Assembly (NCBI GenBank): GCA_009886115.1
Contig: VFJJ01000204.1
Span: 1-33,895 of the forward strand
Direction: 5' to 3'
Length of the DNA stretch: 33,895 nucleotides
Source of the DNA: Actinomycetota bacterium
GTDB taxonomy: Bacteria; Actinomycetota; Acidimicrobiia; IMCC26256; VFJJ01
Under the pieces are notes generated by a model. The model ran no database searches. It saw only the letters and a program-made list of their open reading frames with translations, and had not been told where the DNA came from. The translations under genes were made by a program, and so were the position numbers. This document shows, in pieces, positions 1 to 33,895 of this stretch (positions are counted from its first letter, which is position 1; each line of letters begins with the position of its first letter).

Positions 1-1
1 G

Positions 2-454
2 ACACCCGCGAGCCCGGCAGCCGCCCAGCCCGCACCAGCCACCCAGCCCGCAGCCGCCCAGCCCGCAGCCACCCAGCCCGCAGCCACCCAGCCCGCAGCC
101 ACGCAGCCGACGACCACCGAGCCCGTCGAGGTCTCGATCGGCAGCTTCCGCGGCATCGACCACGACGCGACGGGCCAGGCCGCCATCTACCGCCAGCCCG
201 ACGGCTCGTACGTCGTCGGGCTGCTCGAGATCGACATCGAGCCGGGCCCCGACTACGACGTGCTCCTGGTACCCGGCGCCGGCGCCGAGAGCCCGGGCGA
301 CGGTGCCATCCGCCTCGACGATCTCAAGGGGAACAAGGGAACCCAGTACTACCCGGCTCCCACCGGCACGACCTTGTCGGGGGAGTGGACCGTCCTCGTG
401 TGGTGCAACGCCTTCGGCGTCCCCATCGCCGCGGCTCCCCAGTCGATCGCCTGA
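2..454 (+). CDS. DM13 domain-containing protein, 5'-truncated by the window edge
   Basis: The frame of ORF 260..454 is open back to base 2: (QPAAT)n linker, then GSFRGIDHDATG...PGPDYDVLL...LKGNKGTQYY...VLVWCNAFGV, matching the DM13 pattern GxF..H..G / GPD / LKG..G.Q.Y / V.WC..F. Confidence 0.8.
   Translation, partial: TPASPAAAQPAPATQPAAAQPAATQPAATQPAATQPTTTEPVEVSIGSFRGIDHDATGQAAIYRQPDGSYVVGLLEIDIEPGPDYDVLLVPGAGAESPGDGAIRLDDLKGNKGTQYYPAPTGTTLSGEWTVLVWCNAFGVPIAAAPQSIA
17..108 (+). repeat. Imperfect 15-bp coding tandem repeat (CAGCCCGCAGCCACC) encoding a QPAAT linker
   Basis: About 5 imperfect copies read directly from the sequence. Confidence 0.85.
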
Positions 455-485
455 ACGCATCTGAACGCCGCGACATCAGCGGCGC

Positions 486-1631
486 TCAGGCGGGCACGAT
501 CTCGTCGACCAGGCGCCAACGCAGAGCGGTGCGAGCATCGAGACGGGCGCCGGAGAGCGCCATGTAGGCGGCCCGGTGAGGCCCGATTCGACGGGGGATG
601 CTGACGGTGCCGCCGGCGCCGGGAACCAGGCCCATCCCCACCTCGGGGAGCATGAAGAAAGCGTCCTCGGTCGCCGACACCCGCGCTGCGTACGCGCTGA
701 GCTCAGCGCCGGCGCCCACTGCGGCCCCCTGCACCTCGACGCGCAGCCAGTCGGCGCAGCGCCACATCCACCAGGGCGCCGAGCGCGTGCTGCGGATCAC
801 GTGGGCGTCGCTCGGGTCGGTGGCCGTCCCGAACTCGTCGAGATCGCCTCCGCTGCAGAAGCTGGGACCGTTGCCCCGCACGACGATGAGAGCCGCGGCC
901 CCCGTCGACGCGGCCCGGAGGGCGTCGACGAGCCCGTCGCGCATCGCTGCGTTGTAGGCGTTTCGGACCTGTGGGCGATTGAGCGCGATCGTGCAGACCA
1001 GCCCCTCGTAGTCGACGAGGACGGGCGCCACGGGCTCGTCCCGATCGGCCCGCTCGACCTCGCCCCACGCGTCGAGCCAGCGCCGGAACTCCGAGCCGGC
1101 CTGGAGCAACCCGTACGTGACCGACTCGGCGAACAACCCGGCGGGCACGTCCTCGTAGGCCCGACTCCGTAGTAGCTGCACCATCGCCAGCGACGCCTTG
1201 GGACTCTGCTCGATCGCGTAGAGCACGTCACCCAGCATGCCGTCGATGTTGTCGGCGCCGGGAACCACCCAGCCATCGACGGGATCGGCTGCCGTCGACA
1301 GCACCACGTCGAAGCCAGCCAGCAACGCCAAGGCCTCGGGGCCCACCTCGGCGGTCCGGACTACCGCGATCGTCACACAGGGCAGCGCCCGCAGCGTGGC
1401 GGCCACGGTCTCGTCGCCGCCGATCTGCCACGTGTCGTCGTCGACGACGAACGCCCCGACACCCTCGGGCAACGAGAAGTCCTCGATGGCGAAGGGGCTG
1501 CGGAGCGCGCCGAGCCCCGCCACGATGTCGAAGACCTCGGCCGCGCCGACATCGACCAGGTCGTCGTCGTCGCTGTCGTCGTCGCTGTCGTCGGAACCTG
1601 TGCCGGGCGTGTCGAGGTCGAGACCGTTCAC
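486..1631 (-). CDS. Enoyl-CoA hydratase/isomerase (crotonase) family protein with a long N-terminal extension
   Basis: C-terminal half has LNRPQVRNA, FCSGGDL, GAAVGAGAE and LPEVGMGLVPGAGGT. The N-terminus is acidic and low-complexity, so the start is uncertain. Confidence 0.85.
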   Translation of the reverse strand: MNGLDLDTPGTGSDDSDDDSDDDDLVDVGAAEVFDIVAGLGALRSPFAIEDFSLPEGVGAFVVDDDTWQIGGDETVAATLRALPCVTIAVVRTAEVGPEALALLAGFDVVLSTAADPVDGWVVPGADNIDGMLGDVLYAIEQSPKASLAMVQLLRSRAYEDVPAGLFAESVTYGLLQAGSEFRRWLDAWGEVERADRDEPVAPVLVDYEGLVCTIALNRPQVRNAYNAAMRDGLVDALRAASTGAAALIVVRGNGPSFCSGGDLDEFGTATDPSDAHVIRSTRSAPWWMWRCADWLRVEVQGAAVGAGAELSAYAARVSATEDAFFMLPEVGMGLVPGAGGTVSIPRRIGPHRAAYMALSGARLDARTALRWRLVDEIVPA

Positions 1632-1642
1632 CGGTCGCGACG

Positions 1643-3151
1643 CTACGCCTCGCCGAGGAGCTCCGCGCGCACCACCCGTCGCAACAGCTTCCCGGTGTCG
1701 GTGTACGGAAGCTCAGCCCGGAACTCGACGACGTCGGGGGCCTTGGACGAACGCAGGTGCTGCTTCACGAACGCCCGCAACTCATCGCTGGTGACCTCGT
1801 GCCCGTCTCGGACGACGACGACCGCAGCGATCCGCTCGCCCCACTCGACATCGGGGAGGCCGACGACCGCAGCTTCCTCGACGGCGTCGTGGCGCATGAG
1901 CACGTCCTCGATCTCGGCCGGGCTGGTGTTCTCGCCGCCCCGGATGATGAGATCGTCGTTGCGGCCCTCGACGAACAGGTACCCGTCGGCGTCGAGATGC
2001 CCGCGATCCTTGGTGGGGAGCCAGCCGTCGCCCTGAACCGCAGAGGCCCGGCCCCGGTACTCACCCGACACCTGCTCGGCGCGAATGTGGATCTCGCCCG
2101 ACTCGCCGATCGGCAGCAGCGCACCGAGCTCGTCGCGGATCTCGATCTCGACGCCCGGCAACGGCAGCCCCGCCGAGCCGAGTCGGGCCCGGATGGCCGG
2201 GTCGGTCGACACCAGCGCCGTTCGATGATCGTCGGGGCCGAGCACGGCGATCGTCGACGAGGTCTCGGTGAGCCCGTAGGCGTTGACGAAGCCCGTCTCG
2301 GGGAACAGCTCCAGCGCGTGCTCGATGACGGTGACGGGCATCTTCGAGCCGCCATACGCGATGGACCGCAGGCTCGGCACCGAGTACTCCCCTGGATGGG
2401 CCCGCATGGTCTCGACGATCCGGGCCAGCATCGTCGGCACGACCATTGCGTTGGTGACGCCCTCCCAGTTGGCCGTCTCGAGCCAACGCTCGGGAGTGAA
2501 GTCGGGGAGCTGGACGATCCGCCGTCCGGCGTAGGTGTTGCTGACGGTGTTGGCAACCCCGGCGATGTGGTACGGCGGCACGCACACCAGCGTGGCCTCG
2601 TCCTCCATGGCGCCCATGTACTCAACCGAGCCGAGCACGTAGGACGAGATGTGCCGATGGCGCAACACGGCGATCTTCGGAGCAGCGGTGGTGCCGCTCG
2701 TGAACAGGAGCACGGCCTCGTCGTCGGGGTCCATCAGCGCCGCCGGCGCCTCGACGTCGTGGCCCCGATGGCAGGCCTGCAGCCACTCGTAGCGCGACAT
2801 GACCACGGCCGGCCGGGCCGACTTCACGACGTCGAGGTAGGCGTCGCCGGCGATCACCAGGACCGGCGCCAGCTGGGCGAGCTGGTCGGCGAGCTGGTCG
2901 GGCGCCAGGCGGTAGTTGAGCGGCGCGATGGGCACCCCGGCCCAGGCCGCCGCGTACAGAGCCAACGGGAAGGCCTCGGACGCGATGTCGACGAAGGCCA
3001 CACGTTCGACCCCGGCCTCGGCGATCGCCGCCGCTCCCGCGCCCACACGCACCCGGAGGTCGTGGTACGTGAGCCCACCTTCGAGGGGGCCGACGGCGAC
3101 GCGCTCACCGAAGCCGTCGGCGGCCATCTCCAGCAACATGAGGATGTTCAT
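1643..3151 (-). CDS. Acyl-CoA synthetase / AMP-binding (class I adenylate-forming) enzyme
   Basis: LFTSGTTAAPK, YGLTET, DRGHLDADGYL, GRNDDLIIRGGEN and LPYTDTGKL motifs. Confidence 0.93.
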   Translation of the reverse strand: MNILMLLEMAADGFGERVAVGPLEGGLTYHDLRVRVGAGAAAIAEAGVERVAFVDIASEAFPLALYAAAWAGVPIAPLNYRLAPDQLADQLAQLAPVLVIAGDAYLDVVKSARPAVVMSRYEWLQACHRGHDVEAPAALMDPDDEAVLLFTSGTTAAPKIAVLRHRHISSYVLGSVEYMGAMEDEATLVCVPPYHIAGVANTVSNTYAGRRIVQLPDFTPERWLETANWEGVTNAMVVPTMLARIVETMRAHPGEYSVPSLRSIAYGGSKMPVTVIEHALELFPETGFVNAYGLTETSSTIAVLGPDDHRTALVSTDPAIRARLGSAGLPLPGVEIEIRDELGALLPIGESGEIHIRAEQVSGEYRGRASAVQGDGWLPTKDRGHLDADGYLFVEGRNDDLIIRGGENTSPAEIEDVLMRHDAVEEAAVVGLPDVEWGERIAAVVVVRDGHEVTSDELRAFVKQHLRSSKAPDVVEFRAELPYTDTGKLLRRVVRAELLGEA

Positions 3152-3166
3152 GGGCTCGTCCTCTGC

Positions 3167-3213
3167 TTCTTTGTGTCCAGCACCGCGCCCGGCGCGGTGC
3201 TGGACACAAAGAA
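3167..3213. repeat. 47-bp perfect palindrome, REP-like element copy 1
   Basis: TTCTTTGTGTCCAGCACCGCGCC-C-GGCGCGGTGCTGGACACAAAGAA with 23-bp perfect arms. Related copies at 19354 and 31332. Confidence 0.85.
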
Positions 3214-3220
3214 CGAGTGG

Positions 3221-3526
3221 TCAGTCGGATGCGGGGAGCGGCTTGGCTTCCTTGAGACCGAGCTCGTCACCGTCGCAGGCGAGAGGACCGGCGCCGGGCT
3301 TGGTGCACAGCACCTCGAGGGCACCGTCGGCGTTCACATAGCGCTTGCCCATGGCGGTGCCGGTCCCCGGCGCGGGCGAACCTGCAGCGACGGCCTCGGT
3401 GCTCGCCGGATCGCCCATCGCCGCACCGCCACAGGTGATCGAAACGTCACCCGATGGGGCCTTCACGACGATGATCTCCGTGCTGCACACCGTCGAGCGC
3501 AGGCGTGCTCCGGCCTTGAGGATCAT
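3221..3526 (-). CDS. Small (101 aa) four-Cys hypothetical protein with an internal duplication, first gene of the acyl-CoA synthetase unit
   Basis: ATG at 3526 preceded by GGAGGAAG. Sequence MILKAGARLRSTVCSTEIIVVKAP...GKRYVNADGALEVLCTKPGAGPLACDG...KEAKPLPASD. Confidence 0.8.
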   Translation of the reverse strand: MILKAGARLRSTVCSTEIIVVKAPSGDVSITCGGAAMGDPASTEAVAAGSPAPGTGTAMGKRYVNADGALEVLCTKPGAGPLACDGDELGLKEAKPLPASD

Positions 3527-3789
3527 GGATGGTCTTCCTCCGCGGTGGTTGCTGACAGGGTGCGGCGTGGTTGAGCGGTGCCACTCGGTCGCCGATACTT
3601 CCATTCTCCGAGCAGCCCGTCGACCCGGTGGGCGTGGTGCTGCCGCTCGGTGAACGGTTCCCATGATGCTGCGCCGGACCCGATCAGAGACGTATCGGCG
3701 TCGTGACGCGTGCCACCCCCCAGGGGGATGCCCGCGGCGTCGAAGTGGACAACCGAGCTCGTGGTTCCGAGGCCATCTCTGACGAGCGG

Positions 3790-3803
3790 TAGAATTCGTT
3801 CCA
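3790..3803. promoter_or_regulatory. Candidate TetR/KstR-like operator TAGAATTCGTTCCA
   Basis: Matches 7 of the 8 fixed positions of TnnAACnnGTTnnA and lies in the divergent intergenic region of the acyl-CoA genes. Confidence 0.4.
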
Positions 3804-3879
3804 CTCAGCGCGCCATCTGCCGGCGCGTGAGTACTTCCGGGCACGCGAGGGGCCGGGCCCACCACAGTCGAGGACCACG

Positions 3880-4755
3880 ATGACCGCAGAGACTCTGTTG
3901 TTCGAACGGATCGGCGTGGTCGGTTGTGGGGCCATGGGCTCGGGGATCGCCGAGGTCTGCCTACGCTCGGGCGCCCATGTCATCGCCTGGGATGTCCACG
4001 ACGGTGCAGTCGATGCCGGCCGGCGCCGGCTCGAGACAGCGTTGGCCCGTGCTGCCTCAGCGGGCAAGATCACCGAAGACGAGCGGGCCGCTGCGCTCTC
4101 GCGGGTGTCGTTCACCACCGATCTCAGCGACCTGGCTGACCGCCAGTTCGTCATCGAGGCCGTGCTCGAGGACGAGGATACGAAGCTCGAGGTGTTCCGA
4201 AAGCTCGACTCGATGCTGGCGGCGCCCGACGTCATCCTCGCGTCGAACACGTCGTCGATCCCGATCACCAAGATCGCCGCCGCCACCAAGCGGGGCGAGT
4301 ACGTGGTCGGCATGCACTTCTTCAACCCTCCGGCCGTCATGAAGCTCGTCGAGATCATCCCGTCGGTCCTCACCAGCGACGAGACCGTGGCCCGGGCGTC
4401 GCAGCTCGCCACCGAGCAGCTCGGCAAGGTCGTGGTGAAGGCTCACGACCGGGCCGGCTTCGTGGTCAACGCCCTCCTCGTCCCCTACATCCTCTCCGCC
4501 GTCCGCATGCTCGAAGACGGCGTTGCGACGGCCGAGGACATCGACACGGGCATCGTCGAGGGCTGCCGCCATCCCATGGGCCCCCTGGCGCTCGCCGACC
4601 TCATCGGGCTCGACGTGTGCAAGGGCGTGGCCGACTCGATGTACGACGAGTTCAAGGAGCCGCTCTACGCCGCGCCCCCGCTCCTCAACCGGATGGTCGA
4701 AGCCGGCCGGCTCGGCAAGAAGACCGGCCGGGGGTTCTACACCTACGGGAAGTGA
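3880..4755 (+). CDS. 3-hydroxybutyryl-CoA / 3-hydroxyacyl-CoA dehydrogenase
   Basis: GVVGCGAMGSG, VIEAVLE, ASNTSS, GMHFFNP, GFVVN and PMGPLALAD motifs. Confidence 0.95.
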   Translation: MTAETLLFERIGVVGCGAMGSGIAEVCLRSGAHVIAWDVHDGAVDAGRRRLETALARAASAGKITEDERAAALSRVSFTTDLSDLADRQFVIEAVLEDEDTKLEVFRKLDSMLAAPDVILASNTSSIPITKIAAATKRGEYVVGMHFFNPPAVMKLVEIIPSVLTSDETVARASQLATEQLGKVVVKAHDRAGFVVNALLVPYILSAVRMLEDGVATAEDIDTGIVEGCRHPMGPLALADLIGLDVCKGVADSMYDEFKEPLYAAPPLLNRMVEAGRLGKKTGRGFYTYGK

Positions 4756-6236
4756 GCGGGGCCGCCGCGTCGGCGTTTCGATCCGGCTCCCGATCGGCCG
4801 GATACGCCACTGGGTACCTCGAGGCGGTCGGCGTCGAGCCACTTGCGACGCTCGACACGTCTGGCCCTGATCCGGCTCCGGTCGATGGCTGGGCCGCCAG
4901 CGGGGCCATGTGGCTCACCGGCGATCCCGCAGGTCCTCCGCTCGCGGCGCCCGGCGACATCGCAGCTCGCCTGTCGGGGTTGTCGCTGGCGTTGGGGTTC
5001 CTCGCCCCGGGTCTGAGCCGACTCGACGCGCCGGCGCTGCTCGGTGAGCGGGCGGCGATCTTCGGCCTGCGCCGCCAGGGCCAGGTGAGCTGCGGAGGTT
5101 CGGCGCGGCTTCTGCCGACGGCCGATGGCTGGCTGTGCCTCAACCTGCCCCGGCCCGACGACTGGGCCCTGATGGCCGCCTGGCTCGAGCGTGACGACCC
5201 GGTGGTCGGCCCCGGCGACTGGACGGGGGTCGCACGCTCGCTGGCCGAGCGATCCGCACCCGAGCTCGTCGAGCGGGCGGCCCTGCTGGGCCTCGCCGCA
5301 TCGTTGGTGGGCGCCGCGGCACCACCATCGGGCGGCACCACCGGCACCGGCACCACCGGCAGCGGCACCACCGGCTTCCGCGACGACGGCGCCGGCTTCG
5401 GCTTCGGCGACGCGCAGGCCCGCACTCGGGCCCAGACCTCGCCGATGCGCTGCCCGATCATCGAGCCATCGGGCGCGAGCGTCACCAGCTCGATGCCCGG
5501 CGCTCGACCGGCGCAACCTGCGCCCCTGGTGATCGACCTGTCATCGCTGTGGGCCGGGCCCCTGTGCGGCTCGCTGCTCGCCGAAGCCGGCTGCCGGGTC
5601 GTCAAGGTCGAAGACCCCGCGCGGCCCGACGGGACCCGGCGCGGCCCACGATCGTTCTTCGACCTCATGCACGCAGGCAAGCAGAGCGTGGCCCTCGACC
5701 TCACGAGCACGAAGGGCCGGGACGCCTTGCGGGAGCTGTGCATTCGGGCCGACGTCGTCATCACCTCCGCCCGTCCCCGGGCCCTCGAGCCGCTCGGCCT
5801 GTTCCCCCCTCCGGCTCCGATCTGGGTGGCCATCACCGGCTACGGCCTCACCGGACCATGGCGCGACCGGGTGGCCTTCGGCGACGACGCGGCAGTGGCC
5901 GCCGGGCTCTGCGCCGTCTCGCCGCCCGACGACCCGCGCCCGAGGTTCTGTGGCGATGCCGTCGCCGATCCCGTAGCTGGCCTGCTGGCCACGCTGGGCG
6001 CCCTGGCGTTGTTGAGGAATCAACGATCGGGAACGGTCGACATCGCGCTCAGGGAAGCCGCCAGCCATCTCATCGGCGACTCACCGGCAGGGCCCACGGA
6101 ACCCACCGATCCGGCGCCGAGCTCGGGGCGCGTCGCTGCCAGCCGGCCCCGCGCACGAACGCCACGAGGTGCCGGCCCCGAGCTCGGCCGTGACACGACC
6201 GCCGTATTCGACGCCCTCGGGATCACCGTTCCCTGA
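4752..6236 (+). CDS. CoA-transferase family III (CaiB/BaiF-like)
   Basis: GTGA overlap with the upstream stop. Motifs DLSSLWAGPLCGSLLAEAG..VVKVE..RPD, HAGKQSVALD, ITGYG and C-terminal GPELGRDT. Confidence 0.85.
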   Translation: MSGAAASAFRSGSRSAGYATGYLEAVGVEPLATLDTSGPDPAPVDGWAASGAMWLTGDPAGPPLAAPGDIAARLSGLSLALGFLAPGLSRLDAPALLGERAAIFGLRRQGQVSCGGSARLLPTADGWLCLNLPRPDDWALMAAWLERDDPVVGPGDWTGVARSLAERSAPELVERAALLGLAASLVGAAAPPSGGTTGTGTTGSGTTGFRDDGAGFGFGDAQARTRAQTSPMRCPIIEPSGASVTSSMPGARPAQPAPLVIDLSSLWAGPLCGSLLAEAGCRVVKVEDPARPDGTRRGPRSFFDLMHAGKQSVALDLTSTKGRDALRELCIRADVVITSARPRALEPLGLFPPPAPIWVAITGYGLTGPWRDRVAFGDDAAVAAGLCAVSPPDDPRPRFCGDAVADPVAGLLATLGALALLRNQRSGTVDIALREAASHLIGDSPAGPTEPTDPAPSSGRVAASRPRARTPRGAGPELGRDTTAVFDALGITVP

Positions 6237-6306
6237 CCGGTCTCCCCGAGAATCGCGGCGGTCAGCGTGGACGGCAGTGACGGCGCGGCGTCCGTCGCCG
6301 GCCAAC

Positions 6307-6918
6307 TCAGCGGGGCTCGCGCCACATGGGCCACAGCGTCGGACCGGAGGGAACCTCGATGATTGCCTGCTCGACGAAGCCGAAGCGGCGGTAGAGCGGG
6401 AGGTTCGAGACGTTGCTCGACTCGAGGTAGGCGGGCAGGCCGTCGCCATCGAGCCGCTCGGCCATCGACGCGAGGAGGGCTGAGGCATGCCCCCGGCCAC
6501 GATGCCCGGGGTCGGTGCCGACGATCCGGAGATACCAGTGCGGCGGGTGGTGCGGATGAGCCTGTTCCATGAGCGCGCTGAGACGGCGGGCATGCGGGAG
6601 CCGGCGGCCCAGGAAGCGCCACGATCGCCAGGCCGCGGCCAGCGTCGGCCGCTCGGGAGCAGGACGGGGACCGTCAAGCGGAGGCAACCAGAGGGCGACG
6701 GCAGGACCGTGGCACCAGACCTCGCCTCGGGCGAGGTACCCGTGGATCTCGCCCCTCATGACGAGCGTGGCCTTGGCCAGACGCTTCCCGGGGCTCGGGA
6801 ACAGGTGGCACATGACCGGATCGTCGAAGAACGCCCGGGCCAGGAGGTCGGCCCGGGCCCCGACCTCGATCGGCCCCTCGAGTCGCTCGACACCCACGTC
6901 GCTCTCGTGATCGTCCAT
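6307..6918 (-). CDS. GNAT family N-acetyltransferase
   Basis: WYLRIVGTDPGHRGRGHAS acetyl-CoA motif and YLESSNVSNLPLYRRFGF. Confidence 0.9.
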   Translation of the reverse strand: MDDHESDVGVERLEGPIEVGARADLLARAFFDDPVMCHLFPSPGKRLAKATLVMRGEIHGYLARGEVWCHGPAVALWLPPLDGPRPAPERPTLAAAWRSWRFLGRRLPHARRLSALMEQAHPHHPPHWYLRIVGTDPGHRGRGHASALLASMAERLDGDGLPAYLESSNVSNLPLYRRFGFVEQAIIEVPSGPTLWPMWREPR

Positions 6919-6950
6919 GCCCCATCTTCATCCGAGACAGACTCACACGC

Positions 6951-7973
6951 ATGAGCGACACGGGAGTGGGCATCTCGGCGGTGACCCGCATCGAGGTCGA
7001 AGCGGCGGCGGCCCGGTTGGGCACCCGGCTGCGGCTCACCCCGGTCATCACGATCGAAGCGGGAACCTTCGGGCCCGGACCGGTGGTGGTGAAGCTCGAG
7101 AACCTCCAGCACACCGGGTCGTTCAAGGCGCGGGGGATGCTCAACGCGATGCTCGAGGCGACGGTCCCGCCGATCGGCGTCGTCGTGGCCTCGGGCGGCA
7201 ACGCCGGGCTGGCCGTGGCCTGGGCCGCTCGTGAGCTCGGCCACCGGGCCACCGTGTTCGTGCCCGTCACCAGCCCAGGGGCCAAGGTCGACCGCCTCCG
7301 GGCGCTGGGAGCGGCCGTGCACCAGCTGGGCGAGCGCTACGACGACGCGCTCGGTGCCAGCCAGACCTTCGCCGCCGAGACGGGGGCCGCGGTGATCCAC
7401 GCCTACGACCAGCGGCCCGTCGTCGCCGGCCAGGGGACGCTCTTCCGCGAGCTCGAGCACCAGACCGCCGGAGCCGCCGGGGCCGCCGGGGCGTCGGGCG
7501 CTGGCGGGCGCTCCGGGGCTGCGGACGGGCGCTCCGGCGCCGACCCCGGGATCGACACCGTGCTCGTGGCCGTCGGCGGCGGCGGGTTGATCGCGGGCGC
7601 GGCGGCCTGGTTCGCCGGACGGGTGAAGGTCGTCGCGGTCGAGCCCGAGACCTCGTGCTGTCTGCACGCGGCGTTCACCGCCGGCCATCCCATCGACGTC
7701 GACGTCAACGGGATCGCCGTCGATTCCTTGGGGGCCCGCCGGGTCGGCGAGGTGTGCTGGGCCGGGCGCGAGCACATCCAGACCACGCTGGTCGTCACCG
7801 ACGCGGCGATCGTCGCCGCTCGGCGGAGCCTCTGGGAGCACCTGCGAGTCGTCGCCGAGCCCGGTGGGGCCGCCGCGCTGGCCGCTCTCACCAGCGGCGT
7901 CTACCGCCCGTCTCCCGGCGAGCGCGTCGCGGTTCTCGTCTGCGGCGCCAACACCGACCCGGCCACGATCTGA
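6951..7973 (+). CDS. PLP-dependent threonine/serine dehydratase family protein
   Basis: KLENLQHTGSFKARG (PLP lysine), SGGNAG, VGGGGL, EPGGA and CGAN, with a Gly/Ala-rich insertion. Confidence 0.92.
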   Translation: MSDTGVGISAVTRIEVEAAAARLGTRLRLTPVITIEAGTFGPGPVVVKLENLQHTGSFKARGMLNAMLEATVPPIGVVVASGGNAGLAVAWAARELGHRATVFVPVTSPGAKVDRLRALGAAVHQLGERYDDALGASQTFAAETGAAVIHAYDQRPVVAGQGTLFRELEHQTAGAAGAAGASGAGGRSGAADGRSGADPGIDTVLVAVGGGGLIAGAAAWFAGRVKVVAVEPETSCCLHAAFTAGHPIDVDVNGIAVDSLGARRVGEVCWAGREHIQTTLVVTDAAIVAARRSLWEHLRVVAEPGGAAALAALTSGVYRPSPGERVAVLVCGANTDPATI

Positions 7974-8110
7974 CGCCCGTTCAGCGACACCGAGGCGCAC
8001 CGAGAGCGCGGGGCGGAACGGGCTGCGCTGCCAGCGACGCCCGGCGAGCCACCCCGGCGCCCCAAGGCGGGAGCCGGCTGCGAGAGCCGCCGCCGGGCTG
8101 GTTGACGCGT

Positions 8111-8119
8111 TGGTAGACT
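8111..8119 (+). promoter_or_regulatory. Extended -10 element (TGG-TAGACT) of a probably leaderless toxin-antitoxin transcript
   Basis: TANNNT ends 6 nt before ATG 8126, with no Shine-Dalgarno in between. Confidence 0.55.
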
Positions 8120-8125
8120 CAGCGC

Positions 8126-8362
8126 ATGACAACGACGCAAGTGGCTGTGCGGCTCCCGAGCGAGCTCCTCGAGAACATCGATGTCCTCGTGGGGATGTCG
8201 TTCGAGTCACGCTCCGACGTCATCCGGCAGGCGATCGAGCAGTTCCTGTACCGCCATGCTTGTGAGCGCGACGCCCGAATCTACGAGTTGACGCCGTTCA
8301 GCGATGCCGAGCTGGCCCTGGGTGAAGATCTCGAGTCGTGGAAGCTCACACCCGCGTGGTGA
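8126..8362 (+). CDS. Ribbon-helix-helix (CopG-type) antitoxin, MazE-like
   Basis: QVAVRLPSELLENID...SRSDVIRQAI RHH pattern, acidic C-terminus, overlaps the toxin start. Confidence 0.85.
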   Translation: MTTTQVAVRLPSELLENIDVLVGMSFESRSDVIRQAIEQFLYRHACERDARIYELTPFSDAELALGEDLESWKLTPAW

Positions 8363-8667
8363 GGGGTGAGGTCTGGTGGGCCACGGTGCCCGGTGGAGAG
8401 CGGCCGGTGCTCGTCCTCACCCGTGATCCCGTGGCCGACCGGATCGGCGCTGTGGTCGTCGCGGCGTGCACCCGAACGGTCAGGGGTGTGCACAGCGAGC
8501 TCGCGCTGGGGCCCGCCGACGGCATGCCCGAGGCCTGCGTCGCCAACTTCGACAACCTCCACACGGTGCGGCGCAGCGCGTTCCGAGAGCGGATCACCCA
8601 GCTCGGCGTGGAGCGCATGAGCGAGGCGTGTCGCGTCCTCGCCCACGCCCTGGCCTGCGTCGACTGA
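8359..8667 (+). CDS. mazF: PemK/MazF family endoribonuclease toxin
   Basis: RGEVWW...RPVLVLTRD...VVVAACTRTVRG..SE...CVANFDNL. GTGA overlap with the antitoxin stop (start 8359 or 8356). Confidence 0.88.
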   Translation: MRGEVWWATVPGGERPVLVLTRDPVADRIGAVVVAACTRTVRGVHSELALGPADGMPEACVANFDNLHTVRRSAFRERITQLGVERMSEACRVLAHALACVD

Positions 8668-8691
8668 CCGACCACCTGATCGTCGATGGTG

Positions 8692-9285
8692 TCAGACCGT
8701 GAGCGCGGCCACGATCTCGTCGAGGACGGCGGCGATGCGCTCGCTGCGCACCTCGACCGTCTCCTCGTAGTAATCGTTGGGGACCACCACGTAGCGCAGA
8801 TCGGGCAGGCCGAGCAGCCGAGCGTTCGCCGCCAACGCCGGCACGAACGGCGGGGTCACCAGCGTGACCGTCGGGATGCCCATGCGCTCCAGGTTCACGG
8901 CGTCGAGCACACTGCCCGACGTGCACGAACCTCATTTGGCGAGGCCGTTTACGACCCCCGAGCAGCTCCGCAGATGGGCGAGCAGCTCGTCGCCGGCGGG
9001 CCGTGACAGCACCGGCTTGCAGATCCGCGGCGAGTCGGCGAGGACGGCCGTCCCGTAGCGGCGCCGCAGCCCAGCCTCGATCTCGATCGTGTAGCCGTAG
9101 AAATCGGGTCCCTGCTGGCGGCTCTGCTCGTTCACCATGAAGCCGATCAGCCCGTCCATGGCGGGCATGCGCGGCGCCAGCCCGATGGAGGACTGCTCGC
9201 GCACCTGGCCTCGGGGATCGACGATCTCCATACGCCCCTTGGGCTCGACGTTCGCCACAACGTTTCGTTCCCCGGCGTCGCTCAT
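8692..9285 (-). CDS. UGSC-family candidate selenoprotein 1 (197 aa, in-frame TGA at 8932-8934 read as Sec118)
   Basis: ORFs 8932..9471 and 8692..8910 are in the same frame, joined by GCC AAA TGA GGT TCG TGC ACG (A-K-U-G-S-C-T). ATG 9285 overlaps the upstream stop (ATGA). A hairpin follows the UGA. Confidence 0.85.
8892..8931 (-). promoter_or_regulatory. Candidate bacterial SECIS hairpin directly 3' of the UGA
   Basis: GGUUCGUG-CA-CGUCGGGCA-(GUG)-UGCUCGACG-C-CGUGAACC: 8-bp and 9-bp stems including G-U pairs, with the loop G at +20 from the UGA. Confidence 0.65.
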
Positions 9286-10346
9286 GGTTCCTCGATCTCC
9301 CTCGTGACGGCGTAACCGCCGAGATGACCCCAACCTGGGCACACGACCGCCCACGGGATGCTGTCGGCGCCGCTGACCATGACGTGGATGGCCTCGGGCC
9401 GCTCGACGCAGGGGACGAGCGTGTCGTCGCTCGACTGGTCGACCCACGCGGGCCACCATTCGTACCACCACCGGGGATCGTTGTCGGGCCGGCGGGGCGA
9501 ACGCGGCCGGAGATCGCCGAGTCGCCGTCGGGCCAGCCGGAACAGCGTGTCCTGCACTGCGGTGCGGTCGAAACCGTGCCGTGCCAGGTGCCGCGCCTCC
9601 GACGGCGAGAACACCACGAGAGCCTCGCCCATGGTGTGGGCGTTGTTGTTGCCGAGCCCGGCGAGATGGTCGGCCACCTGGCCGAGGCGCTGCTCGGGAT
9701 CGTCGCCCACTCCCCAGAACGACACGCTCTGCGGGCTCTCACACGCGAACACCAAGACTGCGCTCCGGCCGGCACCGGCGCCCGCCATCGACGGCCAAGG
9801 CGTGTTGTCGGGCTCCTCGGCGATGCAGAACGCCAGCCGCCCGGGATGGCCGAAGACCTCTTTCACCGGATCGCCCGGCCGAGCACCACCCAGGTTCCAG
9901 AGCACGAGCTTGACCGCCCGACCGATGGCCACGTTGGCCCGGGCACCACCGCCGCTGAACACCGACTCTGTGGTGGCCATCCCAAGCCGGCCGACGGCCG
10001 GCCCCGACACGATCACGAGGGGCCAGCAGCCGTGGGTGGTGCAGGCCACGCCCCTGAGGTTGAAGCGCTCGTCGAGCATGGCCTCGATCGCCGCGACCAC
10101 GACCGGCATGTGCTCGGGCAGGCAGCCGGCCATGGCGGCGTTGGCCGCGACGGCCTCCACGGTGGCAATCCCGTTCCGAGGGGGAACGAGCCCGATCTCG
10201 GCGTGGGCTTCCCGGCCCGTCGCCGCGACCAGTGCATCGACGATGGCCCGGTCGGGCGCGAACGTGGGAAGCCCGTCGGTGAGGCCCAGTCGGTACGAGA
10301 GCTCGGTCCACGCCCCCGGCTCGATCGTCGACGGGAGACCGTCCAT
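9282..10346 (-). CDS. Conserved hypothetical 'DGLP' protein, partner of UGSC protein 1
   Basis: GLTDGLPTFAP, TVEAVAANAAMAGC, IGRAVKLVLWNLGG and FGHPGR; clear paralog of 27563..28618. Start 10346 has a GGGAG RBS; alternatives are 10370 and 10388. Confidence 0.85.
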   Translation of the reverse strand: MDGLPSTIEPGAWTELSYRLGLTDGLPTFAPDRAIVDALVAATGREAHAEIGLVPPRNGIATVEAVAANAAMAGCLPEHMPVVVAAIEAMLDERFNLRGVACTTHGCWPLVIVSGPAVGRLGMATTESVFSGGGARANVAIGRAVKLVLWNLGGARPGDPVKEVFGHPGRLAFCIAEEPDNTPWPSMAGAGAGRSAVLVFACESPQSVSFWGVGDDPEQRLGQVADHLAGLGNNNAHTMGEALVVFSPSEARHLARHGFDRTAVQDTLFRLARRRLGDLRPRSPRRPDNDPRWWYEWWPAWVDQSSDDTLVPCVERPEAIHVMVSGADSIPWAVVCPGWGHLGGYAVTREIEEP

Positions 10347-10405
10347 GGTTGCTCCCGGTCCCTCGGGCATGACGGTGCGAGTGTCCATTGAGTAGAACCT
10401 CGCTC

Positions 10406-11230
10406 ATGAGCGCACTGACGGGCAAGACGGCACTGATCACCGGCGGCGCTGGGGGCATCGGACGGGCGACGGCCGAGGTCCTCGCCCGCGATGGGGCCCA
10501 GGTCACCATCGCCTCCCGCAGCGCCGGACACCTCGAGGAGGTCGCCGATCGGCTCGGGCCCAACGTGCGCTGGACGGTGTGCGACGCCACCGTTCCCGAG
10601 CAGGTGCTGGCGGCCATCGCCTTCGCCAGCGAACCCACGGGCCGTCTCGACATGGCGGTCTCGGTGCCCGGCGCCGGGCTCATGAAGCCTCTGTTGATGA
10701 CCGGCGACGACGAGTTCATGGCCGACGTCGACTTCAACGTGCGGGCCCCCTACCTCATGATCAAGCACGCCGGTCGACAGATGGCCCGCGACGGCGGAGG
10801 GGCGATCGTGGCGATCTCGTCGACGGCGGCCGTCCAGCCCGCGCGCTACCTGGCCTCGTACTGCGCAGCGAAAGCCGCCGTCGACATGATGTGCCGCGTC
10901 GCGGCCGACGAGCTGGGCGCGGTCGGGGTGCGCGTGAACGTGGTGCGTCCCGGGCTCACGGCCACCGATGCGCCCGCGGGCATGATCGCCAACCCGCAGA
11001 TCGTGGGCCTCTACATGGAGCAGCAGCCCATCACCCGGGTCGGCGAGCCCGACGACATCGCCCAGGCGTGTCGCTATCTGGTGGGTCCCGAGTCGTCGTG
11101 GGTCACCGGGCAGTGCCTCACGATCGACGGCGGTCACACGCTGCGGGCCTTCCCGCATCTCATCGGGCTCATCGAGTCGCGCTGGGGGGCCGACGCCGTG
11201 GCCCGCGGCATGCGCGGCGAGCTCGACTGA
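10406..11230 (+). CDS. Short-chain dehydrogenase/reductase (SDR)
   Basis: TGGAGGIG, YCAAK, VNVVRPG and VTGQCLTIDGG motifs. Confidence 0.93.
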   Translation: MSALTGKTALITGGAGGIGRATAEVLARDGAQVTIASRSAGHLEEVADRLGPNVRWTVCDATVPEQVLAAIAFASEPTGRLDMAVSVPGAGLMKPLLMTGDDEFMADVDFNVRAPYLMIKHAGRQMARDGGGAIVAISSTAAVQPARYLASYCAAKAAVDMMCRVAADELGAVGVRVNVVRPGLTATDAPAGMIANPQIVGLYMEQQPITRVGEPDDIAQACRYLVGPESSWVTGQCLTIDGGHTLRAFPHLIGLIESRWGADAVARGMRGELD

Positions 11231-11280
11231 CCCCAAATTTGCGGAGGGGTGGGGGGGTGCGGCTGGGGCGGAGGGGCGGC

Positions 11281-13005
11281 TCAGGACGGGCGCACGACCA
11301 CGCCGGGGAGCGCGCCGGTGATCTCGCCGTCGATCACGATGGGCACACCGTTGACGATCGTGGCGTACACACCCATGGGCCACGAGCGCCAGCGGCCTTC
11401 GCCGTTGGGGAAGTCGTGCACGAACTCCTTGCGATCCGGGGCGATGGTCTCCGGGTCGAAGACCATCAGATCGGCAGCGAAGCCCGGCCGGATCTGGCCC
11501 CGGTCGCTGAAACCCGCCAGCGACGCCGGGATCTGGGTCATCAGGCGGACGGCCTCTTCCAGGCTCCAGCCACCCCATTGCCTGACCCAGCGGTCGAAGA
11601 ACCACGACGACCACTCAGCGCCGTCATCGCGGTCGAGGTGGGCTCCACCGTCGGACACGCCGACGATCATGTGCGGATCGCCGCCGGCGGTGCGGGTGCG
11701 CGCTCGCCAGGCGTCGGTCTCGGTGGCCCACAGCCATTCGGTCTCGAGATCATCGGCCAGTGCCAGGTCGAGCATCACGTCGACCGGTGCTCGTCCCTGC
11801 TCGCGTGCGATGTCGGCGACGGTCCGACCGACGAGAGCGGTGTGCTCGTGCCTGGTCACCCGGTTCACGAACAGCATCGACCATCGGGGCGGCGGCAGCG
11901 TCGGCCCGGCGGCAGGGTCACGATTGGGGTTCTCGACATCGGAGCGGATCTCGTCGCGGAAGGCCGGATCGCGCAGCATGGCCATCCGCGCCTCGACGTC
12001 CGAGGCCTCTCTGAACATCCGGTTGAACCGGAGGCACCCTTCGTACAGCGTGGTACCGGCCGCCAACGTGAACGTGCGATTGAACGGCTTGGCCATCAGC
12101 ATCGAGTAGACGGCGGCACCCCGGGCCGAGGCGTCGTCGACGAAGAGCCGGGCGCCGTCCCACGCATCGCCGACGGCGCCGACCTTGGAGCCCGCGCCCA
12201 GGCCCTGGATGATGACGGGCACCCGTCCGGCCAGCGACAGGCGGATCAGCAGCTCCTGGTCGGCATCGTCGAGCCCACCGATCGAAGACAGCGGCAGGTA
12301 GCCGACGCTGCCGGCGTTGGCCCGTCCGGCCGCGACCACGAGCGCTTCGAGCTCGTCGACCGAGGCGAGGCGGCTCGGCACGGGACGGTCGAACGAGTCG
12401 AGGTGGGTGGGCGCGTGGCTCGACGAGAACCCGGCCGCGCCGGCAGCGACGGCGTCGGCGACGATGACCACCATCTCGGCGATCTCGGCCGCGGTCGCCT
12501 CCCGCTGGTAGCAGTCATCGCCCATCACCCAGCGCCGCACCGCCGAATGACCCACGTAGCACGCCAGGTTCACGCCGAGACGGCCCTCCAGCGAGGCCAG
12601 GTACTCGGGGAACGTCTCGAAGCCCCACGGCAGGCCCTGCAACGCCTTGGCCGACATGCCCTCGACCCGGGCGAACATCTGCACGATGAACTCGCGGTCG
12701 GCGGCCCGGGTCGGGGCGATCGAGAAGCCGCAGTTGCCGGCCAGCACCGTCGTGACACCGTGGAAGCACGACGACGTGGCGTAGGGCTCGAAGGTGACCT
12801 GCGGGTCGTAGTGGGTGTGGATGTCGACGATCCCCGGCGCCACACACCGGCCGGTGGCGTCGATCACCTGGTCGGCATCGGCCGGGTCGACGAAGCCGAC
12901 GGTGGCGATGCGCCCGTCCTTCACGCCCACGTCGGCGCGGCGCCGGGGCAACCCCGTCCCGTCGACGACCGTCCCGCCGACCACCGCCAGATCGAACCGC
13001 GACAT
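11281..13005 (-). CDS. N-acyl-D-amino-acid deacylase-like amidohydrolase
   Basis: VVDGTG, PGIVDIHTHYD, GVTTVLAGNCG, SDGGAH and GFAADLMVFDP motifs. Confidence 0.92.
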   Translation of the reverse strand: MSRFDLAVVGGTVVDGTGLPRRRADVGVKDGRIATVGFVDPADADQVIDATGRCVAPGIVDIHTHYDPQVTFEPYATSSCFHGVTTVLAGNCGFSIAPTRAADREFIVQMFARVEGMSAKALQGLPWGFETFPEYLASLEGRLGVNLACYVGHSAVRRWVMGDDCYQREATAAEIAEMVVIVADAVAAGAAGFSSSHAPTHLDSFDRPVPSRLASVDELEALVVAAGRANAGSVGYLPLSSIGGLDDADQELLIRLSLAGRVPVIIQGLGAGSKVGAVGDAWDGARLFVDDASARGAAVYSMLMAKPFNRTFTLAAGTTLYEGCLRFNRMFREASDVEARMAMLRDPAFRDEIRSDVENPNRDPAAGPTLPPPRWSMLFVNRVTRHEHTALVGRTVADIAREQGRAPVDVMLDLALADDLETEWLWATETDAWRARTRTAGGDPHMIVGVSDGGAHLDRDDGAEWSSWFFDRWVRQWGGWSLEEAVRLMTQIPASLAGFSDRGQIRPGFAADLMVFDPETIAPDRKEFVHDFPNGEGRWRSWPMGVYATIVNGVPIVIDGEITGALPGVVVRPS

Positions 13006-13171
13006 GACCCCGCTCCCCTCCGACGAACCGCCCGCCGAGACCGGCCAAGGGTAACGAGCGGACCAGGTTCGATCATCCTCGCTGCAGCGTCCGGGGCTCT
13101 ACGATGCCCGTCCCTGGGCCGGTACGGCAGCCCCGGGCGATAACGACCGGCGATGACGACAAGGGGATCTC

Positions 13172-13924
13172 ATGCGAGGGTTGAACGGCAAGGTCGCGGC
13201 AGTGACCGGCGCGGCGTCGGGGATCGGCCAGGCGACGGCCATCAGGCTGGCCGAGGAGGGCGCATCGGTGGCCTGCCTCGACCTCAACGTCGACGCCGCC
13301 GGGGCGACCGCAGCGACCATCACCGGCGCCGGGGGACAGGCCCTGGCGGTGCGCTGCAACGTGGCTGACGCTGGCGACGCCGCGGCGGCGATCGCGGCGA
13401 CGGTCGAACGCTTCGGTCACCTCGACGTGCTCTGCAACATCGCCGGCATCGGCCACTTCGCCGACGACCGCACCGAGACCCTCGAGTGGTGGAACCGCAT
13501 CATCGGCGTCAACCTCACCGGCACGTTCATCATGTCGCAGGCCGCGCTCCCCCACCTTCTCGAAACCAAGGGCACCATCGTCAACACGGCCTCGACGGCC
13601 GCCATGAAGGGCCAGCCCTGGAGCTCGGCCTACTCGGCCAGCAAGGGAGGCGTGATCGCGCTCACCCAGACGATGGCCGTCAACTGGGCCAAGCTGGGTG
13701 TGCGCGTGAACTGCGTCGCGCCCGGGGGCGTCACCACACCGATCACCGACCAGTTCACCGACGTGCCCGAGGGCGCCGACCTCGAGCTGATGGCCCGCAT
13801 CATGCCGTTCTCACGCTTCGGCGAGCCCGCCGAGCTGGCGTCGGTGTTCGCCTTCCTGGCCTCCGACGAGGCCTCCTACGTGAACGGCTTCGTCGTGAGG
13901 GTCGACGGCGGCATGCAGATGTGA
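13172..13924 (+). CDS. Short-chain dehydrogenase/reductase (SDR)
   Basis: TGAASGIG, NIAG, YSASK, VNCVAPG and VDGG motifs. Confidence 0.95.
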   Translation: MRGLNGKVAAVTGAASGIGQATAIRLAEEGASVACLDLNVDAAGATAATITGAGGQALAVRCNVADAGDAAAAIAATVERFGHLDVLCNIAGIGHFADDRTETLEWWNRIIGVNLTGTFIMSQAALPHLLETKGTIVNTASTAAMKGQPWSSAYSASKGGVIALTQTMAVNWAKLGVRVNCVAPGGVTTPITDQFTDVPEGADLELMARIMPFSRFGEPAELASVFAFLASDEASYVNGFVVRVDGGMQM

Positions 13925-14049
13925 GCCGAAGGGGACGGGCGCGGTCGCCGGCACGGGATTCGCACGCGACCTGGCACACGGTGATGAGGGGCCCCCACCG
14001 CACCTGGCGGGATGGCCGGAGGCAGGCGTGCCAGAGACCACACGGCGCC

Positions 14050-14688
14050 TCAGCCGATCGTCACCAGGGCCGCCGGTGAGGCCAGGCGGTGACTGATGAG
14101 CGTGTCGATGGCCACGACGCCGATGCCGTGGTCGAATGCGAACCGCTCGAGGCGGGGGCGGCGGGCCGGCGAGCCGTCGTCGTCGAGCACCTCACAGATC
14201 ATCGCTGCGGGGTAGCACCCGGCCAGACGGGCCAGATCGACGGCCGCCTCGGTGTGGCCGGGGCGCTCGAGAACACCGCCGGGACGGGCCCGCAACGGGA
14301 AGACGTGTCCCGGCCGGCTGAACGCGTCGCCGCCGAAGCCCGGATCGGCGACGGCCCGAACGGTCGCGGCGCGGTCGTGCGCCGAGATGCCACTGCCGCC
14401 GTTGCACAGGTCGATCGACACGGTGAACGCCGTCGACATGGCGCAGGTGTTGTCGACGACCATCGGAGCGAGCGCCAGATCGTCGAGCCGCCGACCGTCG
14501 CACGGGAGACAAACCAGCCCGCACGCCTGGCGGATCATGAAGTTCACGGCCTCGGGGGTCACGTGCTCGGCCGCCATCACGAGGTCGCCCTCGTCCTCGC
14601 GGTCCTCGTGATCGACCACCAGGACCATGGCCCCCGCGGCGATGCGTTCCAGGGCGTCCTCGACGCTGATCGTGGTCATGGGCCTCAT
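14050..14688 (-). CDS. ribB: 3,4-dihydroxy-2-butanone-4-phosphate synthase (stand-alone)
   Basis: DHEDREDEGDL, GLVCL, TAFTVSID, GISAHDR, RPGHVFPL, GHTEAAVDLARLAG and ICE motifs. No GTP cyclohydrolase II domain. Confidence 0.92.
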   Translation of the reverse strand: MRPMTTISVEDALERIAAGAMVLVVDHEDREDEGDLVMAAEHVTPEAVNFMIRQACGLVCLPCDGRRLDDLALAPMVVDNTCAMSTAFTVSIDLCNGGSGISAHDRAATVRAVADPGFGGDAFSRPGHVFPLRARPGGVLERPGHTEAAVDLARLAGCYPAAMICEVLDDDGSPARRPRLERFAFDHGIGVVAIDTLISHRLASPAALVTIG

Positions 14689-14763
14689 GGGACTGGCTCT
14701 CTCTCGCTCGGGGCTCGGGCCGCCACGCCCCGCCAAGGGGACGTTCCGTCCGAACCCAGCCGT

Positions 14764-15858
14764 TCAGTGGTGGACCCGCTCCATCGTCCGATGGGCTGCG
14801 GGCAAGCCCACGACCATCCGACAACCCTGCGGGGTGTTGCGTTCAGCACGGATCGAACCGCCGTGGAGATCGACGATCCACCGGGCGATGGCCAAGCCCA
14901 GGCCGGCACCTCCGCTCGCGGAGGCCCGGGCGGCATCGGCGCGATAGAAGCGCTCGAACACCCGGTCGGCGTCGTCGTCGGCGATCCCCGGGCCTTCGTC
15001 GCACACCTCGAAGACCACCGACGATCCCGGCTCGTCGCGCCGGGCCCGGAGGACCACCGGCCGGCCCGACGGCGTGTGCCGGAGTGCATTCTCGAGCAGG
15101 TTGGCCACCACCTGATGGATCCGCTCGGGATCGCCGTCGGTCGCCAGGCCCGTCCCGGCCACCTCGGGGGTGACTTCGAGCGTGACCTCGACGTCGGTCG
15201 TGTGGAGCCTGGCCTCGGCCGCGGCGTCCTCGAGCACGGCCATCAGATCGAAGGCGCAGCGTTGCAGGGGCACGGCGCCCGACTCGAGCTTCGACAGGTC
15301 GAGGAGCTGCCGCACCAGCCGGCCCAGGCGCTCGACCTGCTTGAGCATCGTCCGCAGCGTGTCGGGAGCTGGCGGCTCGACACCGTCGACGAGGTTCTCG
15401 AGCACGACCTGGAGCGCCGAGATCGGCGTGCGCAGCTCGTGCGACACGTTGGCAACCAGGTCGCGCCGCATCCGATCGACCTCGGCGAGCTCGGCGGCCA
15501 TGGCGTTGAACGCCCGGGCCAGCTCGCCCACCTCGTCGCGCGAGGTCGTCTCGACCCGGCGTCCGTAGTCGCCCTTGGCCATGGCCCGGGCGGCCTCAGC
15601 CATGTCGCGCAACGGGGTGGTGACCCCCCGCACGAGCAGCCGCACGAACACCAGCGCCACAACCATCGCCAGCAAGCCAGCCACCGACGGCCACACGTCG
15701 AGCCAGCGGATGGCGGCCCAGAACACGAAGACCGTGCTCGAGGTCGAGGCGAAGACGGCGGCCCCGATCTTCCACTTGAGCGTGGGCAACGGATCGAGCG
15801 GACGATCGCCGATCTCCTTGAGCCGCTCACGGTCGAGCTCAACCCCGCGTACCTTCAC
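14764..15858 (-). CDS. HAMP-domain sensor histidine kinase
   Basis: Two TM segments, HAMP (DEVGELARAFN), SHELRTP, NLLENA, DEGPGI and GAGLGLAI. Confidence 0.95.
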   Translation of the reverse strand: MKVRGVELDRERLKEIGDRPLDPLPTLKWKIGAAVFASTSSTVFVFWAAIRWLDVWPSVAGLLAMVVALVFVRLLVRGVTTPLRDMAEAARAMAKGDYGRRVETTSRDEVGELARAFNAMAAELAEVDRMRRDLVANVSHELRTPISALQVVLENLVDGVEPPAPDTLRTMLKQVERLGRLVRQLLDLSKLESGAVPLQRCAFDLMAVLEDAAAEARLHTTDVEVTLEVTPEVAGTGLATDGDPERIHQVVANLLENALRHTPSGRPVVLRARRDEPGSSVVFEVCDEGPGIADDDADRVFERFYRADAARASASGGAGLGLAIARWIVDLHGGSIRAERNTPQGCRMVVGLPAAHRTMERVHH

Positions 15859-16643
15859 CGGCTCGCGTCCTTCGCTGGCGATGCTCCGTCACGAGCCTCG
15901 AGGCGCTGCTCGACGGCGTAGCCGACCCCGTGGACCGTCCGGATCACCATCGCGCCCACCTTGCGGCGGATGGCCTGCACGTGCGAGTCGACGGTGCGGG
16001 CACCCGAACCGTCGCGGTAGCCCCACACCTCGGCGAGCAACTGCTCCCGGGTGTACACGACGCCAGGGCGCCGGGCCAGGAAGTGCAGGAGGTCGAACTC
16101 CAATGGGGTGAGGTGCACCACCTCGCCGGCCTGACGGACCCTCCGGGCGGCCGGGTCGATCTCGACATCGCCGATGCGGCGGACGGGCGCGTGCGGCGTG
16201 GCGTCGAGCCCGTCTGCGGTTCCTGCGGTTGCGCGGTCGGCGTCGAGCCGGGCTCGGGACCGCTCGTCGCGGCGCAGGATCGCCTGCACCCGGGCCACGA
16301 GCTCCCGGGCCCGGAACGGCTTGGTCATGTAGTCGTCGGCGCCGACCGCGAGCCCCACGACCAGATCTGTCTCGCTGTCGCGGGCGGTCAGCATGAGCAC
16401 CGGCACGGGCTGGTCGCGTTGGATGCGCCGGCACACTTCCAGGCCGTCGAAGCCCGGCAGCATCACGTCGAGCACCACGAGATCGGGGTGCAATCGCTCG
16501 CAGGCCGCCACCGCCGACGGCCCGTCACCGGCGATCTCGACGGCGTAACCCTCGCTGCGCAGGCGCGCCGCGACCGCCGAAGCGATCGACGGTTCGTCCT
16601 CGACCACGAGAATCGTCCGCACAGGCGTTTGGAGCGCAGCCAC
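15855..16643 (-). CDS. OmpR/PhoB-family response regulator
   Basis: VVEDE, LDVMLP, LTAR, GADDYMTKPF and winged helix (RTVDSHV, IRTVHGVGY). GTG 16643 lies 6 nt after a TATCCT -10 box. Confidence 0.95.
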   Translation of the reverse strand: MAALQTPVRTILVVEDEPSIASAVAARLRSEGYAVEIAGDGPSAVAACERLHPDLVVLDVMLPGFDGLEVCRRIQRDQPVPVLMLTARDSETDLVVGLAVGADDYMTKPFRARELVARVQAILRRDERSRARLDADRATAGTADGLDATPHAPVRRIGDVEIDPAARRVRQAGEVVHLTPLEFDLLHFLARRPGVVYTREQLLAEVWGYRDGSGARTVDSHVQAIRRKVGAMVIRTVHGVGYAVEQRLEARDGASPAKDASR

Positions 16644-16718
16644 ACAGCCAGGATAAGGACGCGATGCGGAGGAGTCCGCTCCAGGATGCGGAGATTTCGC
16701 GGTTTTCTCGGCTCGCAG

Positions 16719-16755
16719 GTCGCAGTTTCCGCGACCTGGTCGCGGAAACTGCGAC
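16719..16755. terminator. Perfect inverted repeat with 18-bp arms (terminator or REP-like)
   Basis: GTCGCAGTTTCCGCGACC-T-GGTCGCGGAAACTGCGAC, 26 nt downstream of the lipoprotein stop. No adjacent U-tract. Confidence 0.55.
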
Positions 16756-16781
16756 ATGCCCGGGTGGTTGGGACCGAGCCG

Positions 16782-18161
16782 CTACTCCTTGACGAGCGTG
16801 CCGGCCTCGTCGAGCACCCACCACACGTTGCCGACGGCCTGGCCTTTCACGTCGCCACGGACCTGGTCGGCAGCGAAGTAGTACAGCGGCCAGTCGTTGT
16901 AGGTGACCTGGAGCTGGCCGTCGGTGCGCTCGACCGAGCCGATGAGGTCCTGGTCGAGACCGGGACCGGCGAAGACCGCCGGGTCGGTCAGGAACGGGGG
17001 CCAGGTCTCGGCACAGGCGTCGTAGCAGGCCGGCGTGGGCAGGTTGGGCTTCTCGGCCTCGAAGGCGTACACGGTGAGCCCCTGGTAGTCGGTGATGATC
17101 GTGCCCAGCGAGGTCTCGTCGAGCAGGATGCTCGAGTTGGCCGTGGGGACGGCGGTCCCGCCCGGCTGCGACGTGATCACGGGAGCGTTGGGGCCTGCGG
17201 GCTTGCCGGCGCTGTCGACGACGAACCACTTCTGCCCGACGCCCTGACCCGTCGTGTCGCCGGGTGCCTGGTCGCCGCCGAAGAAGTACAGGGGCCACGA
17301 GTTGTAGGTGACCTGCGTGCCGCCGTCGGGATGGGCCACGGTGCCGAGCAGCGACGTGTCGATCCCGGCGCCGGCCGTCGAGGTCTCGGTGTCGCCGCCG
17401 GACGTGGCCAGGAGCAGCGGGGGCCAGTTGACGGCGCAGGTCCCGGTGCAGGTGGGCGTGGGCCGGCCGGCTTCATCACCAAGGAACAGGTAGAGCGTGT
17501 GCCCGTCAGGGGCCCCGGTGAGCACGTCGCCGATCGCGGTGCTGGCCACCGAGACCGTTGCCGCCCCCGCTCCGGGCGCGGCGTCGAGGATCGGCGTGCC
17601 GGCCGGATCGATCACGTGCCAGACCCCGCCGACACCCTGGCCGAGCACATCACCCTTGGCGGCGTCGGCCGCGAAGTGATACAGGGGTCGGCCGAAATAG
17701 GTGACCTGCGTGCCACCGTCGGCCCGGGTGATGGTGGCCAGCTTGGTGGCGTCGATGCTCCCGGCGGCGATCGGCGATCCGGCGGCCAACACAGGCGGCC
17801 AGTTGACCGCACATTGGTCGGCGCAGTTCGACACCCCGTCGGTGTCGTTGTCGAACACGTACAGCGTGCGCCCGTCGCGGTTGGCGACGATCGATCCGAA
17901 CGGCGAGTCGACCGTGGTGATCGTGGCCCCGGCATCGGGGTCGACGGGAACCGTGGCCACCGGCGCCGTGGTATCGACTGCCGCGCCGGCCGGCGGCCCG
18001 GTCGCCGTGGTGGTCGCGTTGTCGGGCTCGTCGGCGGAACCCACGACGCTGTCGCCGCCGCACGCGGCAACGGTCAGCGCCAAGGCGCCGAACAGCGCCA
18101 GGAACTGAAGCTGGAGCCTCGTGCGCCGCTCGGGCATCGATGACTTCAAGGACACTGACAT
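16782..18161 (-). CDS. Secreted repeat lipoprotein (COG4315 / Lipoprotein_15-like, Yx[FWY]xxD motif) with three tandem domains
   Basis: Lipobox LTVAA-C, then three copies of G.T(L/V)Y.F...CxxxCA..WPP...DG..QVTY...PLY.F..D...GD..GQ.VG..W.V. Confidence 0.88.
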   Translation of the reverse strand: MSVSLKSSMPERRTRLQLQFLALFGALALTVAACGGDSVVGSADEPDNATTTATGPPAGAAVDTTAPVATVPVDPDAGATITTVDSPFGSIVANRDGRTLYVFDNDTDGVSNCADQCAVNWPPVLAAGSPIAAGSIDATKLATITRADGGTQVTYFGRPLYHFAADAAKGDVLGQGVGGVWHVIDPAGTPILDAAPGAGAATVSVASTAIGDVLTGAPDGHTLYLFLGDEAGRPTPTCTGTCAVNWPPLLLATSGGDTETSTAGAGIDTSLLGTVAHPDGGTQVTYNSWPLYFFGGDQAPGDTTGQGVGQKWFVVDSAGKPAGPNAPVITSQPGGTAVPTANSSILLDETSLGTIITDYQGLTVYAFEAEKPNLPTPACYDACAETWPPFLTDPAVFAGPGLDQDLIGSVERTDGQLQVTYNDWPLYYFAADQVRGDVKGQAVGNVWWVLDEAGTLVKE

Positions 18162-18224
18162 CGGGCTCTCCCTCGTTTGCGTGATGCCGGGGATACGGAT
18201 CGGGAGCGGTCGGCGTTCAATCGG

Positions 18225-18833
18225 TCAGAACGCCGGGAACTCGATGTTGGCGAACCACCAGGCCGATGACGTGGCCCAGACCACCACGAGGGTCGTGAAG
18301 GTGATGCTCCCGACGAGCGGCAGCGTCCAGCCCGGGAGTCGCTTGCTGCGCAGCGCCAGCATCTTGGTGGCGAAGACACCGTAGAACAGGCACCCGAACA
18401 CCGAGTGGGCGGCCCGGCGGAGATCGCCCTCGCCGTCGCCGCTCTTGGTGTTGAAGCCGATCGACCAGAGGCAGTGGTACGCCACCGGGATCGAGAGAAC
18501 GAAGGCGACGGTCCCCGACCAGCGGTGCGCGGCCCCGATCCACTTCGGCGCCTTGGCCTTCACGCCGGGGAGCTTGCCCCACATCCACAGGGCCGATGCA
18601 ACCTGGAACAGGGCGGCCAGGAAGGCCAACGTGCCCAACCACACCTTCATGCTCACCATGGCGCTCGTGACGTCGGTGCCCGAGAAGCCCAGCTTGAAGA
18701 TCTCGCGCCCCGACGGGTCGTGGTTGGCGCCCCACACACCGAGCAGGACGGCCAGCGCGGCGCCGATCCCGAAGATCAACAGCATCTCGGTGCTCTTGGG
18801 GGGCGACTGCGGAGTTGCGGTGGGGGCGGCCAT
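18225..18833 (-). CDS. Multi-pass membrane protein with intramembrane His residues (DUF6529-like)
   Basis: AAGGAG RBS, about 5 hydrophobic helices, motifs SMKVWL, HRWSG, AYHCL, HSVFGCLFYG.F..K and WATSSAWWF. Confidence 0.75.
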   Translation of the reverse strand: MAAPTATPQSPPKSTEMLLIFGIGAALAVLLGVWGANHDPSGREIFKLGFSGTDVTSAMVSMKVWLGTLAFLAALFQVASALWMWGKLPGVKAKAPKWIGAAHRWSGTVAFVLSIPVAYHCLWSIGFNTKSGDGEGDLRRAAHSVFGCLFYGVFATKMLALRSKRLPGWTLPLVGSITFTTLVVVWATSSAWWFANIEFPAF

Positions 18834-18969
18834 CGAGTGTCTCCTTGCGGTGGGTCCCGGCACGCGGGAGCATGGTCGATCACGGTGTACGGAGCAAGTG
18901 CCGTCGGCGTTCAGCGAAAAACTCCCGGGCCCGATGAACCATGGGGCTCCCCGTTCCGTAGGAAGGTCC

Positions 18970-19341
18970 ATGAAAAAGCTCACGCCGACCCTCGCCATCT
19001 GTTCTACGGCCTTCCTCGTGGCTGTCGTCTCGGCCGGCGTCGGTTGGGGCGCCGGGAAGGGGACGACGGTCTACGGCGGCGCCGACACCATCGGGATCGC
19101 CGGATTCGTCTACGGACCCGACCCCCTGATCGTCACGCCAGGCTTCACCGTGAACGTGAACAACGGTGACGGCGTCCCGCATTCGGTCTCGGCCGACGAC
19201 GGGAGCTTCAACAGCGGGATACTCGGCGCCAACGCGAAGGGCTCGTTCGTAGCCCCCACCGCACCCGGCGCGTACACGTACTTCTGCGAGGTGCACCCCG
19301 GCGACAGCCGGATGCACGGCACGCTCCAGGTCAGCGGCTGA
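18970..19341 (+). CDS. Secreted cupredoxin (plastocyanin-like blue copper protein)
   Basis: Signal peptide MKKL..., N.DGVPHSV and YTYFCEVHPGDSRMHG give the type-1 copper ligands H, C, H, M. Confidence 0.88.
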   Translation: MKKLTPTLAICSTAFLVAVVSAGVGWGAGKGTTVYGGADTIGIAGFVYGPDPLIVTPGFTVNVNNGDGVPHSVSADDGSFNSGILGANAKGSFVAPTAPGAYTYFCEVHPGDSRMHGTLQVSG

Positions 19342-19353
19342 GCAGACTTCTCG

Positions 19354-19400
19354 TTCTTTGCGTCTCAGACCGCGCCCGGCGCGGTCGTAGACGCAAAGAA
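19354..19400. repeat. 47-bp palindrome, REP-like element copy 2
   Basis: TTCTTTGCGTCTCAGACCGCGCC-C-GGCGCGGTCGTAGACGCAAAGAA (2 mismatches between arms), between convergent genes. Confidence 0.85.
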
Positions 19401-19414
19401 CCGGCTGCGCTTGC

Positions 19415-20140
19415 TCACGTCCTCCAGACGGTCTCCGTGGCGGTCACCGACCAGGTGCCCTTCATCGTGAGGAAGTTGGCGATGTCCTCCTGCACGATGC
19501 CGGGGCTGGTGTCGTTCAGGTACATGCGGTGCTGGAGATCGTCGAGCGACTCGAAGTGCAGCTCGGCGAAGGTGTCGACGGGCGGCGCGTCGGGCGTGAG
19601 ACCCTGGGTGACGAAGTTCTGGCAGTACCGCCACACGCCCACGTGCTGCACCCTGGTCAGGGGGCCGTGGCCGCCCGCATAGTGCCGACGGTGCTCGGCC
19701 GGGCTCTGGCCTTCCAGCCGGGCCACCGCCGACATGCGCTTGTGGCCCGTTGATGGCTGCCCGTCGGGCCAGTCGCGTTGGTAGTCCCAGTGCTCGACCT
19801 CGTCGACGACGTAGGCCTGCATGGCACCGAACAGCCCGGCGGCGTCCTCGGCCAGGGCCCGTCCGGCGGCTGGAGAGCTGAACAGCCGGGCCGGGTCGGT
19901 GAAGTCGGCGAGGTCGTCGAACCACTGGAAGGTGATGGCGTCGGCCCGTGAAGGACGGGGTTCGTTCCCGGTTCCCGCGACCAGGAGGGCGTTGGTCTCG
20001 TCGCATTGGTTCACGACGTATCGCCGCAGGCCGGCCATCCCCTCGAGCGCCAGCGGGACGTGGACGTCGCGGTAGTGGGCGACGAATTCGTCGTGGCTCA
20101 GGGCGGGATTCCGCTTCAGCACCAGCGCGAGCTTGATCAT
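19415..20140 (-). CDS. EthD-domain protein (two tandem EthD-like domains)
   Basis: MIKL..VLKRNPALSHDEFVAHYRDVHVPL...RYVVN, repeated as HKRM..VAR..GQSPAEHRRHY...HGPL...RYCQN. Confidence 0.82.
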   Translation of the reverse strand: MIKLALVLKRNPALSHDEFVAHYRDVHVPLALEGMAGLRRYVVNQCDETNALLVAGTGNEPRPSRADAITFQWFDDLADFTDPARLFSSPAAGRALAEDAAGLFGAMQAYVVDEVEHWDYQRDWPDGQPSTGHKRMSAVARLEGQSPAEHRRHYAGGHGPLTRVQHVGVWRYCQNFVTQGLTPDAPPVDTFAELHFESLDDLQHRMYLNDTSPGIVQEDIANFLTMKGTWSVTATETVWRT

Positions 20141-20224
20141 CGCCCGTACGCTACGACCCGGCTGTCCCGGTGCGCCCGCGGACGGCCGTACCAATGACAC
20201 GACTCGATCCCAGGAGCACCTGCC

Positions 20225-20680
20225 ATGGCCCTCTCGCTGCAAGAGCTCTCAGACCGCATGGAGATCAACGACCTCATCGTCCGGTACTCGACCGCCGTCG
20301 ATCGCCGCGACTGGGACCTCTACGAGACCCTCTTCACCGACGACGCCACCATCGACTACACCGAAGCGGGCGGTATCAAGGGCGACCGTCTGACGGTGAG
20401 GAACTGGCTGGCCGAGGTCATGCCCAACTTCCCGGGTTTCCAGCACATGATCTCGAACTCCGAGGTCACCCTGGCCGGCGACACCGCGTCCGGACGCACG
20501 ATGCTCTTCAACCCCATGGTGCTGGCCAAGCCCGAGGGGGGCACCCACGTGGCGTTCGTCGGGCTCTGGTACAACGACCATTTCGTGCGGACGGCCCAAG
20601 GGTGGAAGTTCGCGTCGCGCTACGAGGAAGTCAGTTGGATGCACAACTGGCCCGAGGACTTCGCCGTCCCCTCGACGTGA
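20225..20680 (+). CDS. SnoaL / NTF2-like domain protein
   Basis: AGGAG RBS; LSDRMEINDLIVRYSTAVDRRDWD..F..DA..DY, QHMISN and GLWYNDHFVRT..GWK. Confidence 0.88.
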   Translation: MALSLQELSDRMEINDLIVRYSTAVDRRDWDLYETLFTDDATIDYTEAGGIKGDRLTVRNWLAEVMPNFPGFQHMISNSEVTLAGDTASGRTMLFNPMVLAKPEGGTHVAFVGLWYNDHFVRTAQGWKFASRYEEVSWMHNWPEDFAVPST

Positions 20681-21600
20681 GCGACCAGGGCTCCTCGCCA
20701 CCAGACACGCCAGACACGCCAGACACACCAGAAATGCCGGACACGCCGGTCACTCCCCCGGTCGTCCCGGCGCCCGCGCCTGCGCCGCGACCTCGTCGTC
20801 ATGATCGAGTGTTCGGGGCCCTCCTCGGTCTGGCGGTCGGCGACTCGTTGGGAGCCACGGTCGAGTTCATGGATCCCGCGGCGATCAGGGCCGTCCACGG
20901 CCTGCACCGCGAGATCATCGGGGGTGGGGTGGCGCTGTGGCCCGCCGGCCTCCCGACCGACGAGACCGCGTTCGTGCTCAACGTGATCAAGGTCTACGGC
21001 GCCGGCTTCTCGATCGACGCCGTGGTCGCGGCCCACCGGGCGTGGGAGAGCGCCGGGCCGCGAGATCCGGGGCGCAGCACCGGCTCGGCTGGCCTGCTTC
21101 GAGCGATCGCCGCCGGCCTGGTCCAGCGCGATCCCGACGAGCGTGCCGGCGACGCGGCCGCGCTGTCGAGGATCTCGCACCCACAACCCGGTGACGTCGA
21201 TGCGGCGGTCGCCATCGCCGATCTGGTGGCCCATCTGGTCGGGGGGGTCGGGGCCGACACGGCCGTCGAGCTCGTGCTCCAAGACTCGCCCATCCGCAAG
21301 CGGGTACGTGATCTCGTGGGTGCGGCGCTGGTCGTCGACCCGGCGCGATTGCCGACCTCGGGCTCGGCTTCCGACACCCTCCAGGTCGGCGTGTGGGCCG
21401 TCGTCCAGGACGCCAGCTTCGAGGACGCCCTGGTGAGGATCGTCAACCGCGGGGGCGACGCCGATGCGTGCGGTGCCGTTGCCGGCTGCCTCATGGGCGC
21501 TCGCGACGGAACGGCGCCCATCCCCCGGCGTTGGCGCGACGCGCTCGACACGACCGTCGTCGACACGTGCACGAAGCTCGCGCTCACCGTCCCAGCCTGA
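20677..21600 (+). CDS. ADP-ribosylglycohydrolase family protein (divergent)
   Basis: GTGA overlap; GALLGLAVGDSLGATVEF, PTDE, SH and NRGGDADACGAVAG..GA..G...IP..W. Pro-rich (PDT)n N-terminus. Confidence 0.85.
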   Translation: MSDQGSSPPDTPDTPDTPEMPDTPVTPPVVPAPAPAPRPRRHDRVFGALLGLAVGDSLGATVEFMDPAAIRAVHGLHREIIGGGVALWPAGLPTDETAFVLNVIKVYGAGFSIDAVVAAHRAWESAGPRDPGRSTGSAGLLRAIAAGLVQRDPDERAGDAAALSRISHPQPGDVDAAVAIADLVAHLVGGVGADTAVELVLQDSPIRKRVRDLVGAALVVDPARLPTSGSASDTLQVGVWAVVQDASFEDALVRIVNRGGDADACGAVAGCLMGARDGTAPIPRRWRDALDTTVVDTCTKLALTVPA

Positions 21601-21642
21601 CGGCCGCTCCACCACTCGGCGTCGGGGCCCAGCGACCATGCA

Positions 21643-21688
21643 CCGTGACGAGCACCGTGGGAGCGCCGTGACGAGCGCCGTGGGAGCG
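21643..21688. repeat. 2 x 23-bp tandem repeat CCGTGACGAGC(A/G)CCGTGGGAGCG between convergent genes
   Basis: Read directly, one mismatch between copies. Confidence 0.8.
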
Positions 21689-21689
21689 A

Positions 21690-22517
21690 CTACTCCCGGG
21701 CCGGCATCGGGATGGCCGAGAGGTCGATCTGGCCCGTCACCATGGCGCCGAGGAAACCGCCGTCGGTATGGAGCGCCTCGCCGTTCACGTAGGACATGTG
21801 CGGGCTGTTGAGCATCACCATGGGCCAGGCCTGCTCGGCCGCGGTCGAACGCCGGGCGATCGGACCGATGAACGCATCGATGAGGGCCGCGCCGTTGGCC
21901 TCCTCGAAGAACGGCATCATCGCGGTCGTGGTCGGCCCGGGGTTGATGCAGTTGATGCGCTTGCCCTCACGGATGAGCGAGGCTCCCCGCCAGGCCACCC
22001 AGGCGTTGATCACCTTCTTCGAGGTTCCGTAGCCATTGCCCGCGTACATCGACGGGTTGGCCTCGAGCCAGGCCTTGGCGGCGTCGAAGCCGTCGGTCGT
22101 GACGAGCGGCATGAGCGTCGCCAACTCCTGCTGCCAGCCCAGGCCGGCGTTGGAGGCCACGAAGCACGCCGCCCCGTTGGCCGCCATGTTGGGCACGATC
22201 GACTCGATGAGATGCCGGCCGCCGGCGAAGTTCACCAGCATCACGTCGAGGTCGGAGAACGGCGGCCCGGGAAGGCCGGCGCAATTGAACACGCCGAGGA
22301 CATCGGCGCCGACCGCCGCGGCCGCCTGCTCGATCGCGGATCGGTCACGCAGGTCGACCTCGAGGCTCTTGGCCCCCGACGTGGTCGTCGCCTTGACGTC
22401 GAGGCCGTAGACCTCGGCCCCGAGGCTCACCAGGATCTCGGTCGCAGCTTGGCCCATCCCCGACGCCGACCCGGTGACGACCACCCGCCGGCCGTCGTAT
22501 CCCAACACGTCGCCCAT
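21690..22517 (-). CDS. SDR oxidoreductase (coniferyl alcohol / 3-alpha-hydroxysteroid dehydrogenase-like subgroup)
   Basis: VTGSASGMG, NCAG, an inserted segment before YGTSK, INCINPG and TDGG. Confidence 0.9.
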   Translation of the reverse strand: MGDVLGYDGRRVVVTGSASGMGQAATEILVSLGAEVYGLDVKATTTSGAKSLEVDLRDRSAIEQAAAAVGADVLGVFNCAGLPGPPFSDLDVMLVNFAGGRHLIESIVPNMAANGAACFVASNAGLGWQQELATLMPLVTTDGFDAAKAWLEANPSMYAGNGYGTSKKVINAWVAWRGASLIREGKRINCINPGPTTTAMMPFFEEANGAALIDAFIGPIARRSTAAEQAWPMVMLNSPHMSYVNGEALHTDGGFLGAMVTGQIDLSAIPMPARE

Positions 22518-22702
22518 GACCGCCTCGCCTTCCCGGCGCACGGAGCGCCGCATCGTCAACTCCCAGAGTGCTCGTGAGACGAAACTACCCGTGTCGCGTC
22601 GCTCGCCGCTCGCAGGCAACAGCCCGGGGGCGAGCCACCTGCGCGCGCCCCACGAAGACCGCCGCATTGCGCGCACCCGTCCGGGTCGGGCAGCGTGCAG
22701 CC

Positions 22703-25027
22703 ATGGTGTCCACGAGCGATCACGAGACGCACGGCAGCATCCTCGGAACGCGCGTCCTGCGTATCGAGGACCCCCGCTTCATCACCGGCCAGGGCAGCTA
22801 CATCGCCGGCTTGCGGCTCGACGGTGCCGCGCACGTGGTCTACGTGCGCTCGACGATGGCCCATGCCCGGGTGAGCGCCATCGACGTGCGTGCAGCCGCG
22901 GCCGCGCCCGGCGTGGTCGCCGTGTACACCGCTGCCGATATCACCGACCTCCCGCCGGCGCCTCCGACCGTCGGGTTCGCCAACGCGGCCATGAAGCGGC
23001 CGTTCCTGGCCAGTGGCGTGGTGCGCTTCGTCGGCGAGCCGGTGGTGGCCATCGTCGCCGAGACCTACGCGCAGGGGCTCGACGCGGCCGATCTGGTGAT
23101 CGTCGACTACGACGCGCTCCCCGTGGTCGTCGATGTGGGCGATGCCGCTCGCGACGAGGTGCTCCTGTTCCCTGAGGCCGGGACCAACGTGGCGGCCGAC
23201 TTCCCCGCCACGGGCACCCAGGGGCCCGTCGACGACCTGTTCGAGGGCTGCGAGATCGTCGTCGAAGCGCGCATGATCAACAACCGCATGGCCGTGGCGC
23301 CCATCGAGCTGCGGGCGTGCGTGGCGGTGTGGGACGGTACCCGGCTCACGCAGTGGTCGTGCTCCCAGGGCGCCCACAACGCCCGGAACGGCATCGCGGC
23401 CCGGCTGGGTCTCACCCCCGAGCAGGTGCGCGTGATCACGCCCGATGTGGGCGGCAGCTTCGGAGGCAAGCAGGGCACCTACGCCGAGGAGATCCTCGTC
23501 GGATGGCTCGCCATCCGCCTCGGCCGACCGGTGCGCTGGACCGAGTCGCGCAGCGAGCACATGCAGGCCTTCGTGCACGGTCGCGGGCAGGTGCAGCACG
23601 CCAAGCTGGGCGGTACCCGGGCCGGACGGCTGCTCGCCTACCAGCTCCATGCCGTGCAGGACTGCGGCGCGTACCCCTCGAGCTTCGGGGCCTTGATGCC
23701 CATGTTCACCCGGCTCATGGCCAGCGGGTGTTACGACATCGCTCGGATCTCGGCGAGCGGGCAGGCCATCCTCACGAACACCTCGCCCATGGGTGCGTTC
23801 CGAGGGGCGGGCCGTCCCGAGGCGACCGCGGCGATCGAGCGGATGGTCGATCTGTTCGCGGCCGAAGCCGGGCTCGATCCGGTCGACGTGCGGCGGCGCA
23901 ATCTCCTGAAGCCCGACGACTTCCCGTACACGACGCCAACGGGGGCGAGCTACGACTGTGGGGCCTACGAGGCAGCCCTCGACAGCGCTCTCGACGCGGC
24001 CGGCTACGCCGAGCTGCGCGCCGAGCAGGCGCGCCGCCGAGCGTCGAACGCCACCAAGCTGCTCGGGATCGGCCTGGCGAGCTACGTCGAGATCACCAAC
24101 CCCATGGCCGGAGGGGAGTTCGGTGCCGTCGCCGTGCACGCCGACGGCACCGCCACGATCCGCACCGGCGTCTCGCCCCACGGCCAGGGCCACGCCACGG
24201 CGTTCGCCATGATCGTCAGTGACGCCACGGGAATCCCGATGGGATCGATCGATCTCGTGTACGGCGACACCGACACCGTGCCGAGGGGAGGCGGCACCGG
24301 AGGGTCGAGGTCGTTGCAAGCGGGTGGCACGGCGGTGAGCGCGGCGACGATCGCCCTGGTCGAGCTGGCCCGCCAGCGTGCCGCTGAGGTGTTGGAGGCC
24401 AACCTCGACGACGTGGTGCTCGACAGCTCGGTCGTCGGAGGCGCGTTCCACGTCGTCGGGACGCCGACGGTCAACGTGTCGTGGGCAGCGCTGGCGTCGT
24501 CCGACGCGTCGGGCGACGGGTACCTCGAAGCCGAGGCCGACTTCAAACCCGACGGGGCCACGTTCCCCTTCGGGGCCCACGTCGCGGTGGTCGAGGTCGA
24601 TCGCGAGACGGGGGAGGTCGAGCTGATCCGCCTGGTCGCCGTCGACGACGCCGGACGCATCCTCAACCCGTTGCTGTTGGAGGGTCAGATCCACGGCGGC
24701 CTGGCCAGCGGGGTCGCCCAGGCTCTGTACGAGGAGATCCGCTTCGACACCGATGGCAACCCGCTCACGTCGAGCTTCGCCGACTACTCGATCATCTCCG
24801 CGGCCGAGCTCCCCAGCTTCGAGCTCGTCGAGATGGAGACCCCGACGCCCATGAACCCCTTGGGCGCCAAGGGCATCGGGGAGTCAGGAAGTGTCGGGTC
24901 GACGCCGGCCGTCCAGAACGCCGTCATCGATGCCCTGGCGCACCTGGGGATCCGCCATCTCGATCTGCCCCTCACGCCGCAGCGCGTCTGGACGGCCCTG
25001 GCCGCGCTCCCGCCGCCGGCCGGGTGA
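22703..25027 (+). CDS. Xanthine dehydrogenase-family molybdopterin-binding large subunit (CoxL form II-like)
   Basis: RIEDPRFITGQG, VGGSFGGK, AFRGAGRPEA, HGQGHAT, GQIHGG and GAKGIGESG motifs. Confidence 0.93.
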   Translation: MVSTSDHETHGSILGTRVLRIEDPRFITGQGSYIAGLRLDGAAHVVYVRSTMAHARVSAIDVRAAAAAPGVVAVYTAADITDLPPAPPTVGFANAAMKRPFLASGVVRFVGEPVVAIVAETYAQGLDAADLVIVDYDALPVVVDVGDAARDEVLLFPEAGTNVAADFPATGTQGPVDDLFEGCEIVVEARMINNRMAVAPIELRACVAVWDGTRLTQWSCSQGAHNARNGIAARLGLTPEQVRVITPDVGGSFGGKQGTYAEEILVGWLAIRLGRPVRWTESRSEHMQAFVHGRGQVQHAKLGGTRAGRLLAYQLHAVQDCGAYPSSFGALMPMFTRLMASGCYDIARISASGQAILTNTSPMGAFRGAGRPEATAAIERMVDLFAAEAGLDPVDVRRRNLLKPDDFPYTTPTGASYDCGAYEAALDSALDAAGYAELRAEQARRRASNATKLLGIGLASYVEITNPMAGGEFGAVAVHADGTATIRTGVSPHGQGHATAFAMIVSDATGIPMGSIDLVYGDTDTVPRGGGTGGSRSLQAGGTAVSAATIALVELARQRAAEVLEANLDDVVLDSSVVGGAFHVVGTPTVNVSWAALASSDASGDGYLEAEADFKPDGATFPFGAHVAVVEVDRETGEVELIRLVAVDDAGRILNPLLLEGQIHGGLASGVAQALYEEIRFDTDGNPLTSSFADYSIISAAELPSFELVEMETPTPMNPLGAKGIGESGSVGSTPAVQNAVIDALAHLGIRHLDLPLTPQRVWTALAALPPPAG

Positions 25028-25091
25028 GTCCGGCCGCTCCCCGCCCACCAGCCCCCACCACTCGCGAGTACCCACGGTCGGCGAGCGAGGC

Positions 25092-25991
25092 TCAGCGGTC
25101 GTCGAGCACGGCGGCGAGGGTCCGCGCTCCGATCGCGTGCATGGCCGGGTTATCGGCCGAGCTGGCGAGGATGGCCAGCGCGATCGCCAGCGCCGAGGCT
25201 CTGGAGCGGGCCCAGGTGTCGTCGTCGATCGGGTCGGAGGCGTTCGCCGCGGCACGGCGGAAGCTCGGTCTGGCCTCGGGCGGAAGCATCATCCACGCCA
25301 CAGAAAGGTCAGACGCCGGATCACCCGCGCACACGTCACCGAAGTCGATCACACCCGACACCCGTCCCTCATCGACGAGGATGTTCATCGGGTGCATGTC
25401 GCCGTGCAGCCACACCGCTGGCCCCGACCACGGCGCCACCCCGACGAGCTCGTCCCATGCGGCGAGCACCGCCGGCCCGTCGACGAGATCGCCAAGCTGC
25501 TCAATCCGTTGGCGAGCAGCGGCGGCGCGCTCCGTCAGGGGCACACCGCGGTAGGGGTTCGTGGGGGCGTCGGCGGGTGCCGGCTGGTGCATCGCTGAGA
25601 GGAAGCCACCCAGCGCTAGGGCGGCGGCCACCGGATCGTTGGGCGGGGTGAGGGCCGCCGGGGACCCGGGGAGCCATGGGCAGATGCTCCACGACCAGGG
25701 GTAGCCATAACCGGGCCGGCCGATCCTGACCGGGACGGGCGTCGGCAGCGGCAGCCTCGGCGCCAGGACCGGGAGCCAACGCTGCTCGTCCTCGACGAGC
25801 GGCGCGGCCAGCGCCCGGCGCGGCAGACGCACCGCGAGCTCATCACCCAGGCGGAACATCACGTTGTCCCAACCCGACGCCACCTCGACCAGCGCCAGCC
25901 CGGCCAGGTCGGGATGCTGCTCCGCCAGCAGAGCCCGGACCAGCGCCCCGTCGATGTCGACCTCAGCAGCGGGCGTCGGGGCGGTCGTCAT
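25092..25991 (-). CDS. Aminoglycoside phosphotransferase (APH / choline kinase-like) family protein
   Basis: SGWDN, VRLPR, EQRWL, WLHGDMHPMN and IDFGD...GDPA.DL motifs. Confidence 0.9.
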   Translation of the reverse strand: MTTAPTPAAEVDIDGALVRALLAEQHPDLAGLALVEVASGWDNVMFRLGDELAVRLPRRALAAPLVEDEQRWLPVLAPRLPLPTPVPVRIGRPGYGYPWSWSICPWLPGSPAALTPPNDPVAAALALGGFLSAMHQPAPADAPTNPYRGVPLTERAAAARQRIEQLGDLVDGPAVLAAWDELVGVAPWSGPAVWLHGDMHPMNILVDEGRVSGVIDFGDVCAGDPASDLSVAWMMLPPEARPSFRRAAANASDPIDDDTWARSRASALAIALAILASSADNPAMHAIGARTLAAVLDDR

Positions 25992-26069
25992 CGGTCGATC
26001 AGGCTAGGCCGAAGTTGAGTAGGCGTCGCGTTGCCGGTCGACGGCCCGCCGCGTGAGGCGGCGCGTCGC

Positions 26070-27329
26070 CTATCCCTGTCTGCTGGGCGGCCGCCAGAGC
26101 GTGCTGATGGGAAGGGCCCAGATTCGGTCGTCGATCTCGAAGGGCAGCCCCCCGCTGTAGAGCAGCGCTCCGAACCTGAAGGTGTCTCCGATCCGGTCGC
26201 GGAGCCACATCAGCCCTCTGGCATCGCCCCGATCGACGCTGGTGGATGACTTGACCTCGACGCCGACGATCGCACCTGGGCGCTCGAGAACGATGTCAAC
26301 CTCTTTCCCGTCACGATCGCGAAGGTGAAAAAGGGCGGTGTTGACGGCGACGGTTTCGATGTACGTGAGCAGCTCTGACACAACGAACGTCTCGAAGAGT
26401 TGCCCCACGAGCGCGACGTCGCGTCCCAGTGTCTGGTCGTCGACGTTGAGGAGGTGCGCTGCCATTCCGGGATCGACCACATGAATCTTCGGGGACCGCG
26501 TGAGACGGTGAAGGCGTGTGGTGTGCCAGGCCGGCACACGTGCGATGACCGACAGGTCTTCCAGCAACCCGAGATAGGCGTCCGCGGTACGGAAATCGAC
26601 GGACGCGTCATTGGCTGTCGCTTGCTTGTTGAGCTCCTGACCTGTCCGCGCGACGCTCGATTCGAGAACTGCTCGCAGCTTCGTCCCCGCGATCGTTCGC
26701 CCAGAGATCTGCGATGCATCGCGTTCGATGAGCTGTTCGACGTAGGCCCCGAACCACCGGCCGCGGTTGCGCCCACGCAGCTTCTGCACCGCGGGAAACC
26801 GTCCGGCAACGATCATCGAGAGGTAATCGTTGCGACGATATTCCGACTGCTGAAAACGCTGACGACCCGGCTCGAAGATGGCATCGATGGGGTTGTAGTC
26901 GTCGCGCCGTTCTCGCTCGGCCTGGGTCAGGCCGAGCATGCGGACCCGAATGAGGCGACCGGTGCCCGGCCAGGTTGCTGCCTGGTGGGCGGCGCGAACG
27001 GAACCCGTGACGATGAACCGTCCAACCCGGCCCGCCCGGTCGCCATCCACGGCGCGCTTGATCGCGCCGAGGATCTCCGGGACCTCCTGCCACTCGTCCA
27101 CCAGAACGGTGCCCTTCGACGTAGCCAGAATCCCGTCGGGGTCTTCCGACGCGGCGAGGCGAGTCCCAGGTTCGGAGAGATCGATCACGGTGTCAGCGAA
27201 CTGGGTCATCGAGGTCGACTTCCCGCAGCCGCGAGGGCCGACGACCATGATCGCCGGGAAAGCCGGCAGGAGCTCGTTGGCGATCAACCGATCGATGCTG
27301 CGGGGATAGAGCTTCTCAGGCATCGACAC
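26070..27329 (-). CDS. AAA_14-type ATPase with C-terminal DUF4143 (PD-(D/E)xK-like) domain
   Basis: GPRGCGKST Walker A, VDEWQ Walker B, TGS, PKIHVVDPG, FETFV..EL and EVDIV...EVKS. Confidence 0.9.
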   Translation of the reverse strand: MSMPEKLYPRSIDRLIANELLPAFPAIMVVGPRGCGKSTSMTQFADTVIDLSEPGTRLAASEDPDGILATSKGTVLVDEWQEVPEILGAIKRAVDGDRAGRVGRFIVTGSVRAAHQAATWPGTGRLIRVRMLGLTQAERERRDDYNPIDAIFEPGRQRFQQSEYRRNDYLSMIVAGRFPAVQKLRGRNRGRWFGAYVEQLIERDASQISGRTIAGTKLRAVLESSVARTGQELNKQATANDASVDFRTADAYLGLLEDLSVIARVPAWHTTRLHRLTRSPKIHVVDPGMAAHLLNVDDQTLGRDVALVGQLFETFVVSELLTYIETVAVNTALFHLRDRDGKEVDIVLERPGAIVGVEVKSSTSVDRGDARGLMWLRDRIGDTFRFGALLYSGGLPFEIDDRIWALPISTLWRPPSRQG

Positions 27330-27426
27330 ACCACGGCGATGGCGCGATGAGGGTGCGACAGTTACGAATCATCGTCACCCTCGATCAACGAGCACGCTCT
27401 GGTACATGATCTGCCGAGCATACAAG

Positions 27427-27486
27427 CCAGTGATTGTCGGACTATGAATCCAGTGATTGCCGGACCTCGAATCCAGTGATTGCCGA
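27427..27486. repeat. About 2.6 direct repeats with 23-bp period (core CCAGTGATTG) upstream of the ATPase gene
   Basis: Copies start at 27427, 27450 and 27473. Confidence 0.8.
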
Positions 27487-27562
27487 GCGTGAGAACTCGC
27501 CAGCTTCCAACGCCTCACCCCCGAACGCGCCCCCGACGCCTTGAGCCGTCAGGGGCGGTGCA

Positions 27563-28618
27563 TCAGAACCCTCGAGTGACGGCTTGGGTGTTGCCCCAGC
27601 TGTGGATGGCGGCCGAGTGGAGGTTCCCGAGACCGCCGCACACCATCACCAGCACCGAGGCCGGGCGTTGGGCCAGGTGCACACGACCGTCGGTCGCGAC
27701 CCGGCCGGCGTCGGTGAGCGCCCGCTGATGGGCCGGCGGCCACCACTCGAGCGGGAGGCTGGCGTGTCGGTGGAGCAGCTCCTGCACATCGTCGATCGCG
27801 GGGACGTCGCGCCCGATGATCTCGGCCCACATCGGGTTGATGCAGACCAGGAACTCACTGTCGGGGCAGGCGACGAGGTAGCCGTTGGTGCCCATGGAAG
27901 CGACGGACTTCCCGATGATCTCCAGCAACTCGGTTCCGGTGGTGGCCACGGTGTCGCAGATGTTGGCCGTCCCCATGGCGCCGAACACGGTGACGGCGTC
28001 GCCGCGCACACCGCGTCGAACGGCGAGCGGTGCCCAGGGCGACCGGTCCTCCCATTCGCCGACCACGACGCCCGTCACCCGGCCGGGCTGGCCGAACACC
28101 GACTGCGATGTCGTCCCCACCACGTGCCCGGCGACGTTGCGCATCACGAGTCGCAGCGCTCGCCCGATCGCCGGCGCGGGGCCGGCCACGCCACCGAAGC
28201 AGCCGGCCCGGTACGGGACCCCCAGCCGGTCGCGGACCGGCCCGTTGACGAACACCGCTGGTACGACCGATCCCGTGGTGGCGTTGAGCCCGGCCAGGTC
28301 AAAGGTCGGCTCGACCATGGCTTCGAGCGCCGCGCACAGCAACGGCATGGCGTCGGAAGGCGCGCCGGCCATCACCGCATTGACGGCGAGGGCCTCGACG
28401 GTGCACACCCCGTTCGCCGGTGGGAGCACGGCCACGACGTCGTCGGACCGGCGTGTGGAGCCGGCCAGCATCGCCAGCACCCGCTCCTGCGTCGGGGGCA
28501 CCAGCGGCAGCCCGTCGCCCCAGCCCTGCTCGGCCGCGAACTCGGTGAACCCGACGACGTCGAGATCGACCTCGACCCGCTCGGCGCGGAGCACCGCGTC
28601 GGCCGCGGAGTCGGTCAC
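27563..28618 (-). CDS. Conserved hypothetical 'DGLP' protein, partner of UGSC protein 2
   Basis: GWGDGLPLVPPT, TVEALAVNAVMAG, IGRALRLVMRNVAG and FGQPGR. GTG start overlaps the upstream TGA. Confidence 0.88.
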   Translation of the reverse strand: MTDSAADAVLRAERVEVDLDVVGFTEFAAEQGWGDGLPLVPPTQERVLAMLAGSTRRSDDVVAVLPPANGVCTVEALAVNAVMAGAPSDAMPLLCAALEAMVEPTFDLAGLNATTGSVVPAVFVNGPVRDRLGVPYRAGCFGGVAGPAPAIGRALRLVMRNVAGHVVGTTSQSVFGQPGRVTGVVVGEWEDRSPWAPLAVRRGVRGDAVTVFGAMGTANICDTVATTGTELLEIIGKSVASMGTNGYLVACPDSEFLVCINPMWAEIIGRDVPAIDDVQELLHRHASLPLEWWPPAHQRALTDAGRVATDGRVHLAQRPASVLVMVCGGLGNLHSAAIHSWGNTQAVTRGF

Positions 28619-29169
28619 GGTGTCACTCCCAGGCTGCGCAAGAGCTCGGGCAGGAACCTCGCGGCGATCATGCGCACCTCGGTCTCGGGCTGGGTGTCGA
28701 GGGGATACGGCAAGATGACCAAGGGCAGCTGCGCTCGTCCGGCGCTGGCCGCCAGGGTCTCGCCCAGAGCCCGGAACTGCTCCGTGCAGACGGCGACCGC
28801 CGCCTTGTGCCCGTCGACCACGGCGAGAGCGTCGTGGATCGTCCAGGCCGTGCAGGAGCCTCAGTTGGCCAGGCCCACCACGGCCAGGTCGACGCCGGCC
28901 ACGAACTCGACGAGCTCACGCTCCATGCGCCGACCCTCGTCGCCGCTGCGCGACCCGGTCCGCCAGCGGACGATCTCGGCGCCCCGGGCCTCGAGCTCGG
29001 CCGACCAGACCTCGCCGATCCAGTCCCACGACCGCCACATGTGGTCGAGCCTGAGCCCGACCTTCAGGCCCGACAGGTCGACGCCGACGGTCGACGTTGG
29101 TGCCGCGGCGCCGGCGGGAGCGACCGATCGAGTAGCGGCTACCGGGCTGAGGATGAGACCTCTCGTCAT
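28615..29169 (-). CDS. UGSC-family candidate selenoprotein 2 (184 aa, in-frame TGA at 28861-28863 read as Sec103)
   Basis: ORFs 28861..29313 and 28615..28821 are in the same frame, joined by GCC AAC TGA GGC TCC TGC ACG (A-N-U-G-S-C-T). GAGGGAG RBS before ATG 29169. Confidence 0.85.
28819..28860 (-). promoter_or_regulatory. Weaker candidate SECIS hairpin 3' of the second UGA
   Basis: CACGGC/GCCGUG lower stem and UGGA-(CGA)-UCCA upper stem. The loop is at +20..+22, the same offset as in locus 1. Confidence 0.4.
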
Positions 29170-29336
29170 CGCGCACTCCCTCGTTGGGGACCCCGACACC
29201 TGCCGAGGCCGTACAGAGCGTATCGGCCCTGATCGGACGAACTCCCGGTGCGGGAGCGGCAGCGGGTGGTGTGGAACCATGGGGCGTCCCCCCACGAGCC
29301 CAGTCGTTCCCACGCGACCGTCGACGGAGCACTCCC

Positions 29337-30563
29337 ATGGAATTCGGCATCTTCCTCAACGGCTACATCCCGGGGCCGGGGGCCCACGACACCGAGTGGG
29401 AGCACACCAAGCTCATGCGCGAGGCGAAGTACACGATCTTCGCCGACAAGCACAACTGGAAGTATGCCTGGTTCGGTGAGCACCACGCCCTCGTCGAATA
29501 CAGCCACATGTCGGCCCCTGAAGTCGTGATGGGCTATGTCGCGGGCCACACCGATTACATCCACCTCTCGTCAGGGATCAACAGCCTTTCTCCCCGCAAG
29601 GAGCACCCGGTTCGCTACGCCGAGCGGGCCGCCATGCTCGACCACGTCACGAACCGACGGTACGAGTGGGGAACCGGGCGCGGGGCCGGGAGCCACGAGA
29701 TGGCCAGCTTCAACATCATGGACAAGGACTCGACCAAGCCCGAATGGGAAGAGGTCGTCCGCGAGATCCCGCGGATGTGGGAGCAGGTCGACTACACCCA
29801 CCACGGCAAGCACTTCACGGTTCCGACGCCCCACAACATCCTCCCCAAGCCCTACGGCCCCGGCCATCCCCCGATCTGGGTCGCGTGCGGGAACCCGCCC
29901 ACGTTCGCCCGGGCCGGCGAGCTCGGCATCGGCGCCATCGCGTTCAACTTCGAACCCATCTACAACCTGCGGGGTCGGGTCGAGGCCTACAAGGAAGCCA
30001 TTGCCAACTGCACCGAGCCGCTCGGGCAGTTCATCAACGACAACCTGATGATGACCAACGGCGTTATCTGCCTGGAAGATCGCGAGCGGGCGCGTGCACT
30101 CGCGTTCGATCGGGTGAGTGGTTACCTCGTCACGATGGTGAACCTCTACCACGACACGATGCCGAAGTCACCCGATGCGATCACCTGGCCGAGCGCCCCG
30201 ATCCGCCTGCGCGACCTCGCTGGCAACGACCCCGACGCCTTCCTCGACTCGCTCATCGAGGGCGGCTACATGATGGTCGGCAACCCGGAAGAGGTCTCGA
30301 AGCAGCTCGAGAGCTACAAGACGGTCGGCTGCGACCAGCTCGTGTTCGGCATCCCGGGCGACCTCCACGACGACGAGGTGCTCGAGATGATCGAGCTCTT
30401 CGGCGACCGGGTCATCCCCGAGCACGACCCCGACCGGGTGCACTCCACCGACCGCTACCGGGCCACCGCCAAGCCCAAGTACGACAGGTTCTCGGCTCCG
30501 CTGCCCGAAGGCGTCGAATGGCCGACCGTCCTCCCCGTCACCGCCACCGGTGCCACCCCCTGA
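29337..30563 (+). CDS. LLM-class (luciferase-like) flavin-dependent oxidoreductase
   Basis: MEFGIF, WFGEHH..EYSH..APE, HPVRYAERAAMLD, GTGRG and PKP....HPPIWVA. Confidence 0.92.
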   Translation: MEFGIFLNGYIPGPGAHDTEWEHTKLMREAKYTIFADKHNWKYAWFGEHHALVEYSHMSAPEVVMGYVAGHTDYIHLSSGINSLSPRKEHPVRYAERAAMLDHVTNRRYEWGTGRGAGSHEMASFNIMDKDSTKPEWEEVVREIPRMWEQVDYTHHGKHFTVPTPHNILPKPYGPGHPPIWVACGNPPTFARAGELGIGAIAFNFEPIYNLRGRVEAYKEAIANCTEPLGQFINDNLMMTNGVICLEDRERARALAFDRVSGYLVTMVNLYHDTMPKSPDAITWPSAPIRLRDLAGNDPDAFLDSLIEGGYMMVGNPEEVSKQLESYKTVGCDQLVFGIPGDLHDDEVLEMIELFGDRVIPEHDPDRVHSTDRYRATAKPKYDRFSAPLPEGVEWPTVLPVTATGATP

Positions 30564-30685
30564 GCTACCTCATGGTCGGCCAGGACGGCGGCATCTTCTC
30601 CTTCTCCAACAAGACCTTCGCCGGCAGCCTCGGCGCCAACCCGCCCCCCAACCCCATCACCGCTGTCGCCGTCCTCGACGGGTGA
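30563..30685 (+). pseudogene. Orphan fragment of a surface-protein repeat: SYLMVGQDGGIFSFSNKTFAGSLGANPPPNPITAVAVLDG*
   Basis: Resembles the GYWLVASDGGIFSFG..F.GS.G...LN.PIVG repeat of actinobacterial secreted proteins. Coding-like codon usage, but no parent gene upstream. Confidence 0.6.
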
Positions 30686-30714
30686 ACCGACACGACCTCG
30701 ATGTCACCTCAGCG

Positions 30715-31299
30715 TCACCCCGGATCGGAACCGGCACGGGCACCGTCGCCGGCAGCGTCGTCGAGGCCCAGCACGGCCGAGAAGCGACCCATCAGGCTCA
30801 TGGTGCACACGAGCGCGAGCTCGACGATCTGTCGATTGTCGAAGTGCGCCCGCAGGGTGGCGCTGTCGGCGGCGTCGATGGAGAGGTGGTCGGTTCCGAA
30901 CTTCAAGGCGAAGCGCACGGCGGCCGTCTCGGCATCGCTCATGCCCGCAGGGTCAGCGCCGACCCCGCCATCGCCGAGCACGGAGGGGATGGCGCACACC
31001 ATGGTCTCGTCCATGCCCTCGGCGACCGCCCCAGGGAAGCGGCCGGCCATGCACACCCGACACCTGGTGGTGTTGGCGATCGCCAAGCGCACGAGCTCGG
31101 TGACACGGGCCCCGAGGTGGTTCGAAAAGCGCGACGCGGTGTAGGCGGCGTTGTAGAGGTCGAAGATCGGCTCGGCGTGGGCCATCACGGCCACGAACCC
31201 CGCCAGCCCCGGTCGTCCGGCTGCCAGCGCCCCGTCGAACTGCGTCCGCAGCGCCGGTGAGAGGTGCTCGGGGTTCATCGGCGTGACGAGTGGCTCCAT
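30715..31299 (-). CDS. Carboxymuconolactone decarboxylase / AhpD-like protein with CxxC
   Basis: TELVRLAIANTTRCRVCMAGR, E.AAVRFA and LRAHFDNRQIVEL. Confidence 0.85.
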   Translation of the reverse strand: MEPLVTPMNPEHLSPALRTQFDGALAAGRPGLAGFVAVMAHAEPIFDLYNAAYTASRFSNHLGARVTELVRLAIANTTRCRVCMAGRFPGAVAEGMDETMVCAIPSVLGDGGVGADPAGMSDAETAAVRFALKFGTDHLSIDAADSATLRAHFDNRQIVELALVCTMSLMGRFSAVLGLDDAAGDGARAGSDPG

Positions 31300-31331
31300 G
31301 ACATCCGAGCCTACGCACCACCACCCCCCGC

Positions 31332-31378
31332 TTCTTTGCGTCTGCGACCGCGCCGGGAGTGACCCCAGCCACAAAGAA
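31332..31378. repeat. 47-bp degenerate REP-like element copy 3
   Basis: TTCTTTGCGTCTGCGACCGCGCC-G-GGAGTGACCCCAGCCACAAAGAA. Left arm nearly identical to copy 2, right arm decayed, flanked by complementary C-run and G-run. Confidence 0.75.
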
Positions 31379-31460
31379 CGGGGGGGGTACCGGTTTTCTG
31401 GCCTGACGCCGGGCGCGAGCGCGAGGCTCGTGCCGATGGCGACGACGAACAGGAGCGGCC

Positions 31461-31871
31461 ATGACCGACGAGCAGCGCCGCCGCAACCTCGACGCCGTGC
31501 ACCGGGCCTTCGCGGCGATCGCCGAGGGCGATGCCGACGCAATGATGGAGAACTACACCGACGACATCGTCTTCGAGTTCCCGTTCTCCGACCCGCCGGC
31601 GCGCATCGAGGGTCGCGACGTGATGCGCGAGTACCTCAGGGGCGCGTTCGCAGGCCTGCGCTTGCGCCTGGAGATCACCGAGATCCATGAGACCATCGAC
31701 CCCGACCGCGTGGTGATCGAGATGGTCAGCTCAGGCCGGATCCTCAGCAACGCCAACCCCTACGCCAACCGGTACATCAGTGTGTACTGGTTCCGCGACG
31801 GCGCCATCAGCCACGTGCGGGAGTTCCTCGACCCGACGCTGTACGCCAAGACCCTCGCCGGAAACGGCTGA
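31461..31871 (+). CDS. SnoaL / NTF2-like (PhzA/B-like) protein
   Basis: AGGAG RBS; YTDDIVFEFPF, HET.DPD.V and YANRYISV..FRDG.I...REF.DP. Confidence 0.88.
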   Translation: MTDEQRRRNLDAVHRAFAAIAEGDADAMMENYTDDIVFEFPFSDPPARIEGRDVMREYLRGAFAGLRLRLEITEIHETIDPDRVVIEMVSSGRILSNANPYANRYISVYWFRDGAISHVREFLDPTLYAKTLAGNG

Positions 31872-31891
31872 GCGAGCGACGACAGCCGATC

Positions 31892-32764
31892 GTGCCCATC
31901 GAAGCCTGGCAGAACCTGGGGTTCACCGATCCGGCGATGCTGGGGCCACTGGCGCGCCTGGCCGAGGAGCTGGGCTTCGCCGGTGTGAGCCTGCCCGAGC
32001 ATCTCGCGACGCCCGAGACGATCGTCACGCCCAACCCGTACGTTCCCGGCGGCGGTTCGGGGTATGCGCCCGACACCCCGTTCCCCGACCCCTGGGTCAC
32101 CTTCGGGGCGTTGGCCGCGGTCACCGAGCGCCTTCGCTTCGTTGCCAACGTGTCGATACTGGCGCTGCGGCCGCTCGTGGTGGCGGCCAAGGCCATCTCG
32201 ACGGCGGCCGTCCTCTCGCAGAACCGGGTCGTGCTCGGCGTGGGTGTCGGCTGGCTGCGCGAGGAGTTCGAGGCCCTGGGCGTCGACTTCCGCACCCGGG
32301 GCAGACGCACCGACGAGATGCTCATGTTGTTGCCCCGCTTGCTCCGCGGCGAGATCGTGAGTGCCGACGACGAGTTCCACCGGTTCGCGGCGCTGTCGAT
32401 CTCGCCCGTCCCCGACCGAGCCCTGCCCGTGCTGGTGGGCGGGGTCAGTGACGCCGCGCTGGCCCGGGCCGCCCGGGTCGACGGGTGGATCGGTGTGAAC
32501 TTCGAGCCTGAGGTGCTCCTGCCCATCCTCGACCGGCTCGCAAGCGCCCGCAACGAGGCCGGGACGGCGGCGCGCCCGTTCACGATCATGGTCTCGCGTC
32601 CGCCCACGTTCTCGAACAAGGTGGCCCGGGCCTACGAGGCAGCCGGCGTCACCGCGATCGTCAACCGTCCCACGGGTTTCAGTGTCGGAACCGATGTCGA
32701 TATCGACGCCAGCCTCGACGCCCACCGGCGCGTCATGGAGGAGTTCCAGACCCTGCTCGCGTGA
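31892..32764 (+). CDS. LLM-class oxidoreductase, probably F420-dependent
   Basis: AEELGF..V.LPEH, PDPWV...ALAAVT, R..LGVGVGWLREEFEALG..F..RG.R.DE and VGG.S.AAL.RAAR.DGW. Confidence 0.88.
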   Translation: MPIEAWQNLGFTDPAMLGPLARLAEELGFAGVSLPEHLATPETIVTPNPYVPGGGSGYAPDTPFPDPWVTFGALAAVTERLRFVANVSILALRPLVVAAKAISTAAVLSQNRVVLGVGVGWLREEFEALGVDFRTRGRRTDEMLMLLPRLLRGEIVSADDEFHRFAALSISPVPDRALPVLVGGVSDAALARAARVDGWIGVNFEPEVLLPILDRLASARNEAGTAARPFTIMVSRPPTFSNKVARAYEAAGVTAIVNRPTGFSVGTDVDIDASLDAHRRVMEEFQTLLA

Positions 32765-32791
32765 GGGCAACCCGGCGTCGCGGGCGACGGG

Positions 32792-33778
32792 TCAAGCGCC
32801 GAGCACCGCAGGACGGACGACCGAGTCGAAGAGCTCGAGGCTCTCCCAGGCCAGCTCGGGTGACAGGCCGCCCATGAGCGGATGGAAGATCAGGTTGGCG
32901 TCGTCGGGCAGGGAGCGCCACAGCTCGATGCACGCCTCCGGCGTGACGACCGCGTGCATGCCGTAGGCGCGCAGGGCGTCGGCGTCGGTCATCGGCACGA
33001 AGCCCGTCTCGGTGCCGGACTCGGCCGCCCAGCGCCCGTACTCGTTCATCTCGTGCAGCGCGTGGGGCGCGATGCGCGCCCAGGCCGCGTCGGGGTCGTT
33101 GGCCACGTGCACGAAGAGCGGACCCGACGGGTTGTCGTAACGGGGGGTCTTGCCCAGCCGGGCGCACTCGTCCTCGTACACCTGCCTGATGGCGGGCTCG
33201 GGCGTCATGGCCATGAATCCGTCGGCCAGACGAGCTGCTCGGCGGGCGGTGGCCGCGGCGCCCCCGCCCACCAACACCGGCGGACGGGGTTGCTGCACGG
33301 GGGCCGGGGTCACCCGGAACGTGGCTCCCCGATAGGTGACCGGCTCACCGGTGAGCGCCGCCGTGTACACCGGGATCTTCTCCTCGATGAGCGCCACGCG
33401 GTCGGCCATGTCGAGGCCCAGCATGGCGAACTCGGCTGGCACGTACCCGAGGCCGATCGCGACTTCGACCCGTCCGTTCGAGATCTGATCGACGATCAGC
33501 GTGTCTTCGGCAGCGCGGATGGGATCGAGCAGCGGGAGGATCAACGCCCCGACACGGATGCGGGTTCGTTCGGTACGCGCCGCGACCGCAGCAGCCAAGA
33601 CCAGCGCGGACGGGAGGTAGCCGTCGGCCGAGCCGTGGTGCTCGGAGATCGTGATGCTGTCGACGCCTCGAGCGTCGGCCCACGCGCACTGCTCCAGCGC
33701 AGCCCGATACAGCGCCGGGGCCGGCGGACCGAACGCCGGCGCCCGCATGTCGTACCGCACGATCCACCGCTTCGACAT
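32792..33778 (-). CDS. LLM-class flavin-dependent oxidoreductase
   Basis: RYDMRAP, SEHHGSADGYLPS, AAVAART, DPIRAAED..D.ISNGR, GLGY and VGG..AARRAAR. Confidence 0.9.
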   Translation of the reverse strand: MSKRWIVRYDMRAPAFGPPAPALYRAALEQCAWADARGVDSITISEHHGSADGYLPSALVLAAAVAARTERTRIRVGALILPLLDPIRAAEDTLIVDQISNGRVEVAIGLGYVPAEFAMLGLDMADRVALIEEKIPVYTAALTGEPVTYRGATFRVTPAPVQQPRPPVLVGGGAAATARRAARLADGFMAMTPEPAIRQVYEDECARLGKTPRYDNPSGPLFVHVANDPDAAWARIAPHALHEMNEYGRWAAESGTETGFVPMTDADALRAYGMHAVVTPEACIELWRSLPDDANLIFHPLMGGLSPELAWESLELFDSVVRPAVLGA

Positions 33779-33819
33779 GATCTCTCTCCCGCTCACTCTC
33801 GGTTCCGACCGGCACTGCC

Positions 33820-33895
33820 GCTCACTGCTCACTGCTCACTGCTCACTGCTCACTGCTCACTGCTCACTGCTCACTGCTCACTGCTCACTGCTCAC
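33820..33895. repeat. Perfect 7-bp tandem repeat (GCTCACT)n, about 11 copies, running to the window end
   Basis: Read directly. One further GCTCACT at 33791. Confidence 0.95.

Follow-up and report, generated by a model that had tools for sequence, protein, structure and literature searches.

Two pairs of overlapping genes on the minus strand of the window (i.e., the whole stretch of 33,895 nucleotides analysed here) raise the same question: does each pair, made of a short frame interrupted by a TGA and of a larger gene, encode the two subunits of one selenium-dependent enzyme? The short genes are named UGSC1 and UGSC2 below and the larger ones partner 1 and partner 2. The coordinates, the ATGA and GTGA overlaps and the in-frame TGAs given for both modules in the preliminary description are borne out by direct reading of the sequence.

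Module 1 (positions 8,692-10,385, minus strand):
9282..10385, minus, partner 1 («DGLP» protein, «Unknown_1» domain family), translation
8692..9285, minus, UGSC1 selenoprotein gene, 197 aa with read-through, PF24696 match
8932..8934, minus, UGSC1 Sec codon (UGA), in-frame TGA, U118 in U-G-S-C-T
8901..8921, minus, UGSC1 SECIS-like hairpin, 9 bp, GUG loop, +14 to +34 from the U of UGA

Module 2 (positions 27,563-29,169, minus strand):
28615..29169, minus, UGSC2 selenoprotein gene, ATG at 29169, 184 aa with read-through, PF24696 match
28861..28863, minus, UGSC2 Sec codon (UGA), in-frame TGA, U103
28830..28850, minus, possible UGSC2 SECIS hairpin in the shared register, 7 of 9 pairs, weaker than that of UGSC1
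27563..28618, minus, partner 2 («DGLP» protein), 351 aa, GTG start, stop at 27565-27563, translation

Partner 1 has three candidate ATG starts (10385, 10367 and 10346) and ends with the TGA at 9284-9282, which is overlapped by the ATG of UGSC1 (9285-9283), i.e., ATGA. UGSC1 stops at 8694-8692; translation might also begin at an internal ATG, codon 19. In module 2 the stop TGA of UGSC2 (28617-28615) overlaps the GTG of partner 2 (28618-28616), i.e., GTGA.

Selenocysteine decoding in the two modules

Once read through, UGSC1 and UGSC2 match the Pfam family UGSC (PF24696) with E-values of 1.9e-30 and 1.8e-28 (106.7 and 100.2 bits, for a cut-off of 25 bits), over profile positions 1-171 and 3-171, respectively, of 172. 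They miss the equivalog cut-off of NCBIfam NF041046 (125 bits), with 71.2 and 58.5 bits, and this match is confined to their C-terminal two thirds. Judged from their sequences, UGSC1 and UGSC2 are diverged subfamily members. They share 29% identity and their TGAs fall in the same alignment column, inside U-G-S-C-T; the divergence and the homologous TGA had both been pointed out in the preliminary description. The eight UGSC copies of the genome each contain exactly one in-frame TGA (8/8) and the motif U-G-[S/A]-C (8/8). In the loci that were fetched, the U/C codon of this motif is TGA in 41 genes.

The TGAs of UGSC1 and UGSC2 are real selenocysteine codons, because: (i) the genome contains the Sec machinery, i.e., selA (458.7 bits), selB (293.7 bits, and 320.5 bits with its neighbours in frame), selD (398.4 bits) and tRNA-Sec (66.2 bits), all above cut-offs; (ii) Cys is invariant at the TGA-aligned column of the database homologs (70/70), and the genomic UGSC copies without TGA (n=11) have TGC or TGT at the Sec column; (iii) a hairpin at +14 to +34 with at least 7 of 9 pairs is found in 30 of 41 Sec genes vs. 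3 of 11 Cys genes; (iv) selection is purifying downstream of the TGA, dN/dS being 0.17 overall and 0.13 downstream for UGSC1, 0.35 and 0.44 for UGSC2. The machinery and the aligned Cys are those for which the preliminary description had proposed a search.

All 9 pairs of the shared register form in the hairpin of UGSC1, and compensatory changes occur among the paralogs. For UGSC2 the minimum-energy fold favours a different hairpin, slightly more downstream. The TGA of UGSC1 is conserved in the congener's ortholog. That of UGSC2 shows no variant in the covering DNA contigs of two studies (runs X1 and X4), and an RNA-library contig of identical sequence covers positions 28685-29115 of UGSC2.

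Association of UGSC and partner genes

The genome contains eight UGSC and eight partner genes; all are adjacent, and in one pair they are fused. Across 50 further Actinomycetota genomes, partner genes adjoin UGSC or are fused to it in 55 cases out of 55. In 41 genomes of the order, all the partner matches (51/51) lie next to UGSC in the same direction, and a partner accompanies 51 of the 55 UGSC matches. Two of the four partnerless matches are partial, while the two others are Cys forms with a TauD-family gene as neighbour and, in one case, a disulfide-reductase flavoprotein gene as well. In the phylum sample (coordinates judged by eye), 12 of 12 partner matches are adjacent to UGSC or fused with it, in 10 other positive genomes. 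The two families are tightly linked, and fusions exist in both orders.

On contig C193 a Sec-containing UGSC, at the N-terminus, is fused in frame with a partner. Among the long partner homologs (n=75), 17 carry a complete UGSC domain at the N-terminus, 24 start just past the Sec codon and 4 have the order partner then UGSC, cut at the Sec codon. Others have an N-terminal AhpC/TSA-Redoxin domain (3 sequences), a ferredoxin-thioredoxin reductase beta chain (1) or a Pyr_redox_2 flavoprotein (1). A CPTC motif lies in the N-terminal extension of the partner on contig C179, and a Nfu-like CxxC domain is found at the N-terminus of some UGSC proteins.

The link between UGSC and the partner domain is not new: a «UGSC/Unknown_1» fusion is already in print (Zhang and Gladyshev 2008, PLoS Genet, PMC2398784). 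In Fig. S1A of that article the Sphingomonas wittichii row corresponds, by eye, almost residue for residue to the block of partner 2, and the C193 copy is a fusion of the same kind. The genes of the window differ from it by being separate and translationally coupled, in both orders, in a genome with eight modules. A hypothetical protein of Rhizorhabdus wittichii is 61% identical to partner 2.

The trees of partner and UGSC mirror each other, the same subclades being present in both. Gene order changes only 2 times on each tree vs. a mean of 15.7 after shuffling (0 of 500 shuffles as low), and the UGSC-first modules (n=22) form one clade. The preliminary description had read the two orders of the window as a swap survived by translational coupling; they instead reflect an old division into two clades, and no local event. 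The two modules of the window are long branches in these trees. Cys-form UGSCs pair with the same partner clade as the Sec forms.

The eight modules of the genome lie each in a different neighbourhood, and no third gene is conserved among the called flanking ORFs (at most 2 per side) of 40 related loci; thus no pathway is indicated. The divergent SDR and LLM neighbours, from which a role in the catabolism of organic compounds had been proposed, are real. Nevertheless, the genome has 99 LLM matches, so that adjacency to one of them is only mildly telling, and a catabolic, substrate-specific role of the modules is hypothetical.

Partner family, predicted folds and predicted complex

Partner 1 and partner 2 are paralogs (33% identity over 349 columns, E 3e-37) and contain the shared motifs listed in the preliminary description. 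They have neither a Pfam nor a NCBIfam family, and no ATP-binding motif was found in them. The family is nevertheless large, i.e., 7,982 clusters at 50% identity (E up to 0.001), and its distribution is patchy: 21 of 41 genomes of the order have it, as do 11 of 151 in the phylum sample. Both partners are under constraint, with dN/dS of 0.16 for partner 1 (vs. the congener's ortholog) and 0.15 for partner 2.

Three columns are invariant in 88 partner sequences, i.e., G85, R153 and E188 (partner 2 numbering), and the residues kept family-wide are Asp35, Thr73, Asn80, Arg153, Glu188 and Trp195. Two Cys columns (79/88 and 78/88) and a His column (66/88) are conserved in most partners; these three residues could form a metal or disulfide site merely serviced by UGSC. 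Partner 1 keeps D, T, N, R, E and W where the family conserves them, as well as both Cys; the His is absent from its site and there is no third Cys ligand. In partner 2 both Cys and the His are replaced by A86, V185 and W264. In its whole subclade (9 of the 46 modules of the tree) both Cys are missing and Trp replaces the His, while this subclade keeps a Sec-containing UGSC and is under purifying selection. Since Cys is absent at either site in this subclade, U-x-x-C is the only redox pair that all modules share; as far as the sequences tell, it is also the only conserved redox pair identified in the module 2 clade. The single conserved Cys marked for Unknown_1 in the alignment of PMC2398784 is Ala in partner 2.

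The AlphaFold model of partner 2 (pLDDT 95.6, pTM 0.93) has no clear solved structural relative: none of 48,161 chains reaches Z 5 (VIA-align). The best Foldseek match is the class I fumarate hydratase of Leishmania major (E 4.8e-5, probability 0.99), and 7xky_A of M. jannaschii is also among the matches. Over the fumarate hydratases TM is 0.25-0.28, with a rmsd above 11 A and a VIA Z of 3.5-3.6 over 173-182 residues, and the partner has no sequence match to class I fumarate hydratase. Serine dehydratase and CyuA have a low Z. PurM-like proteins, including selenophosphate synthetase and ThiL, are matched in Foldseek with E of about 1e-2 and TM of 0.13-0.17 over about 150 columns. Class I fumarate hydratases bind their [4Fe-4S] cluster by three Cys, in contrast to the two conserved Cys columns of the partner family and to partner 2, which has neither.

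These data bear on the explanation that UGSC is a redox keeper or activator, the partner being, e.g., a hydro-lyase or isomerase whose Cys/His metal or disulfide site, sensitive to oxidation, is kept reduced or assembled by UGSC. The conserved Cys and His of most partners, the iron-sulfur hydro-lyases as top Foldseek matches and the Nfu-like domain fused to some UGSC proteins agree with it. The fold similarity is weak, however, partner 1 lacks the His, and the partner 2 subclade keeps its Sec-containing UGSC and purifying selection with none of these residues; this explanation is judged unlikely, though it is the most probable of the alternatives.

The AlphaFold model of UGSC2 (pLDDT 91.1) is flavodoxin-like, with five parallel beta-alpha units; U103 lies between a strand (95-101) and a helix (104-119). 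Its best fold matches are the flavodoxin-like AzoR and NQO1 (E about 1e-4, TM about 0.45). Generic Rossmann-like chains are also matched, with Z of 10-12, and no thioredoxin is among the fold matches listed. By contrast, a thioredoxin-like fold is suggested for UGSC in the text of PMC2398784. The U-x-x-C pair at the N-terminal end of a helix and the fusions of UGSC or partner with parts of the thioredoxin system are reminiscent of thioredoxin, DsbA and peroxiredoxin-like selenoproteins; the five parallel beta-alpha units predicted for UGSC would set it apart from thioredoxin-fold oxidoreductases. The N-terminal peptide of UGSC is conserved as V/I-L-D/S-P, with an invariant Pro.

For the complex, a natural Cys-form pair was used as a stand-in for the window's own proteins (its partner is 64% identical to partner 2 and its UGSC 47% identical to UGSC2). 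The cognate pair obtains an ipSAE of 0.73 vs. 0.02 for the best of 3 controls, with at least 89% contact agreement between runs and a partner pLDDT of at least 87. Of 157 solved complexes 116 reach the same ipSAE mark, as do 2 of 215 mismatched pairs; these figures are approximate here, since own alignments were used. Only the N-terminal tail of UGSC is confidently placed in the model. UGSC and its partner are probably physically bound, according to this prediction.

Proposed mechanism and other explanations

UGSC and its partner very probably work together as one enzyme. Adjacency, fusions in two orders, mirrored trees and the predicted interface make a small redox subunit with a larger subunit the best reading, and this part of the preliminary description holds. 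We consider it reasonably probable that the pair is a two-subunit reductase driven by selenol or thiol, fed by a thioredoxin-type relay and diversified into subfamilies. Each module would provide the two subunits of one selenium-dependent oxidoreductase, fused into a single chain in some copies. UGSC would be the redox subunit, with Sec and the Cys three residues on placed directly past a beta strand, at the N-terminus of a helix. Its N-terminal peptide may dock on the N-terminal region of the partner, near D-G-L-P, and the redox domain would thereby be tethered. The partner, of about 350 residues, would be the substrate-handling subunit, a role suggested by its size, its conservation and the fusions, since it has no clear solved relative. 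Reducing equivalents would be passed by thioredoxin-type relays to the U-x-x-C centre, and the selenol would then reduce a small molecule that the partner holds as substrate. Substrates probably differ between the co-evolving subfamilies, of which this genome has eight. The direction of the electron flow, the reductase chemistry and the diversity of substrates are what we infer from these comparisons.

By analogy, the UGSC pair may work like the glycine/sarcosine/betaine and D-proline reductases with their selenoprotein B components GrdB/PrdB, in which a UxxC selenoprotein also acts with a larger substrate-specific subunit; the thioredoxin-type reductants are suggested by the fusions. Grd and Prd systems use pyruvoyl proproteins and thioredoxin, and the cleavage of GrdE/PrdA occurs at a Cys. 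A pyruvoyl proprotein of this type was considered for the partner and rejected: it has no family match, and there is no invariant Ser or Cys among the 88 sequences. Neither UGSC nor the partner matches the GrdB/PrdB family PF07355 at E up to 0.1, the UGSC family being the sole hit at that level; there is no sequence relationship, and no GrdB or PrdB chain is among the fold matches listed for UGSC2. Table 2 of PMC2398784 lists the PrdB motif as UxxC.

A peroxide or general antioxidant system, i.e., a housekeeping selenol peroxidase or repair enzyme, is a poor candidate. The AhpC/TSA-Redoxin domain of three long partner homologs is in its favour, as is the available text of a 2026 review, according to which many bacterial selenoproteins are antioxidant thiol oxidoreductases. 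But eight diverged and co-evolving modules in separate neighbourhoods suit specialisation better, the family is patchy, and UGSC is probably not of thioredoxin or peroxiredoxin fold, judging from its model and the fold matches listed. Still less probable is a carrier or transfer system that handles selenium or sulfur or matures a cofactor. The weak matches of the partner to PurM-like selenophosphate synthetase and ThiL and the Nfu-like domains of some UGSC proteins would fit; the PurM-like matches are, however, at chance level, with no ATP-binding motif or family match, and Cys-form UGSCs serve the same partner clade, so that selenium is not obligatory. That the TGAs are ordinary stops or errors, and the UGSC genes split fragments or pseudogenes, can practically be dismissed: the standard code interrupts each UGSC frame and the window yields no Rfam match at the gathering score, not even to a SECIS family, but the Sec machinery, the Cys homologs, the hairpin and the downstream selection contradict it, as do the independent DNA contigs and the TGA inside 42 of 51 paired UGSC matches (41 genomes of the order).

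A wider reading of the two-subunit reductase is put forward tentatively. The modules might constitute a new class of selenoenzyme, with a catalytic-subunit fold unseen in solved structures and a tethered Sec attacking the substrate in an Asp/Thr/Asn/Arg/Glu pocket of the partner. Such enzymes might have radiated into substrate-specific reductases; the eight present in this freshwater-sediment actinobacterium would then be for the breakdown of different organic compounds.

No function of UGSC is reported in the literature consulted, the available text of the 2026 review naming it without one, in line with the statement of the preliminary description. A co-evolving and probably bound partner makes the question of this function experimentally concrete. 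The partner family is large yet missing from Pfam. Its clade without the conserved Cys and His narrows the possible mechanisms, and the present genome, with eight diverged modules and a natural fusion, is useful for this purpose.

The two modules and the decoding of their TGA codons

Direct reading of the sequence confirms that the window (contig C101 of a genome of 5.45 Mb in 224 contigs) carries two modules, each made of a small UGSC protein (motif U/C-G-S-C) and an unnamed partner of about 350 residues with a D-G-L-P motif. The module coordinates of the preliminary description are exact, and both modules lie on the minus strand:

10385, 10367 or 10346 (possible ATG starts) to 9282, minus strand: partner 1, by translation; stop TGA at 9284-9282
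9285 (ATG) to 8692, minus strand: UGSC1, start in ATGA overlap with partner 1; in-frame TGA at 8934-8932; stop at 8694-8692
29169 (ATG) to 28615, minus strand: UGSC2; in-frame TGA at 28863-28861; stop TGA at 28617-28615
28618 (GTG) to 27563, minus strand: partner 2, start overlapping the UGSC2 stop (GTGA); stop at 27565-27563

When read through, UGSC1 and UGSC2 match the Pfam UGSC family PF24696 with 106.7 and 100.2 bits (cut-off 25). Both are below the equivalog cut-off of NCBIfam NF041046, i.e., 71.2 and 58.5 bits for a cut-off of 125. The two UGSC proteins share 29% identity and the two partners 33% (E 3e-37). Partners 1 and 2 match no Pfam and no NCBIfam family.

The TGA codons of the UGSC genes encode selenocysteine. 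The genes selA, selB and selD and a tRNA-Sec are found in the genome, each over its family cut-off. The genome contains eight UGSC matches with exactly one in-frame TGA apiece, all within U-G-[S/A]-C. The corresponding column is Cys in all 70 database homologs, and the 11 genomic UGSC copies devoid of TGA have TGC or TGT at that codon. Downstream of the UGA (+14 to +34), a hairpin with a loop of GUG or GUU reaches 7 or more of its 9 pairs in 30 of the 41 Sec genes vs. 3 of the 11 Cys genes; the mean folding energies are −13.3 and −9.4 kcal/mol, respectively. Compensatory changes are observed in the hairpin among paralogs. UGSC1 has 9/9 pairs and UGSC2 7/9; a neighbouring hairpin may be used instead in UGSC2. 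The Rfam scan of the window at gathering scores gave 0 matches, thus no curated SECIS family applies.

With reference to the orthologs of a congener (a genome of the same genus), dN/dS is 0.16 for partner 1, 0.17 for UGSC1, 0.15 for partner 2 and 0.35 for UGSC2. For the part 3' of the TGA alone, the values are 0.13 (UGSC1) and 0.44 (UGSC2). Freshwater-sediment metagenomes of several studies contain the DNA. No variant of the module 2 TGA was found in the DNA contigs of two studies. A metatranscriptome contig of 431 bases, from an ice sample, spans this TGA and is identical to the window (28685-29115). It is a weak hint only that module 2 is transcribed, since DNA carry-over in the library is possible. 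Coverage by contigs of this library also extends to a part of partner 2 (window 27678-27946), with 10 differences.

Linkage, fusion and gene order

All eight partner genes of the genome adjoin a co-oriented UGSC gene (five partner-then-UGSC and three in the reverse order). One of the three UGSC-first modules (C193:148675-150357, i.e., L021:841-2550) consists of one frame of 570 codons in which UGSC(Sec) and the partner are fused; this fusion is also present in the congener, with an open frame of 578. In another contig, C179, the partner (L019:1036-2496) is extended at its N-terminus by about 130 residues, which include a CPTC motif and give no Pfam match at E up to 1e-4.

Of 41 genomes from the order, this one counted, 24 have UGSC (22 over the family cut-off) and 21 the partner. 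The 51 partner matches are all adjacent to and co-directional with UGSC, and 51 of the 55 UGSC matches are paired. Of the four unpaired ones, two are partial and two are Cys forms. One Cys form (L085, G016:C191) lies between genes for a TauD-family dioxygenase and a glutathione-reductase-like flavoprotein (Pyr_redox_2 + Pyr_redox_dim); the other (L084, G034:C69) has a TauD-family gene on one side. The partner is found in 11 of 151 evenly sampled genomes of the phylum, this genome included; in the 10 others, the 12 partner matches are all adjacent to or fused with UGSC (adjacency deduced from coordinates).

The search of 1.84 billion cluster representatives with the partner profile gave 7,982 clusters with an E of 0.001 or less, of which 2,449 have an E of 1e-30 or less. 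The culturable Rhizorhabdus wittichii also has a homolog of the partner. The best 150 of the 7,982 clusters include 75 homologs longer than 400 residues, the architectures of which are as follows.

Architecture of the 75 long partner homologs (number, architecture)
17, full UGSC domain at the N-terminus
1, partial UGSC domain at the N-terminus
24, starting at the UGSC part after the Sec codon, i.e., Sec fusions truncated in gene prediction
4, partner followed by UGSC, with the end immediately before the Sec position
3, N-terminal AhpC/Redoxin domain
1, ferredoxin-thioredoxin reductase catalytic chain
1, C-terminal pyridine-nucleotide disulfide oxidoreductase
24, without any Pfam family (7 of these being tandem double partners)

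A C-G-S-C pattern is shown by at least 10 of the 17 full-UGSC fusions. Among the best 120 UGSC homologs, 18 have a length of 262-284 residues and four contain PF01106 (Nfu/NifU); each of the three long UGSC homologs that were read has an N-terminal domain with a CxxC motif. ESM Atlas yielded the partner's own unnamed clusters only.

The order of the two genes had been described as swapped between the modules. As a local swap this does not hold: gene order is an old clade marker. The trees cover 46 modules out of 51, with five modules of the congener left out; they are quick-mode trees with SH-aLRT support only, on which both window modules are long branches. Gene order requires as few as two changes on the partner tree and two on the UGSC tree, for a shuffled mean of 15.7 (0 of 500 shuffles as low). 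Twenty-two UGSC-first modules constitute one clade, with a support of 100 (partner tree) and 99 (UGSC tree). Module 2 belongs to a nine-member subclade inside it, and module 1 groups with the partner-first forms on a long branch. The Sec/Cys status requires two changes. The same subclades are found in both trees, thus each subfamily of partners is accompanied by its own subfamily of UGSC.

The proposal of an obligate complex is well supported, and its core is already published: in Zhang and Gladyshev (2008, PMC2398784), UGSC is a major GOS selenoprotein and a UGSC/Unknown_1 fusion is shown. The Unknown_1 block is the partner. UGSC is still listed as uncharacterised in a 2026 review (PMC13188914), and, going by titles and abstracts, none of the papers found for UGSC from 2015 on gives it a function.

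Predicted structures and the redox pair

The model of partner 2 (88 aligned sequences) has a pLDDT of 95.6 and a pTM of 0.93. Foldseek ranks class I fumarate hydratases first (E 4.8e-5, probability 0.99), with a TM of only 0.25-0.28. Rows for the Toblerone fold and PurM-like proteins (E 5e-3 to 2e-2, TM at most 0.21) were judged to be due to chance. VIA-align against 48,161 chains gave none at Z≥5, the top one being chorismate mutase (Z 4.4). Of two PDB sequence searches with the partner, one gave 0 matches at E up to 10 and the other a single match at E 1.5. As far as can be judged from the predicted model, the partner is without a clear solved structural relative.

The model of UGSC2 (77 sequences, pLDDT 91.1) has five beta-alpha units, U103 being placed after strand 95-101 and opening helix 104-119. 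The matches listed for it are flavodoxin-like and generic Rossmann-like proteins, and it appears not to fit the thioredoxin-like fold suggested for UGSC in 2008. The PDB sequence search with UGSC gave nothing meaningful (best E 0.054, a flavodoxin). Homology of UGSC or its partner to GrdB/PrdB was rejected, with no sequence support.

The complex was modelled on a natural Cys-form pair as a stand-in (partner 64% identical to partner 2, UGSC 47% to UGSC2). Its score is 0.73 (runs 0.73, 0.73 and 0.71) vs. 0.02 for the best of three controls; the runs share at least 89% of contacts and the partner pLDDT is at least 87. Among solved complexes, 116 of 157 attain that mark, and among mismatched pairs 2 of 215; these counts are only rough here because the author's own alignments were used. 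The confident predicted interface joins UGSC 1-11 to partner 5-19, 26-28, 36-39, 63-78 and 152-159. The UGSC segment is the conserved V/I-L-D/S-P peptide (the «anchor»), the Pro of which is invariant in 77/77 and 8/8 sequences; on the partner side, the modelled contact is next to the D-G-L-P motif and the helix bearing a conserved Asn. Confident placement in the model is limited to the UGSC tail on the partner. Both unpaired Cys-form UGSC (G016 and G034) keep an anchor-like N-terminal peptide and thus provide no test of the anchor idea.

In the 88 partner sequences (numbering of partner 2), G85, R153 and E188 are invariant and D35, T73, N80, T115, N148, N161 and W195 nearly so; D35, T73, N80, R153 and E188 would line a putative pocket. 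Cys at 86 (79/88), Cys at 185 (78/88) and His at 264 (66/88) are mostly kept. The three are present together in 21 of 23 members of the partner-first clade; position 264 is Trp in 22/22 of the UGSC-first clade. Partner 1 keeps both Cys and has Glu at the His position. The partners of the module 2 subclade have Ala or Val at both Cys sites, i.e., no Cys. This leaves the U-x-x-C of UGSC as the sole redox pair that all modules share, which favours UGSC as the chemical actor rather than a mere servicer of a metal or disulfide site on the partner.

Neighbouring genes and likely mechanism

The divergent SDR (ATG 10406) and LLM (29184/29337-30563) genes beside the modules, from which a catabolic role had been proposed, are both real. 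A search of 147 ORFs that flank 40 related loci, and of 34 in the genome itself, revealed no conserved third gene, only clade-specific neighbours. Elsewhere the flanking genes vary: LLM, SDR, Zn-ADH, amidohydrolases, AMP-ligases, P450s and a Pyr_redox_2 flavoprotein. A GFO/IDH/MocA gene flanks 4 of the 8 relatives in the module 2 subclade, and nitroreductase and SMP-30-like genes occur close to some of these, as well as close to one additional relative. In the clade of the C179 module, a molybdopterin oxidoreductase and a cytochrome b561 each flank 3 of the 9 relatives.

LLM is an immediate neighbour of 2 of the 8 modules of the genome and lies within two genes of 3; it is among the called flanking ORFs (up to two per side) in 5 of the 40 related loci. 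The LLM complement of the genome is very large: 99 PF00296 matches (E up to 1e-10), including four in the window. LLM adjacency was for this reason rejected as evidence.

Other observations concern the surroundings of the modules. A start of partner 1 at ATG 10385 leaves 20 bases (10386-10405) to the SDR start, so that both promoters would have to lie inside neighbouring coding regions; with a start at 10346 the gap is 59 bases. Overlapping ribbon-helix-helix (CopG-type) and PemK/MazF-like toxin ORFs (8126-8362 and 8338-8667, both plus strand) form a type II toxin-antitoxin pair, convergent with UGSC1 and about 25 bases from its end. Directly downstream of partner 2 is an ORF (~26070-27250, minus strand) with a Walker-A-like GPRGCGKS motif (putative P-loop ATPase).

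That the modules serve catabolism in a substrate-specific way is plausible but not proven. With moderate confidence, the most likely mechanism is that UGSC would act as a tethered U-x-x-C redox subunit, reducing a substrate located on a partner with a new fold, electrons being supplied by thioredoxin-type relays.

Follow-up and report, generated by a model that had tools for sequence, protein, structure and literature searches.

The minus-strand gene 9285..8692 of the window, by which we mean the whole analysed stretch of 33,895 nucleotides from an Actinomycetota bacterium, very probably encodes a selenoprotein of the UGSC family, 197 residues in length, with selenocysteine (Sec) at codon 118; the protein would act as a redox subunit paired with a 368-residue partner. 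As far as the sequence can tell, this gene has all the features typical of a bacterial selenoprotein gene. The first-pass annotation had suggested that this is a selenoprotein, and the suggestion is supported by the alignment of the UGA with Cys, by a covarying stem-loop, by the presence of a Sec apparatus in the genome, and by the conservation of the TGA in an ortholog and in other assemblies. The coordinates of the features are given in Table 1.

Table 1. Coordinates of the UGSC genes, their partner genes, and the associated signals in the window
Feature	Position	Strand	Details and basis
UGSC-family selenoprotein gene	8692..9285	minus	197 codons and terminal TGA 8692-8694; read-through translation, PF24696, GC3
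In-frame UGA, codon 118, taken as selenocysteine	8932..8934	minus	aligned with the invariant U/C column of 35 homologs
UGSC start region	9283..9300	minus	ATG 9285-9283; SD-like GGAG 9300-9297 and GAGGA 9293-9289; read from sequence
SECIS-like stem-loop	8891..8932	minus	lower stem 8932-8924/8899-8891; apical stem 8921-8913/8909-8901; loop GUG 8912-8910
Upstream partner gene, 368 aa ("Unknown_1" domain of Zhang and Gladyshev 2008)	9282..10388	minus	motifs, adjacency
Second UGSC selenoprotein gene	28615..29199	minus	PF24696 92.7 bits, E 3.9e-28; TGA 28861-28863
Second-module partner homolog	27563..28618	minus	E 2.7e-31 to the 368-aa partner; inferred start GTG 28618-28616

Reading frame across the in-frame TGA

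The frame of the UGSC gene runs from the ATG at 9285-9283 through 117 codons to the TGA at 8934-8932 and then through 79 codons to the TGA at 8694-8692. Both SD-like runs, GGAG and GAGGA, lie no more than 16 nt upstream of the ATG at 9285. The split of the gene at the first TGA, reported in the first-pass annotation, is seen again in the table-11 ORF list, which gives 8932..9471 and 8692..8910 as separate ORFs. The read-through peptide reported there (...SGVVNGLAK-U-GSCTSGSVLDAVNLERMGIPTVTLVTPPF...) was reproduced letter for letter, and its junction motif is NGLAK-U-GSCTSGS. The downstream half had been described as lacking an evident ribosome-binding site; inspection by eye likewise revealed no GGAGG-like run before the GTG at 8910. 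GC3 in the frame of the gene is 0.89 before the TGA and 0.94 after it, while the other two frames have values of 0.71 and 0.44-0.47. This same-frame GC3 signature on both sides of the TGA indicates that coding continues across the stop. In turn, TGA closes 1392 of the 1667 long high-GC3 ORFs of the genome; it is an ordinary stop there, and thus there is no change of the genetic code. The expectation that standard annotation would not render the gene whole was borne out: its nearest matches in the database, four proteins of 117, 117, 117, and 112 aa, end at the TGA position or just before it.

An alignment to Cys-containing orthologs had been proposed as a check of the selenoprotein reading. 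In the resulting alignment of 35 family members (A2), which come from the same genome and from genomes of the same order and all match PF24696, the TGA column contains Cys in 7 sequences and TGA in 28. The motif positions U/C118, G119, and C121 are invariant in all 35; the form of the motif tested in the UGSC family was U/C-G-[SA]-C. The PF24696 matches within the order number 78 (61 genomes, 34 of which contain the family; three matches come from the unpublished genome G054), with exactly one in-frame TGA in 60 of them and none in 18. In the TGA-bearing genes that were extracted, the TGA occupies the U/C position of the motif without exception (29/29). A TGA found once in 60 of the 78 matches, and at the motif position in all 29 genes extracted, is not a chance stop. 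The Cys-form UGSC homologs are single uninterrupted ORFs.

The region can also be found in assembled contigs of sequencing runs. A 5277-nt contig of run X1, possibly the source sample of the window, covers positions 8600-9201 without any difference. A 3862-nt contig of X5, which belongs to another study, covers positions 8899-10400 with six differences, none of them at the TGA, and a 186-nt contig of X6, an RNA library of a third study, spans positions 8857-9042 with one synonymous difference. The evidence from X1, X5, and X6 consists of contigs, not reads, and the RNA library is no proof of transcription. The runs with a small share, X7-X14, were left out of the consideration of habitat; contigs of X7 cover the stretch only in part. 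The ortholog from a genome of the same genus (G001) retains both the TGA and the hairpin that follows it. Downstream of the TGA, this ortholog and the UGSC gene differ by 18 synonymous and 7 nonsynonymous codons, and this part of the frame is under purifying selection. One of the 12 hairpin codons differs between the two genes, and the difference is synonymous.

Stem-loop, Sec-decoding apparatus, and alternative readings of the TGA

The UGA and the subsequent 45 nt fold to -23.7 kcal/mol, forming two 9-bp stems stacked on each other, with GUG as the loop. In the alignment of 29 distinct Sec-type genes, one row of which comes from the genome G054, pairing in the 8-bp apical helix is preserved in 93.1% of the cells. 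Compensatory double changes were revealed in three pairs (15 cells), and the covariation score of the apical helix was reached by none of 500 shuffles. In the control, where the 3' arm was slid by 1-3 columns, pairing falls to 14-53%. The clearest covarying pair is CG in 17 rows and GC in 11 rows; it joins the third position of a Cys/Trp codon (TGC/TGG) to that of a Val codon (GTG/GTC), where the change is synonymous, so that protein conservation cannot account for the covariation at this pair. The conservation of the hairpin as a whole is partly confounded with that of the encoded peptide C-T-S-x-S-V-H-D.

At the SECIS spot, 22 of the 29 Sec genes versus one of the 7 Cys genes have a hairpin of -10 kcal/mol or lower, a count that omits one further Cys gene (L062) missed by the motif pattern. 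In seven Sec genes the hairpin is weaker or shifted, and the second UGSC gene of the window is among them: its motif is LAN-U-GSCTAW, and it has only a weak hairpin at this position (-3.7 kcal/mol). Hairpins are weak in the "LGN-U" subgroup, to which this second gene belongs, and the hairpin of the fused paralog is shifted. In turn, a Cys-form gene close to the subfamily of the UGSC gene, L056:1438-2013 (+) of genome G047, retains a hairpin of -10.5 kcal/mol; this could reflect a recent Sec-to-Cys change or be a by-product of the encoded peptide.

The wide 86-nt fold around the UGA is unexceptional (z = -1.0), and its minimum-energy structure does not contain the hairpin; folds of 48 nt and 24 nt were used in its place. 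E. coli fdhF represents the type of bacterial SECIS elements. Like these, the predicted stem-loop follows the UGA immediately within the coding region, and its apical hairpin, which starts 11 nt after the UGA, has a loop with G and U. It matches no Rfam family: at gathering thresholds, no family was found anywhere in the window, and thus no curated SECIS model applies. As a separate observation, the UGA with its hairpin (window 8898-8934) is the most conserved DNA of the UGSC family, and many contigs of other organisms in X5, X6, and X7 match only these ~36 nt and then diverge.

The genome assembly (224 contigs, 5.45 Mb, 95.6% complete) contains a tRNA-Sec, which at 66.2 bits exceeds the gathering score of 47 and has the anticodon TCA according to ARAGORN. 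SelB (293.7 bits), SelA (458.7 bits), and SelD (398.4 bits) were also found, each above its curated cut-off. Judging by these scores, tRNA-Sec, SelA, SelB, and SelD make up a complete Sec-insertion apparatus.

Could the TGA have arisen through an error of sequencing or assembly, or through a recent mutation that inactivated the UGSC gene and left a pseudogene? Gene callers do stop at it, which is reflected in the lengths of the four closest database proteins (117, 117, 117, and 112 aa), and the agreement with X1 is not independent if this run is the source sample of the window. However, the same TGA occurs in the same-genus ortholog, in the X5 and X6 contigs, in all eight UGSC paralogs of the genome, and in 60 of the 78 matches of the order, and the frame after it keeps a GC3 of 0.94 and an 18:7 relation of synonymous to nonsynonymous differences. 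Such an origin of the TGA is extremely unlikely, and the explanation is close to refuted. The probability that two separate genes are present, one for a 117-aa protein and the other for a 72-aa protein starting from GTG 8910, is practically negligible. Despite the fact that the table-11 list offers the 72-aa ORF 8692..8910, the PF24696 match runs through the TGA as a single domain (positions 1-171 of 172), the five-stranded sheet of the AlphaFold2 model draws on both halves, the Cys-form homologs are uninterrupted, and no SD-like run precedes 8910.

A different objection concerns the fate of UGA118 under real growth conditions, where it might mostly terminate translation or be read as Cys or Trp, the full-length selenoprotein being a minor product. 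Release factor 2 is a competitor of Sec insertion, which also depends on how much selenium is available, and both circumstances, along with the unremarkable wide 86-nt fold, speak for this possibility. We nevertheless consider it very unlikely, given that no component of the Sec apparatus is missing, compensatory changes preserve the hairpin, and the part of the frame downstream of the UGA is under purifying selection; moreover, with only marginal read-through it would be difficult to see why eight genes of this kind are maintained.

Family membership, predicted fold, and partner gene

UGSC selenoproteins were described in 2008 (PMC2398784). According to that description, they are commoner in non-marine samples, their fold is "likely" thioredoxin-like, which is a guess, and the family can be seen fused to the Unknown_1 domain. 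A 2016 census gives 33 UGSC selenoprotein genes in 26 organisms (PMC5029168), and the reviews of 2022 and 2026 present the family as still uncharacterised (PMC9312934, PMC13188914). The UGSC gene itself is thus not new, as its family has been catalogued since 2008 (PMC2398784; NF041046; PF24696). It had been called a hidden gene in the first-pass annotation; this is true for gene callers and does not hold for the literature, where the UGSC selenoprotein family has long been known. With the family as presented in PMC2398784, PF24696, and NF041046, the 9285..8692 gene shares the same full-length domain, the U-G-S-C motif, and the Sec/Cys alternation. The association with Unknown_1, reported in PMC2398784 as a fusion, is likewise found in it. 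A search of the full-text literature outside subscription journals revealed no functional assignment for UGSC, nor any protein-level or selenium-labelling data for a UGSC protein.

With C in place of U, the UGSC product matches the Pfam family PF24696 ("UGSC family") over its full length, with an E-value of 1.9e-30 and 106.7 bits against a cut-off of 25 bits. The match to NCBIfam NF041046 ("UGSC family (seleno)protein") has an E-value of 9e-20 and 71.2 bits, covers only positions 36-147 of 147, and does not reach the curated equivalog cut-off of 125 bits. Two of the 12 UGSC proteins scored reach this cut-off, namely the C179 paralog (144) and L034 (157.4). Given the score below the cut-off and the partial coverage of the profile, the UGSC gene is a somewhat divergent member. 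NF041046 is narrower than PF24696. Compared with the NF041046 proteins, the N-terminal part of the UGSC gene product is longer and matches poorly.

The AlphaFold2 model of the UGSC protein (pLDDT 87, pTM 0.80) has a beta-alpha unit repeated five times and a five-stranded sheet. Sec118 is located in this model between the strand 110-116 and the third main helix, 119-134. Flavodoxin-, CheY-, and TIR-like proteins are the best structural matches (AzoR in Foldseek with a TM of 0.39; VIA-align Z of 9-10.6). No chain with the thioredoxin fold, in which the redox motif is placed at the N-terminus of helix 1, is present among the structural matches listed. The fold is predicted to be flavodoxin/CheY-like and not evidently thioredoxin-like, in contrast to the guess in PMC2398784. 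Since matches of the flavodoxin/CheY/TIR type are generic and the arrangement is common, no function can be drawn from the fold. A profile search of solved structures with UGSC gave nothing below an E-value of 0.23. The partner was also modelled (pLDDT 87, pTM 0.88); the best Foldseek match to its model, class I fumarate hydratase, has a TM of 0.27, and the best VIA-align match has a Z of 6.4, within the noise stated for this method, so that neither search gave a convincing solved relative.

The partner ORF 9282..10388 ends at the start of the UGSC gene, and its stop codon TGA (9284-9282) overlaps the UGSC ATG as ATGA. No Pfam or NCBIfam family was found for the 368-aa partner, and in the protein atlas it corresponds to unnamed clusters only, plus one cluster that probably holds fusions. 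It bears the AxNAxMAGC...TT...V(N/S)GP motifs, as printed for Unknown_1 in Fig S1A of PMC2398784. In the alignment of the partner family (A3), D-G-L-P, N83, G88, and E191 are invariant and C188 is nearly invariant. In several members, Ala takes the place of the M-A-G-C cysteine to which attention was drawn in 2008 (PMC2398784).

The genome contains eight PF24696 genes, each with one TGA. A partner homolog adjoins or is fused to all eight, and the fusion, in one frame, is located on contig C193. In the relatives, a partner homolog was found within the 1.5-kb flanks of 29 of 29 loci, one of them from the genome G054, for Sec and Cys forms alike. The copy number of eight differs from that of the other genomes of the order, which have 1-4 PF24696 matches, with nine, fragments included, in the genome of the same genus. 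In a sample of 401 genomes of the phylum, where up to eight candidates per genome were scored, the family is present in 28, with 1-3 copies in all except this genome. As for the second module of the window, we propose that the start of its partner gene overlaps the UGSC stop as GTGA, provided that the start call is right. The partner on contig C179 (L064:2367-3827, +) is 487 aa long and has an N-terminal extension of ~140 residues with a C-P-T-C motif. This extension is conserved over its full length in the loci of relatives; no Pfam family was found for this partner at E <= 1e-5, and a thioredoxin domain is not claimed.

Varied oxidoreductases and hydrolases are encoded around the eight modules; the catabolic genes named there are those of luciferase-like monooxygenases, SDRs, P450s, and amidohydrolases. 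There is no third gene common to all eight modules, and luciferase-like monooxygenases occur near three of the eight, in a survey that is incomplete because the GC3 ORF filter dropped some ORFs. Just upstream of the first module, an Amidohydro_3 gene (11281-13005, -) is located between two genes of short-chain dehydrogenases, or SDRs (10388-11230, + and 13157-13924, +), and the start of the first SDR gene abuts that of the partner gene at 10388. On the other side, the gene of a ribbon-helix-helix antitoxin (8126-8362, +) overlaps that of a PemK/MazF-like toxin (8338-8667, +) by 25 nt; this pair (8126-8667) is convergent with the UGSC gene and ends 24 nt from the UGSC stop codon. The second module (27563-29199, -) is divergent from a luciferase-like monooxygenase gene (29157-30563, +). 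Two more such genes, 31892-32761 (+) and 32795-33832 (-), and a SnoaL-like gene (31461-31868, +) are found in the cluster beside it (window 29157-33835).

Proposed function and significance

In the proposed mechanism, SelB with Sec-tRNA(Sec) would bind the mRNA stem-loop just after the UGA and outcompete release factor 2. Sec would be delivered to the UGA codon 118, and the ribosome would continue for 79 codons to the real stop. Sec118 would then be located at the N-terminal end of an alpha-helix after a beta-strand and would form the U-G-S-C redox pair with the invariant Cys121. UGSC may form a two-part enzyme together with the 368-residue, translationally coupled product, in which case UGSC would be its small redox subunit. 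The chemistry would consist of cycling between a selenenylsulfide and the reduced selenol/thiol, and the partner would supply substrate binding. The motif, the predicted position at the helix N-terminus, and the obligate gene pairing all point to a selenol/thiol centre serving the partner. Gene order and fusion suggest that UGSC and the partner may bind each other.

Selenoprotein B of glycine/sarcosine/betaine reductase and D-proline reductase (GrdB/GrdF/GrdH, PrdB; TIGR01917, TIGR01918) acts together with a larger subunit, the gene of which lies alongside its own. Two of the 12 UGSC proteins weakly match the Sec region of the glycine reductase (GrdB) models, with E-values from 5e-5 to 3e-4. 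Their matches to TIGR01917 (E 5.4e-5 and 1e-4) are located at profile positions ~332-410 of 431. The best scores among the 12 proteins are 19.7 bits for TIGR01918, the cut-off of which is 65.45, and 22.3 bits for TIGR01917. The 9285..8692 gene has no match to the GrdB/PrdB models at E <= 0.001. In the general family and structure searches with the partner, no similarity came up to GrdE or PrdA, which are self-cleaving pyruvoyl proproteins. The proteins also differ in size: UGSC has ~180 aa, whereas selenoprotein B of the GrdB/PrdB type has ~430 aa. PrdB has a UxxC Sec motif, as given in Table 2 of PMC2398784. The weak GrdB matches may serve as a lead towards GrdB/PrdB-like chemistry and nothing more.

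The UGSC gene adds a member to its family and no new principle. The main by-products of the analysis are that the module has expanded eight-fold in this genome, that the curated NCBI model performs poorly for these sequences, and that the predicted fold differs from the published guess. The UGSC gene and its seven paralogs are called as truncated fragments, and NF041046 would miss most of them. Given that only 2 of the 12 proteins tested reach the cut-off of this model, and that the genes are called as fragments, the selenoproteome of the lineage is undercounted. With eight intact modules that share the same partner family, this genome is a convenient one for testing what the pair does. It is tentatively suggested, and we regard this as rather doubtful, that UGSC and its partner are the two subunits of an undescribed selenium-dependent enzyme class, distantly akin to selenoprotein B of glycine and proline reductases, with eight substrate-specialised versions among catabolic oxidoreductase genes. 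If this were true, this freshwater-sediment actinobacterium would use selenium mainly for the breakdown of organic compounds, not for antioxidant defence.

Follow-up and report, generated by a model that had tools for sequence, protein, structure and literature searches.

A UGSC-family gene with an in-frame TGA, probably encoding selenocysteine, and its Unknown_1-family partner in a high-GC actinobacterium

The UGSC family of Zhang and Gladyshev, described from Sargasso Sea/GOS sequences and represented by the profiles PF24696 and NF041046, is documented as having both Sec and Cys forms; Table 2 of PMC2398784 counts 255 Sec members and 21 Cys members in GOS. Where that 2008 paper deals with these proteins, it names the Unknown_1 domain, reports a UGSC/Unknown_1 fusion and suggests a Trx-like fold for UGSC. 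We analysed a 33,895-base stretch of DNA from a high-GC actinobacterium, referred to here in its entirety as the window, which carries a gene of this kind, UGSC2 (Table 1). UGSC2 shares with the described family a PF24696 match over its full length, a U-G-S-C motif at a conserved column that holds Cys in homologues, and an association with the Unknown_1 domain, which in the published case is a fusion. It differs in its high-GC actinobacterial host, in the hairpin downstream of its UGA when compared with other TGA-bearing members, in a predicted fold that is flavodoxin-like rather than Trx-like, and in its score against NF041046, which was 58.5 bits over the C-terminal 98 residues only and did not reach the equivalog cutoff of 125 bits. 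UGSC2 is nonetheless an ordinary new member of an already known selenoprotein family.

Table 1. Coordinates of the UGSC genes, their partners and associated features in the window
Feature	Coordinates	Strand	Description	Basis
UGSC2 gene	28615..29169	minus	184 sense codons including proposed Sec103, plus terminal TGA	translation
Proposed Sec codon 103	28861..28863	minus	TGA; U of the UGSC motif	translation, alignment A2, L001
Shine-Dalgarno-like GAGGGAG	29176..29182	minus	6 nt upstream of the UGSC2 ATG	read from sequence
Candidate SECIS A	28809..28848	minus	40-nt hairpin, nt 16-55 from U of UGA; apical loop nt 35-38	
Candidate SECIS B	28831..28849	minus	remnant of family-typical hairpin, nt 15-33 after UGA; loop CGA, not GUG	
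Partner2	27563..28618	minus	351-aa Unknown_1-family protein	ORF list
Paralog 1 (UGSC1)	8692..9285	minus	in-frame TGA 8934..8932; clean GUG-loop hairpin right after TGA	
Partner1	9282..10388	minus	368-aa protein paralogous to partner2; gene lies upstream of UGSC1, ATGA overlap	

An earlier note on this DNA had proposed a hidden recoded gene at this locus, and our analysis confirmed a real UGSC-family gene on the minus strand interrupted by a single in-frame TGA. The PF24696 profile matched residues 7–181 of the translation (profile positions 3–171 of 172) at 100.2 bits, passing the gathering score (cutoff 25). All 38 members of alignment A2 matched NF041046, none with an E-value better than 2.7e-22, and by these profile scores UGSC2 lies inside the wider Pfam family and outside the narrow equivalog. 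The peptides on which the proposal had drawn (DLAVVGLAN-U-GSCTAWTIHDALAVV, VCTEQF and LDHMWRSWDW) were all present in the translation, where the TGA context reads ...VGLAN-U-GSCTAWT. The start ATG at 29169 agrees with the family N-terminus MxxGxVLDPT, and the frame closes with a terminal TGA at 28617..28615. In a six-frame scan of the window for TGAs with coding-type composition (GC3 >0.84 and GC2 <0.62 in 150 nt on each side), the filter was passed only by the TGAs of UGSC2 and of a second UGSC gene, paralog 1, and the orthologous TGA in the nearest relative (L001, below) passed as well. A scan of positions 27250–29450 for promoters and terminators found none.

The UGSC2 TGA aligned with Cys C103 of alignment A2, which is invariant there together with G104, S105 and C106. 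Among the homologues listed, this column was Cys in 118 of 120, the remaining two being fragments that stop just before it. Of 150 sequences, each representing a cluster at 50 % identity, 117 had Cys at the column, 10 ended exactly before it, six had another residue and 17 were fragments or gapped. The description of UGSC2 as a divergent UGSC protein held for its distance from paralog 1 but was misleading for the family as a whole, where it falls in a subfamily that is large and tightly conserved and is marked by the motifs WRSWDW, VGLANCGSCTxWT and LPYPL. A tblastn search of plasmids with a Cys-form UGSC2-type protein (P0005) gave three distant matches, none of them from the WRSWDW subfamily, whilst a search of genome contigs returned one locus, L001, the nearest public orthologue of UGSC2, which was 76 % identical and carried TGA at the same codon (L001 6310–6312). 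In a tree of 102 rows, UGSC2 and L001 paired with an SH-aLRT of 99, within an 11-row group (support 80) comprising seven rows that end before the column, two Sec rows and two Cys rows. TGA forms were also found in Paracoccus versutus pTAV4 (L005) and Acidovorax sp. T1 p2-T1 (L006). Close orthologues with non-Cys sense codons at the TGA, which the earlier note had named as evidence against recoding, were not found.

No canonical SECIS element was found in UGSC2. Rfam gave no matches at gathering score over the whole window and, at E≤10 on positions 28700–28950, three chance-level matches, none to a SECIS family. Paralog 1, L005 and L006 have in common a 19-nt hairpin of eight pairs with a 3-nt GUG loop and two compensatory pairs. 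This family-typical hairpin is largely lost in UGSC2, where its remnant, candidate SECIS B, keeps 6/8 pairs (5/8 in L001) with a dG of −1.7 (−2.0 in L001) versus −10.7 to −12.6 in the three sequences that have it. A differently placed hairpin, candidate SECIS A, had a dG of −19.1 kcal/mol in UGSC2 and −23.3 in L001; all four UGSC2–L001 substitutions within it fall at unpaired positions, and its apical loop in UGSC2 is CUCU, with no G. Dinucleotide-shuffled sequences equalled or exceeded the folding stability of this hairpin region in 44/200 cases for UGSC2 (z −0.79) and 24/200 for L001 (z −1.23), and synonymous-codon resamplings folded as low in 336/500 and 94/500 cases, respectively, such that a selected hairpin structure in UGSC2 is without statistical support from either procedure. 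No covariation in candidate SECIS A was seen among the two near-identical sequences, UGSC2 and L001. The paralog 1 hairpin was equalled in stability by only 5/500 synonymous resamplings; L005, despite its clear GUG hairpin, failed the same resampling (425/500), indicating that total folding energy is a poor discriminator here. ARAGORN identified no tRNA-Sec, and no tRNA of any kind, in the 34 kb window, and a Pfam scan of its 27 ORFs recognized no selA, selB or selD. Given the degraded hairpin and a window in which no Sec machinery was seen, read-through of the UGSC2 codon is a step that we infer.

Several of these observations would also suit a TGA that is a true stop, in which case UGSC2 would be a pseudogene or a naturally truncated protein of 102 residues with 81 untranslated codons downstream. 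A canonical SECIS is missing and the family-typical hairpin degraded, the alternative 40-nt hairpin is indistinguishable from background, Sec machinery is unseen in the window, and gene callers in public data predict proteins of 97–105 residues that end at the TGA point. A true stop is nevertheless improbable in view of what lies beyond the codon. L001 keeps both the TGA and the whole downstream frame; across the 81 codons after the TGA, 49 are identical, 15 show synonymous and 17 non-synonymous changes, with no indels or frame breaks, and dN/dS is below 1 (0.18–0.42 downstream of the TGA, 0.07–0.26 upstream). The stretch GSCTAWTIHDA directly after the TGA is identical in UGSC2 and L001 and matches the invariant family motif, coding-type GC3 (0.92) persists downstream, and the start of the partner2 gene overlaps the far stop at 28615–28617, not the internal TGA.

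Near-cognate or suppressor decoding would instead insert Cys or Trp at the UGA and yield a CGSC or WGSC protein with no selenium. Such decoding would fit the same absence of a convincing SECIS in the UGSC2 clade and of Sec machinery in the window, as well as the functional Cys forms found throughout the family, but we regard it as very improbable. TGA is the terminal stop of 23/27 window genes, that of UGSC2 included, indicating that there is no code change and that efficient generic read-through is unlikely. Sec and Cys forms of the family are both documented by the GOS counts given above, and diverged lineages retain TGA even though a single change to TGC or TGT would give Cys. In addition, the strong canonical-looking hairpin after the UGA of paralog 1 argues for SelB-type decoding in the host. 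An assembly or sequencing error in a genuine TGC or TGT codon would require only a one-base difference, and the window may derive from a metagenome assembly, but its probability is close to negligible: L001, from an independent assembly, has the identical TGA, no fewer than five other distinct predicted proteins stop at this position, and the second window paralog shows the same feature.

The selenocysteine reading, also that of the earlier note, is supported by the features used in comparative identification of selenoproteins, namely a UGA aligned with Cys in homologues, retained in L001 and followed by a frame that is both conserved and constrained. Also in its favour, five further relatives (P0108, P0395, P0396, P0282 and P0284) are predicted proteins that terminate exactly at ...VVGLAN or ...VVGLGN. 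On this comparative sequence evidence, the in-frame TGA most likely encodes selenocysteine. Taken with the linkage described below, UGSC2 is very probably a functional UGSC selenoprotein gene in which UGA103 is read as Sec and which is linked to an Unknown_1 partner gene.

The two UGSC genes of the window had been called distant paralogs carrying TGA at the same motif position and perhaps differing in specificity. The first two points were borne out, with UGSC2 and paralog 1 sharing only 29 % identity across 169 residues (E=2e-6) and the TGAs in the same motif column (Table 1); a difference in specificity may exist. Paralog 1 carries NEQSRQQGPDFYGY, and its TGA context reads ...NGLAK-U-GSCTSGS. 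Paralog 1, L005 and L006 have in common with UGSC2 the column of the TGA and an adjoining Unknown_1-family gene, but the deepest division in the family tree (98 SH-aLRT) separates them from it, and the 19-nt GUG-loop hairpin that they share is missing from UGSC2. The paralog 1 cassette also has a gene order reversed relative to that of UGSC2.

The partner2 gene begins with a GTG that overlaps the UGSC2 stop (GTGA). Its product matched Unknown_1 as aligned in Fig. S1A of PMC2398784 and had 2975 homologues at E≤0.001, about 60 % identical, but no Pfam or NCBIfam family matched it; when 37 partner-family members were searched against Pfam at E≤1, only scattered single chance matches appeared. Each UGSC paralog of the window has its own Unknown_1-family partner paralog, forming two cassettes of opposite gene order, and partner1 and partner2 are 33 % identical (E=1e-30). 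The two partners conserve different Cys residues, which may bear on specificity: at the MAGC position partner1 carries Cys and partner2 Ala, and at position 140 partner1 carries Val and partner2 Cys. L001 shows the same UGSC and partner arrangement as the UGSC2 cassette, and at plasmid loci (24 matching records) the UGSC gene adjoined a partner in seven of the nine examined. Natural fusions also exist, namely P0199, which joins UGSC and partner, and L002, which has a weak PF24696 match (28 bits) and no CxxC. At three of the nine loci examined (L003, L007 and L009), trxB or trxA was found in the same gene cluster; a Pfam scan of window ORFs found neither near UGSC2.

The AF2 model of UGSC2 (pLDDT 87.9) showed a five-stranded alternating beta/alpha domain in which U103 starts helix 104–119, and its listed PDB fold matches were led by domains of the azoreductase, NQO1 and flavodoxin types (TM 0.4–0.5). 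A Trx fold was rejected on the basis of this model and the lack of any thioredoxin-fold protein among the listed PDB fold matches. The Atlas supplied only automatic names ('thiol-disulfide oxidoreductase family'), which were treated as a lead. The partner2 model (pLDDT 89.9) had no convincing PDB fold match, and kinship with class I fumarate hydratase was rejected owing to a weak fold match (TM 0.25–0.29). Profile searches of the PDB gave no match for the UGSC profile and, for that of the partner, a single chance-level match to lipocalin (E=1.6).

Complex modelling was performed on P0199, a Cys-form fusion homologue, rather than on the UGSC and partner proteins of the window. With its two domains separated, P0199 gave a score of 0.63 against 0.00 for the best of three controls; this score was reached by 116/157 solved complexes and 2/215 mismatched pairs, counts that apply here only approximately because the modelling used our own alignments. 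The runs agreed in at least 96 % of contacts, with partner pLDDT of at least 84, and confident contacts involved only UGSC residues 1–10 and not the redox motif. The corresponding N-terminal tail of UGSC2 reads LILSPV versus the family consensus VLDPT. The model supports binding between the UGSC and partner domains of this homologue.

From these data we infer a mechanism in which codon 103 of UGSC2 would be read as selenocysteine by the SelB/tRNA-Sec pathway, placing a redox motif, U-G-S-C, where helix 3 of a five-stranded alpha/beta flavodoxin-like domain begins. UGSC2 is probably translationally coupled to partner2 through the GTGA overlap, and the two proteins may form a complex in the Actinomycetota host, with the conserved UGSC N-terminal tail docking onto the GDGLPxxPPT region of the partner. 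The selenol/thiol pair could then cycle between reduced and selenenylsulfide states, serving a reaction on the partner, and in relatives the thioredoxin system would be a likely electron source. The glycine and D-proline reductase selenoproteins (GrdA, GrdB and PrdB) are coupled to thioredoxin. They resemble the UGSC system in the pairing of a UxxC-type redox subunit containing Sec with a catalytic subunit distinct from it, and in the presence of trxB and trxA in the UGSC gene cluster of some relatives. The searches yielded no sequence or fold match to them, and the analogy is one of organization only.

A broader interpretation, which we put forward tentatively and consider somewhat doubtful, is that UGSC and Unknown_1 constitute a widespread two-subunit selenol/thiol enzyme of bacteria and haloarchaea, with a catalytic-subunit fold that has no solved relative, a redox subunit tethered by its N-terminal tail and, in some lineages, a supply of electrons from thioredoxin, and that the UGSC2 clade swapped an ancestral GUG-loop SECIS for a differently placed hairpin. 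If true, this would amount to SECIS turnover between paralogs in one genome. Independently of this interpretation, the degraded canonical hairpin in UGSC2 poses a small and concrete question of how SelB recognizes its mRNA. Standard gene callers split or truncate UGSC2, and in public data the predicted relatives stop at the Sec codon; the RefSeq annotation of the Acidovorax T1 copy, for example, is a hypothetical protein of 97 aa ending on TGA. Recognizing UGSC2 puts the annotation right and brings an actinobacterial protein into a family whose known members come mainly from aquatic metagenomes, and the two complete UGSC/partner cassettes in one window, together with a testable interface model, provide a practical biochemical starting point for the study of UGSC function.

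The UGSC2 reading frame is preceded by GAGGGAG 6 nt 5' of its ATG, and its read-through product contained each of the peptides quoted in the earlier note, namely ...DLAVVGLAN-U-GSCTAWTIHDALAVV..., VCTEQF and LDHMWRSWDW. That note had also placed a TGA at the matching point of the motif in a distant paralog, and translation of UGSC1 (...NGLAK-U-GSCTSGS) and its alignment to UGSC2 (29 % identity, E=2e-6) bore this out. The description of UGSC2 as divergent held relative to UGSC1 but not in the sense of an outlier, since UGSC2 sits within a tightly conserved subfamily with the motifs WRSWDW, VGLANCGSCTxWT and LPYPL. A six-frame scan for TGA codons with coding-type composition in the 150 nt on each side returned only the UGSC1 and UGSC2 codons in the whole window, along with the orthologous TGA in L001 (public contig JANLSK010000228.1). 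TGA otherwise serves as an ordinary stop in the window, terminating 23 of 27 genes.

Coordinates of the UGSC cassettes, neighbouring genes and related loci
Sequence	Feature	Coordinates	Strand	Remarks
Window	UGSC2 gene	28615..29169	minus	ATG at 29169, terminal TGA 28617..28615; 184 residues if read through
Window	UGSC2 in-frame TGA	28863..28861	minus	single; proposed Sec103 codon, U of UGSC motif
Window	partner2	28618..27563	minus	351 aa; GTG start overlaps UGSC2 stop
Window	partner1	10388..9282	minus	368 aa; directly upstream of UGSC1
Window	UGSC1	9285..8692	minus	TGA 8934..8932
Window	PF00296 genes	29337-30563, 31892-32764, 32792-33832		luciferase-like monooxygenases
Window	AAA_14/DUF4143 ATPase gene	26070-27329	minus	between partner2 and APH-like gene
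Window	PemK/MazF-like toxin-family gene	8338-8667	plus	PF02452, E=7e-12; convergent with UGSC1
Window	Two-component system and following genes	14764-18998	minus	HAMP/HisKA kinase, OmpR-type regulator, six-Lipoprotein_15-repeat protein, DUF6529 protein
L001	PF00296 genes	2-784, 826-1779, 4578-5816
L001	partner gene	6555-7622
L001	APH gene	7630-8529
L002	UGSC/partner fusion	2308-4032		Sporomusa termitida pSPTER
L010	Extended partner-family gene	2374-4059		Vibrio europaeus pVEu
L006	97-aa 'hypothetical protein'	2452-2742		Acidovorax sp. T1 p2-T1, NZ_CP021650.1

The profile of the Pfam UGSC family (PF24696) matched UGSC2 along its entire length with 100.2 bits (cutoff 25), and the NCBIfam equivalog NF041046 scored 58.5 bits, below its cutoff of 125. 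All 38 members of a UGSC alignment matched NF041046, the best E-value being just 2.7e-22. A word-indexed search found 130 homologs of UGSC2 at E<=0.001, and 118 of the 120 listed were full-length, their motif reading N-C-G-S-C; the remaining two were the window's own 102-residue fragment and a 103-residue protein (P0108) ending ...VVGLAN. HMMER, run exhaustively on 1.84 billion cluster representatives, yielded 372 hits at E<=0.001, the best 150 of which were aligned to the family profile. Among these 150, the column of the proposed Sec held Cys in 117, another residue in six (G in three; A, T and S in one each) and a gap or fragment in 17, whilst ten proteins ended exactly before it.

A scan of public genome contigs identified one further UGSC2 locus, that of L001 (titled Actinomycetes MAG; 76 % identity), where the corresponding codon is likewise TGA and the stop is overlapped by the same partner gene. 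The 102 codons before the TGA comprised 53 identical, 22 synonymous and 27 non-synonymous pairs, and the 81 codons after it 49, 15 and 17, respectively, with no indels after the TGA in this comparison. Depending on the method, dN/dS was 0.07–0.26 upstream and 0.18–0.42 downstream of the TGA, both below 1 though from small samples. The window's 102-residue fragment, used as a query, retrieved three predicted proteins that all end ...DLAVVGLAN (P0108, 74 % identical; P0395, 78 %; P0396, 50 %). The Sec/Cys state was mapped, as the earlier note had proposed, on a family tree of 102 rows, comprising 92 of the best 150 representatives (58 fragments excluded), five DNA-verified TGA forms and five plasmid Cys forms. 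The tree fell into two halves (98 SH-aLRT); UGSC2 and L001 paired (99 SH-aLRT) inside an 11-row group, supported at only 80, of seven proteins stopping just before the Sec/Cys column, two Sec and two Cys rows, and the opposite half contained UGSC1 together with the TGA forms of Paracoccus and Acidovorax. At least seven changes between Sec-like and Cys states were required, and none of the close orthologs on the tree carried a non-Cys sense codon, the result that the earlier note had named as refuting its reading.

The SECIS element is the weak point of the selenoprotein case for UGSC2. A hairpin at nt 15–33, counted from the U of UGA, is common to UGSC1 and the plasmid loci L005 (Paracoccus versutus pTAV4) and L006; it has a GUG apical loop, a dG of −10.7 to −12.6 kcal/mol and two pairs changed on both sides between UGSC1 and the plasmid sequences. 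In the same register UGSC2 keeps six of eight pairs (L001 five of eight), with a CGA loop and a dG of about −2 kcal/mol. An alternative 40-nt hairpin at nt 16–55 is common to UGSC2 (dG −19.1) and L001 (−23.3), and the four substitutions that separate the two are all at unpaired positions; its loop in the window, CUCU, lacks G. In this 70 % GC sequence the 40-nt hairpin did not exceed controls in stability: dinucleotide shuffles folded equally well or better in 44 of 200 cases for the window and 24 of 200 for L001, and synonymous resampling reached as low an energy in 336 and 94 of 500, respectively. Only five of 500 synonymous resamplings reached the stability of the UGSC1 hairpin, a strong GUG-loop structure beginning 2 nt past the UGA, which argues that the source organism decodes Sec. 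Rfam and ARAGORN gave no matches in the window. Some known bacterial selenoprotein genes are described as departing from the consensus SECIS model (PMC9312934).

The gene partner2 matched no family in Pfam or NCBIfam, yet among the 8000 candidates that were scored, 2975 were homologs at E<=0.001, with identities typically near 60 %, from Acidimicrobiia, sphingomonads and Rhodospirillales. It corresponds to the 'Unknown_1' alignment in Fig. S1A of Zhang and Gladyshev 2008 (PMC2398784), where a UGSC/Unknown_1 fusion is also reported. Because partner2 and partner1 are paralogous (33 % identity, E=1e-30), the window contains a pair of UGSC/partner cassettes whose gene orders are opposite. The 578-aa protein P0199 is a natural fusion of a Cys-form UGSC with the partner. 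A tblastn search of plasmids with the partner matched 24 records, and in seven of the nine examined a UGSC gene adjoined it, in Cys form in Arthrobacter, Embleya, Roseovarius, Natrinema and Variovorax and in TGA form in Paracoccus and Acidovorax. The Sporomusa protein is a fusion whose UGSC domain is degenerate, this N-terminal extension matching PF24696 weakly and having lost CxxC (ALGDMGTSS), and the Vibrio partner is extended at its N-terminus; both genes adjoin aconitase X and DUF126 genes. Three of the nine loci had trxB or trxA in the same cluster. The L006 gene, whose RefSeq product stops at the TGA of the UGSC motif (ITGSGD-U-GSCTSWSV), looks like a mis-annotated selenoprotein gene; the remainder of the UGSC gene and the partner are absent from the PLSDB gene table.

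Window and L001 share a divergent luciferase-like monooxygenase, an APH-type kinase and a molybdopterin hydroxylase, a local context that gives no clear substrate clue. Clusters of PF00296 genes flank the UGSC2 cassette in both, one divergent from UGSC2. The AAA_14/DUF4143 ATPase gene has no counterpart at the syntenic position of L001, in which APH directly follows the partner, and is possibly an insertion.

The AF2 model of UGSC2 (pLDDT 87.9) comprised a five-stranded alternating beta/alpha domain in which U103 opens helix 104–119, and its best PDB matches were azoreductase, NQO1 and flavodoxin-type domains (TM 0.4–0.5). The predicted fold is flavodoxin-like and differs from the Trx-like one suggested for UGSC in 2008. 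For the partner2 model (pLDDT 89.9), class I fumarate hydratase gave the only matches, and these were weak (TM 0.25–0.29). Searching PDB sequences by profile produced nothing for UGSC and, for the partner, a single hit at chance level (E=1.6). The Cys at position 140 of partner2 is shared by 36 of 37 aligned members, partner1 (Val) being the sole exception, and the 'MAGC' position is Cys in only five of 37, including partner1, and Ala in partner2; the two cassettes therefore keep different candidate redox Cys residues. The two domains of P0199, homologous to the window pair, were modelled as a complex from database-only alignments and scored 0.63, against 0.00 for the best of three controls. 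Of solved complexes, 116 of 157 attained this score, as did two of 215 mismatched pairs; these figures are only approximate here, since we supplied our own alignments. At least 96 % of contacts agreed between runs, with partner pLDDT of at least 84. The confident interface joined UGSC residues 1–10, the conserved MxxGxVLDPT tail, to the GDGLPxxPPT region and neighbouring conserved segments of the partner; the redox motif was not among its contacts. The model supports binding of the UGSC and partner domains.

The UGSC family (2005/2008), its Sec/Cys duality and the Unknown_1 fusion are already published. Peng et al. 2016 (PMC5029168) count 26 and 33 UGSC-containing proteins in sequenced bacteria and report Sec use in some Actinobacteria. 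The portions of the UGSC selenoprotein literature consulted held nothing on a non-Trx fold, tail docking or loss of the typical hairpin in the UGSC2 clade, and we claim no novelty for these. In all, UGSC2 is most likely an authentic selenoprotein gene of this known family, expressed together with the gene of an Unknown_1-family protein that its product would bind, probably to form a selenol/thiol redox module.
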